Source: an uncultured Hormoscilla sp. (GTDB taxonomy: Bacteria; Cyanobacteriota; Cyanobacteriia; Cyanobacteriales; Desertifilaceae). Taken from it: a stretch of 64,000 bases of DNA. Of this stretch, positions 1-64,000 are shown piece after piece. Position numbers and translations under genes: made by a program. How positions within the stretch are numbered: position 1 is the stretch's first letter; each line of letters begins with the position of its first letter. The notes under the pieces are model-generated. The model was not told the origin of the DNA. It ran no database searches and was given only the letters and a program-made list of their open reading frames with translations. The stretch is from positions 4,832,001 through 4,896,000 of the forward strand of contig OZ001293.3 of assembly GCA_963921275.4 (NCBI GenBank). Direction: 5' to 3'.

Positions 1-2
1 AC

Positions 3-164
3 CCGGGCGTCTGGGAGTTTTACGTCACAACTTGCGCCCATAACGAACATTTTCTGGAATATCGTCAGATCGTGCGGGATCAGATCTCCGCACAGCTGGC
101 AGAGTTTCTGGCAGTGAAAAAAGTAGTGGAAGTGGAAATGCAGGTGGAAGCGATCGCCAGTTGA
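3..164 (+). CDS. 3' end of a CDS entering from the left edge, product unknown
   Basis: Frame 3 is open from the window start (PGVWEFYVTTCAHNEHFLEYRQIVRDQ...EAIAS) to TGA at 162-164. Confidence 0.45.
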   Translation, partial: PGVWEFYVTTCAHNEHFLEYRQIVRDQISAQLAEFLAVKKVVEVEMQVEAIAS

Positions 165-1262
165 CACGCTGTGCTTCCCGAGGGTATATAGTCGTCAAAA
201 TGTAGAAACCGGGTTTTTTATCAGAAACCCGGTTTCTGGTAGTCTGTGTAACCCCTTAAGGGATTGTGATAATTGCGCTTGGATGGGGAATGGGCCAGGG
301 GGGAGAGGTGAGCTTTCGTTTTACTCCATCCATATTCTCTCGGATTTCATAGATTCCCACCGAACATATTCTAGGGCAATTTGCTGATTGCTTGCATCAG
401 CAAAACTCCGATCGAGAGAGTAACAGCGGCTTGCAACAAACAGGACACAGTCCACTTAAATACTTGCTGTAGTGCCATAGTTTTTTCTCAAATTGTAGTT
501 CTGAGTTTTTTATCTAACTAGCTTCTACGCATTTGGCGGTCAGAGGCCAGCAGATCGCCTGATTGCTAATAGCTGTACCTATCGACCCCGACTGCTGATT
601 GCATATAGCTGCATGCTTAACTGGCTAGATACACCGACTATTGGGTTTGTGGGTACGGCGTGTGCTCATAAAGCTCGTCTACCAGTCTGATTCGCAGCGA
701 ATAAGCCGCGATCGGGACCGCAATAGAGGTCATAGAGGCGGTAGACAGAGCGCGGAAGCTCCAGCCCAGACATTCATCAAAGCACCCCCACTGAATAAGT
801 AGGGGTGATTCATTTTACCACTCTACAAGTTCTACATCTAGGATTCCGTACCCAGATCGCACTCAGCCGTGATCTGGGTCACCCACACCGCAGAAAGCAC
901 GATATTCTGGGCAACTTCAGCTCATCTTAAATTTTTGTGAAATGCGATCGGGCAAAGTCTTGTCCAGTCCTGGTTTTAAGTGGGGGGTATGACCCCTTGA
1001 TTAATCTAGAAGTATGCTTGTTCCCCCTGTTCTGGTTGTCCAGCAGGCACAGCCCACCGGACACTGGATAATTTTAGATTAGCTTAACGGCCCGTAGCCC
1101 GAAATAGAGGACGAGGGCGACACCGAAGGCACCACCCAAAAGGATAAAGTAAGCGATCGCTTCATCTACTGTCATCGGTATTTCTCCTTTAAGACTGCTC
1201 AATACTATTGAAGCATGCCCTGGGCTAAAATACTGCCCAGGGTTATTGAGGGGGTTTTAGTG

Positions 1263-2354
1263 ATGTCTGCGATTAGAGTTGATTTACCTGAGCGTTCTTA
1301 CGAAATTGCGATCGCCCCTAGGGGTCTGGATCGGCTGGGTGAGGGCATGGCCAGTCTGGATCTGAGTAAGAAGGTGTTGCTGGTGTCCAACCCGGTGGTT
1401 TTTCAGCATTATGGCCAAAGGGCGATCGCCTCTCTGAGTGGGGCCGGGTTTGAAGTGGCCAGTTGCATCCTGCCTGATGGGGAACATTACAAAACCCTGG
1501 CCAGCATCGAAAAGGTCTACGATGGGGCCCTGGAACAGCATTTAGAACGATCTTCCACCATGGTAGCCCTGGGTGGGGGCGTGATTGGGGATATGACTGG
1601 CTTTAGCGCGGCCACCTGGCTGCGGGGAGTGCAGTTCGTGCAAGTTCCCACCACCTTGCTGGCCATGGTGGATGCTTCCGTTGGTGGGAAAACGGGAGTC
1701 AATCATCCCATGGGGAAAAACTTGATTGGGGCCTTTTATCAGCCGAGACTGGTGGCGATCGACCCCGAGGTTTTACAGACATTGCCCCCACGGGAGTTTC
1801 GCGCGGGCATGGCAGAGGTGATTAAATATGGGGTGATCTGGGATGGGGAGTTATTTTCTCAGTTGGAGAAGCAAAGTAGTCTGGAACAACTCGAAGACCT
1901 GGACAGGGAATTATTGCAAACAATCTTAACACGCTCTTGCCAAGCCAAAGCTGATGTGGTCGCCAAAGATGAGAGAGAAGCGGGGTTGAGGGCCATCCTT
2001 AACTACGGTCACACCATCGGCCATGCGATCGAAAGCGTCACGGAATATAAATCAGTCATTCACGGGGAAGCTGTAGCTATTGGCATGGTAGCAGCGAGTC
2101 AGATGGCCCTGGAGTTGCAACTGTGGGACCGAGAGTGCGATCAGCGTCAGTTTGAATTAATTACTAAAGCGGGTTTACCGACGCAGTTGCCAGCGGGATT
2201 AGATATTGATGCCATTCTGAAGACTTTGAAAACCGATAAGAAGGTGAAGGCGGGAAAGGTACGTTTTATCTTGCCAACTCAGGTGGGTGCTGTCACTATC
2301 ACCGACCAAGTGCCTGCTGATTTGATTCGGCAAGTGTTGCAGGATATGCTGTAG
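1263..2354 (+). CDS. aroB: 3-dehydroquinate synthase
   Basis: Motifs [55 protein letters not shown] 1263 preferred over 1215. Confidence 0.97.
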
Positions 2355-2390
2355 ATTATTTCCCTGTTATTGCCAGATCGCCTGCTTGAT

Positions 2391-2658
2391 AGCCCGCCGG
2401 GGGTTGCAAACCCCCGCGTCATAGCTAAAGTCGGTTACCAAGGCACGATCTTGCACCATTCTCGATCGGCCTCCTGGCCCGCCGTGGGTTTAAACCCACA
2501 GGCTTTTAGCTCAAGTGGGTTAGAACCCACTGAAAGCCAAGTCGCAGAAACGATTTAGCCCACGCTTTTACCCTCGTTCCGGAGCCAGTAAACGAGTTAT
2601 CGAGGCTCCGCCTCTAGTTGAAAATGGTGCAATATCTGAGTTAAAACCGACTAAAAAC
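2391..2658. mobile_element. Composite of nested REP/MITE-like palindromic elements
   Basis: Outer element GCCCGCCGGGGGTTGCAAACCCC...TAGCTAAAGTCGGTT / AAAACCGACTAA also occurs at 18382-18440 and, reversed, at 52155-52211. Here it is split by an insert with inverted ends GATCTTGCACCATT / AATGGTGCAATATC. Confidence 0.55.
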
Positions 2659-2811
2659 ATTATATAAAATGTCTGATTCGTAGGTTGGATTGAAAGCCCG
2701 CGCAGGCGGGTGCGGTCATGCTTTGTTGCATTAGTAGAGCAATTTTAGACTTGCCTACGAAGGTCGAACTACGAACTACTTACTAACGGGCGCAAGACCA
2801 AACCCCCGATT

Positions 2812-3410
2812 TTACTCCGGCCAAGGAAGTGCTTACTCCGGCCAAGGAGGTGCTTACTCCGGCCAAGGAGGTGCTTACCTCGGCCAAGGAGGTGCTTACC
2901 TCGGCCAAGGAGGTGCTTACCTCGGCCAAGGAGGTGCTTACTCCGGCCAAAGAGGTGCTTACCTCGGCCAAGGAGGTGCTTACCTCGGCCAAGGAGGTGC
3001 TTACTCCGGCCAAAGAGGTGCTTACCTCGGCCAAAGAGGTGCTTACTCCGGCCAAAGAGGTGCTTACCTCGGCCAAAGAGGTGCTTACTCCGGCCAAAGA
3101 GTTACTTATCTCGGCCAAAGAAGTGCTTACTCCGGCCAAAGAGGTGCTTACTCCGGCCAAAGAGTTACCTTTTGCCGCCACCGAATGACTCTCGTACTCG
3201 GTGGAATGACTCAGTCACTCCCTCAGTCACTCCAGGAAATAAATAGTTAGTTTTGGAAATAACTGATTTTTCCAATGACTTCCTCACTCCCGAAAATGAC
3301 TTACTCATTCCCGAATAAAATATTTTTATCAACGCCATTTAGGGAGAAAGCCCAGAGTCGGCTTCGATGTCTAAAGGGTACAGTACTCGTACTGCCCTTT
3401 AGACATCGAC
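2812..3410. repeat. About 17 x 21-bp tandem array (GAGGTGCTTACTCCGGCCAAR) followed by a conserved tail; dispersed element
   Basis: Array at about 2812-3170. Tail segments GCCACCGAATGACTCTCGTACTCGGT and CAACGCCATTTAGGGAGAAAGCCCAGAGTCGGCT recur at 62850-63070. Confidence 0.85.
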
Positions 3411-3609
3411 ATTTTGTCCCATCAAGTGATGGGTGCGGCTCAAAAGTATCCAGCGACTGGGAGAGAATGCGCTGCGCGCACGCTACGCGAACGTGAAGAT
3501 CAACAGGTTCTGACCACTCGCCGGGAGACAGGGAAAGCGGGTTGTCGGAAAAGACTCCACACAATATAATGGTAAACGACAGAACCAGTTACTAACCTAA
3601 ACTACAGCC

Positions 3610-6330
3610 ATGCGTTGTCTCAACTGCCACCTAGATAACATTCCGTCCAACACCGAATACTGCACGGAATGCGACGTCCATTTGCCGACCCTGCTGCGAG
3701 ACGTACTCTCCCCTGGCACCCGCTTGCGCGAAGATACTTATGAGATCGAGTATGCTTTAGGTCGGGGTGGGTTTGGCATCACCTACCGCGCCCGCCACAT
3801 CATCTTAGAACAACCCGTTGCGATCAAGGAATACTACCCCCAAGAACTTGTCCATCGCGACATTTCTACGGGGAACCTTACCGTCCCCCAAAACCAAGCC
3901 TATATATTCCAAGGTTGGTTAAACCGGTTCTTGCGGGAAGGGCTGATCTTGGCGCAACTCAACCATCCTAGCTTAGTACGGGTGCAAAATTTATTCACGG
4001 AACGGGGCACAGCTTATCTGGTAATGGAATTAATAGCCGGGGAGACCCTGCGGCAAGTCTTAGACGCCCAACCTGGCAAGCTTTTGCCTCCGACAAGAGT
4101 GGCGGAAATTATGGAACCCCTGGTGGATGCTTTGGAAGTTGCTCACCAAGCGGGAGTCTATCATTTGGACCTGAAGCCGGACAATATCTTGCTGACTCAG
4201 GCAGGACGGGTGGTTCTAATAGACTTCGGGGCAGCGAAGCAAGAGACGGGTATGACTCGCACTCAGAGTACGTCTACCGAGACCTATGCGCCACCGGAAA
4301 TAATTGCCAGAGAGTCGGTGGGGGCCGAAAGCGATATTTTTGAACTGGGGATGATGCTGCATAAAATGATTGCCGGGACGCTACCTGAACCAGCATTGAG
4401 TCGGACGATGGGGACAAACTGGGAACCTTCTTTGGCAGAACCCTGGCAGAGTTTGGTGAAGAAAGCCCTGCCTTTGAAGAAGGAAGAACGCCCTAGCAGC
4501 GTGGGGCAATGGTGGGGTGATGCGGTGTCTGCACTCTCCGTGTCTTCGCCTAGGGATGTAAGAACATGGCAAGGCTATTTTGTCTTGCCAGAACTGAAAG
4601 CACAGGGGATGGTGCGGCGACTGGGGCGCGGAATGCTCGTGAATGTGATTTCTCTGAATGATGAGTTAGTAGTAGTCTGTGCTAGTGATGGCGCGGCATT
4701 ATTTAATCTCAGTACTGGCGAGGCGCTGTGGGAGATAGACTGTCCTGCAAGCTGCGGCGCTGTCAGTGCTGATGGTAAGCTGCTGGCTTTAGCAAGCAGG
4801 CTAGATATCTATTTATGGGATTTAACTACAGGGAATTTCCTGCGACAATTTCAGGGACATACAAGCTGGGTGCTCTGTGTAGCATTCAGTCACGATGGCT
4901 GGGCGATCGCCTCTGGGGGTAGGGATAAAACCGTGCGGTTGTGGGATGTGGCGAGTGGCAGAGAACTGCGACAACTTCAGGGACATACAGCCTCTGTGTA
5001 CAGTGTAGCATTCAGTCCCAATGGCAGGATAGTTGTCTCTGGGGGTGAGGATCATACCGTGCGGTGGTGGAATGTGGCGGGTGACAGACAACTTCGACAA
5101 TTTCGGAGACATAAACACTGGGTGAACTGTGTAACCTTCAGTCACGATGGCAGGACTGTTGCCTATGGGGTTTCGGATAGCGTGCGGTTGTGGGATATGG
5201 TGAGTGGCAGAGAACTGCAACAATTTCGGGGACATACAAAATATGTGTACAGTGTAGCATTCAGTCCCGATGACAGGACGATCGCCTCTGGGAGTTGGGA
5301 TAATACCGTGCGGTTGCGGGATGTGGTGAGTCGCAGAAAACTGCAACAACTTCAGGGACATACAGGCGAGGTGAACAGTGTAGCATTCAGTCCCGATGGC
5401 AGGACTGTTTTCTCTGGGAGTAAGTATGGAACCTTGCAGTTGTGGGATGTGGCGAGTGGCAGAGAACTGCGACAACTTCAGGGACATACATACTATTTGA
5501 ACAGTGTAGCATTCAGTCCCGATGGCAGGACGGTTGTCTCTGGGAGTAAAGATAAAACCGTGCGGTTGTGGGATGTGGCGAGTGGCAGAGAAGTTCGACA
5601 ACTTCAGGGACATACAGCCTCTGTGTACAGTGTAGCATTCAGTCCCAATGGCAGGACAGTGGCCTCTGGGGGTAAGGATAATACCCTGCGGTTGTGGGAT
5701 GTGGCGAGTGGCAGAGAACTGCGACAACTTCAGGGACATACAAACCGGGTGCTCTGTGTAGCATTCAGTCCCGATGGCAGGACAGTGGCCTCTGGGAGTA
5801 GGGATAAAACCGTGCGGTTGTGGGATGTGGTGAGTGGCAGAGAACTGCAAAAATTTCGGGGACATACATACCATGTGAACAGTGTAGCATTCGGTCACGA
5901 TGGCAGGACAGTGGCCTCTGGGGGTAGGGATAAAACCGTGCGGTTGTGGGATGTGGTGAGTGGCAGTGAACTGCGACTACTTCAGGGACATACAGACCAC
6001 GTGCATACTGTAGCATTCAGTCCAGATGACAGGACAGTGGCCTCTGGGGGTAGGGATAAAATCGTGCGGTTGTGGGATGTGGCGAGTGGCAGTTCGCTAC
6101 GACTACTGAAGGGAAATACCGCCTCTGTGTACAGTGTAGCATTCAGTCCAGATGGCAGGACAGTGGCCTCTGGGGGTGGGGATAAAACCCTGCGGTTGTG
6201 GGATGTGGCGAGTGGCAGTTCGCTACGACTACTGAAGGGACATACAGACACTGTGTTCAGTGTAGCATTCAGTCCCGATGGTATGTTTCTGTTATCTGGG
6301 AGTCATGTAATGCGGTTGTGGGAACTATAG
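3610..6330 (+). CDS. Zn-ribbon + Hanks Ser/Thr kinase + WD40 repeat protein
   Basis: CxxC..CxxC N-terminus; LGRGGFGITY, VAIKE, HLDLKPDN, IDFG; 12 near-identical GH...WD repeats of about 42 aa. Confidence 0.93.
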   Translation: MRCLNCHLDNIPSNTEYCTECDVHLPTLLRDVLSPGTRLREDTYEIEYALGRGGFGITYRARHIILEQPVAIKEYYPQELVHRDISTGNLTVPQNQAYIFQGWLNRFLREGLILAQLNHPSLVRVQNLFTERGTAYLVMELIAGETLRQVLDAQPGKLLPPTRVAEIMEPLVDALEVAHQAGVYHLDLKPDNILLTQAGRVVLIDFGAAKQETGMTRTQSTSTETYAPPEIIARESVGAESDIFELGMMLHKMIAGTLPEPALSRTMGTNWEPSLAEPWQSLVKKALPLKKEERPSSVGQWWGDAVSALSVSSPRDVRTWQGYFVLPELKAQGMVRRLGRGMLVNVISLNDELVVVCASDGAALFNLSTGEALWEIDCPASCGAVSADGKLLALASRLDIYLWDLTTGNFLRQFQGHTSWVLCVAFSHDGWAIASGGRDKTVRLWDVASGRELRQLQGHTASVYSVAFSPNGRIVVSGGEDHTVRWWNVAGDRQLRQFRRHKHWVNCVTFSHDGRTVAYGVSDSVRLWDMVSGRELQQFRGHTKYVYSVAFSPDDRTIASGSWDNTVRLRDVVSRRKLQQLQGHTGEVNSVAFSPDGRTVFSGSKYGTLQLWDVASGRELRQLQGHTYYLNSVAFSPDGRTVVSGSKDKTVRLWDVASGREVRQLQGHTASVYSVAFSPNGRTVASGGKDNTLRLWDVASGRELRQLQGHTNRVLCVAFSPDGRTVASGSRDKTVRLWDVVSGRELQKFRGHTYHVNSVAFGHDGRTVASGGRDKTVRLWDVVSGSELRLLQGHTDHVHTVAFSPDDRTVASGGRDKIVRLWDVASGSSLRLLKGNTASVYSVAFSPDGRTVASGGGDKTLRLWDVASGSSLRLLKGHTDTVFSVAFSPDGMFLLSGSHVMRLWEL

Positions 6331-6727
6331 TAATTTTGAAGGCGGTAGAGTAGCAACTTGCATGTCAGGGCGACGGTCCGAAACCGTCCTGCATTCCCAC
6401 AGCACAGTCAAGCAGAAATTTACCATCAACCCGGTGCGCTCAAAAGGATTTGGCGGGGGCGTTTAGCGAAGCTGCGCGTTAGCGCTAGCATTCGGATAGT
6501 TGATTTGTCGATTTATATCATAGATTGTCGCTCCTTAGCTTCGCCCCTACATGGTTCGTACATGTTGCTCACAAATGGGCGAAAGTCCTCTTGCCAATAC
6601 CAAGTCAAATAGCAAAGTAAACGGAACTGGATGCGGCGCCGAAGCGGTGCCGGTGGCGGGTTGATTCGTTTCCACCACAACTCGCACCGTCGCGCACCCT
6701 TAGTCTATACTTATCACCCGCCAGAAT

Positions 6728-7144
6728 ATGAATAAATCATCAGCACAAAAATTCCTGCAAGCGTTAGACATTTGCAAATCTCTGGTTGACCACAAGTATC
6801 AACCCACTAATCTTACCTTTCAGGCGATTTTTCGCGCAGCGATCGAGCTTTTTTGCGAACTGTCTGCTACAGAGTTACGGCGTTTTACCGAAGAATATGG
6901 GGCTGCCGTTGGTGCAGCATATAATACCGTTTATGAATACGCAACCACTGCGGACAATTGGAGAGTAGATTGCCAACTAGGTTTCGGAGTCAAAGACCAT
7001 TGTAGCATATTGAGCTTTTTCTTGAATGGCGAAGGTCGGCAATTCGAGTATTTTACAGGTAACTTTACCACCCCAGAAGTAATTTGCGAACTACTCCAGG
7101 ATTGGAAAGGTCTAGACCTAACTGAATTATCGTCTTTAGCGTGA
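6728..7144 (+). CDS. Hypothetical protein carrying a 15-nt in-frame micro-insertion
   Basis: 138-aa ORF with ATG start; insertion at 6829-6843. Confidence 0.6.
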   Translation: MNKSSAQKFLQALDICKSLVDHKYQPTNLTFQAIFRAAIELFCELSATELRRFTEEYGAAVGAAYNTVYEYATTADNWRVDCQLGFGVKDHCSILSFFLNGEGRQFEYFTGNFTTPEVICELLQDWKGLDLTELSSLA

Positions 7145-8086
7145 TTCAACATCCGACAACCAATTCAACAAATCCTCCAGACTGTTTAACTCGAAAATCG
7201 TCTCTGTTAACGCCCTTAAATCTGACAGCGACAAACCTTCAACTTTACTGTTGATTTCCCCTGTCAATTCTCCAAATTTATTTTTGAGCAAAAGCATTGC
7301 TAAAGTACAGGCTCCATCAATACGGCCTTCTTCTAATGCTTCTTTCCGGCCTTCTTTCCGGCCTTCATCTCTTGCATACTGTATCCGCCCTATCTCATCT
7401 TGCAACTGTATACCGCGAAGAATTACTGCCTCTGCTTCTTCCCGAGTCATATTTGCTAGCTGAGCTATCCTTAAGGCTTTCTCTATTGCGGCAATCTCTC
7501 CTAAATTCTCGGGAATTTCCTCTAATATTGGCGCCTGCTTGATAAAATAAATCCATTTTTATGCCAAAGTATTCAGATCTTTTAAGTCCTTTTCAAATCG
7601 CGGCAATTCTACAAAGATGAGCTGCAATTCATGTTCGGGTAATTCTGAGGAATCTTCTTCGTCTTTGAATTTGAATTTATGGATCACTTTCGGGCTTTTT
7701 GGAAACAGAATAAAATATGTTACTGTGACAGCAATCACTGGGGTTAACATCATGTAATATTCCCCTGATTTTAACTGATTTGCATAGGCTTTGCACATGT
7801 TGTATGTTACCCGCTTGTGAAATGCCGATACCCGTGCTATTTGCATTTCAATTAGCACCATTTCTCCATTCTTGAGTTGGGCTCGGACATCCAAGTAACT
7901 CTCTTTTAATTTCTCTACCTGACCAGGGTTATAAGGATTCATAATGGTTAAGCTAGAAATTACGCTTTCTCCATTGTAAACGATCGCATTCAAGAAACTG
8001 ATCAGAATATCTTCACTTTCGTCGGAGCCAAATATTTTTTTGAAAGCGAAATCAACTTTGGGACTAATAAATGTTTCCTTGACCAT
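7136..8086 (-). pseudogene. Rpn-family (PD-(D/E)XK nuclease/putative transposase) with DUF4351-like C-terminus; one in-frame TAA
   Basis: SPKVDFAFKKIFGS, LDVRA, IEMQ; TAA at 7559-7561 (LNTLA*KWIYF), then the same frame continues through EGRKEGRKE and LEDLLNWL. Confidence 0.88.
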
Positions 8087-8297
8087 CACATTTTTCTCCT
8101 TGTTCAATCGGTTCGGCACTGGATGGGTGCAGGTGGCGGGTCATCCGGGAGCGCTAATCGCACTACCTGGATAACACAGTTGATTCATTCCACCCAAGCG
8201 CGATTGCTAAATCTTGCCAAGCTAGAAAGAGTGTTTGCAAAGTTTATCCTCCCGCAGTTCCAGCAATCGATTTATTTTTCGGATATTTTGGGCAAAT

Positions 8298-9176
8298 TCA
8301 ATAACTGAACTTACAATCAAAGAAAGCTTTATCGCTTCGTAATGGGTAAGTATCGTATCTAAAACCTGTTTGTTTTGCTTGGGATATAACGTCGAGCGTC
8401 TTAGGCAAAGTCAAGTTCTGAGCAATTACCAAGGCGTAAAACGGATTCCTTTTCCCTATTTTGGGCCGGCATATCTTTGTTTCTGCGTAACGACCTCCCG
8501 GAGCGAACAAAGAAGCATTACCGCTTTTAACTCTTTCTAGCTCATTTTCAAGATCCCCTCGAATTGGAGAAGCACCGGCTACTACAAAGTAAAGAAAATC
8601 TGAAGTTGAAGGTTGAAGGGCTTCGGCAAGTTTCCGATCTTTTTTTCTAACTCGTTCTGCAGCCCGAACAAGCTGTGTCTCTACTTCTCCTTCAATTTTC
8701 AATTGCTGTTGTTCTGCTAGAATAGCAGAAGATGAAACTTTCTTGGCAATTTCATCTGTTTGAAGTCGAGCTTTTATAATTTCTTGGACTGCTTTATCGA
8801 TAATTTCCTCCCTGATTTCATCCGAATCAAGCAAATGTTCCTTGATTTCATGTGAAGAATTAACCACTTTGACAATTTGTTTCTTGATTTCATCCGAATT
8901 GAACAATTTCTCGATTCCTAACAAACCGAATGCAGTAAATAACCCAGACAATATAGTTGCGATTGCAATAGCTAAAGCTAATACATTTTTCTGAGATCTA
9001 TCGGTAACGCGGTAAACGAATAATTCCTCGAGAGTGTCTAACTCCTTGATTTGTTTTCTCAGCCTGGAATTCTCCTCTTTAAGAATTCTCAGTTCTTCTT
9101 GGGCAGAGTCTGAATTCTGAAGTCCTGACTTCTGCCGATCTGGATTGCTTGGTGGTTCTGGTTGATTATTAGTCAT
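8298..9176 (-). CDS. Hypothetical membrane-anchored coiled-coil protein
   Basis: 292-aa ORF with one hydrophobic segment (VLALAIAIATILSGLFTAFGLLG). Confidence 0.65.
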   Translation of the reverse strand: MTNNQPEPPSNPDRQKSGLQNSDSAQEELRILKEENSRLRKQIKELDTLEELFVYRVTDRSQKNVLALAIAIATILSGLFTAFGLLGIEKLFNSDEIKKQIVKVVNSSHEIKEHLLDSDEIREEIIDKAVQEIIKARLQTDEIAKKVSSSAILAEQQQLKIEGEVETQLVRAAERVRKKDRKLAEALQPSTSDFLYFVVAGASPIRGDLENELERVKSGNASLFAPGGRYAETKICRPKIGKRNPFYALVIAQNLTLPKTLDVISQAKQTGFRYDTYPLRSDKAFFDCKFSY

Positions 9177-9321
9177 CTTTATGTATACCGAGACTGGCGG
9201 TTAAGCAGTTGCACCATTCCGTTTGATTATGTACTATATTAGCAAGTTCTGAATGAACATGACCAAAAAAATAGGTGGGCAATATGCCCACCCGGAGACA
9301 ATTAAGCACCAGAAACTGTGC

Positions 9322-10098
9322 CTACATGCCCATAATCTCGTAACCAGCATCCACATACAGCACCTGACCGGTAATACCGCTGGCCAAGTCGCTACACAAG
9401 AAAGCAGCTGCATTCCCCACCTCTGTCTGAGTCACGGTCCGTCTCAGGGGTGCCACCTGTTCGACATGATGAATCATATCCAGGATCCCCCCCACCGCTG
9501 AGGATGCCAAAGTCCGAATGGGACCAGAGGAAATGGCATTGACTCGGATATTTTGCGGTCCCAGTTCCGCTGCTAGGTAACGGACGCTCATTTCTAAGCC
9601 AGCTTTGGCAATTCCCATCACGTTATAATTGGGAATCACTCTTACTCCCCCTAAGTAGGTAAGGGTGACAATACTACCGCCATCCGTCATCAAGGGTTTC
9701 GCTGCTGCCGTCATCTGGGTCAGAGAGTAGGTACTGATTTCTATTGCCCTCATAAAACCGGCCCGCGTGGTATCGCTGAAATCTCCACTCAGTTCATCTT
9801 TCCCCGCAAAGGCCAGACAGTGAATGAGAATGTCCAGGCGTCCCCACTTGTCCCCTACTGCCTGAAAAGCTGCCTGGACTTGGGCATCATTTTGGACATC
9901 GCAGGGCAAAAACAAGCTGGGAGAAAGGGACGCTGTCAGTTCTGCGACTTTTTTTTCATACCGTCCCTTATCATCCGGCAAGAAGGTGACCCCCAGATTG
10001 GCACCGGCTTTATGCAACTGTAGGGCAATGCCCCAGGCGATCGAGCGATTGTTAGCGATACCCGTTACCAGGGCGTTTTTTCCAGTCAAATCAAGCAT
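9322..10098 (-). CDS. fabI: Enoyl-ACP reductase
   Basis: GIANNRSIAWGIA, YNVMGIAKAGLE, VNAISSGPIRTLA; divergent from ntcA as is usual in cyanobacteria. Confidence 0.97.
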   Translation of the reverse strand: MLDLTGKNALVTGIANNRSIAWGIALQLHKAGANLGVTFLPDDKGRYEKKVAELTASLSPSLFLPCDVQNDAQVQAAFQAVGDKWGRLDILIHCLAFAGKDELSGDFSDTTRAGFMRAIEISTYSLTQMTAAAKPLMTDGGSIVTLTYLGGVRVIPNYNVMGIAKAGLEMSVRYLAAELGPQNIRVNAISSGPIRTLASSAVGGILDMIHHVEQVAPLRRTVTQTEVGNAAAFLCSDLASGITGQVLYVDAGYEIMGM

Positions 10099-10479
10099 AA
10101 TCTCTAGATTTTAGGCAAAATTGGGTATTGGTGATTTGGGAAATCGCGGACCCGTCTACTAACTTAGGGTGTTATGGTCTACTGGTCAATGTCGCGCGAG
10201 ATGTGCGATGCACGCGCTATTCGCACTGCGCATCGCACATCGAAGTGGCCCAGCAGACAACCGGTTGCTACCCAAGGCAATATCCCCAATGCCATATAAA
10301 CCAGCGCCATATAGCCAGGCGAGGCAAAAATTCTGTAACAACAAGCGCTTTCAACCAGAAAGATAAGGTATAATTAATCTTATCTATTAGACGCCCTGTG
10401 CAACTTTTTCCAACCAACGAGATTTAGGGAGTTTTGAGAACAACATTTTCAGCCAAAGACCACCAAACCGTTATTATTC

Positions 10480-10523
10480 TGTAGAAAGTTGCACATCGCG
10501 TTACCTATTAGGTGTTTTACGAT
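10480..10523 (+). promoter_or_regulatory. Putative NtcA-activated promoter of ntcA
   Basis: tGTA-gaaagttg-CACa (near GTA-N8-TAC) at 10481-10494, with TACGAT (TAN3T) 23 nt downstream. Confidence 0.45.
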
Positions 10524-10598
10524 CAATTGCTGACAATATTCATAAGTTGTCCGAGTTTGTTGATTGGCAGACACCGGGCACCGATTAAGGCGAAGAAG

Positions 10599-11279
10599 AT
10601 GGTAGTAAGTGAGACCAAACCCCTAGCGGCTGCATTCCGTCAAATGAGTGGCAGCTCATATCCGCCGGTTACAGAAAAGTTTGAACGGGACAAAACGATT
10701 TTTTTTCCCGGAGATCCAGCGGAACGGGTCTATTTTTTGCAAAGTGGTGCGGTAAAGCTATCCCGGGTGTACGAGGCGGGAGACGAAATAACTGTGGCGC
10801 TGCTGCGCGAAAATAGCGTATTTGGCGTCCTGTCCCTGATTACGGGGAATAAATCAGACAGATTTTACCACGCAGTGGCTTTTACTCCCGTAGAGTTAAT
10901 ATCGCTGCCCATAGAACAGGTGCAGAAAGCACTCAAGGAAAATCCCGAACTGTCGATGATTATGCTGCAAGGGCTGTCTTCGCGCATTTTGCAAACGGAG
11001 ATGATGATCGAAACTCTGGCACACGGGGATATGGAATCGCGATTGATCAGCTTTCTGTTGATCCTGTGTCGGGATTTTGGAGTTTCTAGCCCAGATGGGA
11101 TGGATGGGATTACGATAGATCTAAAGCTATCTCATCAGGTGATCGCAGAGGCGATCGGTTCTACGCGCGTCACGATAACTCGCTTGCTGGGGGATTTGCG
11201 ATCGGACCAGCTGATCTCGATCCACAAGAAAAAAATTACGGTCCATGACCCTGTGGCCCTCAGCCAGCGATTCGCATAA
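10599..11279 (+). CDS. ntcA: Global nitrogen regulator NtcA (CRP family)
   Basis: [53 protein letters not shown] 10599 preferred. Confidence 0.97.
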
Positions 11280-11315
11280 GCAAAATAGAAAGTACATGCG
11301 ATTGAACGGCTGCCC

Positions 11316-13746
11316 ATGACCATCGGTATCATCCTGATTGTCTCGATTTTGCTCTTAGGCGGTGTCCTGGCGACACTGGGAGATCGCATTGGCACAAAAG
11401 TGGGCAAGGCGCGGTTGTCTCTGTTCAAGCTGCGTCCCCGGAAAACCGCAACTCTGGTGACGATCGCCACGGGAGTGATGATTGCAGGCACCACCCTGGG
11501 CATCTTATTTGCCACTAGCGAGCCCTTACGGCGAGGCATATTTGCATACGATCGAACCCTCAAAAAACTCAGAGCCGCCCGCCGAGAATTAAAAGAAACT
11601 AGAGTCCAAAAGATTCATGTAGAGACCCAGTTAGCCCAAGCGAGAGATCGGCACGCAGCGGCCCAACAACATTTAGATGAAATTAATCAGTCTTTGCAGG
11701 CAGCACTGGCACAACAAGGGGTTACGGAAGTGAAACTGGCGCAAACTCAAAACCAACTGGGTCAAGTCACAGCCAATTTTGAGCAAACCCAAAGCCAACT
11801 TCAGGATGTCCTGAGCAAGTTTAAGCAAGCTCATGCTCAACTGTCAAGGGTTTCTGGGCAAGTGGAAACCCTAGGGGCTGAAATCACTCAACTGCAAAGG
11901 GAACGTCAAGAATTGATCGGACAGCGGGATGAGGTGAAACGGCAAATTGCTGGATGGGGTCGAGCCGGGAATCGCTTCCCGACCCTCCCTTGAGGAACCG
12001 GACTTGCGATTTTCACCGCATCCGGCTACTGGGTACTAGGCCCTTTTCATAGGTAGACTTAATAGGAATTACTTCCGTTAGCCCTTGCCGCCTGTCTTTT
12101 CTTCCCTTTCCTGGTTTAGCGAGTGGTTGTTCTGATAACCGTTAGTATCACCATTTTCAAGTCAGTTTTACCAGTTATCCATACCTTATCCTCCACTTGC
12201 GTTTCGGATTAGTTCCGTGGCTTTTTAGGATTACTCATTCCAGCAGCTTCCTAGTATCACCGACCCACGTCAGCGCTGGCTACCCAGCATCATCTACATT
12301 ACTGTAGATGTTATCCCAGGAATTACCCCGGGCATTCGCTTCTTGGGCCATCCCTCCCCCCGTGGCTTGCGCTTAACATCTAACTTGTCCTGATGGACAG
12401 CACACGAGAGGTTACTTCGTTCCCTAACAACATTTCGCGATACCTTTAGGTCCACACTATACCCCGGGAGCTATTTGAGTACTATATTAGCCAGAGTCTA
12501 AAACTAATACTAGCTACCATTTCCTTTTTAGGCCAGCGCATATAGCCTTATTTCGCTGGTTCCTTATAACGAGGCTTGCACATGTTTGCCTGCTCTAACC
12601 TTGGATATCTTTCCTAGCGGCGTCACCGGCTTAGGCTGCCAGTTATCCTACATTTGAGTCCTCGCTTAGCACCACGATGATGTCGCTTCGTAGCACCGAG
12701 GACCGGTGTCACCCCCGTACCTGGGGGGAGGGGAATTTAACCCCCATGCGGTCAGAGTTCCCGGCTAATGAAACCGGGCTAGCGTTCCGTGTTTGACCAC
12801 GTTAGGCTAGAACGAATCGCACAGACTCAATCAAGCTATTGCCCAGCGGGACAGGGAAATTACTCAGCTAGACAAGCATATTGCCGAGCGCGACCAGATC
12901 ATTGGCCAGCGGGACCAGATGATTGCCGATCGCGACCAGATCATTGCTCAGCTAGACGGCAAAATTGCCCAGCGGGACCAGATGATTGCCGATCGGGACG
13001 ATATCATTGCTCAGCGGGAACTGCGCCTGAAAGGATTAGAAACCGAGCAGTCCTTTCTGGAACGGCAAGTTAACATGCTGCAACAATATTATCAGGAATA
13101 TCAAGAGTTGCGTCTTGGCAATGTCGCCCTGCGACGAGGTCAAATTCTTGCTGATGGGGTCGTGCGCATCCTCTCACCTACGGCAGCTAAAGACGCCGTA
13201 GACCACCTGTTGCGCCAAGCTAACAAAGCTGCTATCTCTCAGGTGACTTACCCCCATGGCAATGCCGCTGTTGACGAACAGGTGATTCAAATTACTCAAG
13301 CCGAAGTTGAGCAATTGACTAATAGAATTAGTAATGGAAAAAACTATGTGGTGCGCATTCTTTCAGCGGGTAACTACGTGCGCGGAGAGAATGCTGTGCG
13401 CGTCTTTGCCGATATAGCACTTAATAAAATCGTATTTCTGACTGGCGAAGTGGTGGCTTTCGGTTCTGTTGATGCTTCGAGAATGAGTGAAGATGAAATC
13501 CTGCAACGCCTAGATTTGCTGATGGCATCTTCTAAATTCCGCGCCCGCCGTGCTGGTATTCTAGGTACTACCATCCAAATTACCGATGGCAGCCCTAAAA
13601 CTCTGGTACAGTTTATTGAACGGCTGAATGATTATCAAAAACTACTGGAAATTCAAGCTGTGGCAGCAGAAGTGACCTATACCGCTGGACCCCTGAAAAT
13701 CGAACTTGTCGCTATTAGAGATGGCGAAGTCCTGTTTCGTACTTAA
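11316..13746 (+). pseudogene. DUF3084 membrane-anchored coiled-coil protein interrupted by an antisense group II intron
   Basis: GDRIGTKVGKARLSLFKLRPRKTA N-terminus; removing 11952-12822 restores a 519-aa frame (KRQIA|RLNQAIAQRD). Confidence 0.9.
11952..12822 (-). mobile_element. ORF-less group II intron, 871 nt (copy A1)
   Basis: 5' GTGCG; domain V GTAGCCGGATGCGGTGAAAATCGCAAGTCCGGTTC with the AGC triad; domain VI with bulged A; EBS1 AGACTC pairs with exon GAGTCT; no RT ORF. Confidence 0.93.
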
Positions 13747-13842
13747 ACTAACATGGCTGCGCCACGCTGCGCGAATGGCTGCGCCACGCTGCGCGAACAG
13801 AAACCTGGTTTATAGATATCTTGAATAATTTATACCCGCTAT

Positions 13843-14277
13843 ATGCTCAATAATTATCCTCCAACTTCCCCCCATCAATCAGTGATTTTGGGTTTCGATC
13901 CAGGATGCGATAAGTGCGGGATCGCTGTCATGGCAGACGACGCCCAAGTCTATTATCATCAAGTTGTCCCCGCTGCTGAGGCGATCGCCACTATAGATCG
14001 CCTGCTTCATCAATATCCCGTCTCTTTGCTAGTAATGGGCGATCGCACTACTGCTAAAGCTTGGCAACAGCAGATTAACCGCAGTTTATCCCAACCACCC
14101 CCGATCGTTACTGTCGATGAGCACTACAGTAGTCTGGAGGCACGCGATCGCTACAGGCAAATTTACCCTCCCAAAGGACTAAATCGCTTAATTCCCCAAG
14201 GCATGCGGCAACCACCCCGTCCCGTCGATGATATTGTTGCTATTATTTTAATTGAACGGTACATTGCTAATCGTTAG
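13843..14277 (+). CDS. yqgF: YqgF/RuvX-family RNase H-fold nuclease
   Basis: ILGFDPG.DKCGIA, VDEHYSSLEAR, PVDDIVAIIL. Confidence 0.85.
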   Translation: MLNNYPPTSPHQSVILGFDPGCDKCGIAVMADDAQVYYHQVVPAAEAIATIDRLLHQYPVSLLVMGDRTTAKAWQQQINRSLSQPPPIVTVDEHYSSLEARDRYRQIYPPKGLNRLIPQGMRQPPRPVDDIVAIILIERYIANR

Positions 14278-14315
14278 TTGTTAGTTGTTAGTTGTTCATC
14301 GACCATTCTCCATTC

Positions 14316-14579
14316 TCAAATTTGAGCGCGGATAGTGAAAGAATAATCTCTTCCAGGTTCAAGCTGATAATCCTGCTGTTCTAAAAACCGAGATAAAGGT
14401 TCTTGAATTAAAGCACGTCCCAAAGAAGGCTTAACATACAATTCTCCCCTGCTAAAATGCCACTGAAACTCCCACTGATAGGACTCAGCTATCACTTCGC
14501 CTTCCATTTTTCCTTGCATCCAGGATTGTGATAAGACCCGGACATAAGCGGTGGTTTCCGGTAAACGTCGAGAACTCAT
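14316..14579 (-). CDS. DUF3146 family protein
   Basis: LPETTAYVRV..QSW..G..EGEV, PSLGRALIQEPL.RFLEQ.DYQLEPG. Confidence 0.85.
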   Translation of the reverse strand: MSSRRLPETTAYVRVLSQSWMQGKMEGEVIAESYQWEFQWHFSRGELYVKPSLGRALIQEPLSRFLEQQDYQLEPGRDYSFTIRAQI

Positions 14580-14667
14580 TTAATCTTCTCTGCGTACACA
14601 TTGCAGTATTTCCTGGTGCTGCATCTCCTGGCCGCGCTAATCGTACATGCATAGGAGATGCAGCGCG

Positions 14668-15333
14668 CTAATCGCACAAAAGAGGAGATACCGCGCGACC
14701 ATTGTAGAGACTCATCGCCTTTTCAACTCCCTGTCTGAGACTTAATTCCACCGCATCGACTGCTAACTGGATTACCTCTGACATTAGCTGAGTTTCCGAT
14801 GGAGAAAATTTCCCTAACACGTGAGAAATGGTATTCTTGTCACTGGTGGTGCGATTGCGCTGCGCGCACGCTACGCGAACGGAAGGACTGCCGATGCCAA
14901 TCCGCAGGCGGGGAAAATTTTGGCCTCCTAAATGGGCGATCGCGCTTTTCATGCCATTATGGGAGCCAGCGGAACCTGACAGGCGCAGGCGCATCCTCCC
15001 TAAGGGCAGATCCAGATCATCATATATTACTAGTACCGATTGCGGTGGCAGCTTATACCAATCTATCGTCGCTCTGATGGCCTGTCCCGATCGATTCATA
15101 TAAGTCTGGGGCTTCAGCAAGCGGATTTTGCCCCCTGGGGCCAGAGTGGTTTCCCCGTACATCCCCTGAAATCGCTTATTTTCCGATAGGGAAATCTGCC
15201 AGATCCGCGTCAAGGCATCGACAACATCAAAACCGACATTGTGACGAGTGCGATCGTACTTGGATCCAGGATTCCCCAAACCGACGAGCAGCTGGGGAAT
15301 CACTAAAGTTTTAGCACCGGTATCTTCTGCCAT
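14668..15333 (-). CDS. pth: Peptidyl-tRNA hydrolase carrying a 24-nt in-frame insertion
   Basis: LLVGLGNPG..Y..TRHNVGF, LKPQTYMN.SG, GSAGSHNG, RLRIGIG. Confidence 0.96.
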   Translation of the reverse strand: MAEDTGAKTLVIPQLLVGLGNPGSKYDRTRHNVGFDVVDALTRIWQISLSENKRFQGMYGETTLAPGGKIRLLKPQTYMNRSGQAIRATIDWYKLPPQSVLVIYDDLDLPLGRMRLRLSGSAGSHNGMKSAIAHLGGQNFPRLRIGIGSPSVRVACAQRNRTTSDKNTISHVLGKFSPSETQLMSEVIQLAVDAVELSLRQGVEKAMSLYNGRAVSPLLCD

Positions 15334-15469
15334 TTATCCTGGTTCATTCGATGTCCTCCGACAGGGCGAGCGGTCTCCTGGGGCGAGGTATGTCCCGGGA
15401 GCGCTAATCGCACAAAAGGGGACATACCTCGCGCTAATCGCACAAAAGGGGAGACACGCGCTAGTCGCA

Positions 15470-15736
15470 CTACCCGTCGGACATCGAAGCCTTATCTGAG
15501 GCGGAGGCTACCACTTCTTTTGGCTGGGACTCCGATGATTCGGGCCCTGCAGCTTGCTCGATTTGCGCTGCTTCCCGTTTAAACTCGGTCTCGAACTCCT
15601 TGGAGGCCTCCTGGAAGCCTCTGATCGCTTTTCCCATGCTGCGACCGATTTCTGGCAACTTTTTCGGACCAAATATCAACAGCGCCACCACCATAATTAC
15701 CGCTATTTCCGGCAGACCCATGCCAAAAATGTTCAT
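15470..15736 (-). CDS. tatA: Twin-arginine translocase TatA/E subunit
   Basis: FGMGLPEIAVI...LLIFGPKKLPEIGRSMGKAIRGF. Confidence 0.93.
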   Translation of the reverse strand: MNIFGMGLPEIAVIMVVALLIFGPKKLPEIGRSMGKAIRGFQEASKEFETEFKREAAQIEQAAGPESSESQPKEVVASASDKASMSDG

Positions 15737-15870
15737 CTGTACTTCCTCCTGAGAATGCTATGCTTTCAAAATAACCCGGGCGATCCGATCGCCCTGACAA
15801 AAAGTTATCTCGTTCCCAGATCTCTGTCTGAGAACGAGAGTCGAACTCTTTAGTACCGACAACTAGCCGC

Positions 15871-16074
15871 TTATTTGCCCAAGCTGGACCAATCCACCTG
15901 CAGTCCCTCAAGGATCAGTGAGGAATTGTAGATTTGCAGGATAATCAGCAAAAACACGAAAAACAGCAGCATAAACACGCCCATCAGCGGGGTGGTGCCC
16001 CAACCGGGAGTCACTTTGCCGTACTCGGAGTTCAGCGTTTTGAGAATATCTCCTAATCTGGTTTGTTGTGCCAT
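15871..16074 (-). CDS. psbH: Photosystem II protein H
   Basis: [29 protein letters not shown]. Confidence 0.97.
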
Positions 16075-16158
16075 TGGTCTCAATCGTCCCTCTCAAATGA
16101 GATTGGTGTAACTTTTTGTAATATTATAGATTATACTCCTTAATTTTTTATTGAGCGC

Positions 16159-16290
16159 ATGGAAATCGCAACTGTTGTGACTATTTCGATCGCCGTCGTT
16201 CTGATCTGCATCACCGCCTTCTCAATCTACACCGCTTTCGGGCCCCCGTCCAAGCAATTGGACGACCCCTTCGAGGACCACTCCGACTAA
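16159..16290 (+). CDS. psbN: PsbN (43 aa, not in the ORF track)
   Basis: MEIATVVTISIAVVLICITAFSIYTAFGPPSKQLDDPFEDHSD; divergent from psbH. Confidence 0.95.
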   Translation: MEIATVVTISIAVVLICITAFSIYTAFGPPSKQLDDPFEDHSD

Positions 16291-16445
16291 CAGTGTTGAC
16301 TGGTGACTGGTAACTGGCAAAAGTCTTGTCCCATCCTGGTTGGGGTTTTCTGCTGAGTCTGACCCCTTATCTTGCCTCCCACCCATGATTTTCTCTCGCA
16401 CCAGCGGTTGACCAGACCAGGATAATGTCAATGCATATATAAATT

Positions 16446-16502
16446 CACAATTGACCACTGACCACTGACCACTGACTACTGACAACCCACAACTGACAAC
16501 TA
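16446..16502. repeat. Heptamer short tandem repeat (STRR-like)
   Basis: TGACCAC/TGACTAC/TGACAAC units; similar tracts near 14275 and 25700. Confidence 0.7.
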
Positions 16503-16800
16503 TTCCTGCAATTTTTGACCACAAAACTGACAATTTTACCAGGCCCGATCGACATCTGACCAGATTCTGGCGATGCAGGCAACTGCACGGGTCGTTCTAA
16601 CAGATCCACAGGCTGGGCAATTCCTAGATCTAAATCACTCCATAATACCATATCGGCATGTTCTCCGTGACATTCATAACAGCGGATAATTCATTCGCAG
16701 GGGTTATCCTCGGATTGTTTGAATGCCATCGAGACCAGATTTTCCACCTGTAAGTCCAAAAACTGACCGACGGCGGGCAGCTTTTGGTCAGAAGCAGCGC
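16503..16800 (-). pseudogene. C-terminal remnant of a GH38 alpha-mannosidase, truncated by IS630
   Basis: LPAVGQFLDLQVENLVSMAFKQSEDNPCE*IIRCYECHGE...VDLLERP resembles cyanobacterial alpha-mannosidase C-termini; internal TGA. Confidence 0.65.
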
Positions 16801-17246
16801 ACATCCGCGCTACTGTGGAAACCGACCCTCAAGGTCAATGGGTATTCATTTGCGACCAATTGAATACCCATAAATCCGAAACCCTGGTTAAGCTTGTTGC
16901 TCAGTTGTGCGGCATTCAAGAGGAATTGGGAAAGAAGGGAAAATCCGGCATTCTTGAAAATATGGCTTCCCGTGCGGCATTTTTGGAGAATCCAAGCCAT
17001 CGTATCCGTTTTGTTTATACCCCCAAACATTGCTCATGGCTCAACCAGGTGGAAATGTGGTTTGGTATTTTGACCCGCCGGTTGCTCAAACGCGGCAACT
17101 TCACGTCCCTTGAAGAACTCAAACGTCGCATTCTTGCATTCATTAAGTTCTTTAATGATACCTTGGCAAAACCCTTTCGCTGGACTTATATCGGTAAGTC
17201 GTTGCTCATCTGAGTTATTGGAGTTATTTGCAGCGTGGTGTACTAG
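16800..17246 (+). mobile_element. IS630-family remnant (transposase C-terminus and right end)
   Basis: DQLNTH, YTPKHCSWLNQVEMWFGIL, AKPFRWTY; right end ...GCGTGGTGTACTAG. Confidence 0.88.
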
Positions 17247-17646
17247 TTAGAGTAGCCAAAGCGACGCAAGAACCGCCCTCTTGCCGCAGGATATCCAAAA
17301 CCTGCACTACATCAGAGTAAATCGCCGTTTTCGACGCATACAAGACAATCAATCCCCGAGAATACTGGACCCGATAGCGACGCAATTTCTGGCGCAACTC
17401 ATCGGGTGTCAGCACAAGGTCTTGTTCCACGTAGGTTTGACCCGCAGCATCAATAGTGACAATCAACATCTCTTGCATCTGAGAACTGCCCGTACTAGCC
17501 TTGGGAATATCGATAGTAATTGCCTGTTGACTCGTCAAGCTCACAGCTGCTAAGATGAAAAATGTCAAAATGCAAAAGATGACATCAATCAGGGGAATAA
17601 TCTCAATCCGGACATCTTCACCTGGTAAATCCTGATTAATCTTCAT
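17224..17646 (-). CDS. exbD: ExbD/TolR, C-terminus replaced by IS630 end sequence
   Basis: [27 protein letters not shown]; the last codons (STPRCK) lie inside the IS end. Confidence 0.85.
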
Positions 17647-18298
17647 TAGTTTTCCTCTCCATAGCAGACCAATGCTGGCGGTAAATCAACTCTAATTCGC
17701 TTCCCGCCCTGCGAAATAGCTTCACCTGAGTAAACAGCAAGCCGCCAAACAGCCGATAGAAAGCTAGGGCGACGATCGCCACTACGAGGCCAGCGGCAGT
17801 ACTAATCAAGGCTTCGCCAATTCCCAGGGTAACGCCAGCTGTCGAAGCAGTGCCCAAGTCACCAATTCTAATCTCGCCCAGGGAGTTAATCAAGCCTAAC
17901 ACTGTACCCAACAATCCTAACAGGGGAGACAGGGCAATTACGGATTATAAGGATTTTTCGCCCCGCCGCATGGATGCTAATTCATCATCTGCTGCTGCTT
18001 CCAGTGCGATTTTAAATACTTCTGGTTCGATATTTTCTAACCGCAAGGGGGTATAGAGAAACCGGCCGATCGGCTGATTACTGGCCTGTCTGGCAATCTC
18101 TGGGGCAAAGTCCCATTGTTGACGGGCAGCACGCAAAATTTGTTCTATAATCAGTTTTTCTTTGGTTAAGACAGTAGCCCAGAACCACAGCCGCTCAATT
18201 ATTGTACTCAGGGCCAGGATCGATAGGAACAGCAATGGTACCATGGTCAACCCGCCCTTTTCAAACAGTTCTGTAATTATGATGATTTGTTGTTCCAT
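17636..18298 (-). pseudogene. exbB: ExbB/TolQ/MotA-family gene with an in-frame TAA
   Basis: GGLTMVPLLFLS...[26 protein letters not shown]...[16 protein letters not shown] at 17945-17947. Confidence 0.9.
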
Positions 18299-18576
18299 CT
18301 AGATTCCTCTGGTCATCCGGCTGGGTTGCTTCTCTTTAAGATTCTAGAATTGTCTTATACCATTTGCTAAACTTCGCTGTCAGCCCGCCGGGGGTTGCAA
18401 ACCCAAACGCTTTTAGCTAAAGTCGGTTTTAACCGACTAATACCATAATCTTCCAACTGATTGTAGCATTGTTTTGATAAAATGGAATTAGTCTGGTTTC
18501 GGTAAATATGGTAGGATATCCATACTGGTAGAGGCTCCTTAATCTTGTCACAATTAAGATAAATGGATGAGCAAGC

Positions 18577-18882
18577 ATGAAAAACTCGATCAAATCAATT
18601 TACAACTGGTACCGCAACACCCTGCGCCATCCCAAGTACCGCTGGTGGCTGCTCCTGGGCACTCTCGCTTATATTTTCTTTCCCTTTGACATTTCCCCGG
18701 ATTTGTTCCCCCTTATCGGTCAAATTGACGATGTGGCGATCGCGGTATTGCTGGTCTCGGAAGTTTCTCAGATGCTGGTAGATTATATTAAATCTCGTCA
18801 GCCCGATCAGAACAGTCCAGCTGCTGAAGAACCAGAGACCACCGGCACCACGGTAGATGTAGATGCGATGTCTGTAGATTAG
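18577..18882 (+). CDS. YkvA/DUF1232 family membrane protein
   Basis: LAYIFFPFDISPDLFPLIGQIDD. Confidence 0.88.
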   Translation: MKNSIKSIYNWYRNTLRHPKYRWWLLLGTLAYIFFPFDISPDLFPLIGQIDDVAIAVLLVSEVSQMLVDYIKSRQPDQNSPAAEEPETTGTTVDVDAMSVD

Positions 18883-19192
18883 CTGCGATATGAAACAGCT
18901 GATAATATCATACTCCTCTCTTAATGCAATACTCCGGACAAAATTAGGAGGCTATGGCCCCGTAGGCAAGCAGGTTCTGGTAGTTCCTTCGATGTCTCCT
19001 GGTACTACATCTCGTGGGAGCGCGGTTGAGGACTACCCACGTTTCGGCAGCATGCTAAAAGCACAACTGGTGGCGAGACATCTTTGTGAGATTTAATCTT
19101 TCCTTGACTCCTCCAAGGAAATAAATAAGTTCATGCATATGCTCTGTGAAGCGCCTTTAGAGGAGGCAACTCAAGAAAGCTCAACTCCGTGG

Positions 19193-19248
19193 CTGTGTCC
19201 CTTAACATGCATGAGACGATAGTATCTCATGCCTGTTAAGGGACACAG
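19193..19248. repeat. 56-bp near-perfect palindrome (mini-MITE-like)
   Basis: CTGTGTCCCTTAACA-tGCATGAGA ... TCTCATGCc-TGTTAAGGGACACAG. Confidence 0.7.
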
Positions 19249-19474
19249 GTTGCTGGCCCTTGACTGTTGTCTTGCTGTTTTGGCTTTCCGGACTGGCCGT
19301 GAAAGATATCTCTGCTCCTTGCTCTTGTCCCAGGGTCCATGGCTGCGCCACCCATGGCTTTGTTTTGAGGGATGTTTAAGGTGTTACTTGTCATATCGAC
19401 TCACTGATAATGGCTTGCTCTGTATTATAACATTGGCTCTACCTTCGTTCCCAGTATAACTACTTTGGCAATAA

Positions 19475-19655
19475 CGGGACTTTGAGAAAAAATAGGCGTA
19501 AAATGGCATCAAACCCTTTCACAGAGCCACATAAGGGTCGAGCTGGTCTCGAGGGACGACCCTCAGGGTTTCAGCCATTTGATACCCTTCGACGTAAAAC
19601 CCACACCCCCTAAGCTAAGAAGCCGTTTTTTGCCTGAGAAAATCTCAAAGTTCCG
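19475..19655. mobile_element. MITE, 181 bp
   Basis: TIRs CGGGACTTTGAGA / TCTCAAAGTTCCG (12 of 13 match) flanked by the 4-bp direct repeat ATAA. Confidence 0.75.
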
Positions 19656-20253
19656 ATAAAGGCAGCAATGCCCACCCCGATTGTACTGCCTATCCCGATC
19701 AGAGAGGGGATGGGTGCATCTGGTATGAAAGCTGCAGCGATCGTTTCATCGGTAGTGTCGTAGGTTGGGTTGAGGTACGAAACCCAACCAGGTGAAGGCG
19801 ATCTTTACCCAACATGGAAGGGCGATACTGCTGCGCAGTCGCTGCGCGATCATATGAGGCCGGGCACAGAAACCACGGGCGATCGCATGGGGTCGGAGCA
19901 AAAATAACATTGGCGATCGTAAATGGATGCGATCGCGTGGAAGCCAGAAACCGGGTTTATGTGGCAACCTGCCTGCGCAGGCTAAGATAGCAATATTGGG
20001 GCGATCGCAGGTGGTAAGCAGGTGGTGAGCAGATCTGAGAAAGGGGGCGATGGCCGGTGGTTAGTTCGCAGCAGGTGAAAACCTGCGGCTACTCCGAACG
20101 AAGCAATTGTCCCTCGCGAGGGTAGCGTGGCAACCTACCGGCACGGGCTAAGATCGGAGAAAGGGGCGATCGCAATCGGGCAGAAAGCTGCACAACATTC
20201 ATCGGAATAATTTTTTGTTATAATTGAAGAGCAATCCAGTAGGATAAGAGATC

Positions 20254-20523
20254 GTGAGTGAGAGACTAGACAGAATTGAAGCAATCCTAGAGGGGATGGC
20301 AGTTCAAATGCAAGCTGATCGCCAAGAGATAGCAGAGTTAAGGAATACCACTACAGCTCTGGTCCAGACAGTAGAGATATTTCAGCGCAACTTTGAGGTC
20401 ATTCAGCGCAACTTTGATGCAAATGAACGCAAATTTGATCGAATGATGACTTATATCACAGGTCTGCAAGTCGAAAACCGTCGGATTTTAGAGCGGGTGC
20501 TTGGTCCAGATTTCGATAAATAA
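20254..20523 (+). CDS. Small coiled-coil hypothetical protein
   Basis: SERLDRIEAILE...GLQVENRRILE, a common cyanobacterial paralog pattern; GTG start. Confidence 0.7.
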   Translation: MSERLDRIEAILEGMAVQMQADRQEIAELRNTTTALVQTVEIFQRNFEVIQRNFDANERKFDRMMTYITGLQVENRRILERVLGPDFDK

Positions 20524-20809
20524 TGTGAATTAGGGGGGATCGCTCGCAGGGGTTTGCAGGTTAAAACCTGCGGCTACACCGAACGAAGCTGGCCTGTACA
20601 TGCTAAGATCGGACTTGAATGCTAAGGTAAAGCCCTGCTTATAGAAATGTCTGATGTATTTTTGTAAAAATCAACTCCAAAAGAGCTTGACAATGCCAGA
20701 ATTTAGGTTATGATAAAAATATGGCGTTGCTCGACTGGGAATAAGCGAATTTCCTGTGGAGATGCAAGCTAGCTGTAATAAAAGAACATAGAAGCACGGG
20801 AAAGGCAAA

Positions 20810-23065
20810 ATGGCAAAGCGCGGCAAAAGGCAAAAACAAAAAGTGGGCAGGAGAGCAAAGCAAGTTAACTCTAAATTAGGAGATTCTCAATTAATTTATG
20901 AGGCAGTTGTCCATTACCAAACAAGAAAGGTAAGGGAAGCAGAATAGATATGTTTTGACATACTCGGGCAGGAACCTAACCATGCAGATGCGCTTCACAT
21001 ACTAGGGGATATCGCCGGCGCTCGGGGCCAGTACGATCGGGCGCTCGGATTATACGAGCAGTCCCTAGCCTCAAAGGGCAAAAATAGTTATAAATCACAT
21101 AATAACATAGGTCTAGTCCTAGAAAAACAGGGCAAGATAGATGAGGCGATCGCCCATTACCGGAAGGCCATCAGCATTGACCCGAAGCAGGGCGCGCTCC
21201 ACAGTAACTTAGGAAAGGCCCTGTACCGGCAAGGGAAAATTGCGGAAGCGATCGCATGTTGGCAACGGGCGCTCGGCCTGCGCCCAGATGACCCGAAAGC
21301 TCATAATAACCTGGGAATGGCTCTGGAAAGACAGCTAGAATATGACCGGGCGCTCGAGCATTTCCAACAGGCGCTCGCCTGCAAACCGGACGATGCAGAA
21401 GCTTATGACAATTTGGGGAGAGTCAAGGAAAAGCAGGGAAAATACTCAGAGGCGATGGCCTATTATCAGCAGGCGCTCGCCCTGGACCCGAACAGGGCCG
21501 ACATTCATAATAATATCGCCTATGTCTTAGACAGACAGGGAAAGCTTGAGGAGGCGATCGCTCACTTTCGCCAAGCGGTCAGCCTCAACCCCAAGGGGGC
21601 AGAATATAATAATAACCTCGCTCTTGCCCTACAGAAGCAGAAAAAATTACCAGAGGCCATAGGTTACTACCAGGAGGCAATCCGCCTCAAGCCCGACTAC
21701 GGCCAAGCTTATAGTAACCTGGGGACGTTATTGCAAAGCCAGGGGCGACTGACAGAGGCGATCTCCTATTACCAGCAGGCCATCAAACTGGAACCGAACT
21801 CGGCTGAAGTTCATAGTAACCTGGGCAGTGTCAATTACGAACAGGGAAATATTGCAGAGGCGATCTTCTATTGCCAGCAGGCCCTCCTGCTGGAACCGGA
21901 CTCGGCTAAAGTTCATATTAACCTGGGCAGTGTCAATTACGAACAGGGAAATATTGCAGAGGCGATCTTCTATTGCCAGCAGGCCCTCCTGCTGGAACCG
22001 GACTCGGCTAAAGTTCATATTAACCTGGGCAGTGTCAATTACGAACAGGGAAATATTGCAGAGGCGATCGCCAGTTACCAGGAGGCGCTCGCCCTGCAGC
22101 CAGACGACGCGGAAGCTCACAAAAGCCTGGGCGCGTTACTGCTACTCTCGGGAGACTTACAACGGGGTTTTGCCGAGTATGAATGGCGCTGGCAAATTCC
22201 GAAATTTGTCCGAGAAGAGATTAGGCCATCGAGCTCTAAACCTCTGTGGCAGGGGGAAGACCTGGAAGGACGGACGCTCTTAATCACTCGCGAACAGGGT
22301 TTTGGCGATATGATTCATTTTATTCGTTACGCCAAAGTTGTGAGGGAACAGCAGACAGGGGGCGGTCGGATCCTAGTTACCTGCCGAGAACCTTTGCTTA
22401 GATTATTTAAGTCTATTCCCGATATCGAACTGCTAATCGCGGGCAGTGCAGCACTCCCAGATTTTGATGTCTGGGCCCCGATAATGAGTTTACCCTATAT
22501 TCTGGGGACTACTTTAGAAACTATTCCGGCCCAAGTTCCTTATTTGCATGCAAGGGAAGGAGAAGCGCTAAAGCGCTTACTACGAACGTCGGATAAATTT
22601 AAGGTGGGTATTGTTTGGGCCTCAAAAGCAGACCATCCTAACTCTCGGAAGCGTTCCTGCGATCTAAATCACTTTTTGCAACTGCTGTCTCTTCCCCACA
22701 TTACTCTCTACAGTCTCCAAAAGGATTTCCCCCAACCCCCCGAACTCCAAGACAACAAAAATATTATTTTCCTCGGAGAACAGTTACATGACTTTGCCGA
22801 TACTGCTGCGATTATCCAAGCATTAGATTTAGTGATTACTGTCGATACCTCTGTTGCCCATCTCGCTGGCGCCTTGGGTAAACTAGTCTGGGTTCTCCTA
22901 CCTTTTGTCCCTGACTGGCGCTGGATGTTGCATCGTGCTGACAGTCCGTGGTATCCTACCATGCAACTGTTCCGCCAACAGAAACTCGGAGACTGGTCGG
23001 AGGTGTTCCTGGCGGTCCAAAGGGCGCTAGAGTCATTAGTGTTTACTACGAACCGAGTTCAGTAA
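20810..23065 (+). pseudogene. TPR-repeat protein with C-terminal GT9-like glycosyltransferase domain; TAG near the N-terminus
   Basis: The frame opens at ATG 20810 (MAKRGKR...), has TAG at 20945-20947, then continues through TPRs into ORF 21317-23065 (EQGFGDMIHFIRY, DLVITVDTSVAHLAGALG, DSPWYPT). A 102-bp TPR unit is triplicated at about 21810-22075. A shorter product from a downstream start is possible. Confidence 0.8.
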
Positions 23066-23749
23066 AAGAAAATGGAATTGTTAAATAGCGCCCTCAAAGA
23101 TCGCCAAGCAGGCAGTTAAAGCAGGAAATGCTACCGGCGTATAGGGGAGAGCTAAAAGTTTCGCTCAATGGAGCCAGGGAACAAAGTCTCTGTGATTTCA
23201 TTGTAGTTAATTGAAGTTTACCAGGATGGGGAAAACCTCAATGCCCCGAGCCTGCCCGCTGCGCTGGGGCGCGCAGCGCATGCGATGCCTTCCGGGTTTT
23301 CGCCGTGCGTTCAGAAGGCATCGTAGGTTGCCTGCGTTGCATCCTGATTTTTCCGGAACGGTAGGCATCGAAAGGGCGATCTAATTGAAACCTCCGACCC
23401 TCTACCTCCTACTTTGGCAATCTTCTGAGAGATTCGCCGCCCCTAAAGCGTCTTAGATTTGTCTGCATTGCGCCGATAATCCCCCGGCTTTGCACAATCA
23501 CGGGATGATAGGCATATTTGCAAAAGCTTGAAATCTAGACTATAAGAGACTGGCGTTGCATAATCACGGGATGATGAGTCTCTTTGCATAAGTTTTAAAC
23601 GTATACTATAAGCCACTTTTAGTTATGTGCAAACAATGGCATCATCCTGAGATTGCCTCATTTATACTCTGGCAATTACATGCACCCGTGTAGTTCCCAT
23701 GTCGATACCCTCTCTGGTTCTGTACCAATCTAGCTAGCACAGGTTCATC

Positions 23750-24003
23750 ATTGACTAAAGCAGGCCAAATCCAGGGCCATGTTTTGCCGATCTAGGGCCA
23801 TTTTTTGCCGATTCAAGGCCATATTTGGGCTAAACTGAATTTGGGATGAGCGATTTAAGGCTAGCTATTGGTATAAAAACATGTATTAGCAAAAATGGGT
23901 CGAGTTTAATATAAACATTGCCATGTATTAGCAAAAATGGGCCTAGTTTTGGCTAAAATAAATTTGGTTAGTTCGACATACTAAAAAGGCTGATAGCCTT
24001 ACC
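23750..24003. repeat. Degenerate tandem-repeat element related to the end of the 62.7-63.2 kb element
   Basis: About 21-bp GGCCAT..TTTGCCGAT units; TGTATTAGCAAAAATGGG twice; shares TAAACTGAATT and AAAAAGGCTGATAGCCTT with 63135-63182. Confidence 0.55.
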
Positions 24004-24069
24004 AGCCTTAGCTTATAAAATCTGGCGAGCTTCGGAATATTCTTAATAAGAAGTTACGGTTTATAATTT

Positions 24070-24313
24070 CCAGCTCGACCCCTAATCCTTGTATGAGTCG
24101 TAATGTACAACCGGTGAAACCAGGCGCTCTACACCAGCCCCAAAAGCGGTGAGGGCTAATGCAACGAACTGCGGGCTTATAGAGGAGACCTAAGTACATC
24201 GCAAAATAACGTTTGGGAACAAAGTAACCCTCGTGGTGCTTTCCAACAGGACCAGTCAGATGTGAAGCGCACGTGGGGAAGGATAGCCTAAGAAGCAAAT
24301 GCCTAGGGTAACT
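24070..24313 (+). mobile_element. Group II intron remnants (3' tip of one intron plus a domain I fragment of another)
   Basis: CCAGCTCGACCCCTAAT is identical to the 3' end of the 41643-44531 intron; GGGAACAAAGTAACC..., AGATGTGAAGCGCA, GATAGCCTAAGAAGCAAATGCCTAGGGTAAC align to domain I of the complete copies. Confidence 0.75.
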
Positions 24314-24518
24314 GAGTCAGATGTTCGGAGTGCATCTCAATTAGGGAACCTCATAGTAATAATATTGAAAAAGCCCAAAAAAATTTCGGTAGAACACTTA
24401 ACAGTCAGAAGGAAAATGATCTAAGGTAGTAAAAGGCGAGTAAGGCTAGGTTAGGCCCTAAGCCATAAGCTCGAAACCCAACGAGGATAATCACTAATAA
24501 AGCACATGGAGGAATCTT

Positions 24519-25570
24519 ATGGCTGAATTTCACGTTAACACAGAAGCACAACTCTCCAAAGCGATTACCGCTTCCAAGAATAACGGTAAGGCAGATACCA
24601 TTAACATCACGGGAGATATTACCCTGACGAAGTTGCTACCCCTTATTGAAGAGGACGTCCAGCTCACGATAAATGGGGGCGACAACACCATTGATGGCAA
24701 CAATCAACACCGGCTGTTCTTTGTCAGAAGCGGTGTGGTCAATTTCGATGACCTGATCTTTAGCAACGGCCGGGCCCAGGGAGGCGATGGCAACGGCGGG
24801 GCGGCAGGCCTGGGCGGTGCCATGTTTGTCTATGACGGGAAGGTCAAGGTGACCGGTAGGGCGACCTTGTGGTTTCAAACAGCAGCTTTAACAGCAATAG
24901 CGCTCGTGGTGGCACTGGCGAGAACCCCGGCAAAGGTCTGGGGGGCGCCATTTTCGCCCTGCACACCCTCACCAATAGGAACGGGAACAACCAGGGCATG
25001 CCCAACACCCTGCCGACCGTAACCCTCTTAAATGTAGGGTTCTCGGGCAATAGCGCCGCTAATAGTGATAAAAAGCCCACTCCCAAGTCAATCACCTCGG
25101 GCACAATGGTGGACAGTGACGACCTGTTCGGCAACCACATCGAACGCACGAGTAACCCCTTTATCAACCCCAACACCCTTATCGACCCCAACACCCTCCA
25201 GGACGCTCGCCTGATCGATTTCTTTCGGAAAGTGAATAAAGACATCGATCGCCTGATCGATCTCCTGACGGGGACGTACAAGGGGGAACAAGTGGCAGGT
25301 CCAGAAGAGAAAGACGTGTCCTTTCGGAAAAAGAATGAAGACATCTTCATGAACAAAGACTTTTACCAATCCAGTGTTTTCGACCATCGCATCAATGGAA
25401 AGGACGATTTCATTGATGGCACCTACAAAGGATCGGGGTTTGAGCGAAGCTTCCTGAAGACATTGTCGAACATGCGATCGGGCTCAGATTCCGCGATTAA
25501 CGACCATGAGCTTGATCCCCTTAATGGAGATGATTTCTTTGCCATGATAGAGAACAGCAGGGCGATCTAG
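24519..25570 (+). pseudogene. Gly/Asn-rich surface or secreted protein, frameshifted near 24860
   Basis: TIDGNNQHRLFFV.SG, NGRAQGG.G.GGAAGLGGAMFV, continuing in another frame as FNSNSARGG.G...GKGLGGAIF. Confidence 0.65.
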
Positions 25571-25747
25571 TTGAAAGATCCGACTTTTACCTCCTACTTA
25601 GGCAATTTTCGGCGATGGGGGCTCTTCAGGTTCCGAAAGGGAGAGTGGGAAAGTGATTTCCCACTCTCCCCCTAATCCTGTCAGTAATGAGTATAACCAC
25701 CTACAACTGACCCCCCACAACTGACCTCCCACAACTGACAACTAACA

Positions 25748-26404
25748 TTAAAGAGAACTTTCCAGGGCGGCGGCCACCACCCGATGATCTTCATCCTTCA
25801 TCATATAGCTAATAGTAGACTTAGCTTGAGGGTGGTCAAATTTTCTCAGGGCCCGGGCAACTCTGGCCCTAATGCGCCATTCCGAAGAACTCACCAGGGG
25901 CAGGAGTTGCTGCAATACCTCAGCTTGCTTATTCCCGCCAGCTAGCACCCCAAATCCATCAATTGCGGCTTCTCGGACCGTGAGGTCTTCCCCTGCCAGA
26001 CCGCAAACGCAGACATCTAATAGTTCTTCAGGGCAGGGCATTTCGCAGAATGCGGCCATAATGCTGCGCCGCACCAACCAGTGGTCGTCCTGGTGAAATG
26101 CCAGCACCAGATGAGATGCGGCTATTTTCCCAAACATGGACAGGGAATTGGCAGCTTCCGCCCGCACATTCGGGTCTCGATCGCACTTCATCAACTCCAG
26201 CAAAGCGATAAAAGACTCCGGTGTCTGCTGGCGCCCCAGTCCCATTGCCACAAAGGAACGCACCAGAAACTCTGGATCTCGCAGTTTGCTCCGCAGCAGG
26301 GGGACTGCTTGCTTGGGGTTATAACCTCTCAGTTGGGCGATCGCCTTGAGGCGATCGGTCGAATCTGCGCTCGACAGAGCTGCTTCGATTTTTGATATAT
26401 TCAT
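25748..26404 (-). CDS. PBS-lyase HEAT-repeat protein (NblB-like)
   Basis: DPEFLVRSFVAMGLG, DRDPNVRAEAANSLS, DDHWLVRRSI; ATG 26404. Confidence 0.85.
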   Translation of the reverse strand: MNISKIEAALSSADSTDRLKAIAQLRGYNPKQAVPLLRSKLRDPEFLVRSFVAMGLGRQQTPESFIALLELMKCDRDPNVRAEAANSLSMFGKIAASHLVLAFHQDDHWLVRRSIMAAFCEMPCPEELLDVCVCGLAGEDLTVREAAIDGFGVLAGGNKQAEVLQQLLPLVSSSEWRIRARVARALRKFDHPQAKSTISYMMKDEDHRVVAAALESSL

Positions 26405-26503
26405 AGCACTATGGTGTTTTTGCTTGATTTTTCTAAATACTTTAGCAATCGGGGACAAGATTTGGGAACATGGTATCAGGCTACCCTTGAGAAAGCGAAG
26501 ATT

Positions 26504-26737
26504 ATGTCCGAAACTACCCTTACACCGGCATCTGCCGAAGAAATTGCCGAAGTGATTGCCGAGTTGGAGCAATATCGCCAGCGAATTATCGACGATAATC
26601 TGGAAATGGCTAAACAGATGAAACTACCCAAGAAACTGGCATTGGCCCAGCTGGAGAAACATCCCGAAATTGCCAAAATTGATGCCAATCTGGAACGCCT
26701 CCGGTCCCAGCAAACTACAACTTCATCAACAACATAG
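26504..26737 (+). CDS. Conserved small hypothetical protein
   Basis: EEIAEVIAELEQYRQRI...KLPKK; ATG 26504. Confidence 0.7.
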   Translation: MSETTLTPASAEEIAEVIAELEQYRQRIIDDNLEMAKQMKLPKKLALAQLEKHPEIAKIDANLERLRSQQTTTSSTT

Positions 26738-26746
26738 TAACAGATC

Positions 26747-27613
26747 GTGGAAACCGAAGCACTGACGCCAGAGGCTAGGGACAGCTTGCTGGCACAGATC
26801 GACGCACAACTGGCTACAGGAACCTTTGACAGCAGCGACTCCCAGCTACTGCAACGTCTGGTGGCTGCCTTAGCAGACGAGCGGGGCATGGTCAGATTTG
26901 GCTTTGTCGAAGCATTTGGCAAGATCGGTAAACCAATGGTTCCTTTTTTGCTAGCAGGTTTAAAGCATCCTAATCCAGTAGTGCGGCGTTCTGCTGGCAA
27001 GGGTTTAGCCAAAATTGGCGACCCCCAAGCAATTCCCTCTCTGATTCAAACCTTACTCTATGATGCCGATACTGTTGCTCGTAGTTCGGCAGCCGGTGCT
27101 TTAGCAAAAATGGGCCCGGAAGCGGTGCGGGCCCTGCTGGATGTTTTAGCTGGAGATTACCCGGAAACGGCAAAAGGTCACGCAAGCTGGGCGATCGCCT
27201 TTATTGGACCATCCGCCCGGGACTCACTGTATGGGGCGATCGACTCGGACTCTGCTGATGTCAGAACTGCCGTAGTCGGGGCGATCGCCAATATTGTGCA
27301 AGCAGAGACTGACGAACGGGCCTTAAAAATTTTGCTAGCAGCCTTAACAGACTCTTCCGAACAGGTGCGTGCCGAAGCTGCTACAGCTTTGGGAAGCGTC
27401 GGGCATCGACCGGCGGTTACACAACTAATTAACTTGCTAACAGACGATAGCAGCGAAGTCAGGAAAGCCGCAGCTTTGGCCTTGGGCAAAATCGGCGATG
27501 TCGCTGCCATTGTACCTCTGCAAGCCAAAATCGGTACTAGCGTCCAGTCAGAAAGCCAAGTTTTTGCTGTCGCCATTGCTCAGATAGAGAGGAAGAATTA
27601 CGATGACGAATGA
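26747..27613 (+). CDS. cpeF: E/F-clan bilin lyase, CpeF/MpeV family
   Basis: D.RGMVR.GF.EA.GKIG, HPNPVVRR, ETAKGHASWAIAFIG, SDSADVR.AVVGAIA; lyase versus lyase-isomerase subtype not resolved. Confidence 0.75.
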   Translation: METEALTPEARDSLLAQIDAQLATGTFDSSDSQLLQRLVAALADERGMVRFGFVEAFGKIGKPMVPFLLAGLKHPNPVVRRSAGKGLAKIGDPQAIPSLIQTLLYDADTVARSSAAGALAKMGPEAVRALLDVLAGDYPETAKGHASWAIAFIGPSARDSLYGAIDSDSADVRTAVVGAIANIVQAETDERALKILLAALTDSSEQVRAEAATALGSVGHRPAVTQLINLLTDDSSEVRKAAALALGKIGDVAAIVPLQAKIGTSVQSESQVFAVAIAQIERKNYDDE

Positions 27614-28304
27614 ATTGTCCGAACAGGTCAAACAACTAATAGCTAAAGCCAAAATTGTCAGCCTTGATAGTTGGCAAGCAAATTATCCCCAAGTAGTAAT
27701 AGAAATCTTCCAAAAGGCAGATAATGAAGGTCGATATCTCACTAATGGGGAGTTAGAACAGATTCAAACCTTAGTACCAGAAAAAGCGACTTTGGTAAAG
27801 ATCGCCCAATTGCTGCGCGATCGCTCATCAGAAATTGTAGATGAATCCCGGGAAAAAGTATTAGCAGCATTTCCCGACATTACCAAACCAGGGGGAGGAC
27901 TGTATCCTGCCAAACGGGCAGAAAATTGTTGGCGAGACTTCTGGCATTTTCTGCGCTGCATAACCTATGGAATAGCTGGCGGCAATCCCCATTATACCAG
28001 TACAGAAGGGATGCATTATATGGAATTATTGTACCAAGAGTTGCGCGTGCCTCTGGATGCAATGGTAGTAGGATTAGAAGCAGTCAAAGCGGCCAGTAAA
28101 GAGCGGGTACAGCCTGGGGAAGGAGAAGCGATAGGGCCCTATTTCGATCATTTAATTAATCATCTGAGACAGTTCCAGACAGCAGAAAATCGGGAGAGAA
28201 TGTCTAAATTTACATATTTCTTTGATTGTTGTGTAGGGAAATGGGCAACGGAAAGGACATACCATTATCTGAGCGATCAGAAAGTAGAGCGATCGCGCAC
28301 GTAA
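27603..28304 (+). CDS. aplA: Allophycocyanin-like protein, read through into the following lyase N-terminus
   Basis: LIAKAKIVS...FQKADNEGRYLT, PGGGLYP..RAENCWRDFWHFLRCITYGIAG. Confidence 0.8.
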   Translation: MTNELSEQVKQLIAKAKIVSLDSWQANYPQVVIEIFQKADNEGRYLTNGELEQIQTLVPEKATLVKIAQLLRDRSSEIVDESREKVLAAFPDITKPGGGLYPAKRAENCWRDFWHFLRCITYGIAGGNPHYTSTEGMHYMELLYQELRVPLDAMVVGLEAVKAASKERVQPGEGEAIGPYFDHLINHLRQFQTAENRERMSKFTYFFDCCVGKWATERTYHYLSDQKVERSRT

Positions 28305-28748
28305 TTTCATATCGAAGCCTTGCCAAAGGCGGGTAAGGTGAAAGTGTTAGAACAGAATCAACAGGAGATGAATCCGAACATTGAAAACCTGTGCGGATAT
28401 CATCTGGCTTTTGATACAGTTTCCGAAAAGGGCGATCGGGTATCCCAGTCACTGAATATGCTATTCGTGCCGACTCGGGAAACAGAACAGATAGTAGAAG
28501 GAGATTATTTGCGCGATCGGGCCTATGAAGAAGCCAAACAAATAGTAGCTCATTTTCGCTTTGACAGTAGCAACCTATAACTGTTAATGACTACTTACTA
28601 TACCCGGGTTGTATCCGTGGATTCGATTACACTGATCGACCCCAACTTAAGAATCCGCAAGATTCTCAACTACCAGCGTCCTCCAGAAGGTCAACCCCTA
28701 GAGAAGTTAGTCCTAGTGGGTTTTGGCGTAGAACAGAAAATCATCTAG
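28200..28748 (+). pseudogene. CpcS/CpcV-type phycobiliprotein lyase with two in-frame TAA stops
   Basis: FFDCCVGKWATERTYHYL...ERSRT*F...GDYLRDRAYEE...SNL*LLMTTYYTRVVSVDSITL...VGFGVEQK; TAA at 28302-28304 and 28578-28580. Confidence 0.85.
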
Positions 28749-29235
28749 CAGTTGTTAGACCAATTTTCTTTAGCGATGATCCTCCCAAAGGCTTATCTGA
28801 GCCGGACCTTTTTGCAAGGGGGGCTCAGATAAGCCCCCCTTTCGCAAGGGGGGGGTTGGGGGAGATCGGCAACAGGGTACTGGTAACTATCTGATCGCTC
28901 TACAGTATATGCCGGTACTACTCCAGCTCCCATTACCCCTAGCTTACGTAGTTTACGGGGGATGCATGAGGAGGAACTCAGAGTTGGCCCCTGATGGCGA
29001 TTCTGAGAGATTTCCAGTAGATGATTACATTATGTTAAGAAAATTAATAAATCTTAATAATCTAGGTGGTAGCAGTAGTGTATAAAGAGAAGGCAAGGGT
29101 ATAAAGGCTGAAAAGATTTAGCTCTGTATACCAGAGAACAGGATAGTAAATGGGTGGAGAGGGCGAATAGTTAAGTTTGTTAACATTAGACTGCCCCCCA
29201 TTCTCAGGAAAAGTAGTTGCTACCCAGGAGAGAGT

Positions 29236-30108
29236 ATGGTATTTGGACCGGCATCGGAATTAGGTGTGGCCCTGTTTGAGGACACAGAACCAGTAGAGCT
29301 ATGCTCAGGGCGCTCTGAGGAAGAAGTGGGAACGGTGATTCGCGCAGTGTACCGGCAGGTGTTGGGAAATGCCTACGTGATGGACAGCGAACGGCTGACG
29401 GTAGAAGAGTCGCAGCTGAAACTGGGCGAAATCAGCGTGCGGGAGTTCGTGCGTCAAGTAGCGAAATCAGATCTGTATCGTTCCCGGTTTTTCGACAGCT
29501 GCCCCCGCTATCGGGCAACGGAGTTGAACTTCAAGCATATTCTCGGTCGGGCCCCAAATAGCTACGAAGAGATGAAAGCACACAGCGCGATCTTGGATGG
29601 AGCAGGTTTTGAGGCGGACATTGATTCCTATCTGGATAGCGATGAGTATCAGAATGTGTTTGGGGAAGACATAGTACCGTTTTATCGGGGCTATAAAACC
29701 CAAACTGGTAAGAATATGGTTGGGTTTACCCATATGTTCCAACTCTTGCGCGGTGCTTCCAGCAGTGACCTGAAAGGGAATTTGTCGGGAAATGAACCAC
29801 GGTTGAATAAGTACGTGATTCAAGCCATACCCACGGCTGTAATTCCGCCTTCGGGAGCATCGGATGGTTGGTCTTTCCAAGATCCAACTCTGGGGGCGCG
29901 GACCCGACATGGAGTCGGAGCAACTTCCGAAGGCAAGGTATACCGGGTGGAAGTCACTGCCTATAGCTCGCCAGGGGCAGTCAATCGCGTCTCGAAATTC
30001 CGGCGCAGTAACAAGGTGTATCTGGTGCCCTTCGATCAGCTGTCGAAAGAGTACCAGCGGATTCACCAACAGGGCGGTAAAATTGCCAGTATAACTGTTG
30101 TTAACTAG
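29236..30108 (+). CDS. cpeC: Phycoerythrin rod linker CpeC
   Basis: FGPASELGV.LFE, PBS linker domain, C-terminal CpcD-like domain. Confidence 0.9.
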   Translation: MVFGPASELGVALFEDTEPVELCSGRSEEEVGTVIRAVYRQVLGNAYVMDSERLTVEESQLKLGEISVREFVRQVAKSDLYRSRFFDSCPRYRATELNFKHILGRAPNSYEEMKAHSAILDGAGFEADIDSYLDSDEYQNVFGEDIVPFYRGYKTQTGKNMVGFTHMFQLLRGASSSDLKGNLSGNEPRLNKYVIQAIPTAVIPPSGASDGWSFQDPTLGARTRHGVGATSEGKVYRVEVTAYSSPGAVNRVSKFRRSNKVYLVPFDQLSKEYQRIHQQGGKIASITVVN

Positions 30109-30185
30109 GATCCCCGGGCAAAAAAAACCTGTAGCAACGGGTAACGGGGGAAAGGTAAAAGTGATTTAGGAGGACGAATTTAAGA

Positions 30186-30938
30186 ATGGCAAATGAAACG
30201 GAACTATGGCCCACAAGCACTCCCGAGGAAGTGCAGGCGACAATCCGGGCGGTTTACCGACAGGTGTTGGGAAACCCCCATGTGATGGAAAGCGAACGAC
30301 TGGTAAGTGCAGAATCGCAATTGTCCGATCGTAGCATGACGGTGCGGGAATTTGTCCGGGCAGTGGCAAAATCAGATTTCTATCGCAGCCGGTATTTTGA
30401 GAGCTGTGCGCCCTATCGGTTCGTGGAGTTGAACTTCAAGCATTTGCTGGGACGGGCCCCCCTGTCACAAGCAGAACTGTCGGAGCATATCCAGATATGC
30501 ATTAATTCGGGCTACGATGCGGAAATCGACTCCTATATGGATAGCGAAGAATATGAGGCCAGGTTTGGCGAGAATATCGTACCTTACTATGTCGGGGCGA
30601 TCAGCCAGGTAGGGCAAAAGCAAGTTGGCTATAACCGCACTCTGTCCCTGGTGAGGGGTTGGGCAGAAATTGATAGTGCCACGGAATCATCTCGTTTGGT
30701 AGAAGCAGTGGCAACTAATGGTACGACGGAAATCCCGTTGCAGCCAAGTGGTCGCATAGCAGCTTATGCAGATGCCACGGAAAAGATGTTCAAAATTGTG
30801 GTGAAGGGGGCGAAATTTGACAGTCCTCGTCGTCGCAGCACAACGGAGTATATCGTGCCGGGCAGCAGGATGTCGCCGCAAATTCAGCGGATAAATCGCA
30901 CTAGCGGCACAATTGTCAGCATCACAGAAGTGGCGTAA
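30186..30938 (+). CDS. cpeD: Phycoerythrin rod linker CpeD
   Basis: [44 protein letters not shown]. Confidence 0.88.
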   Translation: MANETELWPTSTPEEVQATIRAVYRQVLGNPHVMESERLVSAESQLSDRSMTVREFVRAVAKSDFYRSRYFESCAPYRFVELNFKHLLGRAPLSQAELSEHIQICINSGYDAEIDSYMDSEEYEARFGENIVPYYVGAISQVGQKQVGYNRTLSLVRGWAEIDSATESSRLVEAVATNGTTEIPLQPSGRIAAYADATEKMFKIVVKGAKFDSPRRRSTTEYIVPGSRMSPQIQRINRTSGTIVSITEVA

Positions 30939-31020
30939 AATTGGTGGGACTAGCAAAAGGCTCCTAGTCCCGCAGTTGGTTAAATAAAGGTCAACCTGAT
31001 TGAAGGCAGGAGAAGATTGA

Positions 31021-31788
31021 ATGTTTCTATGGGCTGTTGAAAATCCCCCGATCGAACTGCGACCGAATGCAACAGAAGAGGATTTGCAAACGGTGCTCAG
31101 AGCGGTATACAGGCAGGTGCTGGGAAATGAGCACTTGATGGACTGCGATCGCCTAACGAGTGCAGAATCATTGCTGCGGAATGGCGACATCACGGTGCGC
31201 CAATTTGTGAATGTGGTGGCGAAATCAGAACTGTATCAAGAACTGTTCTTTCACTCCAGTTATCAGTACCGTTTCATAGAACTAAACTGCAAGCATTTGT
31301 TGGGTCGTGCGCCCCGGGACCAGGCAGAAATATCTGAACATGTTCAGATATACAAGGACCAGGGGTATGAGGCGGAAATCGATTCCTATATCGACAGCGA
31401 GGATTATATTGAGAACTTTGGGGAGAACATTGTTCCCTACCCGCGCTCAATTAACAGTCAGCTGGGAATAAAAAATGTCGGCTTTAACCGGATGTTTGCC
31501 TTGCTGGGTGGTTTTGCAAGCAATGACAGTGATAAACAGGCGAAGCTCATTACCTCCTTGGGTGCTAACCTGTCTCCGGCCATCAAAGCACCGGCTGTTG
31601 GCAATGGGGCGGAATATGGCAACACGGGCAAACGCTTCCTGATTACCTATTCGACTTCAATGGCAGCGGCGCGGCTGAACAAGTTGAGCAAGGTGGAATC
31701 ATTGGTAAGCTACAGTCAAATGTCTCAGGAAGTTCAGACCATTCATAAGCGGGGTGGGAAGATCCTGAGTATATTAGAACAGGTTTAA
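31021..31788 (+). CDS. cpeE: Phycoerythrin rod linker, CpeE-like paralog 1
   Basis: [34 protein letters not shown]. Confidence 0.78.
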
Positions 31789-31860
31789 CAAGTTGGGATA
31801 AGCAGTCAGTGGCAACCGCCACTGACTACAGGAAAAATGACTAAATAAGGAGGAAGATAA

Positions 31861-32619
31861 ATGTCACTCTGGGTAACCTCAGAACCAACAGAATTAAGAC
31901 CAGATGCAACAGAAGCAGATTTGCAGACAGTGATTCGGGCAGCTTACAAACAGGTGTTGGGCAATCAGCACGTGATGGAGAGCGAAAGGCTATCAAGTGC
32001 AGAATCGATGCTGCGAAATGGCGAGGTCAGCGTGAGCGGCTTCGTGGAACTGGTGGCTAAATCGGAGTTGTATCAAGAACTGTTTTTTAACAGTTCTTCG
32101 CCCTATCGATTCGTGGAACTAAACTGCAAGCATCTGTTGGGTCGTGCGCCTAAGGACCAGGCGGAAATTTCAGAGCATGTCCAAATTTATAACTCACAGG
32201 GCTACGAGGCAGAAATAGACTCTTACCTCACTAGCGAGGAGTATCAGTCCAATTTTGGCCAGAATATCGTCCCCTACCCGCGCAACAATAGCACCCAGCT
32301 GGGGATCGCGAACGTAGGTTTTAACAGGACGTTTGCATTGATGCGGGGGGACGCCACCAGTGATAGTAGTAACCAGGCGCAGCTAATTGCTGATATCGCA
32401 GCTGACCTCCCCACAAAGATTACTGCGGCTCCTGCTGGCTCTGGCACTTATAGCAATACTGGTAAGCGCTTCCGGATCGCAGTGGCAAAGGCGGGAACGA
32501 CTCCTGTCTATAAGCAGAGCAACTTCGTCTATGAGGTGGCCTACGAGCAGATGTCTAAGAAAATTCAGAACATTCACAAAATGGGCAGCAAGATTGTCAG
32601 TATTACTGAAGTTGCCTAG
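31861..32619 (+). CDS. cpeE: Phycoerythrin rod linker, CpeE-like paralog 2
   Basis: MSLWV...ELRPDATE.DLQ, GFNRTFALMRG, NTGKRFRI. Confidence 0.82.
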   Translation: MSLWVTSEPTELRPDATEADLQTVIRAAYKQVLGNQHVMESERLSSAESMLRNGEVSVSGFVELVAKSELYQELFFNSSSPYRFVELNCKHLLGRAPKDQAEISEHVQIYNSQGYEAEIDSYLTSEEYQSNFGQNIVPYPRNNSTQLGIANVGFNRTFALMRGDATSDSSNQAQLIADIAADLPTKITAAPAGSGTYSNTGKRFRIAVAKAGTTPVYKQSNFVYEVAYEQMSKKIQNIHKMGSKIVSITEVA

Positions 32620-32738
32620 CTAGGGGTACTGGCGATCGCACCCAGCCTGCCCAAAAACAGAAGTGACGATCGCCAGTTATCACAAATCAAGCGGTCAGGT
32701 TACGTTCTCACCATTAGGTAAATTAGAGGTACTGTGAT

Positions 32739-32951
32739 ATGGCAGGAATGAATACCACTGGAACTCCCAAGAAGAGCGAGTATGACGATCGCACAGTGGA
32801 GATAGAGGTGACGGGTGTATGTCGTCAAGATGTGATGCGGACGGGTAACTTTACGATGAAAGTTACTCACAGCCGTATGGTTGAGGCAATGCAGAACATT
32901 AACAGTCTAGGTGGTAAGGTGTCCAAGGTGACGACGGCGCCATCAACATAA
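32739..32951 (+). CDS. Small CpcD-domain rod-capping linker
   Basis: IEVTGVCRQDVMRT.N....V..SRM..AMQNIN.LGGKV. Confidence 0.75.
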   Translation: MAGMNTTGTPKKSEYDDRTVEIEVTGVCRQDVMRTGNFTMKVTHSRMVEAMQNINSLGGKVSKVTTAPST

Positions 32952-33002
32952 ACAAGGAAACAGATAGGAAACTCAAAGATGGCCTGAGCTTCCTATCTGG
33001 GA

Positions 33003-33169
33003 ATGAGAGGGATGAAAATGTTAGGTGCGACAAAAGAGTCTGACTACAACAGTCGGATGGTGGAGGTAAAGTCAGAAGCAAACGCAAATCAGTTGAGGCG
33101 AAGAAAAAGAGCACGACAAAGACGAGTAAGTCGAAGAAATTGAAGCGGAAACCGAAATCCCAGAAATAA
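33003..33169 (+). pseudogene. Internally deleted second CpcD-like linker with a Lys-rich tail
   Basis: MRGMKMLGATKESDYNSRMVEV parallels the preceding gene's N-terminus; the tail KKKSTTKTSKSKKLKRKPKSQK* is in another frame and its stop overlaps the cpeS start (TAATG). Confidence 0.55.
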
Positions 33170-33702
33170 TGGATATTAGGGAATTTGTTAAACTTTCGAT
33201 CGGACGTTGGCGATCGCAGCGCAGCGGTCACAATTTGGCATTTAGCCATTTTGAAGAAGTGCGCTCGACTATTGATATAGTATCATTGGCAGCGTCGGAT
33301 AGCTCTGTAATTGAGCTGTGTAAGTCCGCAGGCATAGATCCAGCAGCAGCAATTAGTCCCTTTAGCATGAGTTGGGAGGGCCAATCAGATTGGGATGAAG
33401 AGGAAACTATCGTAGGTAACTGCGTCCTGGTGCCAATCCCCGATCGGGATAACATAAATCAGGGGAAATTACTGCGATCGCAGGGATATGCGGAAACGAT
33501 CGCCGCAGTAGGAGATTACTATTTTACCTCGGATGGCACTTTCGTCCTGCTGACAGAGTACGATCGGGCAGCAGCAGAGGAGAGAATCTGGTTTGCGACA
33601 GATAATCTCAGATTTAGAGTTTCTTCGATCAAAACCAGTGATGGAAAAGGTGTGGTAACGGCTTCCTTTGCCTCAGAGATTCGCTCGTTGTCGGGAAATT
33701 AA
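33169..33702 (+). CDS. cpeS: Phycoerythrobilin lyase CpeS
   Basis: SIGRWRSQRSGH.LAF.HFEEV.S, LLRSQGYAE, AAAEERIWF. Confidence 0.92.
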   Translation: MDIREFVKLSIGRWRSQRSGHNLAFSHFEEVRSTIDIVSLAASDSSVIELCKSAGIDPAAAISPFSMSWEGQSDWDEEETIVGNCVLVPIPDRDNINQGKLLRSQGYAETIAAVGDYYFTSDGTFVLLTEYDRAAAEERIWFATDNLRFRVSSIKTSDGKGVVTASFASEIRSLSGN

Positions 33703-33721
33703 TCAAGAGAAACGGGAAAAA

Positions 33722-34342
33722 ATGGCGATCGCAGAGCAGAACAAGAGTAGTATAGTACGGGATATGAAGGCGCTAGCCTGTTGGATGGCGGGAGATTTTA
33801 GTAACGAAAAACAAGCCTATGATAACCCGATAACCTATGCACATATTCATATATTTTGGCGACCATTACCCTATGAATTTTTTGAGGGAATCGGATTTTA
33901 TTCAGAGCAAGTTTATGACTACGATTTCTGGAGACCATACCGTCAGGGAGTCCATCGCCTAGTAGCTTTCAGCGATCGGATTTATATAGAAAACTACGGT
34001 CTGAAAGACCCGGTTCTATATGCGGGTGCAGCAAGGGAGTTAGATATTCTTAAAACGATTACGCCAGATGAGATTAAACGTCGCGAGCATTGTGGAATGA
34101 TTTTCTGGCGGGAAGGGGAAATGTTTCGAGGTGCTGTGGAGGGTAAAAATTGTTTGATAAATAGAAATGGATGGAAAACATATCTGGTGAGCGAGGTGGA
34201 ATTGACGGCAAAAACTTGGGTAAGTTTAGATAAGGGTATGGATGTGAATACCCACGAGCAAGTATGGGGCTCGAAGGCGGGACCGTTGAGATTTGAGAAA
34301 CGGCAAAGTTTTGCTGAAGAAGTACCGCCGATGTATGAATAA
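33722..34342 (+). CDS. cpeT: Bilin lyase CpeT
   Basis: MAGDFSN..QA..NP..YAHI, YSEQ.YDY..W.PYRQ, VWGS..GP..F. Confidence 0.92.
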   Translation: MAIAEQNKSSIVRDMKALACWMAGDFSNEKQAYDNPITYAHIHIFWRPLPYEFFEGIGFYSEQVYDYDFWRPYRQGVHRLVAFSDRIYIENYGLKDPVLYAGAARELDILKTITPDEIKRREHCGMIFWREGEMFRGAVEGKNCLINRNGWKTYLVSEVELTAKTWVSLDKGMDVNTHEQVWGSKAGPLRFEKRQSFAEEVPPMYE

Positions 34343-34384
34343 CTGTACTGTAATCTATTAGCAGCAAATGAGTGGAAGGGAGAA

Positions 34385-34690
34385 ATGTTGCCGCCACAAG
34401 CAGAAAAAAAGATGCAAGCGTGGATCCGCAGTAGACATCTGATCAGTTCGGGAAACTTTTTTATCTTGGAAACGGTAGAATATCCAACAGTAGAAAGATT
34501 TACAGAATGCGTAGAGAGTTTAGGAGGAACTTTAATAACAGTCCAACCAATAGACAAAATATGGATAGGGGATCATAGAAAAGTGATTTTATATCAAGCG
34601 AAAGCGAGTTTACATACACCCTATCACGATTTAAAACAATACTGGTTCAAATATGGTGGTTTGAAGACAAGATTTGATCGACGTTGTTAA
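34385..34690 (+). CDS. cpeR: Phycoerythrin regulator CpeR
   Basis: MLPP.A.KKMQ.WIRSRHLI.SGNFFI.ET; follows cpeST. Confidence 0.92.
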   Translation: MLPPQAEKKMQAWIRSRHLISSGNFFILETVEYPTVERFTECVESLGGTLITVQPIDKIWIGDHRKVILYQAKASLHTPYHDLKQYWFKYGGLKTRFDRRC

Positions 34691-34709
34691 CAGAGAAAGG
34701 GAGAGAAAA

Positions 34710-36500
34710 ATGATCGGCAGTTTTATTAACCCAGTAATAACTAAAGCATCGGCATTAGGTGTCAGCTTGTTTGAAGAGACAGACACGATCGAGTTGTGGC
34801 AGTCCAGTTCAGAAGCAGAAGTGGAGACGGTGATTCGGGCAGTATACAGGCAAGTGTTGGGGAATGCTCATGTGATGGAGAGCGAGAGGTTAACCATCCC
34901 GGAATCCCATCTGCGCTCGGGGGAAATAAGCGTCAGAGATTTTGTGCGGGAAGTGGCGCTATCGGAAATGTATCGCTCCCGGTTTTACGACAACTGTCCC
35001 CGCTACCGCTCGATCGAGTTAAATTTCAAGCATTTGCTGGGTCGGGCCCCGGAAAGCTATGAGGAGATGTGCACTCATAGCAACATTTGGGATCGAGGCG
35101 GTTGGCAGGCAGAGATAGATTCCTATGTAGATAGTGAGGAATATCACGAGGCATTTGGGGAAAACAGAGTGCCGTTTTACCGGGGTTATAAAACCCAGAC
35201 AGGCAAGCGGGTAGTTGGGTTTACCCATATATTCCAACTCTTGCGCGGTGCTTCTAGCAGCGATAAATCCAGTTTTGTGGGGACAAGGTCAAGGCTAAAT
35301 CGGGCGATCGTCACCAATAATCCCAGCGTGATGATTCCCCTTTCATCCTCCTATGGGCGACCGACTGATGTCAATAAACTACTAGCTGATGTCCTAAAGC
35401 TGAAGCAACCAGCAATCGCGCCACCAACAAGTCGGCCAAAAATCCTATCAGCGGAGGTAGAAATAGCTCAATCCTGGCAAGGTCAATATCAATCATGGGA
35501 AGATCCAGAGCCAGTAGAGCTATGGCCAGGCCGATCGGAAACGGAAGTAGAAACGGTGATTCGGGCGGTATACAGGCAAGTTTTGGGGAATGCCCACGTG
35601 ATGGAGAGTGAACGACTCACAGTCCCGGAATCACAGATAAAACTTGGGGAAATCAGCGTCCGTGAATTTGTCCGTCAGGTGGCCAAATCGGAGTTGTACA
35701 GGTCGCGGTTCTTCGACAACTGCCCCCGCTACCGGGCGATCGAGTTAAATTTCAAGCATCTGCTGGGTCGTGCCCCTGATGACTACTCGGAGACTTTCTA
35801 TCACAGTAGCGTGCTGGATGCAGGCGGTTTTGAGGCGGAGATAGACTCTTATATCGATAGCGACGAGTACCAGGAAGCTTTTGGGGAAAACGTAGTACCG
35901 TTTTACCGAGGCTACAAAACCCAGACTGGCAAAAGGCTGCTTGGGTTTACCAACATGTTCCAACTATTGCCCAGCGTTTCGACTAGCGATAAAGCGGGTT
36001 TATCAGGAAATCTACCTCGGCTGAATCGGGCCCTGATTTACAATCATCCTACAGGCAAAGCCCCTGTCACGGATATCAATGCCTTGCTGGCTGAGGTGCT
36101 CAAGCCGAAGATCCAGCCCCAAGAAATTATCTCCAAAGCAGAACTGGCTCGCAAGCAAGCCTATCAAGCTTTGCAAAGCCAGTGTTCCGAACAAGAAACT
36201 GTGATTGCGACTTTACAACAACAGTTGGCAGAATTACGGGCAACTGCTACCATCGGAGCAGCCCAATTAAATAAGTGGCAGTCTTATAGCCCTTACTCCA
36301 ATGGCGGCACTGGTTTGACCATAGGCCGACAACCGACGGCAACCGCCGCCCTACCAGAAAGTTATGAGGCTTTGCAACAGCAGTATGCAGTAGGGGAAGA
36401 GACGATCGCCTCTTTACGGGAGCAAATCTCAGACCAGCAGCGCTTGGCCGCGATCGGATCGGCGCGATTGAATAAATGGCGCACCCGTTCTTTTTCCTAG
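34710..36500 (+). CDS. Two-domain phycobilisome linker with a C-terminal coiled-coil extension
   Basis: Two tandem [21 protein letters not shown]...FYRGYKTQTG domains, then two modules ending IGAAQLNKW and IGSARLNKWR. Confidence 0.88.
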   Translation: MIGSFINPVITKASALGVSLFEETDTIELWQSSSEAEVETVIRAVYRQVLGNAHVMESERLTIPESHLRSGEISVRDFVREVALSEMYRSRFYDNCPRYRSIELNFKHLLGRAPESYEEMCTHSNIWDRGGWQAEIDSYVDSEEYHEAFGENRVPFYRGYKTQTGKRVVGFTHIFQLLRGASSSDKSSFVGTRSRLNRAIVTNNPSVMIPLSSSYGRPTDVNKLLADVLKLKQPAIAPPTSRPKILSAEVEIAQSWQGQYQSWEDPEPVELWPGRSETEVETVIRAVYRQVLGNAHVMESERLTVPESQIKLGEISVREFVRQVAKSELYRSRFFDNCPRYRAIELNFKHLLGRAPDDYSETFYHSSVLDAGGFEAEIDSYIDSDEYQEAFGENVVPFYRGYKTQTGKRLLGFTNMFQLLPSVSTSDKAGLSGNLPRLNRALIYNHPTGKAPVTDINALLAEVLKPKIQPQEIISKAELARKQAYQALQSQCSEQETVIATLQQQLAELRATATIGAAQLNKWQSYSPYSNGGTGLTIGRQPTATAALPESYEALQQQYAVGEETIASLREQISDQQRLAAIGSARLNKWRTRSFS

Positions 36501-36720
36501 ATCGGCCTTTTACGAGCGCGGTCAGCAGTTTTTCCGCTGACCGCTAAGCAAAAATATATTTGGGAATGATACTAATAGGTAGTCCGAAGTCCGCCCAGAA
36601 GATGCTAGGCAGAGCGATCGCCCGATATGGGGAAAAGAAACTTGATGGTAGTACCCTAAGTCCTCAAAATAAGACTAGCATGGAGTTGGAGGGATCTGTA
36701 GTCACAATTAAGTAAGTGTA

Positions 36721-37553
<833 letters not shown>

Positions 37554-37646
37554 TAGGAGTAGAAGACAGATGTAAGGGGAAAAGCAGAAAGGGACTTGTA
37601 GCAAGGGCTTAGATAGGGTATACTAAAAAAAATAACAGAATTAGAG

Positions 37647-40508
37647 GTGGAGTTAATGGCAAAGAAAAGCCGTGGAGTTCCGGCGTTATATTCAGAGATA
37701 AAGGTCAAGCTGGGGATTTCAATGACGCCCACAGGCAGAAAGTTGCTGACTAAGATGGCCGAAAAGGCGGATTTATCCCGCTCGGAAATGGTAGAGCAGA
37801 TCGCAAGAGGGTGTATCTCGATCGAGAGTGCCTCGGCAAAAATGGCGATAATGCTAAAGGAGGCGGTGGAAAATCAAGCTCTAACAGATGCAGAAATAGA
37901 ACAGCTGAGCACGAAGTTTCAGGTGGTCGATAGTGAATTGTCCAGTCCAGTGGAGGATGAGACAGGGTCTGAGGTGCAGTTAGAAAGTTCTCAAGCACAA
38001 GCACAGTTGATTGTAGATTTACAACAACAGATAAAGGAGTTGGAAGCAGCTCTAGCAACTAAGAACGAGGAGATGGTGCCGTTAGAAAATTATGAATCAT
38101 TGCGGCAAGAGTCGGCAGCACAAGCAACTCAGATAGAGGAGTTAGAAACAAAGCTAGCAGAATGGTCCGATCGGGTGCCGCGCTCAGAATATGAAACATT
38201 GCAGCAGGATTCGGCAGCGCAAGCAAGTCAGATAGAAGAGTTGCACTCCAGGATAGAGAAATTGTCGTCTCGGGTACCGCACTCAGAATATGAGTCATTG
38301 CAGGAGTCGTCAGCAGCATTATCAGAGGAGATCGCCTCCTTGAAAGCACAGCTTCAGGCATCTGAGGAGATAATGGCCAGTCAGAAAGAGCGGACAGTGC
38401 CGTTAGAGGAATATGAGTCATTGCAGCAGGACTCGGCAGCACAAGCAAGTCAGATAGAAGAGTTACACTCCAGGATAGAGGAATTGTCATCTCGGGTGCC
38501 AGTCTCAGAATATGAGTCATTGCAGGAGTCGTTAGCAGCATTATCAGAGGAGATCGCCTCCCTGAAAGCACAGCTTCAGGCATCCGAGGAGATGATGGCC
38601 TCTCAGAAAGAGCGGACAGTGCCGTTAGAGGAATATGAGTCATTGCAGCAGGACTCGGAAGCACAAGGGGAGGAGATAGCAGCATTAAAAGCACAGATAG
38701 GCCAGTTGGAAAAGAATGTGCCAGTCTCAGAATATGAGTCATTGCAGCAGGACTCGGCAGCGCAAGCAAGTCAGATAGAAGAGTTGCACTCCAGGATAGA
38801 GGAATTGTCGTCTCGGGTACCGCACTCAGAATATGAGTCATTGCAGGAGTCGTCAGCAGCATTATCAGAGGAGATCGCCTCCTTGAAAGCACAGCTTCAG
38901 GCATCTGAGGAGATAATGGCCAGTCAGAAAGAGCGGACAGTGCCGTTAGAGGAATATGAGTCATTGCAGCAGGACTCGGCAGCACAAGCAAGTCAGATAG
39001 AAGAGTTACACTCCAGGATAGAGGAATTGTCATCTCGGGTGCCAGTCTCAGAATATGAGTCATTGCAGGAGTCGTTAGCAGCATTATCAGAGGAGATCGC
39101 CTCCCTGAAAGCACAGCTTCAGGCATCCGAGGAGATGATGGCCTCTCAGAAAGAGCGGACAGTGCCGTTAGAGGAATATGAGTCATTGCAGCAGGACTCG
39201 GAAGCACAAGGGGAGGAGATAGCAGCATTAAAAGCACAGATAGGCCAGTTGGAAAAGAATGTGCCAGTCTCAGAATATGAGTCATTGCAGGAGTCGTCAG
39301 CAGCACTATCAGAGGAGATCGCCTCCTTGAAAGCACAGCTTCAGGCATCTGAGGAGATAATGGCCAGTCAGAAAGAGCGGACAGTGCCGTTAGAGGAATA
39401 TGAGTCATTGCAGCAGGACTCGGCAGCACAAGCAAGTCAGATAGAAGAGTTGCACTCCAGGATAGAGGAATTGTCATCTCGGGTGCCAGTCTCAGAATAT
39501 GAGTCATTGCAGGAGTCGTCAGCAGCACTATCAGAGGAGATCGCCTCCCTGAAAGCACAGCTTCAGGCATCCGAGGAGATGATGGCCTCTCAGAAAGAGC
39601 GGACAGTGCCGTTAGAGGAATATGAGTCATTGCAGCAGGACTCCGCAGCACAAGCAAAGGTGGTAGCTTCCTTAGAACAACAGATAACGGAGTTGCAACA
39701 TCGGGTGCCATTAGAGCAATATGAATCAGTGCGGCAGGACTCGGCAGCACAAGCAAAGGTGGTGGCAGAGTTACAACAACAGCTGAGTGAGTTGCAAGAA
39801 CATAGTATGGAAACAGAGAATGGGGAGACTGTGTCGTTACAGAGATATGAATCAGTCCGGCAAGAGTCGGAAGCAAAAGCAAAGGTGGTGGCCTCCTTAC
39901 AAAAGCAGATTAAGGAGTTGCTGCAAGAGCGCGTGCCGTTATCTACATATGAACATGTGCGACAAAAAGTTGCAGAACAAGCAACTCAGATCGCCCGATT
40001 AGAAAAAAAGATTAGTCAATATCGGGTGCCCTTAAACAATTATGAAGCGTTGCACCAGGAGTCCCGATCGCAAGCAAGTCAGATGGCCCAGTTACAACAA
40101 CAGATCCGCGAGCTGCAAGGACGGGTGCCATTAGAAAAATATGAAAGTTTGCGGCAACAGTCAGAACAAAAAGAACGGGCGATCGCCGCAATGCAACAAC
40201 AGATTCGGTTATTGTCAGATCGGGTGCCCAAAGAAGAATATGAATCTTTGTGGCAGTCTACCGTTCCGGAAAAATCGGAAAAACAAGCCAAGGTGGTGGC
40301 GCAACTGCAACAACAGCTTAACGGTTTGCAAGGTAATACAACTCAGACCAATGGAAATGGGCCGTTAGAGAGTTACGCATCTTTGCTACAGCAGTCTCAA
40401 GAACAGGCAAAGTTGATTGCCACCCTACAGCAAAAAGTTGCCGAGTTGCAGTCAACTTCCAGAATTGGAGAAGCTCATTTAAATAAGTGGCGTCAGCGCA
40501 ATTTTTAG
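37647..40508 (+). CDS. Ribbon-helix-helix-like N-terminus + about 22 coiled-coil repeats + IGEAHLNKWR C-terminus
   Basis: LGISMTPTGRKLLTKMAEKADLSRSEMVEQIAR (CopG/RHH-like); 33- and 41-aa VPxxxYESL modules; 543-bp internal duplication. Confidence 0.8.
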   Translation: MELMAKKSRGVPALYSEIKVKLGISMTPTGRKLLTKMAEKADLSRSEMVEQIARGCISIESASAKMAIMLKEAVENQALTDAEIEQLSTKFQVVDSELSSPVEDETGSEVQLESSQAQAQLIVDLQQQIKELEAALATKNEEMVPLENYESLRQESAAQATQIEELETKLAEWSDRVPRSEYETLQQDSAAQASQIEELHSRIEKLSSRVPHSEYESLQESSAALSEEIASLKAQLQASEEIMASQKERTVPLEEYESLQQDSAAQASQIEELHSRIEELSSRVPVSEYESLQESLAALSEEIASLKAQLQASEEMMASQKERTVPLEEYESLQQDSEAQGEEIAALKAQIGQLEKNVPVSEYESLQQDSAAQASQIEELHSRIEELSSRVPHSEYESLQESSAALSEEIASLKAQLQASEEIMASQKERTVPLEEYESLQQDSAAQASQIEELHSRIEELSSRVPVSEYESLQESLAALSEEIASLKAQLQASEEMMASQKERTVPLEEYESLQQDSEAQGEEIAALKAQIGQLEKNVPVSEYESLQESSAALSEEIASLKAQLQASEEIMASQKERTVPLEEYESLQQDSAAQASQIEELHSRIEELSSRVPVSEYESLQESSAALSEEIASLKAQLQASEEMMASQKERTVPLEEYESLQQDSAAQAKVVASLEQQITELQHRVPLEQYESVRQDSAAQAKVVAELQQQLSELQEHSMETENGETVSLQRYESVRQESEAKAKVVASLQKQIKELLQERVPLSTYEHVRQKVAEQATQIARLEKKISQYRVPLNNYEALHQESRSQASQMAQLQQQIRELQGRVPLEKYESLRQQSEQKERAIAAMQQQIRLLSDRVPKEEYESLWQSTVPEKSEKQAKVVAQLQQQLNGLQGNTTQTNGNGPLESYASLLQQSQEQAKLIATLQQKVAELQSTSRIGEAHLNKWRQRNF

Positions 40509-40580
40509 TCTGTCTGAAAGTTGAGAGACCAGGTAACTCCTGCGAAACCAGGTTTCTGGGCCTCCAGTTGAGGTCTAGCT

Positions 40581-40794
40581 CAATACTTCTCGGTTAAGCA
40601 TTTTATTTGTCATTGCTTCGATATCTCTGGGGAGCGCTATTCGCACTATCCCGGAGATATCGAAGGGTGATACGTAGGGATTAACTTATGCTTTATGAGT
40701 TAACCGATTGCTTGCTCAACACTGCTGGTTGGTTTGGAAGCCCCCCACGCTGCGCGAAAAATCGCAATGACAAGTTATTAACCGAGAAGTATTG
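40581..40794. mobile_element. MITE (IS4-like ends), 214 bp, containing nested micro-elements
   Basis: 17-bp TIR CAATACTTCTCGGTTAA / TTAACCGAGAAGTATTG; 10-bp TSD AGGTCTAGCT at 40571-40580 and 40795-40804. Confidence 0.88.
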
Positions 40795-40798
40795 AGGT

Positions 40799-41413
40799 CT
40801 AGCTGGATGCTTTGGATTTAAACTGGGTAACTTGCTCTAGGCGAGATAAAGCACTGGTAGCTGACTCCCGAATATAGGGGTCAGCTGCTTCATTATTGGC
40901 AAGAGGGGATAGCACTTCAGCAGCTTTAGAGTCTCCCAGGGATCCGAGGGCATTAATCACCGCGACTTGGAGAGCAATATCATCGATAGTCATTGCCTCG
41001 ACGAGAATATCCAAGGCGGGTGGACCCACAGTGCCCAGTGCGCCCACTGCGGAGATTTTTACTACTGGGTTGGGGTCTTTTAGGGCTGTTTGCAAACCCG
41101 CAAGGGCTTCTTTTGGGAAGTTCTCTTCGGGAAAATTGAGGGCGATCGCCGCCAGGGCTTTAGCGCAGCTAGCCCTGACTGTTTCATTATCACTGCTTGT
41201 CAGTTGTTCTACCAATGCAGGGACAGCATCCAAACCAATAAGACCCAAAGCTTGCACGGCTGCCCGCCGGTAGACCACATCTTCATCCGACAAAATTCCC
41301 ATCAGTTGAGGAATAGTATCGGCAGTCCTTTCGGAGGCAATTTGGCGCATTGCTCTTTCTCGCAGTCTCGGATTCTTATGTTTGAGTTGTTGATACAAAT
41401 CTTCTGCGGTCAT
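40799..41413 (-). CDS. cpeZ: Phycoerythrin assembly HEAT protein CpeZ
   Basis: LYQQLKH.NP.LR..AM, DEDVVYRRAAV.ALG.IG, SDN.TVR.S.AKALA. Confidence 0.82.
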   Translation of the reverse strand: MTAEDLYQQLKHKNPRLRERAMRQIASERTADTIPQLMGILSDEDVVYRRAAVQALGLIGLDAVPALVEQLTSSDNETVRASCAKALAAIALNFPEENFPKEALAGLQTALKDPNPVVKISAVGALGTVGPPALDILVEAMTIDDIALQVAVINALGSLGDSKAAEVLSPLANNEAADPYIRESATSALSRLEQVTQFKSKASS

Positions 41414-41949
41414 ATTATTCTGAGGTAATTTGTGAATTTATCGTTCCAGAGTCATCGAAAACTCGCAAGAACTCCAGAGATTCGAGCGGGGAAGACAACC
41501 AGATTGTCAGCATTAGCGACTTTGGCTGAGGGAACCCAATCGCGCTTCTACCTGTTGCATGCTGTATACCACTTCTCCAATATTCTGCGTCGGAGCCAAC
41601 TGACCTTGGGCATTCATAAAACGCTAAGATGCCATGAGTTCCATTAGGGGTCGAGCTGGGAATCGCTTCCCAACCCTCCCTTTCGAACCGTGCATGCGGT
41701 TTTCATCGCACACGGCTACTGGTTAGTTGGACCTTGTCATTGGCAGGATTACTGGGGATTGCTCCCTTTGTCCCTCTTCTTATGCAGTTTTTCCCCTTTA
41801 TGGTAGTCGATAGGACTGTTTCGTATCTAGCTCCGGAAGGTTCGCGGGGGGTATCCAGGAAACCACTTATACCGCTCTTTGCTAACATTGCCCCTGTCTC
41901 GTCATTAGGGGACTTTTCAAGTTTTACCCGGCTAGAGTTTTAGTCCATA

Positions 41950-42961
41950 ACTCAAGTTGCGACCTATAAAAATTGGATACAAAAAGCTATGATAAAGAGA
42001 ATTATTTTCAACTCTAATCCCTTAGATGTAACAGCATGAATTGACTTGGGAAACAAATTTGTGATTCGACTAAAACAGGTTTCAACTTGTTTTCTTGTTA
42101 CTTTTTGTATATATTCAAAACAAGAATATTCTTTTCTTTTTGAGTTCTTTTTTCGCAAAGGTTTTAACATTATACTTGACGACTCTTTTAGTAAATCCTC
42201 TAATTGATAATCATTATAAGCTTTATCTCCATAAACTATTGAATTTGATGGTAAGTCAAAGCCAAAAGATTGCAAAACTTTAAAATCATTATAACTACCA
42301 GGATCTAGATAAAATTCTATTGGCTTTCCATTTTTGTTTACCAACATATGAACTCTTAATCCATAAAAATAACGTTTTTTACTGGCAATATACCCTCGAT
42401 ATTCTTCCTTGTTATAAATTTGGCATCTATCAATCCTAATATTATCACATACTGGCACCGGGAAACTATCAAGAATATATTCTTGACCCGGATTGAGCTC
42501 TTTAAATGTTTGAGCTATAACTTGGAAGAAAAACATCCAAATTGGTTCCTCAATATTGTGTAATCGACGATTGAACCTACTTTTACTTAACAGATTTTTT
42601 ATATACTTGTGTTGGACCATAAATTGACAAGAGCGATCGTGGTGTCCTCCGAAAAAATATGCAGCAACTAATCCGACTGTCATCACTTCGGCATTGTTCA
42701 TTTTTACTTGTGGATCTTCTTTTATATTTAACGCTTTTAGTAGCTCGTCACAAAGAACAAAAATTGTTGTAATCATATCTTCCATCATCTACATCCCCCA
42801 GCAATTAACTATTATTTTAGTACATTATAACCTATAAACAGCCAACCCGCTGTATAGCACAAAAAAAATATAATTTTGTATCAAAAGCTACGAAATATCC
42901 CAAATATCTGTAAAGTCTAAGTGGGTAATTCATATTTTTTTTAATAGGTCGCAACTTAGGT
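41950..42961 (-). mobile_element. IS982-family element, 1012 bp (transposase 41964-42788)
   Basis: TIRs ACCTAAGTTGCGACCTAT / ATAGGTCGCAACTTGAGT; 9-bp TSD TAGTCCATA; DSFPVPVC, YFYGLRVH, GDKAY, RKQVETCFS. Confidence 0.95.
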
Positions 42962-43571
42962 TAGTCCATATTACAATCTAGGATTTCTCCTGATTTTTGG
43001 TACGTATTAGGGATACTTCCACCCAAGATTTCCAACTATATCCGACCCACGTCTGCCGGTACATTCCTGCACCACTTATACAAGGAGTTACCCCTGTCCT
43101 TTGCTTCTTGGGCCATCTCTCTCCACATGGCTTACGCTTATCATCTAACTGGTCCCTATCTCCTGACCACCGGTCGATAGTCGAGTAGTTATGGACAGCA
43201 CACGTGGAGTTACTTCGTTCCCTGGTATCATTTCACGATGTTTTTAGGTCCCTGCTTTACCCCGGGAGCTACTTTGAGTGTGATGTTGGCCATATGCAAC
43301 AGCCAACACTAGCTACCATTTCCTTTTTAGGCCAGCGTGTAAGCCTTCTTCCGCTGGTTACACATAACGAGGCTTTCACAGATTCGTTTTCCTAACCATG
43401 AGCATCTTTCCTAGCGGAGTTGCCGACTTTGGGCTGTCAGCTATCCTACATTTAAGTCCTTGCTCCGCACCACGGTGATGTCACTCCGCAGCACTAAGGA
43501 CCGGTGTCACCCCCACACCTGGGGAGAGGGAATTTAACCCCCATGATGACCAGAGTTACCATATTGAGCCT

Positions 43572-44442
43572 GTGCGATTCGTTCTAGCCTAACGTGGTCA
43601 AACACGGAACGCTAGCCCGGTTTCATTAGCCGGGAACTCTGACCGCATGGGGGTTAAATTCCCCTCCCCCCAGGTACGGGGGTGACACCGGTCCTCGGTG
43701 CTACGAAGCGACATCATCGTGGTGCTAAGCGAGGACTCAAATGTAGGATAACTGGCAGCCTAAGCCGGTGACGCCGCTAGGAAAGATATCCAAGGTTAGA
43801 GCAGGCAAACATGTGCAAGCCTCGTTATAAGGAACCAGCGAAATAAGGCTATATGCGCTGGCCTAAAAAGGAAATGGTAGCTAGTATTAGTTTTAGACTC
43901 TGGCTAATATAGTACTCAAATAGCTCCCGGGGTATAGTGTGGACCTAAAGGTATCGCGAAATGTTGTTAGGGAACGAAGTAACCTCTCGTGTGCTGTCCA
44001 TCAGGACAAGTTAGATGTTAAGCGCAAGCCACGGGGGGAGGGATGGCCCAAGAAGCGAATGCCCGGGGTAATTCCTGGGATAACATCTACAGTAATGTAG
44101 ATGATGCTGGGTAGCCAGCGCTGACGTGGGTCGGTGATACTAGGAAGCTGCTGGAATGAGTAATCCTAAAAAGCCACGGAACTAATCCGAAACGCAAGTG
44201 GAGGATAAGGTATGGATAACTGGTAAAACTGACTTGAAAATGGTGATACTAACGGTTATCAGAACAACCACTCGCTAAACCAGGAAAGGGAAGAAAAGAC
44301 AGGCGGCAAGGGCTAACGGAAGTAATTCCTATTAAGTCTACCTATGAAAAGGGCCTAGTACCCAGTAGCCGGATGCGGTGAAAATCGCAAGTCCGGTTCC
44401 TCAAGGGAGGGTCGGGAAGCGATTCCCGGCTCGACCCCATCC
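43572..44442 (+). mobile_element. ORF-less group II intron, 871 nt (copy A2), nested antisense in domain I of intron C
   Basis: Same length as 11952-12822 and identical in the stretches compared; 5' exon TTGAGCCT versus TTGAGTCT for copy A1. Confidence 0.93.
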
Positions 44443-44638
44443 GATTATGATTAGTTTTGGTTCTAAACATTCAGTCCAATTTTGGCTCGGCTTTTCCGTG
44501 TTTGTACAGGTTAGGCCGAAACGAGTCGCACTGCACATTTGTGTTTAGAGTTGTTTGAGCACCTGCATCAACAATGTCAATGACCGAGTTGAGTTTATAT
44601 TCGATAGACAGCAGAACTTGTGGGGACTTCGACGAAAA

Positions 44639-44760
44639 GGGTGCATCTCATATTTGCGTTGCCGCCCGAACCGTTCCCAGGCGGGAGCCAGGGAACGAGG
44701 GGTCCGGCTACAGATACAAAGCCCGCCTGCGCGGGCTAGATTGCAAACTGGGATGCACCC
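44639..44760. mobile_element. MITE, 122 bp
   Basis: TIRs GGGTGCATCTCA / TGGGATGCACCC; 8-bp TSD GACGAAAA. Confidence 0.85.
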
Positions 44761-44932
44761 GACGAAAATCCCCTCTCTGTCTGAATCAAAGCTGACCTTA
44801 ATATCAGAGACTCGCATTGTTTTAGTCATTTTAGATCGAAAACCGCGACACTTCATTTATTATACTCTAGTGGCTGTAAAACTTGTCGCGTAAGTTGGGG
44901 TTTGCGGGCATCTACCCAACCTACGAATCTAA

Positions 44933-45526
44933 TCATTGAGTTGCTGAGGCTCTGGTACGATTGAAGGCAATCATCTCTTCTAAGTCCTTACGCCCTACAC
45001 AGCGGCGTTCCGAGCAATAGGCCATCAGGTTCACTCCATTCATCATCCTGACGCTACTGACGCGCACCCGAAAATCATCGGTGAGAAACCAGCAGCGTTC
45101 CTGACCTTGGTTTCTTTCATATTCAGTATCGATCGTCAATATCCCATCTGGGGCAAAATAGTATCGACCCACCACTGGAATGCCTTCCACATAGCCACGG
45201 TTACGCAGGAAGAACCCCGTTCGGCTATTCTCAGGATCGGGAATGTCAACCAGAATTGCGGCATAATTGGGGTTAGGTTCAGTTAAGTCTAGGTTGTCCT
45301 GCCAGCCAAAACTCGCACCACCAGCAGCTCTAGCTAGATCGACCTTTTGCTCTACGCAAATTTGCTTGACTCTGGAGTCATCCCGATCGAACACTTGAAT
45401 AATCAGATTAGATTTCCCTGATTCATCCACCATAGAGTCAAAATGATGCACAGTGCGCTCGGAAAACCAGATTCCTTCACTTTTTCTAAAGAAATCCATC
45501 ATCGTCATTGGCGGTGTTAGCAGCAT
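44933..45526 (-). CDS. cpeU: Phycobiliprotein lyase CpeU
   Basis: PPMTMMDFFRKSEG.W...RTVHHFD, LRNRGYVE, NQGQERCWF.TDDFRVR. Confidence 0.88.
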   Translation of the reverse strand: MLLTPPMTMMDFFRKSEGIWFSERTVHHFDSMVDESGKSNLIIQVFDRDDSRVKQICVEQKVDLARAAGGASFGWQDNLDLTEPNPNYAAILVDIPDPENSRTGFFLRNRGYVEGIPVVGRYYFAPDGILTIDTEYERNQGQERCWFLTDDFRVRVSSVRMMNGVNLMAYCSERRCVGRKDLEEMIAFNRTRASATQ

Positions 45527-45671
45527 AGTTGATTGTTAGTAGTTAGTGGTCAAGGACGTAGGGCGGGCGGATCGCCTGCCCGGAGGCGGTCAGTTGCTCC
45601 GAACTATAGTCCTAGGAAGGGCGAGCAAGACATGTTAGCACTATAATTTAGTCAATATACCAATCTTAAGC

Positions 45672-46526
45672 ATGCAGTCAATGGTAAAGAGCGATCGCTC
45701 CGGGTCGAATGTAACTCCTGCCGAGATGATATCAGCCCTCAAACCAGGTGCCAATCTTGCTGGTGCTGACTTACAGAGGATGGAGCTGATGAGGATGAAT
45801 TTATCCAGTGTAGATTTTAGCAAAGCGAATCTGCTCAAAGCTAACCTGATCGCAGCTCACCTGAGTGGGGCCAACCTGTCTGAGGCGAACCTCAGGGGTG
45901 CGGATCTCAGAGGGGCCAACCTGCGCGCAGCTCACCTGAGTGGGGCCGACTTGCAAGACAGCTCCTTAAACCGGGCCCAATTGCAGCAGGCGGATCTGAC
46001 TGGTGCCAACCTGGAACTCGCCAAGCTGCAACTAGCTTACTACGATCGCGAGACAATTTGGCCAGAAGGATTTGCTTATAAAAGTTCTGGAGCAGTGGGT
46101 CCAAAAGCCAATCTACCTGGGGCTTTTCTGAACACGGCCCATCTTCGGGGAGTAGATCTGCGAGGTGCTAACCTGCGGGGTGCTTACTTGAGTGGAGCTG
46201 ATTTGACTGGAGCTAATTTAGAGGGAGCGGCATTGAGTGGGGCCAACCTCCAGAAAGCCTATCTTACAGGAGCTTGCTTGCGCTCTGCTCGATTAAATGG
46301 TGCTGAGTTGCAGTTTGCCGATCTGCGGGCTGCTGACTTGACTGGAGCCAGTTTAGAACATATACAGAGCATCGCTGGGGCTGATTTTACCCTGGCTCAA
46401 GGACTGAGTGAGTCCGATCGGGCCATGCTTTGCGCCCATCCAGGGCAAGAGTTGGGCACTTGGAATCCTTTCACTCGCAATAATACTGCCCAGAGTCTCG
46501 GCTGTTCCCCGATCGCTGACAAATGA
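45672..46526 (+). CDS. Pentapeptide repeat protein
   Basis: A(D/N)LxG repeats; T.WPEGF.Y..SGAVGP.ANL motif. Confidence 0.9.
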   Translation: MQSMVKSDRSGSNVTPAEMISALKPGANLAGADLQRMELMRMNLSSVDFSKANLLKANLIAAHLSGANLSEANLRGADLRGANLRAAHLSGADLQDSSLNRAQLQQADLTGANLELAKLQLAYYDRETIWPEGFAYKSSGAVGPKANLPGAFLNTAHLRGVDLRGANLRGAYLSGADLTGANLEGAALSGANLQKAYLTGACLRSARLNGAELQFADLRAADLTGASLEHIQSIAGADFTLAQGLSESDRAMLCAHPGQELGTWNPFTRNNTAQSLGCSPIADK

Positions 46527-46643
46527 ACAACAACAATGAGGGGACTCCCGAGCAAATAGCTTTACCACAGCAGGCAAAGCCACTTGGCTAAGAGACCCCC
46601 TCATTTTGAAAGAGTATTAAACTCGATGATACGTTAAATCTGA

Positions 46644-47210
<567 letters not shown>

Positions 47211-47223
47211 CTAGGGGGATAGA

Positions 47224-47757
<534 letters not shown>

Positions 47758-47874
47758 TTAGATCTCCTTATGAATAACAAGGACCGTTAGTTTGGACTGG
47801 TCGGTCAGTGCTTGACCAACCTGTATAGAAGATAAGGAATCAGGGATACCCCTGTCTATTTTATGATAAACCAA

Positions 47875-47892
47875 GTCACAAAACTTAACATA
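47875..47892. promoter_or_regulatory. HLR1/RpaB-like direct repeat upstream of the PE beta gene
   Basis: GTCACAAA-AC-TTAACATA, one mismatch per half-site to (G/T)TTACAWW-N2-(G/T)TTACAWW. Confidence 0.35.
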
Positions 47893-48043
47893 ATCCGTGC
47901 CCACCCGATCTCACCTAACCAGTTCGTAGTGCTGCCCAGAAGAAGATCGTAGAATCACTCGCAATCGAAGCATACCCACCCGTCAGCAGAAACGGTTACA
48001 GCAGGCCATTGGTAAGCCGCTAGCTGAGATTACCCGTTGGTTT

Positions 48044-49048
48044 GTGCTGGAACCCGATACCTTTCTTGAAGACGATCGCCGCGAAGATTTCTTTGCCTAT
48101 AATACAGGGCGCAATGGCGGCGAGTATTACACCCCCCGGCCTCTGATTCGCGCTATGATTCGGGTGGTGCAGCCGAAGATAGGCGATCGGATCTATGACG
48201 GCGCTTGCGGGTCGGGGGGGTTTCTGTGCGAGAGTTGCCTGGGAACTCCCACAACCAAACAAAATGAAATCCTACAAACCGAGACATTTTACGGGAAGGA
48301 GAAAAAGAGCCTCGCCTATGTCATAGCGATCATGAACATGATTTTGCATGGCATTAACGCACCTAACATCGTGCGCACCAACACCCTGACGGAGAACCTG
48401 AACGACATTCAGGACAAGGATCGCTTTGAGGTGGTTTTGGCAAATCCGCCCTTTGGAGGGAAGGAACGGAAGGAGGTGCAGCAGAATTTTCCGATTAAAA
48501 CGGGAGAGACGGCGTTTCTATTCTTGCAGCATTTCATCAAAAGCCTGAAGGTGGGCGGTCGTGCTGGGGTGGTGATTAAAAATACGTTTCTCTCGAATGC
48601 CGATAAGGCCTCTCGCGCCTTGCGAGAAGAACTGTTAACCAGTTGTAATCTGCATACGGTGCTGGACTGTCCCGGCGGGACGTTCATCGGTGCGGGGGTG
48701 AAAACGGTGGTGCTGTTCTTCGAGAAGGGGAGACCAACGGAGAAAATCTGGTATTATCAGCTTCAGCCAGGGCGCAGTTTGGGGAAGACCAACCCCCTCA
48801 ATGATGATGACCTGAAGGAGTTCGTGGATCTGCAAGGGAAGTTGGCCTCCTCCGAAAAGTCCTGGTTTGTGGATGTGTCGGAGATCGATCGGACGACGTT
48901 CGATCGGACGACGTTCGATCTGTCGGTGAAGAATCCGAATGGGCCAGAAGAAACACCGTTAAGGGATCCACAGGAGATTCTGGATGAGATCGCGGCGTTG
49001 GATGCGGAGACTGCGGAGATTTTGGCTAAAATTAGGGGGATGTTGTGA
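48044..49048 (+). pseudogene. hsdM: Type I RM methyltransferase HsdM, N-terminally truncated
   Basis: GRNGGEYYTPR lies about 20 aa from the start; DGACGSGGFL, LANPPFGG; the N-terminal helical domain is absent. Confidence 0.8.
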
Positions 49049-49665
49049 GCAATCGCTGGGAAGTAGTGCCACTTGGCAAAGTTTGTTGGGTTGATAAGTT
49101 GCAATATAGTGGTTCTAACTTGCCTTATGTTGGTATGGAAGATATTGAGAGTGGAACTGGTAGGTTTTTGGGGTCATTAGAACCACGCAATGTACAAAGT
49201 TCAACATTTAAATTCACCCCTAAACATCTTCTTTATGGGCGATTGCGTCCATACCTAAATAAAGTGATGTTGCCTAGTTTTTATGGTCACTGCTCATCAG
49301 AGATTTTTCCTATTGCTGTTAGTGAAAAACTAGATCGTTCTTTCTTGTTTTACTGGTTAACAAGCAATAGTACTGTTGAGCGTATAAATCGCACCTGTAC
49401 AGGTGCAAGAATGCCGAGAGCCAATGTGAAATCAATTTTAAATTTCGATTTTCTTCTTCCACCACTCCCCGAACAAAAGCAGATTGTGGCGATCCTGGAT
49501 GAGGTGTTTGAGGAAATCGATCGCGCGATCGGCAACACTGAGAAGAACCTCGCTGCCCTCCAAGAACTCAAACAATCTATCCTGCAAAAAGCATTCACCG
49601 GAGAACTCACCGCCGACGCCGCTAACCAGGCGATACAAACCGCTAAGGAGATTGTCGCCGCATGA
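49045..49665 (+). CDS. hsdS: Half-length type I specificity subunit (single TRD)
   Basis: WEVVPLG, LYGRLRPYLNKV, PPLPEQKQIVAILD, ELKQSILQKAFTGEL; only 206 aa. Confidence 0.85.
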   Translation: MSNRWEVVPLGKVCWVDKLQYSGSNLPYVGMEDIESGTGRFLGSLEPRNVQSSTFKFTPKHLLYGRLRPYLNKVMLPSFYGHCSSEIFPIAVSEKLDRSFLFYWLTSNSTVERINRTCTGARMPRANVKSILNFDFLLPPLPEQKQIVAILDEVFEEIDRAIGNTEKNLAALQELKQSILQKAFTGELTADAANQAIQTAKEIVAA

Positions 49666-49760
49666 ACAATTATTGTCTTCCTCGTAAATTTGACCATCCA
49701 ACCCGGGAGGATTTATGTAGATCCAGAAAATTCGGAAACCATTACAATACAAGTATCTAA

Positions 49761-52121
49761 GTGCCTAAAAGCAAATCGAGACCAATGGATATGAACGAAG
49801 CTGAAACCCGCGCAGAACTGATCGACCCCGCCCTGAAAGCCGCCGGCTGGGGAGTTGTCCCCGATAGCGGCATCCGCCGCGAACGCATCACCCTCGGTCG
49901 CCTGATCGGTGATGGAAAACGTACCAAAAAATTAATCACCGACTACGTCCTGGTCTATCGCGATCGCAAGCTGGCAGTCATCGAAGCCAAGAGACGGGAC
50001 CTCCACGACACCGAAGGGGTGGGACAGGCGAAGAACTATGCGGAAAAATTGCAAACCCGTTTCGCCTACTCCACCAACGGCGATCGCATCTACCAGATCG
50101 ATATGCAAACAGGGACCGAAGGCTACGTCAACAATTATCCCAGTCCCGATGAACTCTGGGCTATGACCTACAGCCAGCAGAACGAATGGCGCGATCGCTT
50201 TGCGGTCATCCCCTTCCAGGACAAAGGTGGCAGCAAGGAAGCGCGGTACTACCAGCACAACGCCATCACCAATGTCCTAGAGGCGATATCCTCCGGGCGC
50301 GATCGCCTCCTGTTGACAATGGCAACGGGAACCGGTAAAACCTTCGTCGCCTTTCAAATCGCGTGGAAACTATTCCAAAGCCACTGGAATCTCACCGGGA
50401 AACCAACCCGCCGCCCCCGCATTCTGTTTTTAGCCGATCGCAATATCCTCGCCAACCAAGCCTTTAACAACTTTTCCGCCTTTCCCGACGATGCCCTCGT
50501 TCGCATCGACCCCGACTCAATCCGCAAGCGCGGTCGAGTCCCCAAGAATGGCAGCATCTTTTTTACCATCTTCCAAACCTTCATGACAGACAGCGCGAAG
50601 GAAGAAAACCCCACCCCCAACTTCGGCGAATATCCCCCCGACTTCTTCGACTTCATCATCATTGACGAATGCCACCGAGGAGGTGCGAGAGACGAAAGCA
50701 CCTGGCGCCGCATCCTGGAACATTTCTCACCCGCCGTACAGTTAGGACTCACCGCCACCCCCAAGCGCACCTACAATGCCGACACATACGCTTATTTTGG
50801 AGAGCCCGTTTACACCTACTCCCTCAAAGACGGCATCAACGACGGTTTTTTAACTCCCTTCCAAGTCAAGCAAATTCAAACCACTCTAGATGAATATCTC
50901 TATACCAAAGATGATATTATTCTCGAAGGGCAAGTGTCCGAAGGCAAACGCTACAGGGAAGAGGAATTCAACCGCATCATCGAGATCGAAGCACGGGAAA
51001 GATACCGCGTCAGGCTGTTGATGGCAGACATCGACCAAAATCAGAAAACCATCGTTTTTTGCGCCACCCAAGACCACGCACTCGCCGTGCGAAACTTAAT
51101 TAACCAAATGAAAAACAGCAGCAACCCGAATTACTGCGTGCGAGTTACTGCCAATGATGGGAAATTAGGCGAACTGCATTTAAGTAACTTTCAGGACAAC
51201 GAGAAAAACATCCCCACCATTCTCACCACTTCCCAGAAACTCTCCACCGGTGTTGATGCGCGGAACATTCGCAACATCGTTTTAATGCGTCCCATCAATT
51301 CCATGATTGAGTTCAAACAGATTATCGGTCGCGGCACCCGGCTTTTTGAAGGTAAAGACTATTTCACGATTTACGATTTTGTCAAAGCTTATGAGCATTT
51401 CAACGACTCCGAATGGGATGGGGAACCCGAAACCCCTATACTGATAACTGGTGGCGAAGAAAATAGAACCGATGAAGCTGGCCACAGGGAGGAAATAGAA
51501 CCGGATGTAAGCCAAGAACCAACCCAAAAAGTCAAAATCAAACTAGCAGACGGCAAAGAACGCATTATCCAGCACATGATGGCGACCTCTTTCTGGAGTC
51601 AAGATGGCAAACCCATATCAGCAGCAGAGTTCATCGAACAACTGTTTGGGGAACTCCCAGAACTGTTCAGAGATGAAAACGAATTACGGCAACTATGGAG
51701 CCTCCCCGATACCCGTCAAAAACTGTTAGAATGTCTTGAAGAGAAAGGTTACGGCCACGAGCAGCTTGTGGAAATTAGCCGCCTTTTCGACGCCGAGAAA
51801 AGCGACATATACGACGTGCTTGTCTACATTGCTTACAACAACTCACCCCCCATCACCCGCCAAGAGCGAGTCATCGCCCGCAAGGAGATAATATTCTCTC
51901 ACTACACTGACAAACAACAAGAATTTATAGATTTTGTATTATCGCAATACGTTAAAGGAGGCGTAGACGAACTAAGTATAGAATCATTACCTCAACTGCT
52001 AGAAATAAAGTACGGCAGCATTAGAGATGCTATGGACGATCAGGGGAACGATCCTGCCGCTATCAGAAATTTTTTTATTGGGTTTCAACAATACTTATAT
52101 GAAAACAAAACAGCAGCATAA
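49761..52121 (+). CDS. hsdR: Type I restriction subunit (EcoAI/EcoEI-like HsdR)
   Basis: NEAETR..LIDP.L, IEAK, MATGTGKT, DECHRGG, GLTATP, QIIGRGTR; the real start may be 49785 or 49791. Confidence 0.93.
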   Translation: MPKSKSRPMDMNEAETRAELIDPALKAAGWGVVPDSGIRRERITLGRLIGDGKRTKKLITDYVLVYRDRKLAVIEAKRRDLHDTEGVGQAKNYAEKLQTRFAYSTNGDRIYQIDMQTGTEGYVNNYPSPDELWAMTYSQQNEWRDRFAVIPFQDKGGSKEARYYQHNAITNVLEAISSGRDRLLLTMATGTGKTFVAFQIAWKLFQSHWNLTGKPTRRPRILFLADRNILANQAFNNFSAFPDDALVRIDPDSIRKRGRVPKNGSIFFTIFQTFMTDSAKEENPTPNFGEYPPDFFDFIIIDECHRGGARDESTWRRILEHFSPAVQLGLTATPKRTYNADTYAYFGEPVYTYSLKDGINDGFLTPFQVKQIQTTLDEYLYTKDDIILEGQVSEGKRYREEEFNRIIEIEARERYRVRLLMADIDQNQKTIVFCATQDHALAVRNLINQMKNSSNPNYCVRVTANDGKLGELHLSNFQDNEKNIPTILTTSQKLSTGVDARNIRNIVLMRPINSMIEFKQIIGRGTRLFEGKDYFTIYDFVKAYEHFNDSEWDGEPETPILITGGEENRTDEAGHREEIEPDVSQEPTQKVKIKLADGKERIIQHMMATSFWSQDGKPISAAEFIEQLFGELPELFRDENELRQLWSLPDTRQKLLECLEEKGYGHEQLVEISRLFDAEKSDIYDVLVYIAYNNSPPITRQERVIARKEIIFSHYTDKQQEFIDFVLSQYVKGGVDELSIESLPQLLEIKYGSIRDAMDDQGNDPAAIRNFFIGFQQYLYENKTAA

Positions 52122-52295
52122 AGCGTATAACTTCTAGCTAAAACAACAATGCTTTTAGTCGGTTTTCAACCGACTTTAGCTATTAGCCGGGGGTTTGAAC
52201 CCCCGGCGGGTCTGGTTTACATCTGAGTATCTCCACAAACCATCGGCGTCTTCCGCATGCTCTTGTCCTGAAGGACTCGGCATACTCCAGACACC

Positions 52296-52349
52296 GTCAC
52301 GCCATTTGCGGGCATCTTCTACATAGAAGTGAATGCGATCGATCTGCAT
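52296..52349 (-). pseudogene. Possible N-terminal remnant of 4-hydroxyphenylpyruvate dioxygenase
   Basis: MQIDRIHFYVEDARKWRD resembles cyanobacterial HppD starts; the similarity then stops. Confidence 0.35.
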
Positions 52350-52427
52350 TGTTAATTGGGAATTGCTAATTGTTCCAAACAGATTACCTCTTTTGCTAGT
52401 TGAGTGCGATCTCCTCTGAAGATGGCA

Positions 52428-53972
52428 TTAATGTCTGCCAAAAGATGCTGGTAAAACAGCCAAAATGTTTTTTGCTGTAGCATTACCTAGTTCTTTGGGT
52501 TCCAGTTTGTGAAGCCCGCCCCCATATACTCGACCCTCACCTGCCAAGATTTCTGGGGATATCTCCTGGAGACCTTGCCACACAACTTTGACAAGCTGCC
52601 GATTTATGTTGAGGATTTTCTCCAGGTTGGGTTTTGGGTAAAGCATCAGATACACGTTGGCTGCTGTCGCCCGGCTGTGATTCAATATAAATCGGAATGT
52701 GAGACCATTTTTTTTGCCTTTACGCCCCATATAAGTACAAAGGAACCTAGAAGCCGGACGGTTCTCTTGTAAGTACCAAGGATATCTATGTCTGCACAAA
52801 TACCGCTGACTATATCCGGCCTTTACACCTAGGAGAAGGTAATTCCAAAGTAATGGATATTTATATTTTACCTCCGCTTCTGGCAAATGGCATGCTAGCC
52901 AAAATAGTTGCCGATCAACCAGGGGATTTCCAGCCATATCTGCTGCTATCTCCTCTACTGAGAGGTATCGGGGACTGGGTAAAATTGGTTTCAAGAATTC
53001 CTCTGGCAGTTGATGGCGATAGATCTGTTCTGGGGTGAGGATAAAAAACTGATTTGCCCCGGTTGCTAAACCCCGCTTGATTGTGAATAGGTCGGATAAC
53101 TTGAGGGACCTGTCATCGGACCGGAAATGAGGAACGGTAAATTTTTTCCACTTGGCGGTATCGCCTAATCGCTCGATCGGGATATATTTTTCTACTTGCG
53201 GTGCTTTTAAGGTGCCGCCGTAGGTAAACTTAACCATCCGATCGGTTGCGGGTCTTGTTTTTTTCAGCCAAATCACTGCTGAAGATACAAGTGCATCTGC
53301 AAACAGGAGATCCTGCGGATCGAAACGATGGATATGTAGCAAAGTTACGCGACTGAGTAAGTATTCCTGGATCTGTTTTCCGTAATTGACATCCATAAAC
53401 TCGCTAGGAATCAGCCATCCAGCAATAGCATTTTCAGCCATCCAGGCATCGGCAAGGCAGAGAAAATAGCAGTACATTCCCGCTAATTGACTGAGTTTTA
53501 TTCCCACTGTTTGATAGGTAATATTTTGCAGTCGCTGCTTCTCAGGATTGGTCAAATGGTGATGTCTGATATAGGGAGGATTGGCAATGATGAGGTCAAA
53601 TTTGGCGGCCTCAGAAGTTGGCGGCGTGGCACGGGTAAAATCGTCAATTTTTAGCTTTAATGGCCTATCTTGCCAAAACTCAGACGCTTGCAGTCCATAG
53701 TCGGGAGAAATTTCATAGCCAACCGCTTCAGCAATCTGTGAAGAGGGAAATGTTTTTAGCAAGGCGGAGTAGAATGAGCCAGTACCAAAGGCAGGATCCA
53801 GAAAGCGAATGTTTCCTGGCAACAGTGCTTTGGCGTATTCTAGCATATCTGTTGCTAGGGCTGTCGGTGTCGCAAATTGACCGAGTTTGTTTCGTGAATA
53901 ACGTGTTTTCCTGGAATCAAGTTCTGCTTGAAGCTGGAGGCGCATTAATTCAATATTGTTGATTTCTACCAT
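52428..53972 (-). CDS. N6-adenine DNA methyltransferase, partner of the XamI-type endonuclease
   Basis: GQFATP, FLDPAFGTGSF, IANPPY, YGGGLHKLEPKEL. Confidence 0.9.
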   Translation of the reverse strand: MVEINNIELMRLQLQAELDSRKTRYSRNKLGQFATPTALATDMLEYAKALLPGNIRFLDPAFGTGSFYSALLKTFPSSQIAEAVGYEISPDYGLQASEFWQDRPLKLKIDDFTRATPPTSEAAKFDLIIANPPYIRHHHLTNPEKQRLQNITYQTVGIKLSQLAGMYCYFLCLADAWMAENAIAGWLIPSEFMDVNYGKQIQEYLLSRVTLLHIHRFDPQDLLFADALVSSAVIWLKKTRPATDRMVKFTYGGTLKAPQVEKYIPIERLGDTAKWKKFTVPHFRSDDRSLKLSDLFTIKRGLATGANQFFILTPEQIYRHQLPEEFLKPILPSPRYLSVEEIAADMAGNPLVDRQLFWLACHLPEAEVKYKYPLLWNYLLLGVKAGYSQRYLCRHRYPWYLQENRPASRFLCTYMGRKGKKNGLTFRFILNHSRATAANVYLMLYPKPNLEKILNINRQLVKVVWQGLQEISPEILAGEGRVYGGGLHKLEPKELGNATAKNILAVLPASFGRH

Positions 53973-53975
53973 TGT

Positions 53976-54935
53976 TTACAAGCCAAAATCTGCTAAGTCG
54001 TCTATGCGATGTTCCCACACCCAGTCAATGCCTTCGGCAGCTTCGTAACCTAAATAACCACTGTCGAAGTAGCCGCAAAGAAATAGAACAAAGTTGATTT
54101 TATCGCCGTAAGTGCTAATCAACTGAGCTACTTTAGTCGCTTCTTCCTTGCGTCGCTTGTTCGGATTAGTATAATCCCCCGCGCATTTGGCTTCAAGAAG
54201 TAGTGGAAAATCGCTTGTAGAGTGGAAGGGCATAATCACAACGTCAATAGGTATCTTGATGTTTTTGGTGCGTCCCCGTTGAATCACTGGCAGGTTAACT
54301 CTAAAGGAAAACGAGCCAGGATTCATCCCATTTTCGGGAAACTCTTTGCTTACCTTAAGGTAAGAATAGCCTCGCCCTTCTAGCCACTGTTTAATGGTAG
54401 CAAGCTGTCTTTGCTCTTGTGAATTGCGAATAATTGGGTCAGCTACCGCACCACATAAGCGATCGGCAACAATTGTCGCTGCTCGATAAATCTCTGCATT
54501 GGTTGGCGTCTGTTGATTATCCAGCCATGGAAAGATGTTTTTGTCAGCTAGGCGTGTAATTATCTGACCAATGCGATCGAGATCGGTTTCAACTGCTGTT
54601 CGCTCCATCCGAGGTGGGATTCGCTGGTTAACTTCCATAGTTTTGACTAGGTTAGGGGAGACTCCAGCTAGACCGATGAGGCGATCGCGGGCAATGGGTG
54701 GTGCTGTAGCCATGCGCAGCATAGGTAGGACAGAGGGATATTGCCTCAGCACAGATGACGTGATGTTAGTCAGATTAGCCGTCTGCGCCAAAGCCGACTC
54801 AACTTGCTTAGTAGTTTCAACGCGAGTGTCGCGGTATGCTAAGGGAGCAAATTGCATGAACCAATTGTTGTAAAAGTCTACCGATTGAGCAATATCTGAC
54901 TTCCATCGATGGGGCTTATCCGCGTTTACTGCCAT
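53976..54935 (-). CDS. XamI-family type II restriction endonuclease
   Basis: NADKPHRWK.DIAQSVD.YN.WF, EAK.AGD.TN.NKRRKEEA, YLGYEAAEGIDWVWEHR. Confidence 0.85.
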   Translation of the reverse strand: MAVNADKPHRWKSDIAQSVDFYNNWFMQFAPLAYRDTRVETTKQVESALAQTANLTNITSSVLRQYPSVLPMLRMATAPPIARDRLIGLAGVSPNLVKTMEVNQRIPPRMERTAVETDLDRIGQIITRLADKNIFPWLDNQQTPTNAEIYRAATIVADRLCGAVADPIIRNSQEQRQLATIKQWLEGRGYSYLKVSKEFPENGMNPGSFSFRVNLPVIQRGRTKNIKIPIDVVIMPFHSTSDFPLLLEAKCAGDYTNPNKRRKEEATKVAQLISTYGDKINFVLFLCGYFDSGYLGYEAAEGIDWVWEHRIDDLADFGL

Positions 54936-54958
54936 AATCAACTTATTATATCAAGCCT

Positions 54959-55042
54959 GCAAGCACTAAATTGCTTACTACGAACGGCAAGCACTAAATT
55001 GCTTACTACGAACGGCAAGCACTAAATTGCTTACTACGAACG
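54959..55042. repeat. 3 x 28-bp tandem REP-like unit
   Basis: GCAAGCACTAAATTGCTTACTACGAACG x3 with no spacers; a small hairpin plus GTTCGTAG on the minus strand. Confidence 0.85.
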
Positions 55043-57439
55043 GTCGATTTTTCGCGCAGCGATCGTCTTTTGCAACCCATTGAGCAATCGTTGATTTTCG
55101 GTGCGCGTGCCCACTGCTGTTCTAAAATAGTACTCATCCAATCCTGGTTTACCACCGAAGTCCGCGACAAAGATATTTTTCCCTTGCAGGGCCGCCACTA
55201 AATCCTTGGAGGTTATTCCTAGGGGTTCCGTTCTCACGAACAGAAAGTTCGTTGCTGAAGGATAGACGATGAAACCCAACTGTTGCAGTGCTTTTGCTAA
55301 CTTGCCTCTTTCCCGCCGAATTTGTGCCAGGTTGGCCTCGACGTAGGAGATTTCTTCTAAGGCCGCGATCGCGCCTACCAGGGCCAGTTTGCTGACAGGG
55401 AAGAGTTGGGCGGCGCGATAGAGATAATCGACGATGACTTCATTAGCAATAGCGTATCCCACTCTCAGCCCTGCCAAACCGAAGCTTTTCGAGAAACTGC
55501 GCAATACAATCAGATGGGGATATTTATCTACCAAGTCCGCTACTGTTTCCTGACAGATTTCATAGTAGCACTCATCTACTACGACTATGCAGTCCAGGCG
55601 ATCGAGGATCTGAATAATCGTCTCCCGCGCCACCAGGTTAGCAGTGGGGTTATTGGGGTTGGCGATAAAGAGCACCTTCGTCTGGGGCCTCACTTTCTGC
55701 AACAGCGCCTCCATATCCAGGCCAAAATCTGCCGTTCTCTGGACAAACACTGGACGGGCATTGATAAGTTCTGTGGAATGGCAGTAGACGAAAAAGGTCG
55801 GAACTGGCAGCAATACTTCCTCTCCTGGTTGCACGAAGGTTTTCACAATCAGTTCGATCAGGTCGTCGGAACCATTGCCAATGATAATCTGTTCGGGTTT
55901 AGCTTTGGTATACTTAGCTAAGGCACCTCGCAGTTCGCCCCCCAGAATATCAGGATAGCGGTTGAGTGTCCGCGCCGCCGAGGCGATCGCCTCTATTACG
56001 TGGCGAGACGGCGGATAAGGTAACTCTCCCTTATCCAGACGAATAGCATTATCTGCTTTGGGCGGTCCCGCTACCTTGGGATTTAAAGATTTAACGTGTT
56101 GGTTAACCATATCCTTCCTTTCTTGTAACCCTAGGGCATCGGTCGATAAATCTGGTTCCTGTGAGGGCAATGCTGATGAAACTTCCTCTGTTGTCGAAAC
56201 CTCCTGGGTGCTTTCGGGCAATGCTGATGAAACTTCTTCTGTTGCCGAAACCTCCTGGGTGAAACTTCTTGACCTATGTTCTAGCCATTCTGGCAGTTCT
56301 ACTATACTGTTGAGAATAGCATCACAGCTCAACTCGGCAAACTTGCGCCGCTTATTTTCTCTCGCCTCCCCGGTGGCAAAACCCGTCAGTACCCCGATCG
56401 CCATACATCCAGCGCCTTTAGCAGCAACCACATCGCTGGCAGCATCACCTATATATGCAGCATACTTGTGGTCTGACTGCTGATATTGGGAACTACACAA
56501 AGCTTCCACATTGATATAGGGATCCATTGCCTTTAGTACCACAAATGGATGGGGTTTGTCCAGCTTCACCCTTTCCCCCTTTTGCGACATTAGAGACTCT
56601 GCTGCTAACACTTCATCATAGGTGACAATGCGCTTGGGGTCAAAATATTCTAGCAGTCCCAATGCTTGCAGCGGCCCTATCGCTTCCGTCCGGGGCCTGC
56701 CGGTGGAGATCGCCAAACTATAACGACCGTACAATTCTTTGAGGGTTGCCTCAATTTCACTTAATTCTAGTACCGTTTCATCATCTAGCAGTTGATAATC
56801 TTTTTTCCCTTCATACCACTCTTGGAAATTACCATAGCATAGTTGCCATAGATCTCCTTTCGGTGCCAATGCTGGGACATTCACTCCCAAACGCAGATCG
56901 ATAAACTCCTCTAGATATTCTAGCACGGCATTGCCGGTTAGGGATTCGGTTTCCTGCCAAAATTCAGCAATTATCCCCTCGCTGATTTTGTAATTATACC
57001 CCCGATTTTTCGCGCAGCGTTCGCGCAACTTGCCACCTAACTGCTGTAAGTTTTCCCATACCAGGGCATTTTCGTTGTTGAGTATTTCCCGCCAACCATC
57101 TGGTTCCACTTTATTTAATTCGCTCAATATTCCCACCAAGTGCAGACAAAAGACAAAGAATGTCAGGTCCCAGTTGGAATTAATCGCGCGACTTTTCAGT
57201 TCATAAATAAAACTACTGGGGATAACCTGTTCGCCCAGTTCTGGCAATACCTGGGACAAGTCAGTTTCCGAACCCAAATAGTTATTCAGGCCTAGATATT
57301 CTTGACTAGAAATCAGTTCCCATACAGTCAGTATGGCCGTAGTCCAATATTTTTTCTCGCTAGTAATGACGCCATCCAGGTCAAAAATCAAAATCCTGAG
57401 TTGATCTGTATTGTCCACCTTTATCCTTCCTAATATCAC
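55034..57439 (-). CDS. Fusion of a HAD-family hydrolase and a HisC-like PLP aminotransferase
   Basis: IFDLDGV, STGRP, KPHP, IGDAASD (HAD); NRYPD, GNGSDDLI, NPNNPT, VDECY, RSFSKSFGLAGLRVGY (class I/II aminotransferase). Confidence 0.88.
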   Translation of the reverse strand: MILGRIKVDNTDQLRILIFDLDGVITSEKKYWTTAILTVWELISSQEYLGLNNYLGSETDLSQVLPELGEQVIPSSFIYELKSRAINSNWDLTFFVFCLHLVGILSELNKVEPDGWREILNNENALVWENLQQLGGKLRERCAKNRGYNYKISEGIIAEFWQETESLTGNAVLEYLEEFIDLRLGVNVPALAPKGDLWQLCYGNFQEWYEGKKDYQLLDDETVLELSEIEATLKELYGRYSLAISTGRPRTEAIGPLQALGLLEYFDPKRIVTYDEVLAAESLMSQKGERVKLDKPHPFVVLKAMDPYINVEALCSSQYQQSDHKYAAYIGDAASDVVAAKGAGCMAIGVLTGFATGEARENKRRKFAELSCDAILNSIVELPEWLEHRSRSFTQEVSATEEVSSALPESTQEVSTTEEVSSALPSQEPDLSTDALGLQERKDMVNQHVKSLNPKVAGPPKADNAIRLDKGELPYPPSRHVIEAIASAARTLNRYPDILGGELRGALAKYTKAKPEQIIIGNGSDDLIELIVKTFVQPGEEVLLPVPTFFVYCHSTELINARPVFVQRTADFGLDMEALLQKVRPQTKVLFIANPNNPTANLVARETIIQILDRLDCIVVVDECYYEICQETVADLVDKYPHLIVLRSFSKSFGLAGLRVGYAIANEVIVDYLYRAAQLFPVSKLALVGAIAALEEISYVEANLAQIRRERGKLAKALQQLGFIVYPSATNFLFVRTEPLGITSKDLVAALQGKNIFVADFGGKPGLDEYYFRTAVGTRTENQRLLNGLQKTIAARKIDRS

Positions 57440-57453
57440 TTTGAATTTCGTAT

Positions 57454-57579
57454 CCCGTTCCCATCCCGTTCGTAGTAAAGACTTTAGTCTTTCCCCGTTC
57501 CCATCCCGTTCGTAGTAAAGACTTTAGTCTTTCCGCCCCACATTAAGGAGATTGAGGACTTTAGTCCTCACTACGAACC
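57454..57579. repeat. REP-like cluster: two 40-bp units plus an inverted partner
   Basis: CCCGTTCCCATCCCGTTCGTAGTAAAGACTTTAGTCTTT twice; GAGGACTTTAGTCCTCACTACGAAC. Confidence 0.8.
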
Positions 57580-58872
57580 CAGTTCAGTATCTAGTAAACT
57601 CTTCATACTACCAGAACTGGTGCTACCCATCTCCACAGACATGGCCAAACCTAGCAGCGTTATTTCCGGGGGGAATTTTTTGACATCACTCAGGTTCATT
57701 GTCAGGAACGGACAGCAAAACAGAGCTAATTTCAAATATTCCCGCCAATTTTCCTCCAGCATACCACTTCGATGTCTGAGGGATGCTAGCGGCTGCGCAG
57801 CCGCTGCGCTGACGCAAAAACCCCTCAGACATCGAGATTCCAATTCCTCTAACAGGGGTTTGAGCACTCGTTCTAGCTTCGATCGCAGCAGGGCCACCCG
57901 CACTGGCGAGGGGACAAAATCATGTTCTACCATCATGGTATCATCTTTTATTTCCCAGCGGATAGACATCATTTCGGCAATTTCCCTTGGATAATACATC
58001 CAGATAGCGAATACATTGTGAAACAGGGGCTTCGCCAGGTCCAGCAAGGGCGAGTGGCGACCCGCAAATGCCGGATCGAAGTATACCATAGAACCGCGAA
58101 CGCTGCGCGAAAAATCGACATCTATAAACAGATTACCATTATGGGCGTCACCATGTCCGACGATCGAGGCCACGTCTGATCGGGATGGTTTCAAGAGTCC
58201 GATCGCCTGCTGCACCAGTTGTCCTAGAGTATCTTGATATTGTATCCCATTAATGTTCCACTGCATTGATGCCAGACTATTATAATTTATTTTCCCTCCT
58301 GGCAGGAATATATCCGTCCCTTGATAGAACTTAGCGAAGCGCCCCCCCGTGAGTCTGTGGTAGAATAGCTGATGGATGGGCGATCGAGCATGTTCTGCTT
58401 TCTCCAGGGGTTGCAGGGTTTGCAGATAAATGTCCCACAGTTGTTCGTCAGCTTTTTCTTGTATAGATATAACTCGATCGGCATCTGTTCTGCGACCCAT
58501 TTCCAGGTCGCGGATAACATTAAACATCGAAGGAGTCTCGAAGAACTCATAAATCAATAGCTGCTTTCCCCATTCCGTGGAACTATGTATGGGTTGAATT
58601 ACTGGATAACCCGCCTCTGCTAGAATCGTTGAATTATAATATTCGTTAATAATGCTTTGGGGTTCTACATGGGTTTTGAAGAAATATTTGGTCTCATCTG
58701 CTGTAGTTATAAACCCATTCAGAGAGTTGAGGGATACAGCTAAGGGACGTATCTGTACCGTTTCCACCTGAAAATCCAGGTTAGCGATCATAAATTCCCT
58801 CAGCAATGCGTTAGCCGCTTCTAGGTCTGCGAACTGGAGATCCTGGATCTGCTGTAACTTCTTATCTGACAA
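57571..58872 (-). CDS. Protein-kinase-like (APH/choline kinase fold) small-molecule phosphotransferase
   Basis: YFFKTH, HGDAHNGN (Brenner motif), YFDPAFAG; TTG start; two in-frame micro-insertions. Confidence 0.72.
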   Translation of the reverse strand: MSDKKLQQIQDLQFADLEAANALLREFMIANLDFQVETVQIRPLAVSLNSLNGFITTADETKYFFKTHVEPQSIINEYYNSTILAEAGYPVIQPIHSSTEWGKQLLIYEFFETPSMFNVIRDLEMGRRTDADRVISIQEKADEQLWDIYLQTLQPLEKAEHARSPIHQLFYHRLTGGRFAKFYQGTDIFLPGGKINYNSLASMQWNINGIQYQDTLGQLVQQAIGLLKPSRSDVASIVGHGDAHNGNLFIDVDFSRSVRGSMVYFDPAFAGRHSPLLDLAKPLFHNVFAIWMYYPREIAEMMSIRWEIKDDTMMVEHDFVPSPVRVALLRSKLERVLKPLLEELESRCLRGFCVSAAAAQPLASLRHRSGMLEENWREYLKLALFCCPFLTMNLSDVKKFPPEITLLGLAMSVEMGSTSSGSMKSLLDTELGS

Positions 58873-58972
58873 TCTTTCCTCCCGATCTATTTGATCCTAA
58901 TTTACTGGCATGTTCTTCATTCTCAAGTCCCTGTCACCCATTGGTTGGTTGGTATTTGAGTTTGGATCTTAC

Positions 58973-60424
58973 TCATAACGTTGGTTTCCAAGTTCCGTGA
59001 AATCCCATCGGCACCACCCTAGGCAATTCTAGTTTACAGACGGGTTCGCCATCCATCCTTTCACTATCATAAACCCAAACTTCACTCCTATCAACCCCGC
59101 CATCATAGATAACTGTCAACACCCATCCTTGCTTAGTATTCCGGGCATCCGGGACATAAATGGGTTCGGTGGGATAGCGATTTTCGTCCAAGTCCGCTAC
59201 TGTCAGGTTGTCTGTCTCCAGATCCAAACGGGCGATCGCCCCAAACATTTCCTGACTAATATCCACCCCATCCCGATATACTGAAAAATAAATGTAACGG
59301 TAATTTTGCCCCACATCTTGGGGGGAGACGACCGGGAACTCGCAACCCCGTAAGAGCAATTGCTGGAGTTGGGTAACTTTCCCTGTTTGGGGATCTAGGC
59401 GCGATCGCCAGATAGTTCCCTTAGATCCTGTCTGGGTTTTACCCGTCGGCACTTCTTTGAGTTCCTGATTAGTTAAGTTGAAATCTTGATGGCGGACAAA
59501 ATCCACAACTATCTCGCCATCAGCATCTACATAACCATTGCTAAAATGCCATTGAAACCAAGCTTCAGTTTTCCCCCGACTCACTACCGATAAAGTTGCG
59601 CGATCGAGGAATAAAATATCAGTTCCCTGACTGGGTTTCCATTCTGCGACATCGCAGTAACTCCGAAATCCGATCGCAATTGGTAGGAGATTAAACCGTA
59701 CTGGCGGAATTAAAAACACCAAATATTGCCCCGCCATGACAAAATCATGTATAAAGGGGATCCCCTCTAATGGAATCGCTGCTTTTTGGACAATCTTGCC
59801 CGCGTGATCGCTCCTATAAACGTAAAGCGTTGCATTCAACCCGCCGATACTAATGCCAAAGTTAAAAATATCCCCGGTTTGCGCGTCTACCTTAGGATGA
59901 GCAGAATAGGGTAAGTTATGCTTGAGTTGGGAAAGATCATCTAATCCCTTAGTTTCCAAAGTTTGTAAATCTAAGGCATGGGGGTTTCCTGCTTCGCAGA
60001 GTGCCAATAGTTTATCGGGCAAAGCTAGCACGGAAGTATTGGCCGCATTTTTGGGTAATTTACCCCAACTTTTCCAGAACGGTCCGGGTACGGTCATGCC
60101 ATAATTGGGATAAAGAAATTTCCCCGCCGCAGTTTCCGCTTGATATGCTGCTGTCTGCACGTAGCGATAAATTCCTGTAGCCCCCGCATCGGTAAAATGC
60201 ACTGCTAAAATAGCACCATCCCCATCAAACCAATGTCCCACCCGATTTTTCGCGCAGCGTTCGCCTCCACGTTCCAAGCGTCCCGGACCATTACGATAGA
60301 GAGTACCGCGCAACCTTGGGGGAATTGCACCGGCCAGAATGGGTAGCTGAGTAGGGGGAAATTCTGTTGCCGGTCGTGCTAGGGCTTTTGCCCAAGCTTT
60401 GCCGGTTGATGCTTTTGTTGTCAT
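58973..60424 (-). CDS. Carotenoid cleavage oxygenase (RPE65 family)
   Basis: GTLYRNGPG, HWFDGDG, SAHPKVD, FIHDF, EFPVV, GFHGTW. Confidence 0.93.
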   Translation of the reverse strand: MTTKASTGKAWAKALARPATEFPPTQLPILAGAIPPRLRGTLYRNGPGRLERGGERCAKNRVGHWFDGDGAILAVHFTDAGATGIYRYVQTAAYQAETAAGKFLYPNYGMTVPGPFWKSWGKLPKNAANTSVLALPDKLLALCEAGNPHALDLQTLETKGLDDLSQLKHNLPYSAHPKVDAQTGDIFNFGISIGGLNATLYVYRSDHAGKIVQKAAIPLEGIPFIHDFVMAGQYLVFLIPPVRFNLLPIAIGFRSYCDVAEWKPSQGTDILFLDRATLSVVSRGKTEAWFQWHFSNGYVDADGEIVVDFVRHQDFNLTNQELKEVPTGKTQTGSKGTIWRSRLDPQTGKVTQLQQLLLRGCEFPVVSPQDVGQNYRYIYFSVYRDGVDISQEMFGAIARLDLETDNLTVADLDENRYPTEPIYVPDARNTKQGWVLTVIYDGGVDRSEVWVYDSERMDGEPVCKLELPRVVPMGFHGTWKPTL

Positions 60425-60536
60425 CTTCTACTGCTGTCGGATAGTTGGATTTTATGCTATTATAAAGTCAGACTGTTACGCAATTGCCCCAAACCCTTAG
60501 ATCGCCCCGCAGTTCCCCATCAGGGCATGGTAAACT

Positions 60537-62727
60537 TCAATTAACCACAGTGAAATCATCATTAATCAGGGTCTCATCAATCCCCTGCAGGGTGGCCAGG
60601 GTTTCCCCTTCAAAGTTAATCCAGGTATCTAGGCCCTTCCTGACAATCGCCAAATCGTCGAAACTCAAACCTCCTGCTAGCCCGTTCGCGTAGCGTGCGC
60701 GCAGCGCATTCACGTCCGTACCCTCTTCAAAGTCTATGATAGTATCCCAGCCCATGCCCGACTCCAAGCAGTTGGTCCCCTACTATAACCTAAGTTGCGA
60801 CCTATTAAAAAAAATATGAATTACCCACTTAGACTTTACAGATATTTGGGATATTTCGTAGCTTTTGATACAAAATTATATTTTTTTTGTGCTAGACGGC
60901 GGGTTGGCTGTTTATAGGTTATAATGTACTAAAATAATAGTTAATTGCTGGGGGATGTAGATGATGGAAGATATGATTACAACAATTTTTGTTCTTTGTG
61001 ACGAGCTACTAAAAGCGTTAAATATAAAAGAAGATCCACAAGTAAAAATGAACAATGCCGAAGTGATGACAGTCGGATTAGTTGCTGCATATTTTTTCGG
61101 AGGACACCACGATCGCTCTTGTCAATTTATGGTCCAACACAAGTATATAAAAAATCTGTTAAGTAAAAGTAGGTTCAATCGTCGATTACACAATATTGAG
61201 GAACCAATTTGGATGTTTTTCTTCCAAGTTATAGCTCAAACATTTAAAGAGCTCAATCCGGGTCAAGAATATATTCTTGATAGTTTCCCGGTGCCAGTAT
61301 GTGATAATATTAGGATTGATAGATGCCAAATTTATAACAAGGAAGAATATCGAGGGTATATTGCCAGTAAAAAACGTTATTTTTATGGATTAAGAGTTCA
61401 TATGTTGGTAAACAAAAATGGAAAGCCAATAGAATTTTATCTAGATCCTGGTAGTTATAATGATTTTAAAGTTTTGCAATCTTTTGGCTTTGACTTACCA
61501 TCAAATTCAATAGTTTATGGAGATAAAGCTTATAATGATTATCAATTAGAGGATTTACTAAAAGAGTCGTCAAGTATAATGTTAAAACCTTTGCGAAAAA
61601 AGAACTCAAAAAGAAAAGAATATTCTTGTTTTGAATATATACAAAAAGTAACAAGAAAACAAGTTGAAACCTGTTTTAGTCGAATCACAAATTTGTTTCC
61701 CAAGTCAATTCATGCTGTTACATCTAAGGGATTAGAGTTGAAAATAATTCTCTTTATCATAGCTTTTTGTATCCAATTTTTATAGGTCGCAACTTGAGTT
61801 ACTATAGTGAAAGCAGCGTTATCATCGTCACCAATCGCGTAGCGTGCGCGCAGCGCATAGCCCGAGATTAACCGGTAGGTAAAGGTCTTTCCATTGTCGG
61901 GATCGCTAGTAGAGAAAGTCCCCACGATCGCACCCTTACGGGAATTAGAATTGATGCTGCTGTTGCTAAGAACTATATCAGTAGGAGATTCGGCAACATT
62001 GTTCACATTAATAATCAAGGCTTCCAAGTAACTGGCCCCAGTAGAGTCAGTAGTCTGGACTAATATCCTGTAAATCGACTGAGTCTCAAAGTCTAAGGAA
62101 CTGTTAATTCGCAGTTGGTCCCCTACTATAGTGAAAGCAGCGTTATCATCGTCACCATAGCCCGAGATTAACTGGTAAGTAAAGGTATCTCTATTATCAG
62201 GGTCAGTAGTTCCGAAAGTCCCCACGACTGCACCTGAGAGGGAGTTTTCGTTGACGCTGCTGCTGCTGAGAACTAGGTCGGTAGGAGACTCGCCGACATC
62301 GTTGACGTTAATAATCAAGACCTCCGAATAACTGTTCCCAGTCGAGTCGGTAGTCTGGACGCGGATGCTGTAACTCGACTGAGTCTCAAAGTCAGGGGAA
62401 CTGTTAATTCGCAGTTGGTTCTCTACTATGGTGAAGGCAGCGTTATCATCGGCACCATAGCCGGAGATTAACTGGTAGATAAAGGTATCGGAAGAGTCGG
62501 GGTCAGTAGTTCTGAAAGTCCCCACGACAGTATTGGCTGGGGAGTTTTCACTGATATTGATGATGCTGCTAAGAATTATATCGGTAGGAGAGGAGTTCTC
62601 TGCAACATCATTGACGTTAATAGTCAAGACCTCCCGAATAACTGTTATTAGCCGAGTCAGTAGTTTGGACGCGAATGCTGTAACTGGACTGAGTCTCAAA
62701 GTCAGGGGAACTGTTAATTTGCAGTGA
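60537..62727 (-). pseudogene. Cadherin-repeat/RTX-like surface protein remnant, IS-disrupted and frameshifted
   Basis: Repeats PTD..LS...NENS....VGTF.TTDPD...DNAAFTI...DFETQS; C-terminal DTIIDFEEGTD..GLAGGLSF. Confidence 0.8.
60788..61799 (+). mobile_element. IS982-family element, second copy (transposase 60961-61785)
   Basis: 1012 bp, same TIRs, identical 274-aa transposase, 7-bp TSD TACTATA. Confidence 0.95.
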
Positions 62728-62739
62728 GTTCCCTTGATC

Positions 62740-63185
62740 TTACTCCAGCTTTGGAGGTGCTTACTCTGGTCTTGGAGGTGCTTACTCTGGCCTTGGAGTT
62801 ACTCAACTGCCCTTTGGTAATCTTTTATCACGTCAAAGCAAAAGGTTGTGACGCCACCGAATGACTCTCGTACTCGGTAGAATGATTCAGTTACTCCTGG
62901 AAATGAACAGTTACCCCTAGAAATGAATAATTTTTCCCAGGAATAACTGAGTCACTCCAGGGAGTGACTCAGTTATTCCTGGATAAAATATCTCTATTGT
63001 TAAGGGGCGTGAGCGCAGGCTGCGACCTTGGAGGCCAACGCCATTTAGGGAGAAAGCCCAGAGTCGGCTGAGATGTTTAAAGGGCGCACTCCTAGGACTG
63101 CCCAGCTGTATCACTTGACTGAGCCATGTTTCGGTTAAACTGAATTGAGTGAGTTTGACAGAGGAAAAAGGCTGATAGCCTTGGG
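62740..63185. repeat. Second member of the 21-bp-array dispersed element (about 3 units)
   Basis: GGAGGTGCTTACTCTGG units and a tail shared with 2812-3410. Confidence 0.75.
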
Positions 63186-63202
63186 GACAGCGTTGATTCT
63201 AT

Positions 63203-63826
63203 TTAATTCAAATTAGCTTGGGTTTCGACGATCTGCTTTTGTAAAGTTAACTGAGTTTTATTCAGATTCGCTTTGGCCTCATTCAACCGTTCCCTCGCCG
63301 TTTGCCAGATTAGCACCTTACTTTCAAACTCCGAGGTGCTAATGACACCATCTAAGTGTAACTTATAATAGCGAGTATACTCCCTTTCCGCATTCGCTAA
63401 CTCGGCCTCTAATACTTTAATCGTCACCTCTTGGGTGGCTGTTTCCTCCCTCAACTCCGCCTTTAACCGAGATATCCTCTCCTCGATTTCTCTTTTCGGT
63501 TCTAGACGCCCCAAGGCCGTCACCGATGCGGCCACAGTACTAGGATTTGCTTGCTGTGTCCCTCTTTTTGTGCTTAAGGCGCCCCCGGGGGACACAGCCA
63601 CAGTCTGGGTCTGCTGTTCCTCTGAGTCGGACAAGAGGCTGTAAACACCACCCATCACGATCGCAGCAGCACTGACTAAACCGATTACCCACCTACTGGT
63701 GGTTGTAGTGGACGAACTTTCATTGTCTAACTGTGGTTTCTGCCCCATAAACCGATCCGGGAAATGGTTGGCTCCCCTCCTATTGCTTCCAATTAGAGTA
63801 ACACGACCCCAATCTGTCTTTCCCAC
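63203..63826 (-). pseudogene. DevB/HlyD-like membrane fusion protein fragment
   Basis: TM segment, then VTALGRLEPK joined directly to a coiled coil (Y.KL..DGVIS.SEFE); the lipoyl-like and C-terminal domains are missing. Confidence 0.6.
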
Positions 63827-64000
63827 TCTGCCATCAATCTAGCTTGGAAATTACATCCGTCGCACGATCTAACTCTTAATCATATCAATTTTTGCCAAAA
63901 AAAATTGTCTAGACAATTATTTCAGCTTTCAAGGTTTACTCTTCCACCCCCTCACCCCTTCACCCCCTCACCCCTGATGACAAACCGAAATCTAAAAAAC

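Follow-up and report, generated by a model that had tools for sequence, protein, structure and literature searches.

The 64-kb window (C1:4832001-4896000, the whole stretch of DNA analysed here) carries four introns, A1, A2, B and C, which are group IIB-type ribozymes with a conserved fold (Table 1) and probably represent a reverse transcriptase (RT)-less lineage that behaves as a non-autonomous retroelement helped in trans. All four begin with GTGCGA, and matches to the Rfam model of group II domains V-VI (RF00029) mark their 3' ends at 42.1–47 bits, above the gathering score of 40 bits taken as cut-off. The places assigned to the four ribozymes in a preliminary description were thereby confirmed, as were the lengths and ends of A1, A2 and C, but B, described as 833 nt long with its end at 37553, has 834 nt because it ends at 37554; the extra T is found in all 71 B copies of the genome, most of which are 835 nt long. 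A1 and A2, described as identical at unrelated sites, agree at 871/871 nt, and their flanks are alike in the IBS motifs only. The 2889-nt span of C consists of the 997-nt intron, a 1016-nt IS element and the antisense A2, a reconstruction backed by eight uninterrupted 997-nt C copies elsewhere in the genome. The intron remnants placed at about 24070-24313 are also real: nhmmer detected a D1 piece at 37 bits (E 3.7e-9), which blastn extended to 24312, and one weaker piece lies on either side. No RT domain was found in the ORFs between the remnants.

Table 1. Features of the window, numbered from its first base
Feature	Position	Strand	Remarks
Host gene of A1	11316-13746	plus	DUF3084 coiled-coil protein, broken by antisense A1
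Intron A1	11952-12822	minus	871-nt ORF-less group IIB-type; master sequence of family A
A1, RF00029 match	11954-12030	minus	
A1 guides	EBS1 12494-12499; EBS2 12562-12566; EBS3 12459		
A1 target motifs	12823-12835	minus	In 5' exon; IBS1 GAGTCT 12823-12828, IBS2 12831-12835
Degenerate intron remnants	23072-25676	plus	From nhmmer and blastn; D1 pieces and one 3'-end piece
Remnant, D1 piece (weaker)	23072-23190		
Remnant, D1 piece	24083-24246		
Remnant, 3'-end piece (weaker)	25625-25676		
Intron B	36721-37554	plus	834-nt ORF-less, family B; intergenic, same strand as both adjoining ORFs
B guides	EBS1 37042-37047; EBS2 36975-36979; EBS3 37082		
B, RF00029 match	37476-37553	plus	
Intron C	41643-44531	minus	997-nt ORF-less; pieces 44531-44443, 43571-42964, 41947-41643
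C, RF00029 match	41643-41720	minus	
C guides	EBS1 43293-43298; EBS2 43360-43364; EBS3 43257		
IS element inside C	41948-42963	minus	1016 nt; flanking 5-bp duplication GTCCA
IS transposase	41964-42788		273-aa DDE; Pfam DDE_Tnp_1_3 and DDE_Tnp_1
Intron A2	43572-44442	plus	Same sequence as A1; antisense strand of C, 89 nt from C 5' end
A2 guides	EBS1 43895-43900; EBS2 43828-43832; EBS3 43935		
A2, RF00029 match	44364-44440	plus	
Second IS copy	60786-61801		Inverted, 100% identical

Folding 49 cluster representatives to a consensus gave 209 pairs, with 94.9% of the cells paired versus 37–47% in slid-partner controls. Compensatory double changes occur in 98 of the 209 pairs versus 20–28 in the controls, the fold having been predicted on the same alignment as that used for these covariation counts. 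A separate EBS3 pairing with the first base of the 3' exon, in addition to EBS1-IBS1 and EBS2-IBS2, is a trait of group IIB. Among the Rfam models for D1-D4, only RF01999 gave a match, at 22 bits for A (cut-off 36) with nothing for B, and these models are uninformative for the present lineage.

The guides were located by a blind column-by-flank complementarity scan over 13 intron families, from which EBS1 and EBS2 emerged as contiguous antiparallel runs. Columns 401-405 (EBS1) are complementary to positions -1 to -5 in 10–12 of 12–13 families, columns 332-335 (EBS2) to -10 to -13 in 12–13 of 12–13 families, with column 331 complementary to -9 in 9/12, and column 442 (EBS3) to +1 in 13/13 families. 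At 120 A and 60 B sites, a mean of 9.8 of the 12 guide positions are paired versus about 4.5–5 at random sites; a random set of 5000 gave 4.5–4.7, and 6 and 12 of its sites reach the observed median. The EBS1/IBS1 pairs proposed earlier hold in all four introns, with 6 (A1), 5 (A2), 6 (B) and 6 (C) of the 6 IBS1 positions paired, and complementarity extends to the other copies genome-wide, covarying over the 13 families. Whole-site pairing amounts to 11/12 for A1, whose target (IBS1 6/6, IBS2 4/5) can be compared with the family A logo AaCCTTa..GAGTCT, and to 10/12 for A2.

The four introns belong to a swarm. The genome contains 388 ORF-less D1 cores and 330 complete ORF-less copies, 754–997 nt in length, which fall into 53 sequence clusters, many of them with a single copy; family A has 138 complete copies, B 71 (at least 98% identity) and C eight plus two interrupted ones. 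In all, introns account for 7.85% of the chromosome, with 461 3'-end and 510 D1-core matches; RF00029 gave at least 151 matches with 150 of 867 candidates scored. The "very high density" ascribed to the window thus applies to the genome, with its several hundred copies, but the window itself is not exceptional, as 4 cores in 64 kb are no more than the genome-wide mean, one per 17.7 kb, would give. No clear orientation switch was seen among the copies that would indicate a replication-strand bias, and the cumulative GC skew is weak.

The recent mobility proposed for these elements is supported. Genome-wide, 61 copies of A share one and the same 871-nt sequence, and 20 B copies are identical to one another; A occupies 120 distinct sites among its 138 copies and B 60 among 71, which speaks against shared flanks as the general rule. 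In a 6461-nt sponge-metagenome DNA contig from a relative about 2–3% diverged, position 36720 is joined directly to 37555, so that the B site is empty there, with neither duplicated bases nor a scar. The element ends are precise, with GTGCGA at the 5' end and domain VI at the 3' end. The introns have dispersed to unrelated sites, and the B site shows a precise difference between presence and absence. MITEs and SINEs are short, non-coding, high-copy elements relying on enzymes of other elements, and MITEs have inverted ends, produce target duplications and move as DNA. The earlier comparison with MITEs suits the short, non-autonomous character of the introns but is an analogy only, because they have no inverted ends or target duplications and, unlike MITEs, have their targets chosen by RNA-DNA pairing. 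SINEs, with an RNA intermediate and a borrowed RT, would seem the better analogy.

Insertion has affected genes as well. Among 123 A sites, 55 lie within open frames of 150 aa or more, 29 in sense and 26 in antisense orientation, i.e. with no bias; the antisense insertions (A1 among them) mean that many copies cannot be spliced introns of the host gene. Without A1, the DUF3084 frame would be open for 528 aa; the open frame has 415–555 aa in 11 of 12 relatives versus 234 aa here, and the gene has only one match in the genome. A1 is thus a break in a conserved single-copy gene. The copies might instead be relics of a lineage once mobile and now inactive, the window holding fossils only. This would agree with the double disruption of C, the degenerate remnants, the many single-copy clusters and the absence of spliced RNA from the RNA runs, which are, however, uninformative on transcription and splicing, since two runs contain 0.06–0.07 of the sampled words and one of them yielded just nine short, diverged pieces. 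However, the identical A and B copies, the empty B site, the absence of strand bias in genes and the broken single-copy gene indicate very recent insertion, and we consider inactivity improbable.

No match to RT or maturase domains (RT, GIIM) was found in the window, in agreement with the preliminary description; the nearest lie about 53 kb before and about 26 kb after it. The longest stop-to-stop frames are 58 aa in A, 68 aa in B and 99 aa in C. Decayed RT genes in domain IV had been named as a possible objection, but none of the 388 ORF-less D1 cores is followed by an RT frame before the 3' end, and no RT remnants were detected. Short blastx matches at intron ends (64–100% identity) were rejected as remnants, since they represent stop-to-stop frames of neighbouring RT genes entering inserted introns. 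In a tree of D1 cores, a single branch with 100/100 support and a length of 1.31 changes per column divides all the ORF-less cores from those of RT-bearing introns. That the copies are once-autonomous introns, each of which lost an RT gene to decay, or DNA-level segmental duplications is therefore very hard to accept. The 18 of 138 A copies that share flanks would fit duplication, but they do so because they are inside other repeated elements, and the remaining evidence, namely short introns with no RT remnant, the one-sided D1 tree, the precise element ends, and the guide-matched flanks at 120 unrelated A sites, argues against it.

Helpers for the ORF-less introns probably exist in the genome, which contains 21 intact frames of at least 550 aa for intron-encoded proteins (IEPs) with RVT_N, RVT_1, GIIM and HNH domains. 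All 21 are carried by one 2.4-kb intron family and form about 11 IEP subfamilies; of the proteins with a known structure, 6me0 chain C (E 1.5e-115), which we take to be the TeI4h RT of Thermosynechococcus elongatus, is the most similar to them. The trans-mobilisation by a shared IEP that was suggested earlier may well apply, with all candidates residing on a distinct ribozyme clade. Given the deep D1 split, a helper would need to act across wide ribozyme divergence; the divergence in the T. elongatus case is reportedly narrower.

An RT-bearing intron built on the ORF-less scaffold was seen neither among the 21 resident IEP introns nor in a sample of 30 IEP loci out of the 108 maturase matches of four congeners, and blastn detected no similarity between the domains IV of ORF-less and ORF-bearing introns. 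At blast level with B as query, none of the genomes searched outside the genus showed the full scaffold; the matches, in 18 of 36 genomes, were confined to the D5-D6 end or to a D1 motif about 40–55 nt long. Among the six matches listed in a two-motif scaffold survey, five are Hormoscilla sp. records, all ORF-less introns; a Ruminococcus record from this survey was a chance match that fails the D1 profile. The deep split between the two ribozyme types and the missing RT-bearing sibling would agree with a helper that is not an IEP of the 2.4-kb introns but an RT/maturase, perhaps free-standing, that is devoted to the ORF-less lineage as a whole and acts as its common splicing and mobility factor. 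An intact 572-aa IEP frame (C1:796187-797902) on a copy without D1-D3 could be such a protein, and other RT types are present, e.g. the best RVT_1 match (C1:611211-611831) and a divergent 600-aa frame (C1:1776194-1776871). However, no test singles out a candidate, the 572-aa protein does not stand out within the IEP clade (83–89% identity to other cluster representatives of its group), and ordinary IEPs of relaxed specificity suffice in T. elongatus (PMC2882425). A dedicated helper is thus rather unlikely, although less so than inactivity of the lineage.

On the reading we prefer, that of an RT-less lineage helped in trans, i) each copy would be transcribed and fold into a six-domain ribozyme, ii) the intron would be excised, probably with a maturase supplied from elsewhere, iii) the excised RNA would reverse-splice into DNA sites picked by EBS1 (6 nt), EBS2 (5 nt) and EBS3 (1 nt), the guides pairing with target positions -1 to -6, -9 to -13 and +1, respectively, and iv) an RT supplied in trans, most likely from among the 21 intact RT-maturase-HNH proteins, would copy the RNA once it is inserted. 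Splicing activity, the RNA intermediate and the identity of the helpers are what we infer from sequence in this scheme. Families differing in their guides would differ in their targets and, with pairing required at no more than about 10 of the 12 positions, the sites that qualify in the genome would number in the tens of thousands. Family A may in this way have spread recently to its sites, at least 120 in number.

Spliceosomal introns presumably descend from group II introns, and how the latter multiplied to high numbers and came to share trans-acting machinery is an old question. Bacteria usually have three or fewer group II introns (PMC8919778). With several hundred ORF-less copies, dozens of retargeted families and probable helpers on a separate ribozyme clade, this genome is a richer natural experiment on IEP-ribozyme partnerships, the drift of guides to new targets and host tolerance; insertions into genes, other introns and IS elements appear to be ongoing. 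More tentatively, the ORF-less introns could be the bacterial equivalent of SINEs, a lineage of long standing that sustains itself without an RT, has no RT-bearing sibling left and exploits the proteins of a distinct intron clade or a dedicated common factor; its host-restricted, sponge-associated cyanobacterial genus would then carry the largest bacterial intron load that we found reported, now breaking conserved genes. If so, the genus would be a living model of runaway intron spread in which the copies share their splicing and mobility machinery in trans, a situation that has been proposed for early eukaryotes. Literature tying Hormoscilla to introns was not found in our search of freely accessible main texts, and reverse transcriptases are not mentioned in two papers on Hormoscilla genomes.

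The swarm is of a known kind, that of the T. elongatus model (ORF-less TeI3 and ORF-bearing TeI4), at far larger scale. Mohr, Ghanem and Lambowitz (2010, PMC2882425) demonstrated by experiment that 'driver' IEPs mobilise ORF-less introns of T. elongatus in trans, a mode that is presumed here. Both are cyanobacteria in which ORF-less IIB introns outnumber RT-bearing ones, families are set by differing EBS1/2/3 and thus by targets, and insertions occur into other introns (twintrons) and IS elements; intact IEPs in the same genome, a TeI3-type trait, are represented here by the 21 frames. The two differ in number, 17 of the 28 group II introns being ORF-less in T. elongatus (PMC2882425), whereas the ORF-less ones of the present genome come to 330 complete copies and 388 D1 cores. 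In T. elongatus, ORF remnants flank one shared deletion (PMC2882425), whereas none were found here. The near-identical ORF-bearing sibling of the TeI3 type contrasts with the 1.31 changes per column that separate the present introns from every resident RT-bearing ribozyme; the ribozymes at the 30 sampled congener loci are likewise set apart from them. Few T. elongatus introns lie in genes, in contrast to 55 of 123 A sites, half of them antisense.

Arthrospira platensis, likewise a filamentous cyanobacterium, has 101 group II introns, the top count among the genomes surveyed by Miura et al. (2022, PMC8919778), who attribute the rise to CL-type introns, many of them ORF-less. The corresponding numbers here are 461 (3' ends) and 510 (D1 cores), the ratio being approximate as counting methods differ; the ORF-less copies are roughly four times as numerous as the introns in the highest published count that we found (101).

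Nested group II introns are also known from Trichodesmium, a cyanobacterium with much non-coding DNA, where a twintron is spliced sequentially in sense orientation (PMC4649490). A2, in contrast, has the antisense orientation within C and so cannot be spliced out of a C transcript. The IS element that also interrupts C has many copies in the genome with about 99.4% identity. One further composite of A inserted in C occurs in the genome besides that of the window; the two may have arisen either through A inserting twice, independently, at one and the same position of C (10/12 guide match) or by movement of the composite.

The 64-kb window had been described as holding four complete group II introns without a reverse transcriptase (RT), and Rfam model RF00029 (group II domain V-VI) matched the 3' ends of all four (A1, A2, B and C) above its gathering score, with GTGCGA as the 5' start of each. 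The location given for B stood, while its 3' end proved to lie one base further, at 37554 rather than 37553. A, B and C share 72-76% identity pairwise, whereas A1 and A2, previously thought identical, agree at 871 of 871 nt, with likeness in their flanks limited to the final 5'-exon bases (ATTGAGTCT versus ATTGAGCCT). C spans 2889 nt because two elements have inserted into it, a 1016-nt insertion sequence (IS) and, 89 nt from the C 5' end, A2 in antisense; with both removed it measures 997 nt, and eight uninterrupted 997-nt copies occur elsewhere in the genome. The remnants noted at about 24.1-24.3 kb are genuine D1 fragments. An RT/maturase domain search of the window gave none, as the preliminary description had it.

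Introns, genes and repeats located in the window
Feature	Position	Strand	Remarks
A1	11952-12822	-	RF00029 at 11954-12030
B	36721-37554	+	RF00029 at 37476-37553
C	41643-44531	-	RF00029 at 41643-41720
A2	43572-44442	+	RF00029 at 44364-44440
D1 fragments	24083-24312		intron remnants
Weaker intron pieces	23072-23190; 25625-25676		
DUF3084 coiled-coil gene	11316-13746		split by A1 in antisense
IS inside C	41948-42963		1016 nt; DDE_Tnp_1_3 transposase; 5-bp duplication GTCCA
IS, second copy	60786-61801		inverted; 100% identical to first
21-nt tandem arrays	2749-3227; 62710-62808		at least 16 units in first array
68-nt sequence near each array	3330-3397; 63036-63103		87% identical
906-aa ORF	3610-6330		
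126-nt tandem repeats	4802-6358		eleven units
Paralogous ORFs	29236-36500		same-strand row
953-aa ORF	37647-40508		just downstream of B

The window corresponds to C1:4832001-4896000 in a genome of 7.03 Mb whose G+C content (47.4%) and 4738 copies of GCGATCGC are indicative of a cyanobacterium. Searching this genome with profiles derived from the three window sequences A, B and C gave 461 matches to the 3' end, 300 to the 5' end and 510 to the D1 core; every one lies on the chromosome (C1), with no match on the other contigs (C2-C7). The 388 cores scoring at least 150 bits were taken as the ORF-less lineage. Of these, 330 belong to complete elements (about 750-1000 nt) and 32 are not followed by a 3' end within 1150 nt, in most cases owing to a nested element; 19 are 5'-truncated and 7 have no GTGCGA. 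At 94% identity the complete elements form 53 clusters, the largest being family A (138 copies, 61 of them identical) and family B (71 copies), followed by two families of 16 and 14 copies; family C has 8. Shared flanking DNA does not account for the copies, since A lies at 120 distinct sites and B at 60. Intron-derived DNA makes up 7.85% of the chromosome (540 kb), and with one core per 17.7 kb genome-wide the 4 cores of the window represent the expected density.

The lineage consists of folded ribozymes and lacks a protein of its own. Folding 49 cluster representatives together gave a consensus of 209 base pairs in which 94.9% of cells are paired and 98 pairs show compensatory double changes; sliding the 3' partners by 1-3 columns left 37-47% of cells paired and 20-28 such pairs, a control that is only partial because the fold had been derived from that very alignment. 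No RT frame lay between the D1 core and the next 3' end in any of the 388 cores, and blastx against the RT frames of the genome returned only artefacts at intron ends; no remnants of decayed RT ORFs were found.

Guide-target pairing was analyzed in the 13 families with at least 3 copies, by comparing the consensus flank at each position with complementary intron alignment columns across families. Those that fitted best lay next to one another in antiparallel runs: EBS1 (columns 401-405, flank -1 to -5; complementary in 10-12 of 12-13 families), EBS2 (columns 332-335, flank -10 to -13, in 12-13 of 12-13 families; column 331, flank -9, in 9 of 12) and EBS3 (column 442, flank +1, in 13 of 13). 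The guides so recovered (EBS1, EBS2 and EBS3 being AGACTC, TAAGG and T in family A, TGCACT, TCTAG and T in B, and TGCATA, TGTGT and A in C) agree with the EBS1 loops named earlier for each type. The pairing also holds across other copies, with 9.8 of 12 guide positions paired per site over 120 A, 60 B and 8 C sites; in the window A1, B and C pair at 11 of 12 and A2 at 10. Among 5000 random genomic sites the mean was 4.5-5.0 of 12, and 6-12 sites reached the observed median of 10. These alignments argue that insertion targets are chosen by the RNA guides EBS1, EBS2 and EBS3. From the random match rate of about 0.1-0.25%, the chromosome would offer tens of thousands of acceptable sites, which would explain a spread resembling retrotransposition.

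A 6461-nt contig from a run labelled sponge metagenome ('DNA?') covers 35900-36720 and then continues directly at 37555-38226; its left flank differs from the window at 16 letters and by a 10-base insertion, its right flank at 9 letters. The contig has an unoccupied B site, from a close relative, which fixes the ends of B (GT..CT, 834 nt) and shows no target duplication. It is a direct sign of gain, although a precise loss of B would be a formal alternative. Among runs X4-X22, many that are labelled as other organisms contain about one-quarter to one-third of the sampled words of 35900-38400, a share close to the fraction of this stretch that is intron, and one X4 contig runs on into the flank of another B copy of this genome (C1:2476528). 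These matches suggest that the organism or a near relative is present at low depth in these runs.

As to candidate helpers, domain searches of the genome gave 75 maturase and 93 RT matches, and 21 of the 23 YxDD-motif frames of at least 550 aa are group II intron-encoded proteins (IEPs). They fall into about 11 subfamilies whose representatives share 66-89% identity; the representative analyzed carries RVT_N, RVT_1, GIIM and HNH domains, with 6me0 chain C as best solved relative (E 1.5e-115). All 21 reside on one family of introns of about 2400 nt (76-100% alignment to the reference), several of which contain nested ORF-less introns and one of which lacks D1-D3. At one such locus (L001, own coordinates), the 590-aa frame (1296-3068) takes in the whole of domain V and almost all of domain VI (RF00029 2998-3074), so that protein-coding and catalytic RNA sequence overlap. 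A maximum-likelihood D1-core tree places 19 ORF-bearing and 53 ORF-less rows on opposite sides of one branch (support 100/100, length 0.27 + 1.04 changes per column), indicating that the ORF-less lineage did not arise by recent deletion from any of the RT-bearing introns resident in this genome. The lineage is at high copy in three of four congeners (219-250 first-look candidates), the fourth (G001) having 8 candidates and 1 maturase match; the closest match to B in these four does not exceed 82%. At 30 congener IEP loci sampled from 108 maturase matches, the D1 pieces upstream of the IEP were all of the ORF-bearing type (37-70 bits), the sole match above 150 bits lying beyond the maturase domain, about 1 kb downstream. 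In a pattern search, all five Hormoscilla sp. loci among the matches listed were ORF-less introns. Mobilisation in trans by the resident IEPs is the most economical inference, with experimental precedent in T. elongatus (PMC2882425); a dedicated helper serving the ORF-less introns in their place is a live alternative.

Nested insertions are common. Five family-A introns (C1:1325943, 4743534, 6031256, 5180266 and 6411937) each contain another A, oriented alike and always inserted at the internal position TATTAAGTCT|A; either A repeatedly targets A or the composite moves as a unit. B occurs within the 5' end of ORF-bearing introns, clusters cl9 and cl11 insert in D1 of other ORF-less introns, at the conserved motif GGGTTAAATTCCC|TC, and two of the ten C copies, which differ in their outer flanks, contain an antisense A.

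The DUF3084 gene split by A1 was found in 13 of 13 genomes searched, with a single match in this one. In 11 of 12 relatives its frame stays open over 415-555 aa, compared with 234 aa here; removal of A1 restores a frame of 528 aa. Since an antisense intron is not spliceable from the mRNA of the gene, the gene is probably inactivated. Genome-wide, insertions were classed by open frames of at least 150 aa spanning the reconstructed empty site, a crude test that also counts frames of other mobile elements: 29 sense, 26 antisense and 68 without frame for A, 20, 4 and 41 for B, and 273, 291 and 436 for 1000 random positions. That A shows no orientation bias is consistent with a burst in the very recent past, and the sense bias of B with either selection or transcription-linked targeting.

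Taken together, the data confirm the ORF-less group II introns described earlier and support the interpretation given to them. Work on T. elongatus had already established each concept of that interpretation, from ORF-less introns and driver IEPs to EBS-diverged families, twintrons and IS insertion (PMC2882425), so that the swarm is an extreme case of an already known kind, with 330 complete copies against 17 ORF-less introns there; the top group II intron count in a 2022 survey is 101 (PMC8919778). Unlike in T. elongatus, ORF remnants were not found, the ORF-less lineage is deeply split from its candidate helpers, and many insertions are genic and antisense. A literature search of open journals and main texts found no paper with 'Hormoscilla' and 'intron' together and nothing relevant on sponge symbionts and group II introns; term searches of Hormoscilla genome papers found reverse transcriptases, pseudogenes and mobile elements unmentioned.

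Other repeats were also observed. The IS has dozens more copies genome-wide at about 99.4% identity, and its flanking duplications in the window are unequal in length (GTCCA at one copy, CTA at the other). The 21-nt arrays and their 68-nt neighbors lie at opposite window ends. The 953-aa ORF, with 99- and 222-nt repeats and about 17 units starting GTGCCGTTAGAG, looks like a repetitive coiled-coil protein. The paralogous ORFs (one of 608 aa, the others about 250-290 aa) share 60-79% nucleotide identity and include repeat families D5, D10 and D11. Contig C3 (31,420 nt) has a G+C content of 17.6%, versus 47.4% for the chromosome, lacks GCGATCGC and is probably foreign to the cyanobacterium.

Follow-up and report, generated by a model that had tools for sequence, protein, structure and literature searches.

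Our analysis showed that two genes of a phycoerythrin cluster in an uncultured Hormoscilla sp. belong, both of them intact, to two cyanobacterial families that are widespread but uncharacterised and have one portable C-terminal module in common. The genes, referred to here as A and B, lie in a 64,000-nucleotide stretch of contig OZ001293.3 (the window), and their features are collected in Table 1. Gene A encodes a phycobilisome linker and gene B a predicted ribbon-helix-helix (RHH) protein with a very long coiled-coil stalk; the tail with which both proteins end is a portable C-terminal end-piece that occurs on several kinds of cyanobacterial proteins.

Table 1. Features of the gene A and gene B locus (positions of the window).
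Feature	Position	Strand	Basis
CpeR-like ORF, 101 aa, last of a cpeC/D/E...S-T-R-type row	34385..34690	+	Position behind CpeS (PF09367) and CpeT (PF06206)
Gene A, phycobilisome linker of 596 aa with two REPs and a coiled-coil tail of two modules	34710..36500	+	PF00427, twice
REP1 (PF00427), limits approximate	34809..35183	+	Register with REP2; AlphaFold2 helices 35-149, pLDDT >90
REP2 (PF00427)	35535..35909	+	Best Pfam stretch
Gene A tail module 1 (YQALQSQ...IGAAQLNKWQS)	36162..36284	+	Tail profile E 6.8e-23; predicted helix 476-525
Gene A tail module 2 (YEALQQQ...IGSARLNKWRTRSFS), C-terminus	36363..36497	+	Tail profile E 6.4e-26; predicted helix 552-595
ORF-less group II intron	36716..37555	+	RF00029 match; 5' end at 36716-36721; GTGCG at 36721
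Gene B, 950 aa, with predicted RHH head, coiled coil of 22 modules and tail	37656..40508	+	N-terminal profile match E 2.2e-27
Predicted RHH fold, residues ~14-53, after a basic arm (MAKKSRG...)	37695..37814	+	RHH_1 E 0.0036, 17.6 bits
21 internal YExLQQ coiled-coil modules, apparently in part recent tandem duplicates	38091..40373	+	Match positions 1-28 of the tail profile
Gene B tail module (YASLLQQ...IGEAHLNKWRQRNF), C-terminus	40374..40505	+	Tail profile E 9.5e-26

The reading frame of gene A is intact (ATG at 34710, stop at 36500) and contains two stretches of the linker domain PF00427 (E 7.4e-102, 336.7 bits against a gathering score of 28.7), the second of which, REP2, covers residues 288-412 of the 608-aa frame with a TTG start, equivalent to residues 276-400 of the ATG-start protein. 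The CpcD-like domain PF01383, found in all four linkers encoded upstream (29236-32619), is absent from gene A in a Pfam search at E<=0.01. The linker ends in two modules, as an earlier note on this DNA had claimed; both lie within its last 112 residues (485-525 and 552-596), and the protein closes on IGSARLNKWRTRSFS, with no hydrophobic C-terminal membrane helix. The NCBIfam models for CpcG1-4 (NF058511-4) give gene A 168-207 bits, far under their cut-offs of 420-440, and NCBIfam holds no specific model for the protein of either gene. NCBI names the relatives of gene A 'phycobilisome rod-core linker polypeptide' or 'phycoerythrin-associated linker protein'. PF00427 is present in all of the tail-bearing relatives listed (the best 120 of 139 at E<=1e-3), and the tail-bearing linkers have one to four stretches of it and lengths of up to 1098 aa. 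Gene A is a member of a linker subfamily in which one to four REPs are followed by a cassette of two coiled-coil modules of about 45 residues, the second of which terminates the protein in IGEARLNKWRxRxF.

Gene B is likewise intact, running from an ATG at 37656 behind a good Shine-Dalgarno sequence to a stop at 40508 (the ORF listing gives GTG 37647 as an alternative start), and its 950 residues include 12.6% Q, 16.4% E and 13.3% S. The RHH/CopG-like N-terminus that the earlier note had proposed is supported through the relatives of the gene: its own N-terminal 75 aa reach 17.6 bits with RHH_1 (PF01402), under the cut-off of 20.5, a homologue at another locus (L071) reaches 25.3 bits, over that cut-off, and a profile of 18 N-termini matches the CopG structures 1b01 and 2cpg at E 1e-6, in an alignment spanning the strand, helix A and the start of helix B. 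PF01402 is precomputed on 19 of 29 gene B relatives, for which the NCBI name is 'ribbon-helix-helix protein, CopG family'. Judged from these comparisons, the family consists of predicted CopG-type RHH proteins with a basic arm, the RHH fold, a Q/E-rich stalk and a single C-terminal tail module. The length of the stalk is highly variable in the family, and that of gene B appears, from its repeats, to have grown to 22 modules via recent tandem duplication. A regular expression counts 22 Y[EA]xL module starts, tail module included, in agreement with the roughly 22 similar modules counted before; Tandem Repeats Finder reports DNA repeats between 38091 and 39797 with periods of 99, 222, 321 and 444 bp and 67-93% matches, and two of the 222-bp units are 99% identical. 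Pfam matches of gene B to Phage_scaffold (60 bits), REST_helical, T7 gp5.9 and others were rejected as compositional matches to coiled coil, not homology, and a search of the ESM Atlas for look-alikes of a short RHH-form protein gave no usable lead.

That A and B have a common tail was correctly recognised in the earlier note. A BLASTP search with the last 110 aa of A matches the tail of B at 61% identity over 33 aa (E 4e-10) and a second time at 43% over 46 aa (E 1e-8), and when the three modules are aligned, 13 columns never vary (Y, L, Q, I, A, L, I, G, A, L, N, K, W). Within the 7.03-Mb genome itself, a six-frame search finds the full tail module in genes A and B only, all remaining matches being internal repeats of gene B. 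The tail is not specific to this pair: the tail profile matches 243 representative protein clusters at E<=1e-3 (141 of them at E<=1e-10) with unrelated heads, a finding of the kind named beforehand as refuting the idea. The carriers comprise linkers, RHH proteins, HMA_2 proteins, a protein with an N-terminal membrane helix, small Trp-rich proteins and others. A word-indexed search with the 55-residue gene B tail returned 0 matches, from an index too coarse for this to bear on rarity. In all 150 matches listed, 0-11 residues follow the last module, and in 140 of them no more than 2. The number of motif-bearing modules follows a rule: two on monomeric heads and one per chain on the RHH head, which is predicted to be dimeric. 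The RHH form has a single such module in 35 of 35 cases, and two are present in 29 of 32 linker-form and six of seven HMA_2-form proteins. The rule is not universal, since most proteins of at least 140 aa in the 'other' class (20/34) have one module.

AlphaFold2 predicts the tail of gene A as two long helices (476-525 and 552-595, pLDDT 85-94) with a disordered loop between them; modelled alone, from an alignment of only 13 rows, the tail has a pTM of 0.58. When the tail profile was compared with PDB sequences, its helical (heptad) part matched two-stranded coiled coils, designed and natural, at E 8e-4 to 1e-2, and its terminal motif found no match among them. Foldseek likewise returned no fold match for the tail model in the PDB at E<=1e-3, generic long helices being all that was seen. 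A complex prediction for the A tail cassette with the B tail, run without controls, scored 0.19 against a mark of 0.32 and speaks neither for nor against pairing. The last 15 residues, or tip, are the most conserved part of the tail, and polar E, N, K and R are nearly invariant there across all architectures (W in 132/137 tips, 5-9 residues from the end, N in 121/137 and E in 105/137). The tip has a net charge of +2.9 and 2.5 aromatics, compared with -0.8 and 0.9 for the 35 residues before it. As a classic amphipathic helix the tip was rejected, since its first 14 residues have a hydrophobic moment of 0.19, whereas shuffled versions average 0.32 (sd 0.16).

Gene A follows a CpeR-like ORF whose positional counterparts at four other loci (L049, L067, L069 and L076) are 76-80% identical to it; the ORF has no Pfam or NCBIfam match and owes its name to where it lies and to the account of cpeCDESTR given in the accessible part of PMC13079394. 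The earlier note took gene B for the next gene on the same strand. The strand is right and the direct adjacency is not: the spacer measures 1.15 kb, of which about 840 bp are a group II intron on that strand. Domains V/VI of the intron, at 37476-37553, match Rfam RF00029 with 47 bits (gathering score 40), no ORF of at least 60 aa lies inside it, and 41 further copies with 99-100% identity are present elsewhere in the genome. No exon-exon joint of the intron was seen in the contigs, there was no clear RNA run from this organism, and in RNA runs of other organisms it is mainly the intron that is represented. Promoter and terminator searches between 34300 and 40900 gave no excess of sites over shuffled sequence.

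Co-occurrence of the two architectures, the lack of which was likewise named beforehand as refuting the idea, is not seen beyond this locus. A sample of 401 cyanobacterial genomes contains the linker form in 12 and the RHH form in 44, and the present genome is the only one with both. Two different tail-bearing architectures were encountered in just two of the sampled genomes, this one and G364, and in both the genes are neighbours; in G364 (locus L051) 200 bp separate the RHH form from a gene whose 154-aa product combines the tail with a coiled coil and a membrane helix. Some connection with the antenna is still favoured by the RHH form, which has phycobiliprotein, lyase or linker genes in its fetched context at 11 of 22 loci (9 of 16 genera), where 3.3% would be expected by chance from the share of this genome lying that close to such genes. 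At 8 of the 22 loci a phycobilisome gene is the immediate neighbour. The linker form sits behind cpeS-cpeT-cpeR in the window and at L049, L069 and L076, and at L074 it stands between a gene for a CcaR-like regulator and cpcL, whose product terminates in about 20 hydrophobic residues (a C-terminal membrane helix). It is not strictly phycoerythrin-associated, since two genomes with the linker form (G278 and G308) have no phycoerythrin-beta-like match above 57% identity. The neighbourhoods of HMA_2-form genes contain P-type ATPase, other HMA_2 and DUF454 genes, not antenna genes, and 11 of the 22 RHH loci have no phycobilisome gene nearby, both of which count against an antenna-specific target.

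We tentatively favour an explanation in which the tail is an end-piece that attaches various heads to a common target, although as a whole it falls a little short of an even chance. The modules would pair, either with each other on a single chain or across a dimer, and the resulting end-piece of two helices, its tip basic and aromatic, would serve as an attachment device fixing the head to the target. Gene A would then be a rod-terminal linker that does a job like that of CpcG/CpcL by other means, and gene B a stalked dimer that binds DNA and is held at a site of the same type, where it would probably regulate or tether the DNA of the phycobiliprotein cluster. The most likely common target would be the antenna: phycobiliprotein discs or another part of the phycobilisome are the leading candidate, at not quite one chance in two, other end-pieces are a considerably less probable one, the thylakoid surface is unlikely and anything else improbable.

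A purely homotypic zipper, in which the module binds only its own copies and thereby di- or tetramerises any head with no third-party target, is doubtful but deserves to be weighed first among the alternatives. It would bundle rods in the case of linkers and bridge operators in that of RHH dimers, much as tetrameric RHH repressors do. The mutually unrelated heads and the rule on module number (one where the head is dimeric, two where it is monomeric) agree with it, as do the similarity of the helical part to designed and natural two-stranded coiled coils and the proximity of the differing tail genes in both genomes that have two (the window and L051 of G364). It leaves unexplained, however, why conservation peaks in the last 15 residues with their near-invariant E, N, K and R, why the module is found at the extreme C-terminus, and why the RHH form is enriched in antenna clusters.

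A membrane anchor, whose basic Trp/Phe-rich tip, presented as a pair, would bind the thylakoid surface, seems distinctly unlikely. Gene A would in that case join rods to the membrane in the manner of CpcL, and gene B would bind DNA while tethered to the membrane. The charge and aromatic content of the strictly C-terminal tip are in keeping with this idea, and the tip can be likened to the membrane-targeting helices at the C-termini of MinD and FtsA; the linker form adjoins cpcL at L074, and HMA_2-form genes adjoin those of a membrane P-type ATPase and DUF454 proteins. The low hydrophobic moment (0.19 against 0.32) argues against it, however, near-invariant polar positions suggest specific recognition over lipid binding, and one of the tail architectures already has a membrane helix of its own.

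In the earlier note the RHH protein was thought to pair specifically with the tail of the linker, being sequestered on phycoerythrin rods or released from them and so reporting antenna assembly to the cpe promoters. This has become improbable. It is true that A and B share a strand and a phycoerythrin cluster, directly behind the cpeR-like gene, that they have the module in common, and that module 1 of A has the canonical LNKW, as does only one of 28 two-module representatives. Yet both forms meet in only one of the 12 linker-form and one of the 44 RHH-form genomes, the tail of B is no closer to the modules of A (54% and 41%) than to tails of other genomes (up to 54%), and the proximity of the genes is accounted for by the habit of each family of sitting behind cpeT or cpeR. 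As the tail is portable and the two forms almost never occur together, a dedicated linker-to-DNA pairing is unlikely as a general job; direct pairing of A and B is possible in this genome and cannot be the general function. An adaptor of the McdB type, in which the C-terminal Trp motif would dock on a carboxysome or other protein shell and the basic N-terminus contact a nucleoid ParA-type ATPase, is highly improbable: according to the accessible part of PMC11321042, McdB has a similar logic (an oligomeric coiled-coil protein that docks on a large assembly through a C-terminal Trp motif, with avidity via oligomerisation) and a similar gross layout of basic N-terminus, Q-rich coiled coil and invariant C-terminal Trp, but the beta-McdB motif is acidic and that of the tail basic, the heads are different, Pfam found no ParA/McdA-like gene among 67 neighbouring proteins scanned, and a carboxysome is an unlikely target for a tail that antenna linkers also bear.

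Comparison with known systems places gene A near the rod linkers CpeC, CpeD and CpeE (PF00427 plus PF01383). Its REPs are 64% and 68% identical to the CpeC-like linker of L049 and its context behind cpeS-cpeT-cpeR is of the same operon type, whereas it has two PF00427 and, in place of the CpcD-like domain, the two-module coiled-coil cassette. With CpcG and CpcL it would share, by analogy, a PF00427 head and a non-CpcD C-terminal extension attaching the rod outside the hexamer cavity; it differs from them in its sub-cut-off CpcG1-4 scores, in the lack of a hydrophobic C-terminal helix and in the coiled-coil nature of the extension. The two REPs of gene A, and up to four in its relatives, recall Glr1262 and Glr2806 of Gloeobacter in that several PF00427 on one chain allow one protein to hold several phycobiliprotein hexamers. 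In the part of 10.1101/2025.06.10.658930 available, these two proteins are described as having three REPs, being unique to Gloeobacter and attaching to the core via inter-REP arms; the tail-bearing two-to-four-REP linkers come from other cyanobacteria. The predicted N-terminal strand-helix-helix of gene B aligns to residues 2-32 of CopG (PF01402; E 1e-6), a protein of 45 residues; in gene B about 850 residues of coiled coil follow, and then the terminal module. Mnt of phage P22 is an RHH repressor with a C-terminal coiled-coil tetramerisation domain. In the literature searched, outside of which lie subscription journals and supplements, we found no description of the tail or of the RHH family, nor of a widespread linker subfamily with one to four REPs and a coiled-coil end-piece outside Gloeobacter, and the sole mention of CpeC in the accessible part of one review (PMC13436157) concerns red-algal linkers.

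The architecture of the antenna is set by phycobilisome linkers, and the subfamily of gene A swaps the CpcD-like domain for a coiled-coil end-piece. The presence of the same end-piece on an RHH family that recurs in phycobiliprotein clusters offers a handle on the coupling of antenna assembly, gene expression and cell architecture, and the tail itself one on the workings of a new portable targeting or assembly module. The portable end-piece could also be, though this is rather unlikely, a docking plug in its paired form for phycobiliprotein discs or another phycobilisome site, by which the RHH dimer on its stalk would be physically attached to the antenna. The RHH protein would then be a transcription factor whose availability reports antenna assembly, or a tether between nucleoid and antenna; the tail-bearing linkers would represent a new class of rod-terminal linkers, and A and B would compete for that site or share it in this genome. 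Should the target prove to be self-association only, the tail would still define a new domain family and improve the annotation of several hundred 'hypothetical' or mis-named proteins.

Our analysis showed that the phycobilisome linker with two REP domains (gene A) and the coiled-coil protein with a ribbon-helix-helix (RHH) head (gene B) share a repeat and a tail, as the earlier note had observed, with BLASTP E values of 4e-10 and 1e-8 between the two tails. Both genes lie in what is a phycoerythrin gene cluster (see table). PF00427 is found twice in gene A (E 7.4e-102), a Pfam domain scan of the protein found no PF01383, and its C-terminal part consists of two of the roughly 45-residue modules (residues 485-525 and 552-596). 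Gene B is rich in Q, E and S and has 22 Y[EA]xL module starts; its middle is made up of tandem DNA repeats with periods of 99-444 bp, and the up to 99% identity between 222-bp units indicates that the stalk was recently expanded. A genome search confined the complete module to these two genes in the organism's own 7.03-Mb genome.

Features of the phycoerythrin gene cluster and its surroundings, in window positions
Feature	Position	Strand	Remarks
Group II intron domain V/VI	11954-12030	-	Rfam, above gathering score
Four linkers	29236-32619		PF00427 + PF01383
CpcD-like ORF			listed alongside the four linkers
CpeS, CpeT, CpeR-like ORF			CpeR-like ORF 101 aa; listed before gene A
Gene A	34710-36500	+	596 aa
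Inverted repeat	36519-36546		20 bp past gene A stop
Group II intron, ORF-less	36716-37555	+	about 840 bp; A-B spacer; same strand as A and B
Gene B	37656 (ATG)-40508 (stop)	+	950 aa; after gene A
HEAT-repeat lyase		opposite	listed after gene B
DDE transposase, second CpeS-like gene, pentapeptide protein, two phycobiliprotein subunit genes			rest of cluster
Group II intron domain V/VI	41643-41720	-	Rfam, above gathering score
Group II intron domain V/VI	44364-44440	+	Rfam, above gathering score
Type I restriction-modification set (N6_Mtase, Methylase_S, ResIII/EcoEI R)	48044-54941		adjoins the cluster
XamI-type restriction endonuclease, Eco57I-type methylase			adjoin the type I set; same stretch (48044-54941)

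The two genes are not directly adjacent, a point the earlier note overlooked: their 1.15-kb spacer holds a group II intron with 41 further copies on contig C1 (99-100% identity) and degenerate copies (72-87% identity), and contig depth in one sequencing run was about 3,000-16,000 over the intron versus 41-49x for the whole stretch. The three other domain V/VI matches (42-44 bits), two of them within the cluster in stretches without long ORFs, are not among the near-identical copies of the spacer element and thus likely represent other intron lineages. A perfect 9-bp inverted repeat (GCGGTCAGC ... GCTGACCGC) follows gene A; it has no T run, and a terminator scan made no call there.

The tail is a real module that is not private to genes A and B. 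Of 401 genomes drawn from across the phylum, 66 (in 32 of 156 genera) matched a profile of three modules, although four of these, marginal matches in a distant family, are probably due to chance. Several recurring head architectures carry it: PF00427 linkers of about 335 aa (two modules); RHH proteins of 222-547 aa with a coiled coil (one module); HMA_2-domain proteins (two modules); a low-complexity protein beginning MLQxVWKWLNR (two modules); a 154-aa protein that starts with a membrane helix and continues in a coiled coil (one module); and small proteins that lack an RHH head. Run against 1.84 billion representatives, a profile built from 34 sequences retrieved 243 proteins at E<=1e-3, of which 141 reached E<=1e-10; in all 150 matches listed the last module ends 0-11 residues from the C-terminus, and in 140 of them at most two. 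Tail-bearing linkers contain between one and four PF00427 stretches and reach 1098 aa; those with a source name are labelled 'phycobilisome rod-core linker polypeptide' and originate from uncultured cyanobacteria. Six (P0154, P0175, P0177, P0196, P0233 and P0293) combine three or four with the tail in 783-1098 aa, and two of these six have such a source name. Multidomain rod linkers are termed unique to Gloeobacter in a 2025 preprint (10.1101/2025.06.10.658930). A word-indexed search with a Nostoc-type tail gave 139 relatives; each of the best 120 has PF00427 and goes by the name 'rod-core linker polypeptide' or 'phycoerythrin-associated linker protein'.

The number of motif-bearing modules, counted in the 150 best representatives, follows the head: one in 35/35 RHH proteins, two in 29/32 PF00427 linkers and in 6/7 HMA_2 proteins, with other heads (at least 140 aa) mixed (one in 20/34). 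RHH folds are obligate dimers. Since dimeric heads carry one module and monomeric heads two, the most economical explanation is that modules work in pairs, contributed by one chain or by one module from each chain of a dimer. AlphaFold2 modelling of gene A with 61 relatives gave two confident REP domains and long helices at 476-525 and 552-595 (pLDDT about 85-94) separated by a disordered loop, and prediction of the tail alone reached a pTM of 0.58 from a 13-row alignment; judged from these confidence scores rather than coordinates, two helices packed together would fit the predictions. The gap between modules, which is short in some members (median 22 residues, minimum 3), speaks for an antiparallel hairpin where the modules stand in tandem. 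The last 15 residues, or tip, have the consensus I-G-E-A-R-L-N-K-W-R-x-R-x-F-S (in 137 sequences, W 132, L 127, N 121, R 120 and E 105), a net charge of +2.9 and 2.5 aromatic residues, compared with -0.8 and 0.9 for the preceding 35 residues. Its helical hydrophobic moment of 0.19, below the 0.32 of shuffled versions, rules out a classic amphipathic membrane helix, and the conservation of its polar positions argues for a role in specific recognition or as a specific helix-helix cap. The tip matched no PDB sequence in a search with the tail profile, and a Foldseek search of PDB with the tail model gave no fold match at E<=1e-3.

The proposal that gene B begins with an RHH domain is supported. 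Its first 75 residues score 17.6 bits against Pfam RHH_1, just below the 20.5 cut-off, but a homologue exceeds it at 25.3 bits, and a profile of 18 family N-termini aligned to the CopG structures 1b01 and 2cpg (E 1e-6) over the strand, helix A and the first part of helix B. NCBI labels relatives 'ribbon-helix-helix protein, CopG family', and all 18 N-termini carry a basic arm (MxKKKRK...) ahead of the strand.

Two elements of the earlier interpretation, an RHH head and a module common to both proteins, are thus supported, but an exclusive coupling of A to B fails by the refuting outcomes that the earlier note itself had named. Strong RHH-family N-termini (E<=1e-14, full length, ORF of at least 200 aa) occur in 44 of the 401 genomes, 43 of which also have a tail match, and the linker form in 12 (the window's own genome, G000, six of one genus and five others), yet G000 alone has both; in the remaining 11 linker-form genomes, RHH matches were limited to small generic ORFs (66-130 aa) or absent. 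The tail of B is 54% and 41% identical to the modules of A and up to 54% to tails elsewhere. Because the two forms co-occur in G000 only and B's tail is no closer to A, their pairing cannot be the conserved function of either family, and no test showed A-B binding. A heterotypic tail-tail contact is nevertheless a possibility, since in G364, the only other sampled genome seen with two different tail-bearing architectures, these genes are also neighbours: a 154-aa membrane-helix/coiled-coil/tail protein lies 200 bp downstream of the RHH-form gene (L051, contig C312, 8373-9695).

Gene neighbourhoods link both forms to the antenna. The linker form lies downstream of cpeS-cpeT-cpeR in the window and at loci L049, L069 and L076. 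At L074 (G308:C31, 6542-11973) the tail-bearing linker stands between an OmpR-type, CcaR-like response regulator and a CpcL that ends in a membrane helix, with a GAF-PAS histidine kinase next. By the operon logic given in PMC5737509, this compact set looks like a CcaS/R-type chromatic-acclimation unit, with the tail-bearing linker apparently in the place called cpeC in Nostoc punctiforme. Two other linker loci (L073 and L075) have unrelated neighbours, and G278 and G308 gave no phycoerythrin-beta-like match above 57% identity, so the subfamily is not strictly bound to phycoerythrin. Among 22 RHH loci of 16-18 kb (16 genera), a phycobilisome reference-set match was found in 11 (9/16 genera) and was the immediate neighbour in 8; for comparison, 3.3% of the window organism's genome lies within 8 kb of such a match at the same threshold. 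The RHH-form gene is flanked by two CpcS/CpeS-type lyase genes at L052, L053 and L072, and follows cpeR at L067 and cpeT at L063; the remaining 11 loci have ordinary neighbours such as hisIE, secG, psaL and psbV. HMA_2-form genes are surrounded by P-type ATPase and other HMA_2 genes: at L059 (G196:C47) and L064 (G380:C245), the genes clustered with those for the two-module-tail proteins encode additional HMA_2 proteins, a P-type ATPase whose N-terminus is HMA_2, a DUF454 protein and a DAGK-YegS-HMA_2 fusion.

Among known families the nearest are CpeC/D/E, CpcG/CpcL, the Gloeobacter multidomain linkers and CopG-type RHH repressors. McdB adaptors are close by logic only: according to PMC11321042, their binding to carboxysomes requires a C-terminal Trp motif and oligomeric avidity, but that motif is acidic whereas the tip is basic, and McdB comes with a ParA partner, which was absent from the 67 neighbouring proteins scanned here. 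In the main texts of a literature mostly outside subscription journals, no paper was found that describes the tail, the linkers bearing it or the RHH family, nor did a term search of the review PMC13436157 find them described. Within that literature the tail is undescribed; it is a widespread C-terminal module, and its bearers include a linker subfamily that is likewise new and an RHH family associated with antenna gene clusters.

We propose that modules pair into an end-piece of two helices whose tip is basic and aromatic; this end-piece would fix its head to a common target. To our knowledge, every other linker extension touches phycobiliproteins, the core or the membrane (CpcD-like domains, CpcG arms, the CpcL helix), and for this reason we put first the antenna itself, to which we give close to an even chance. 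Other end-pieces are a doubtful target, the thylakoid surface an unlikely one and something else improbable. The Gloeobacter inter-REP arms, as presented in the preprint cited above (10.1101/2025.06.10.658930), likewise contact phycobiliproteins, core or membrane. Gene A would then be a rod-terminal linker holding two hexamers, and gene B, attached to a site of the same kind, a DNA-binding dimer with an unusually long stalk.
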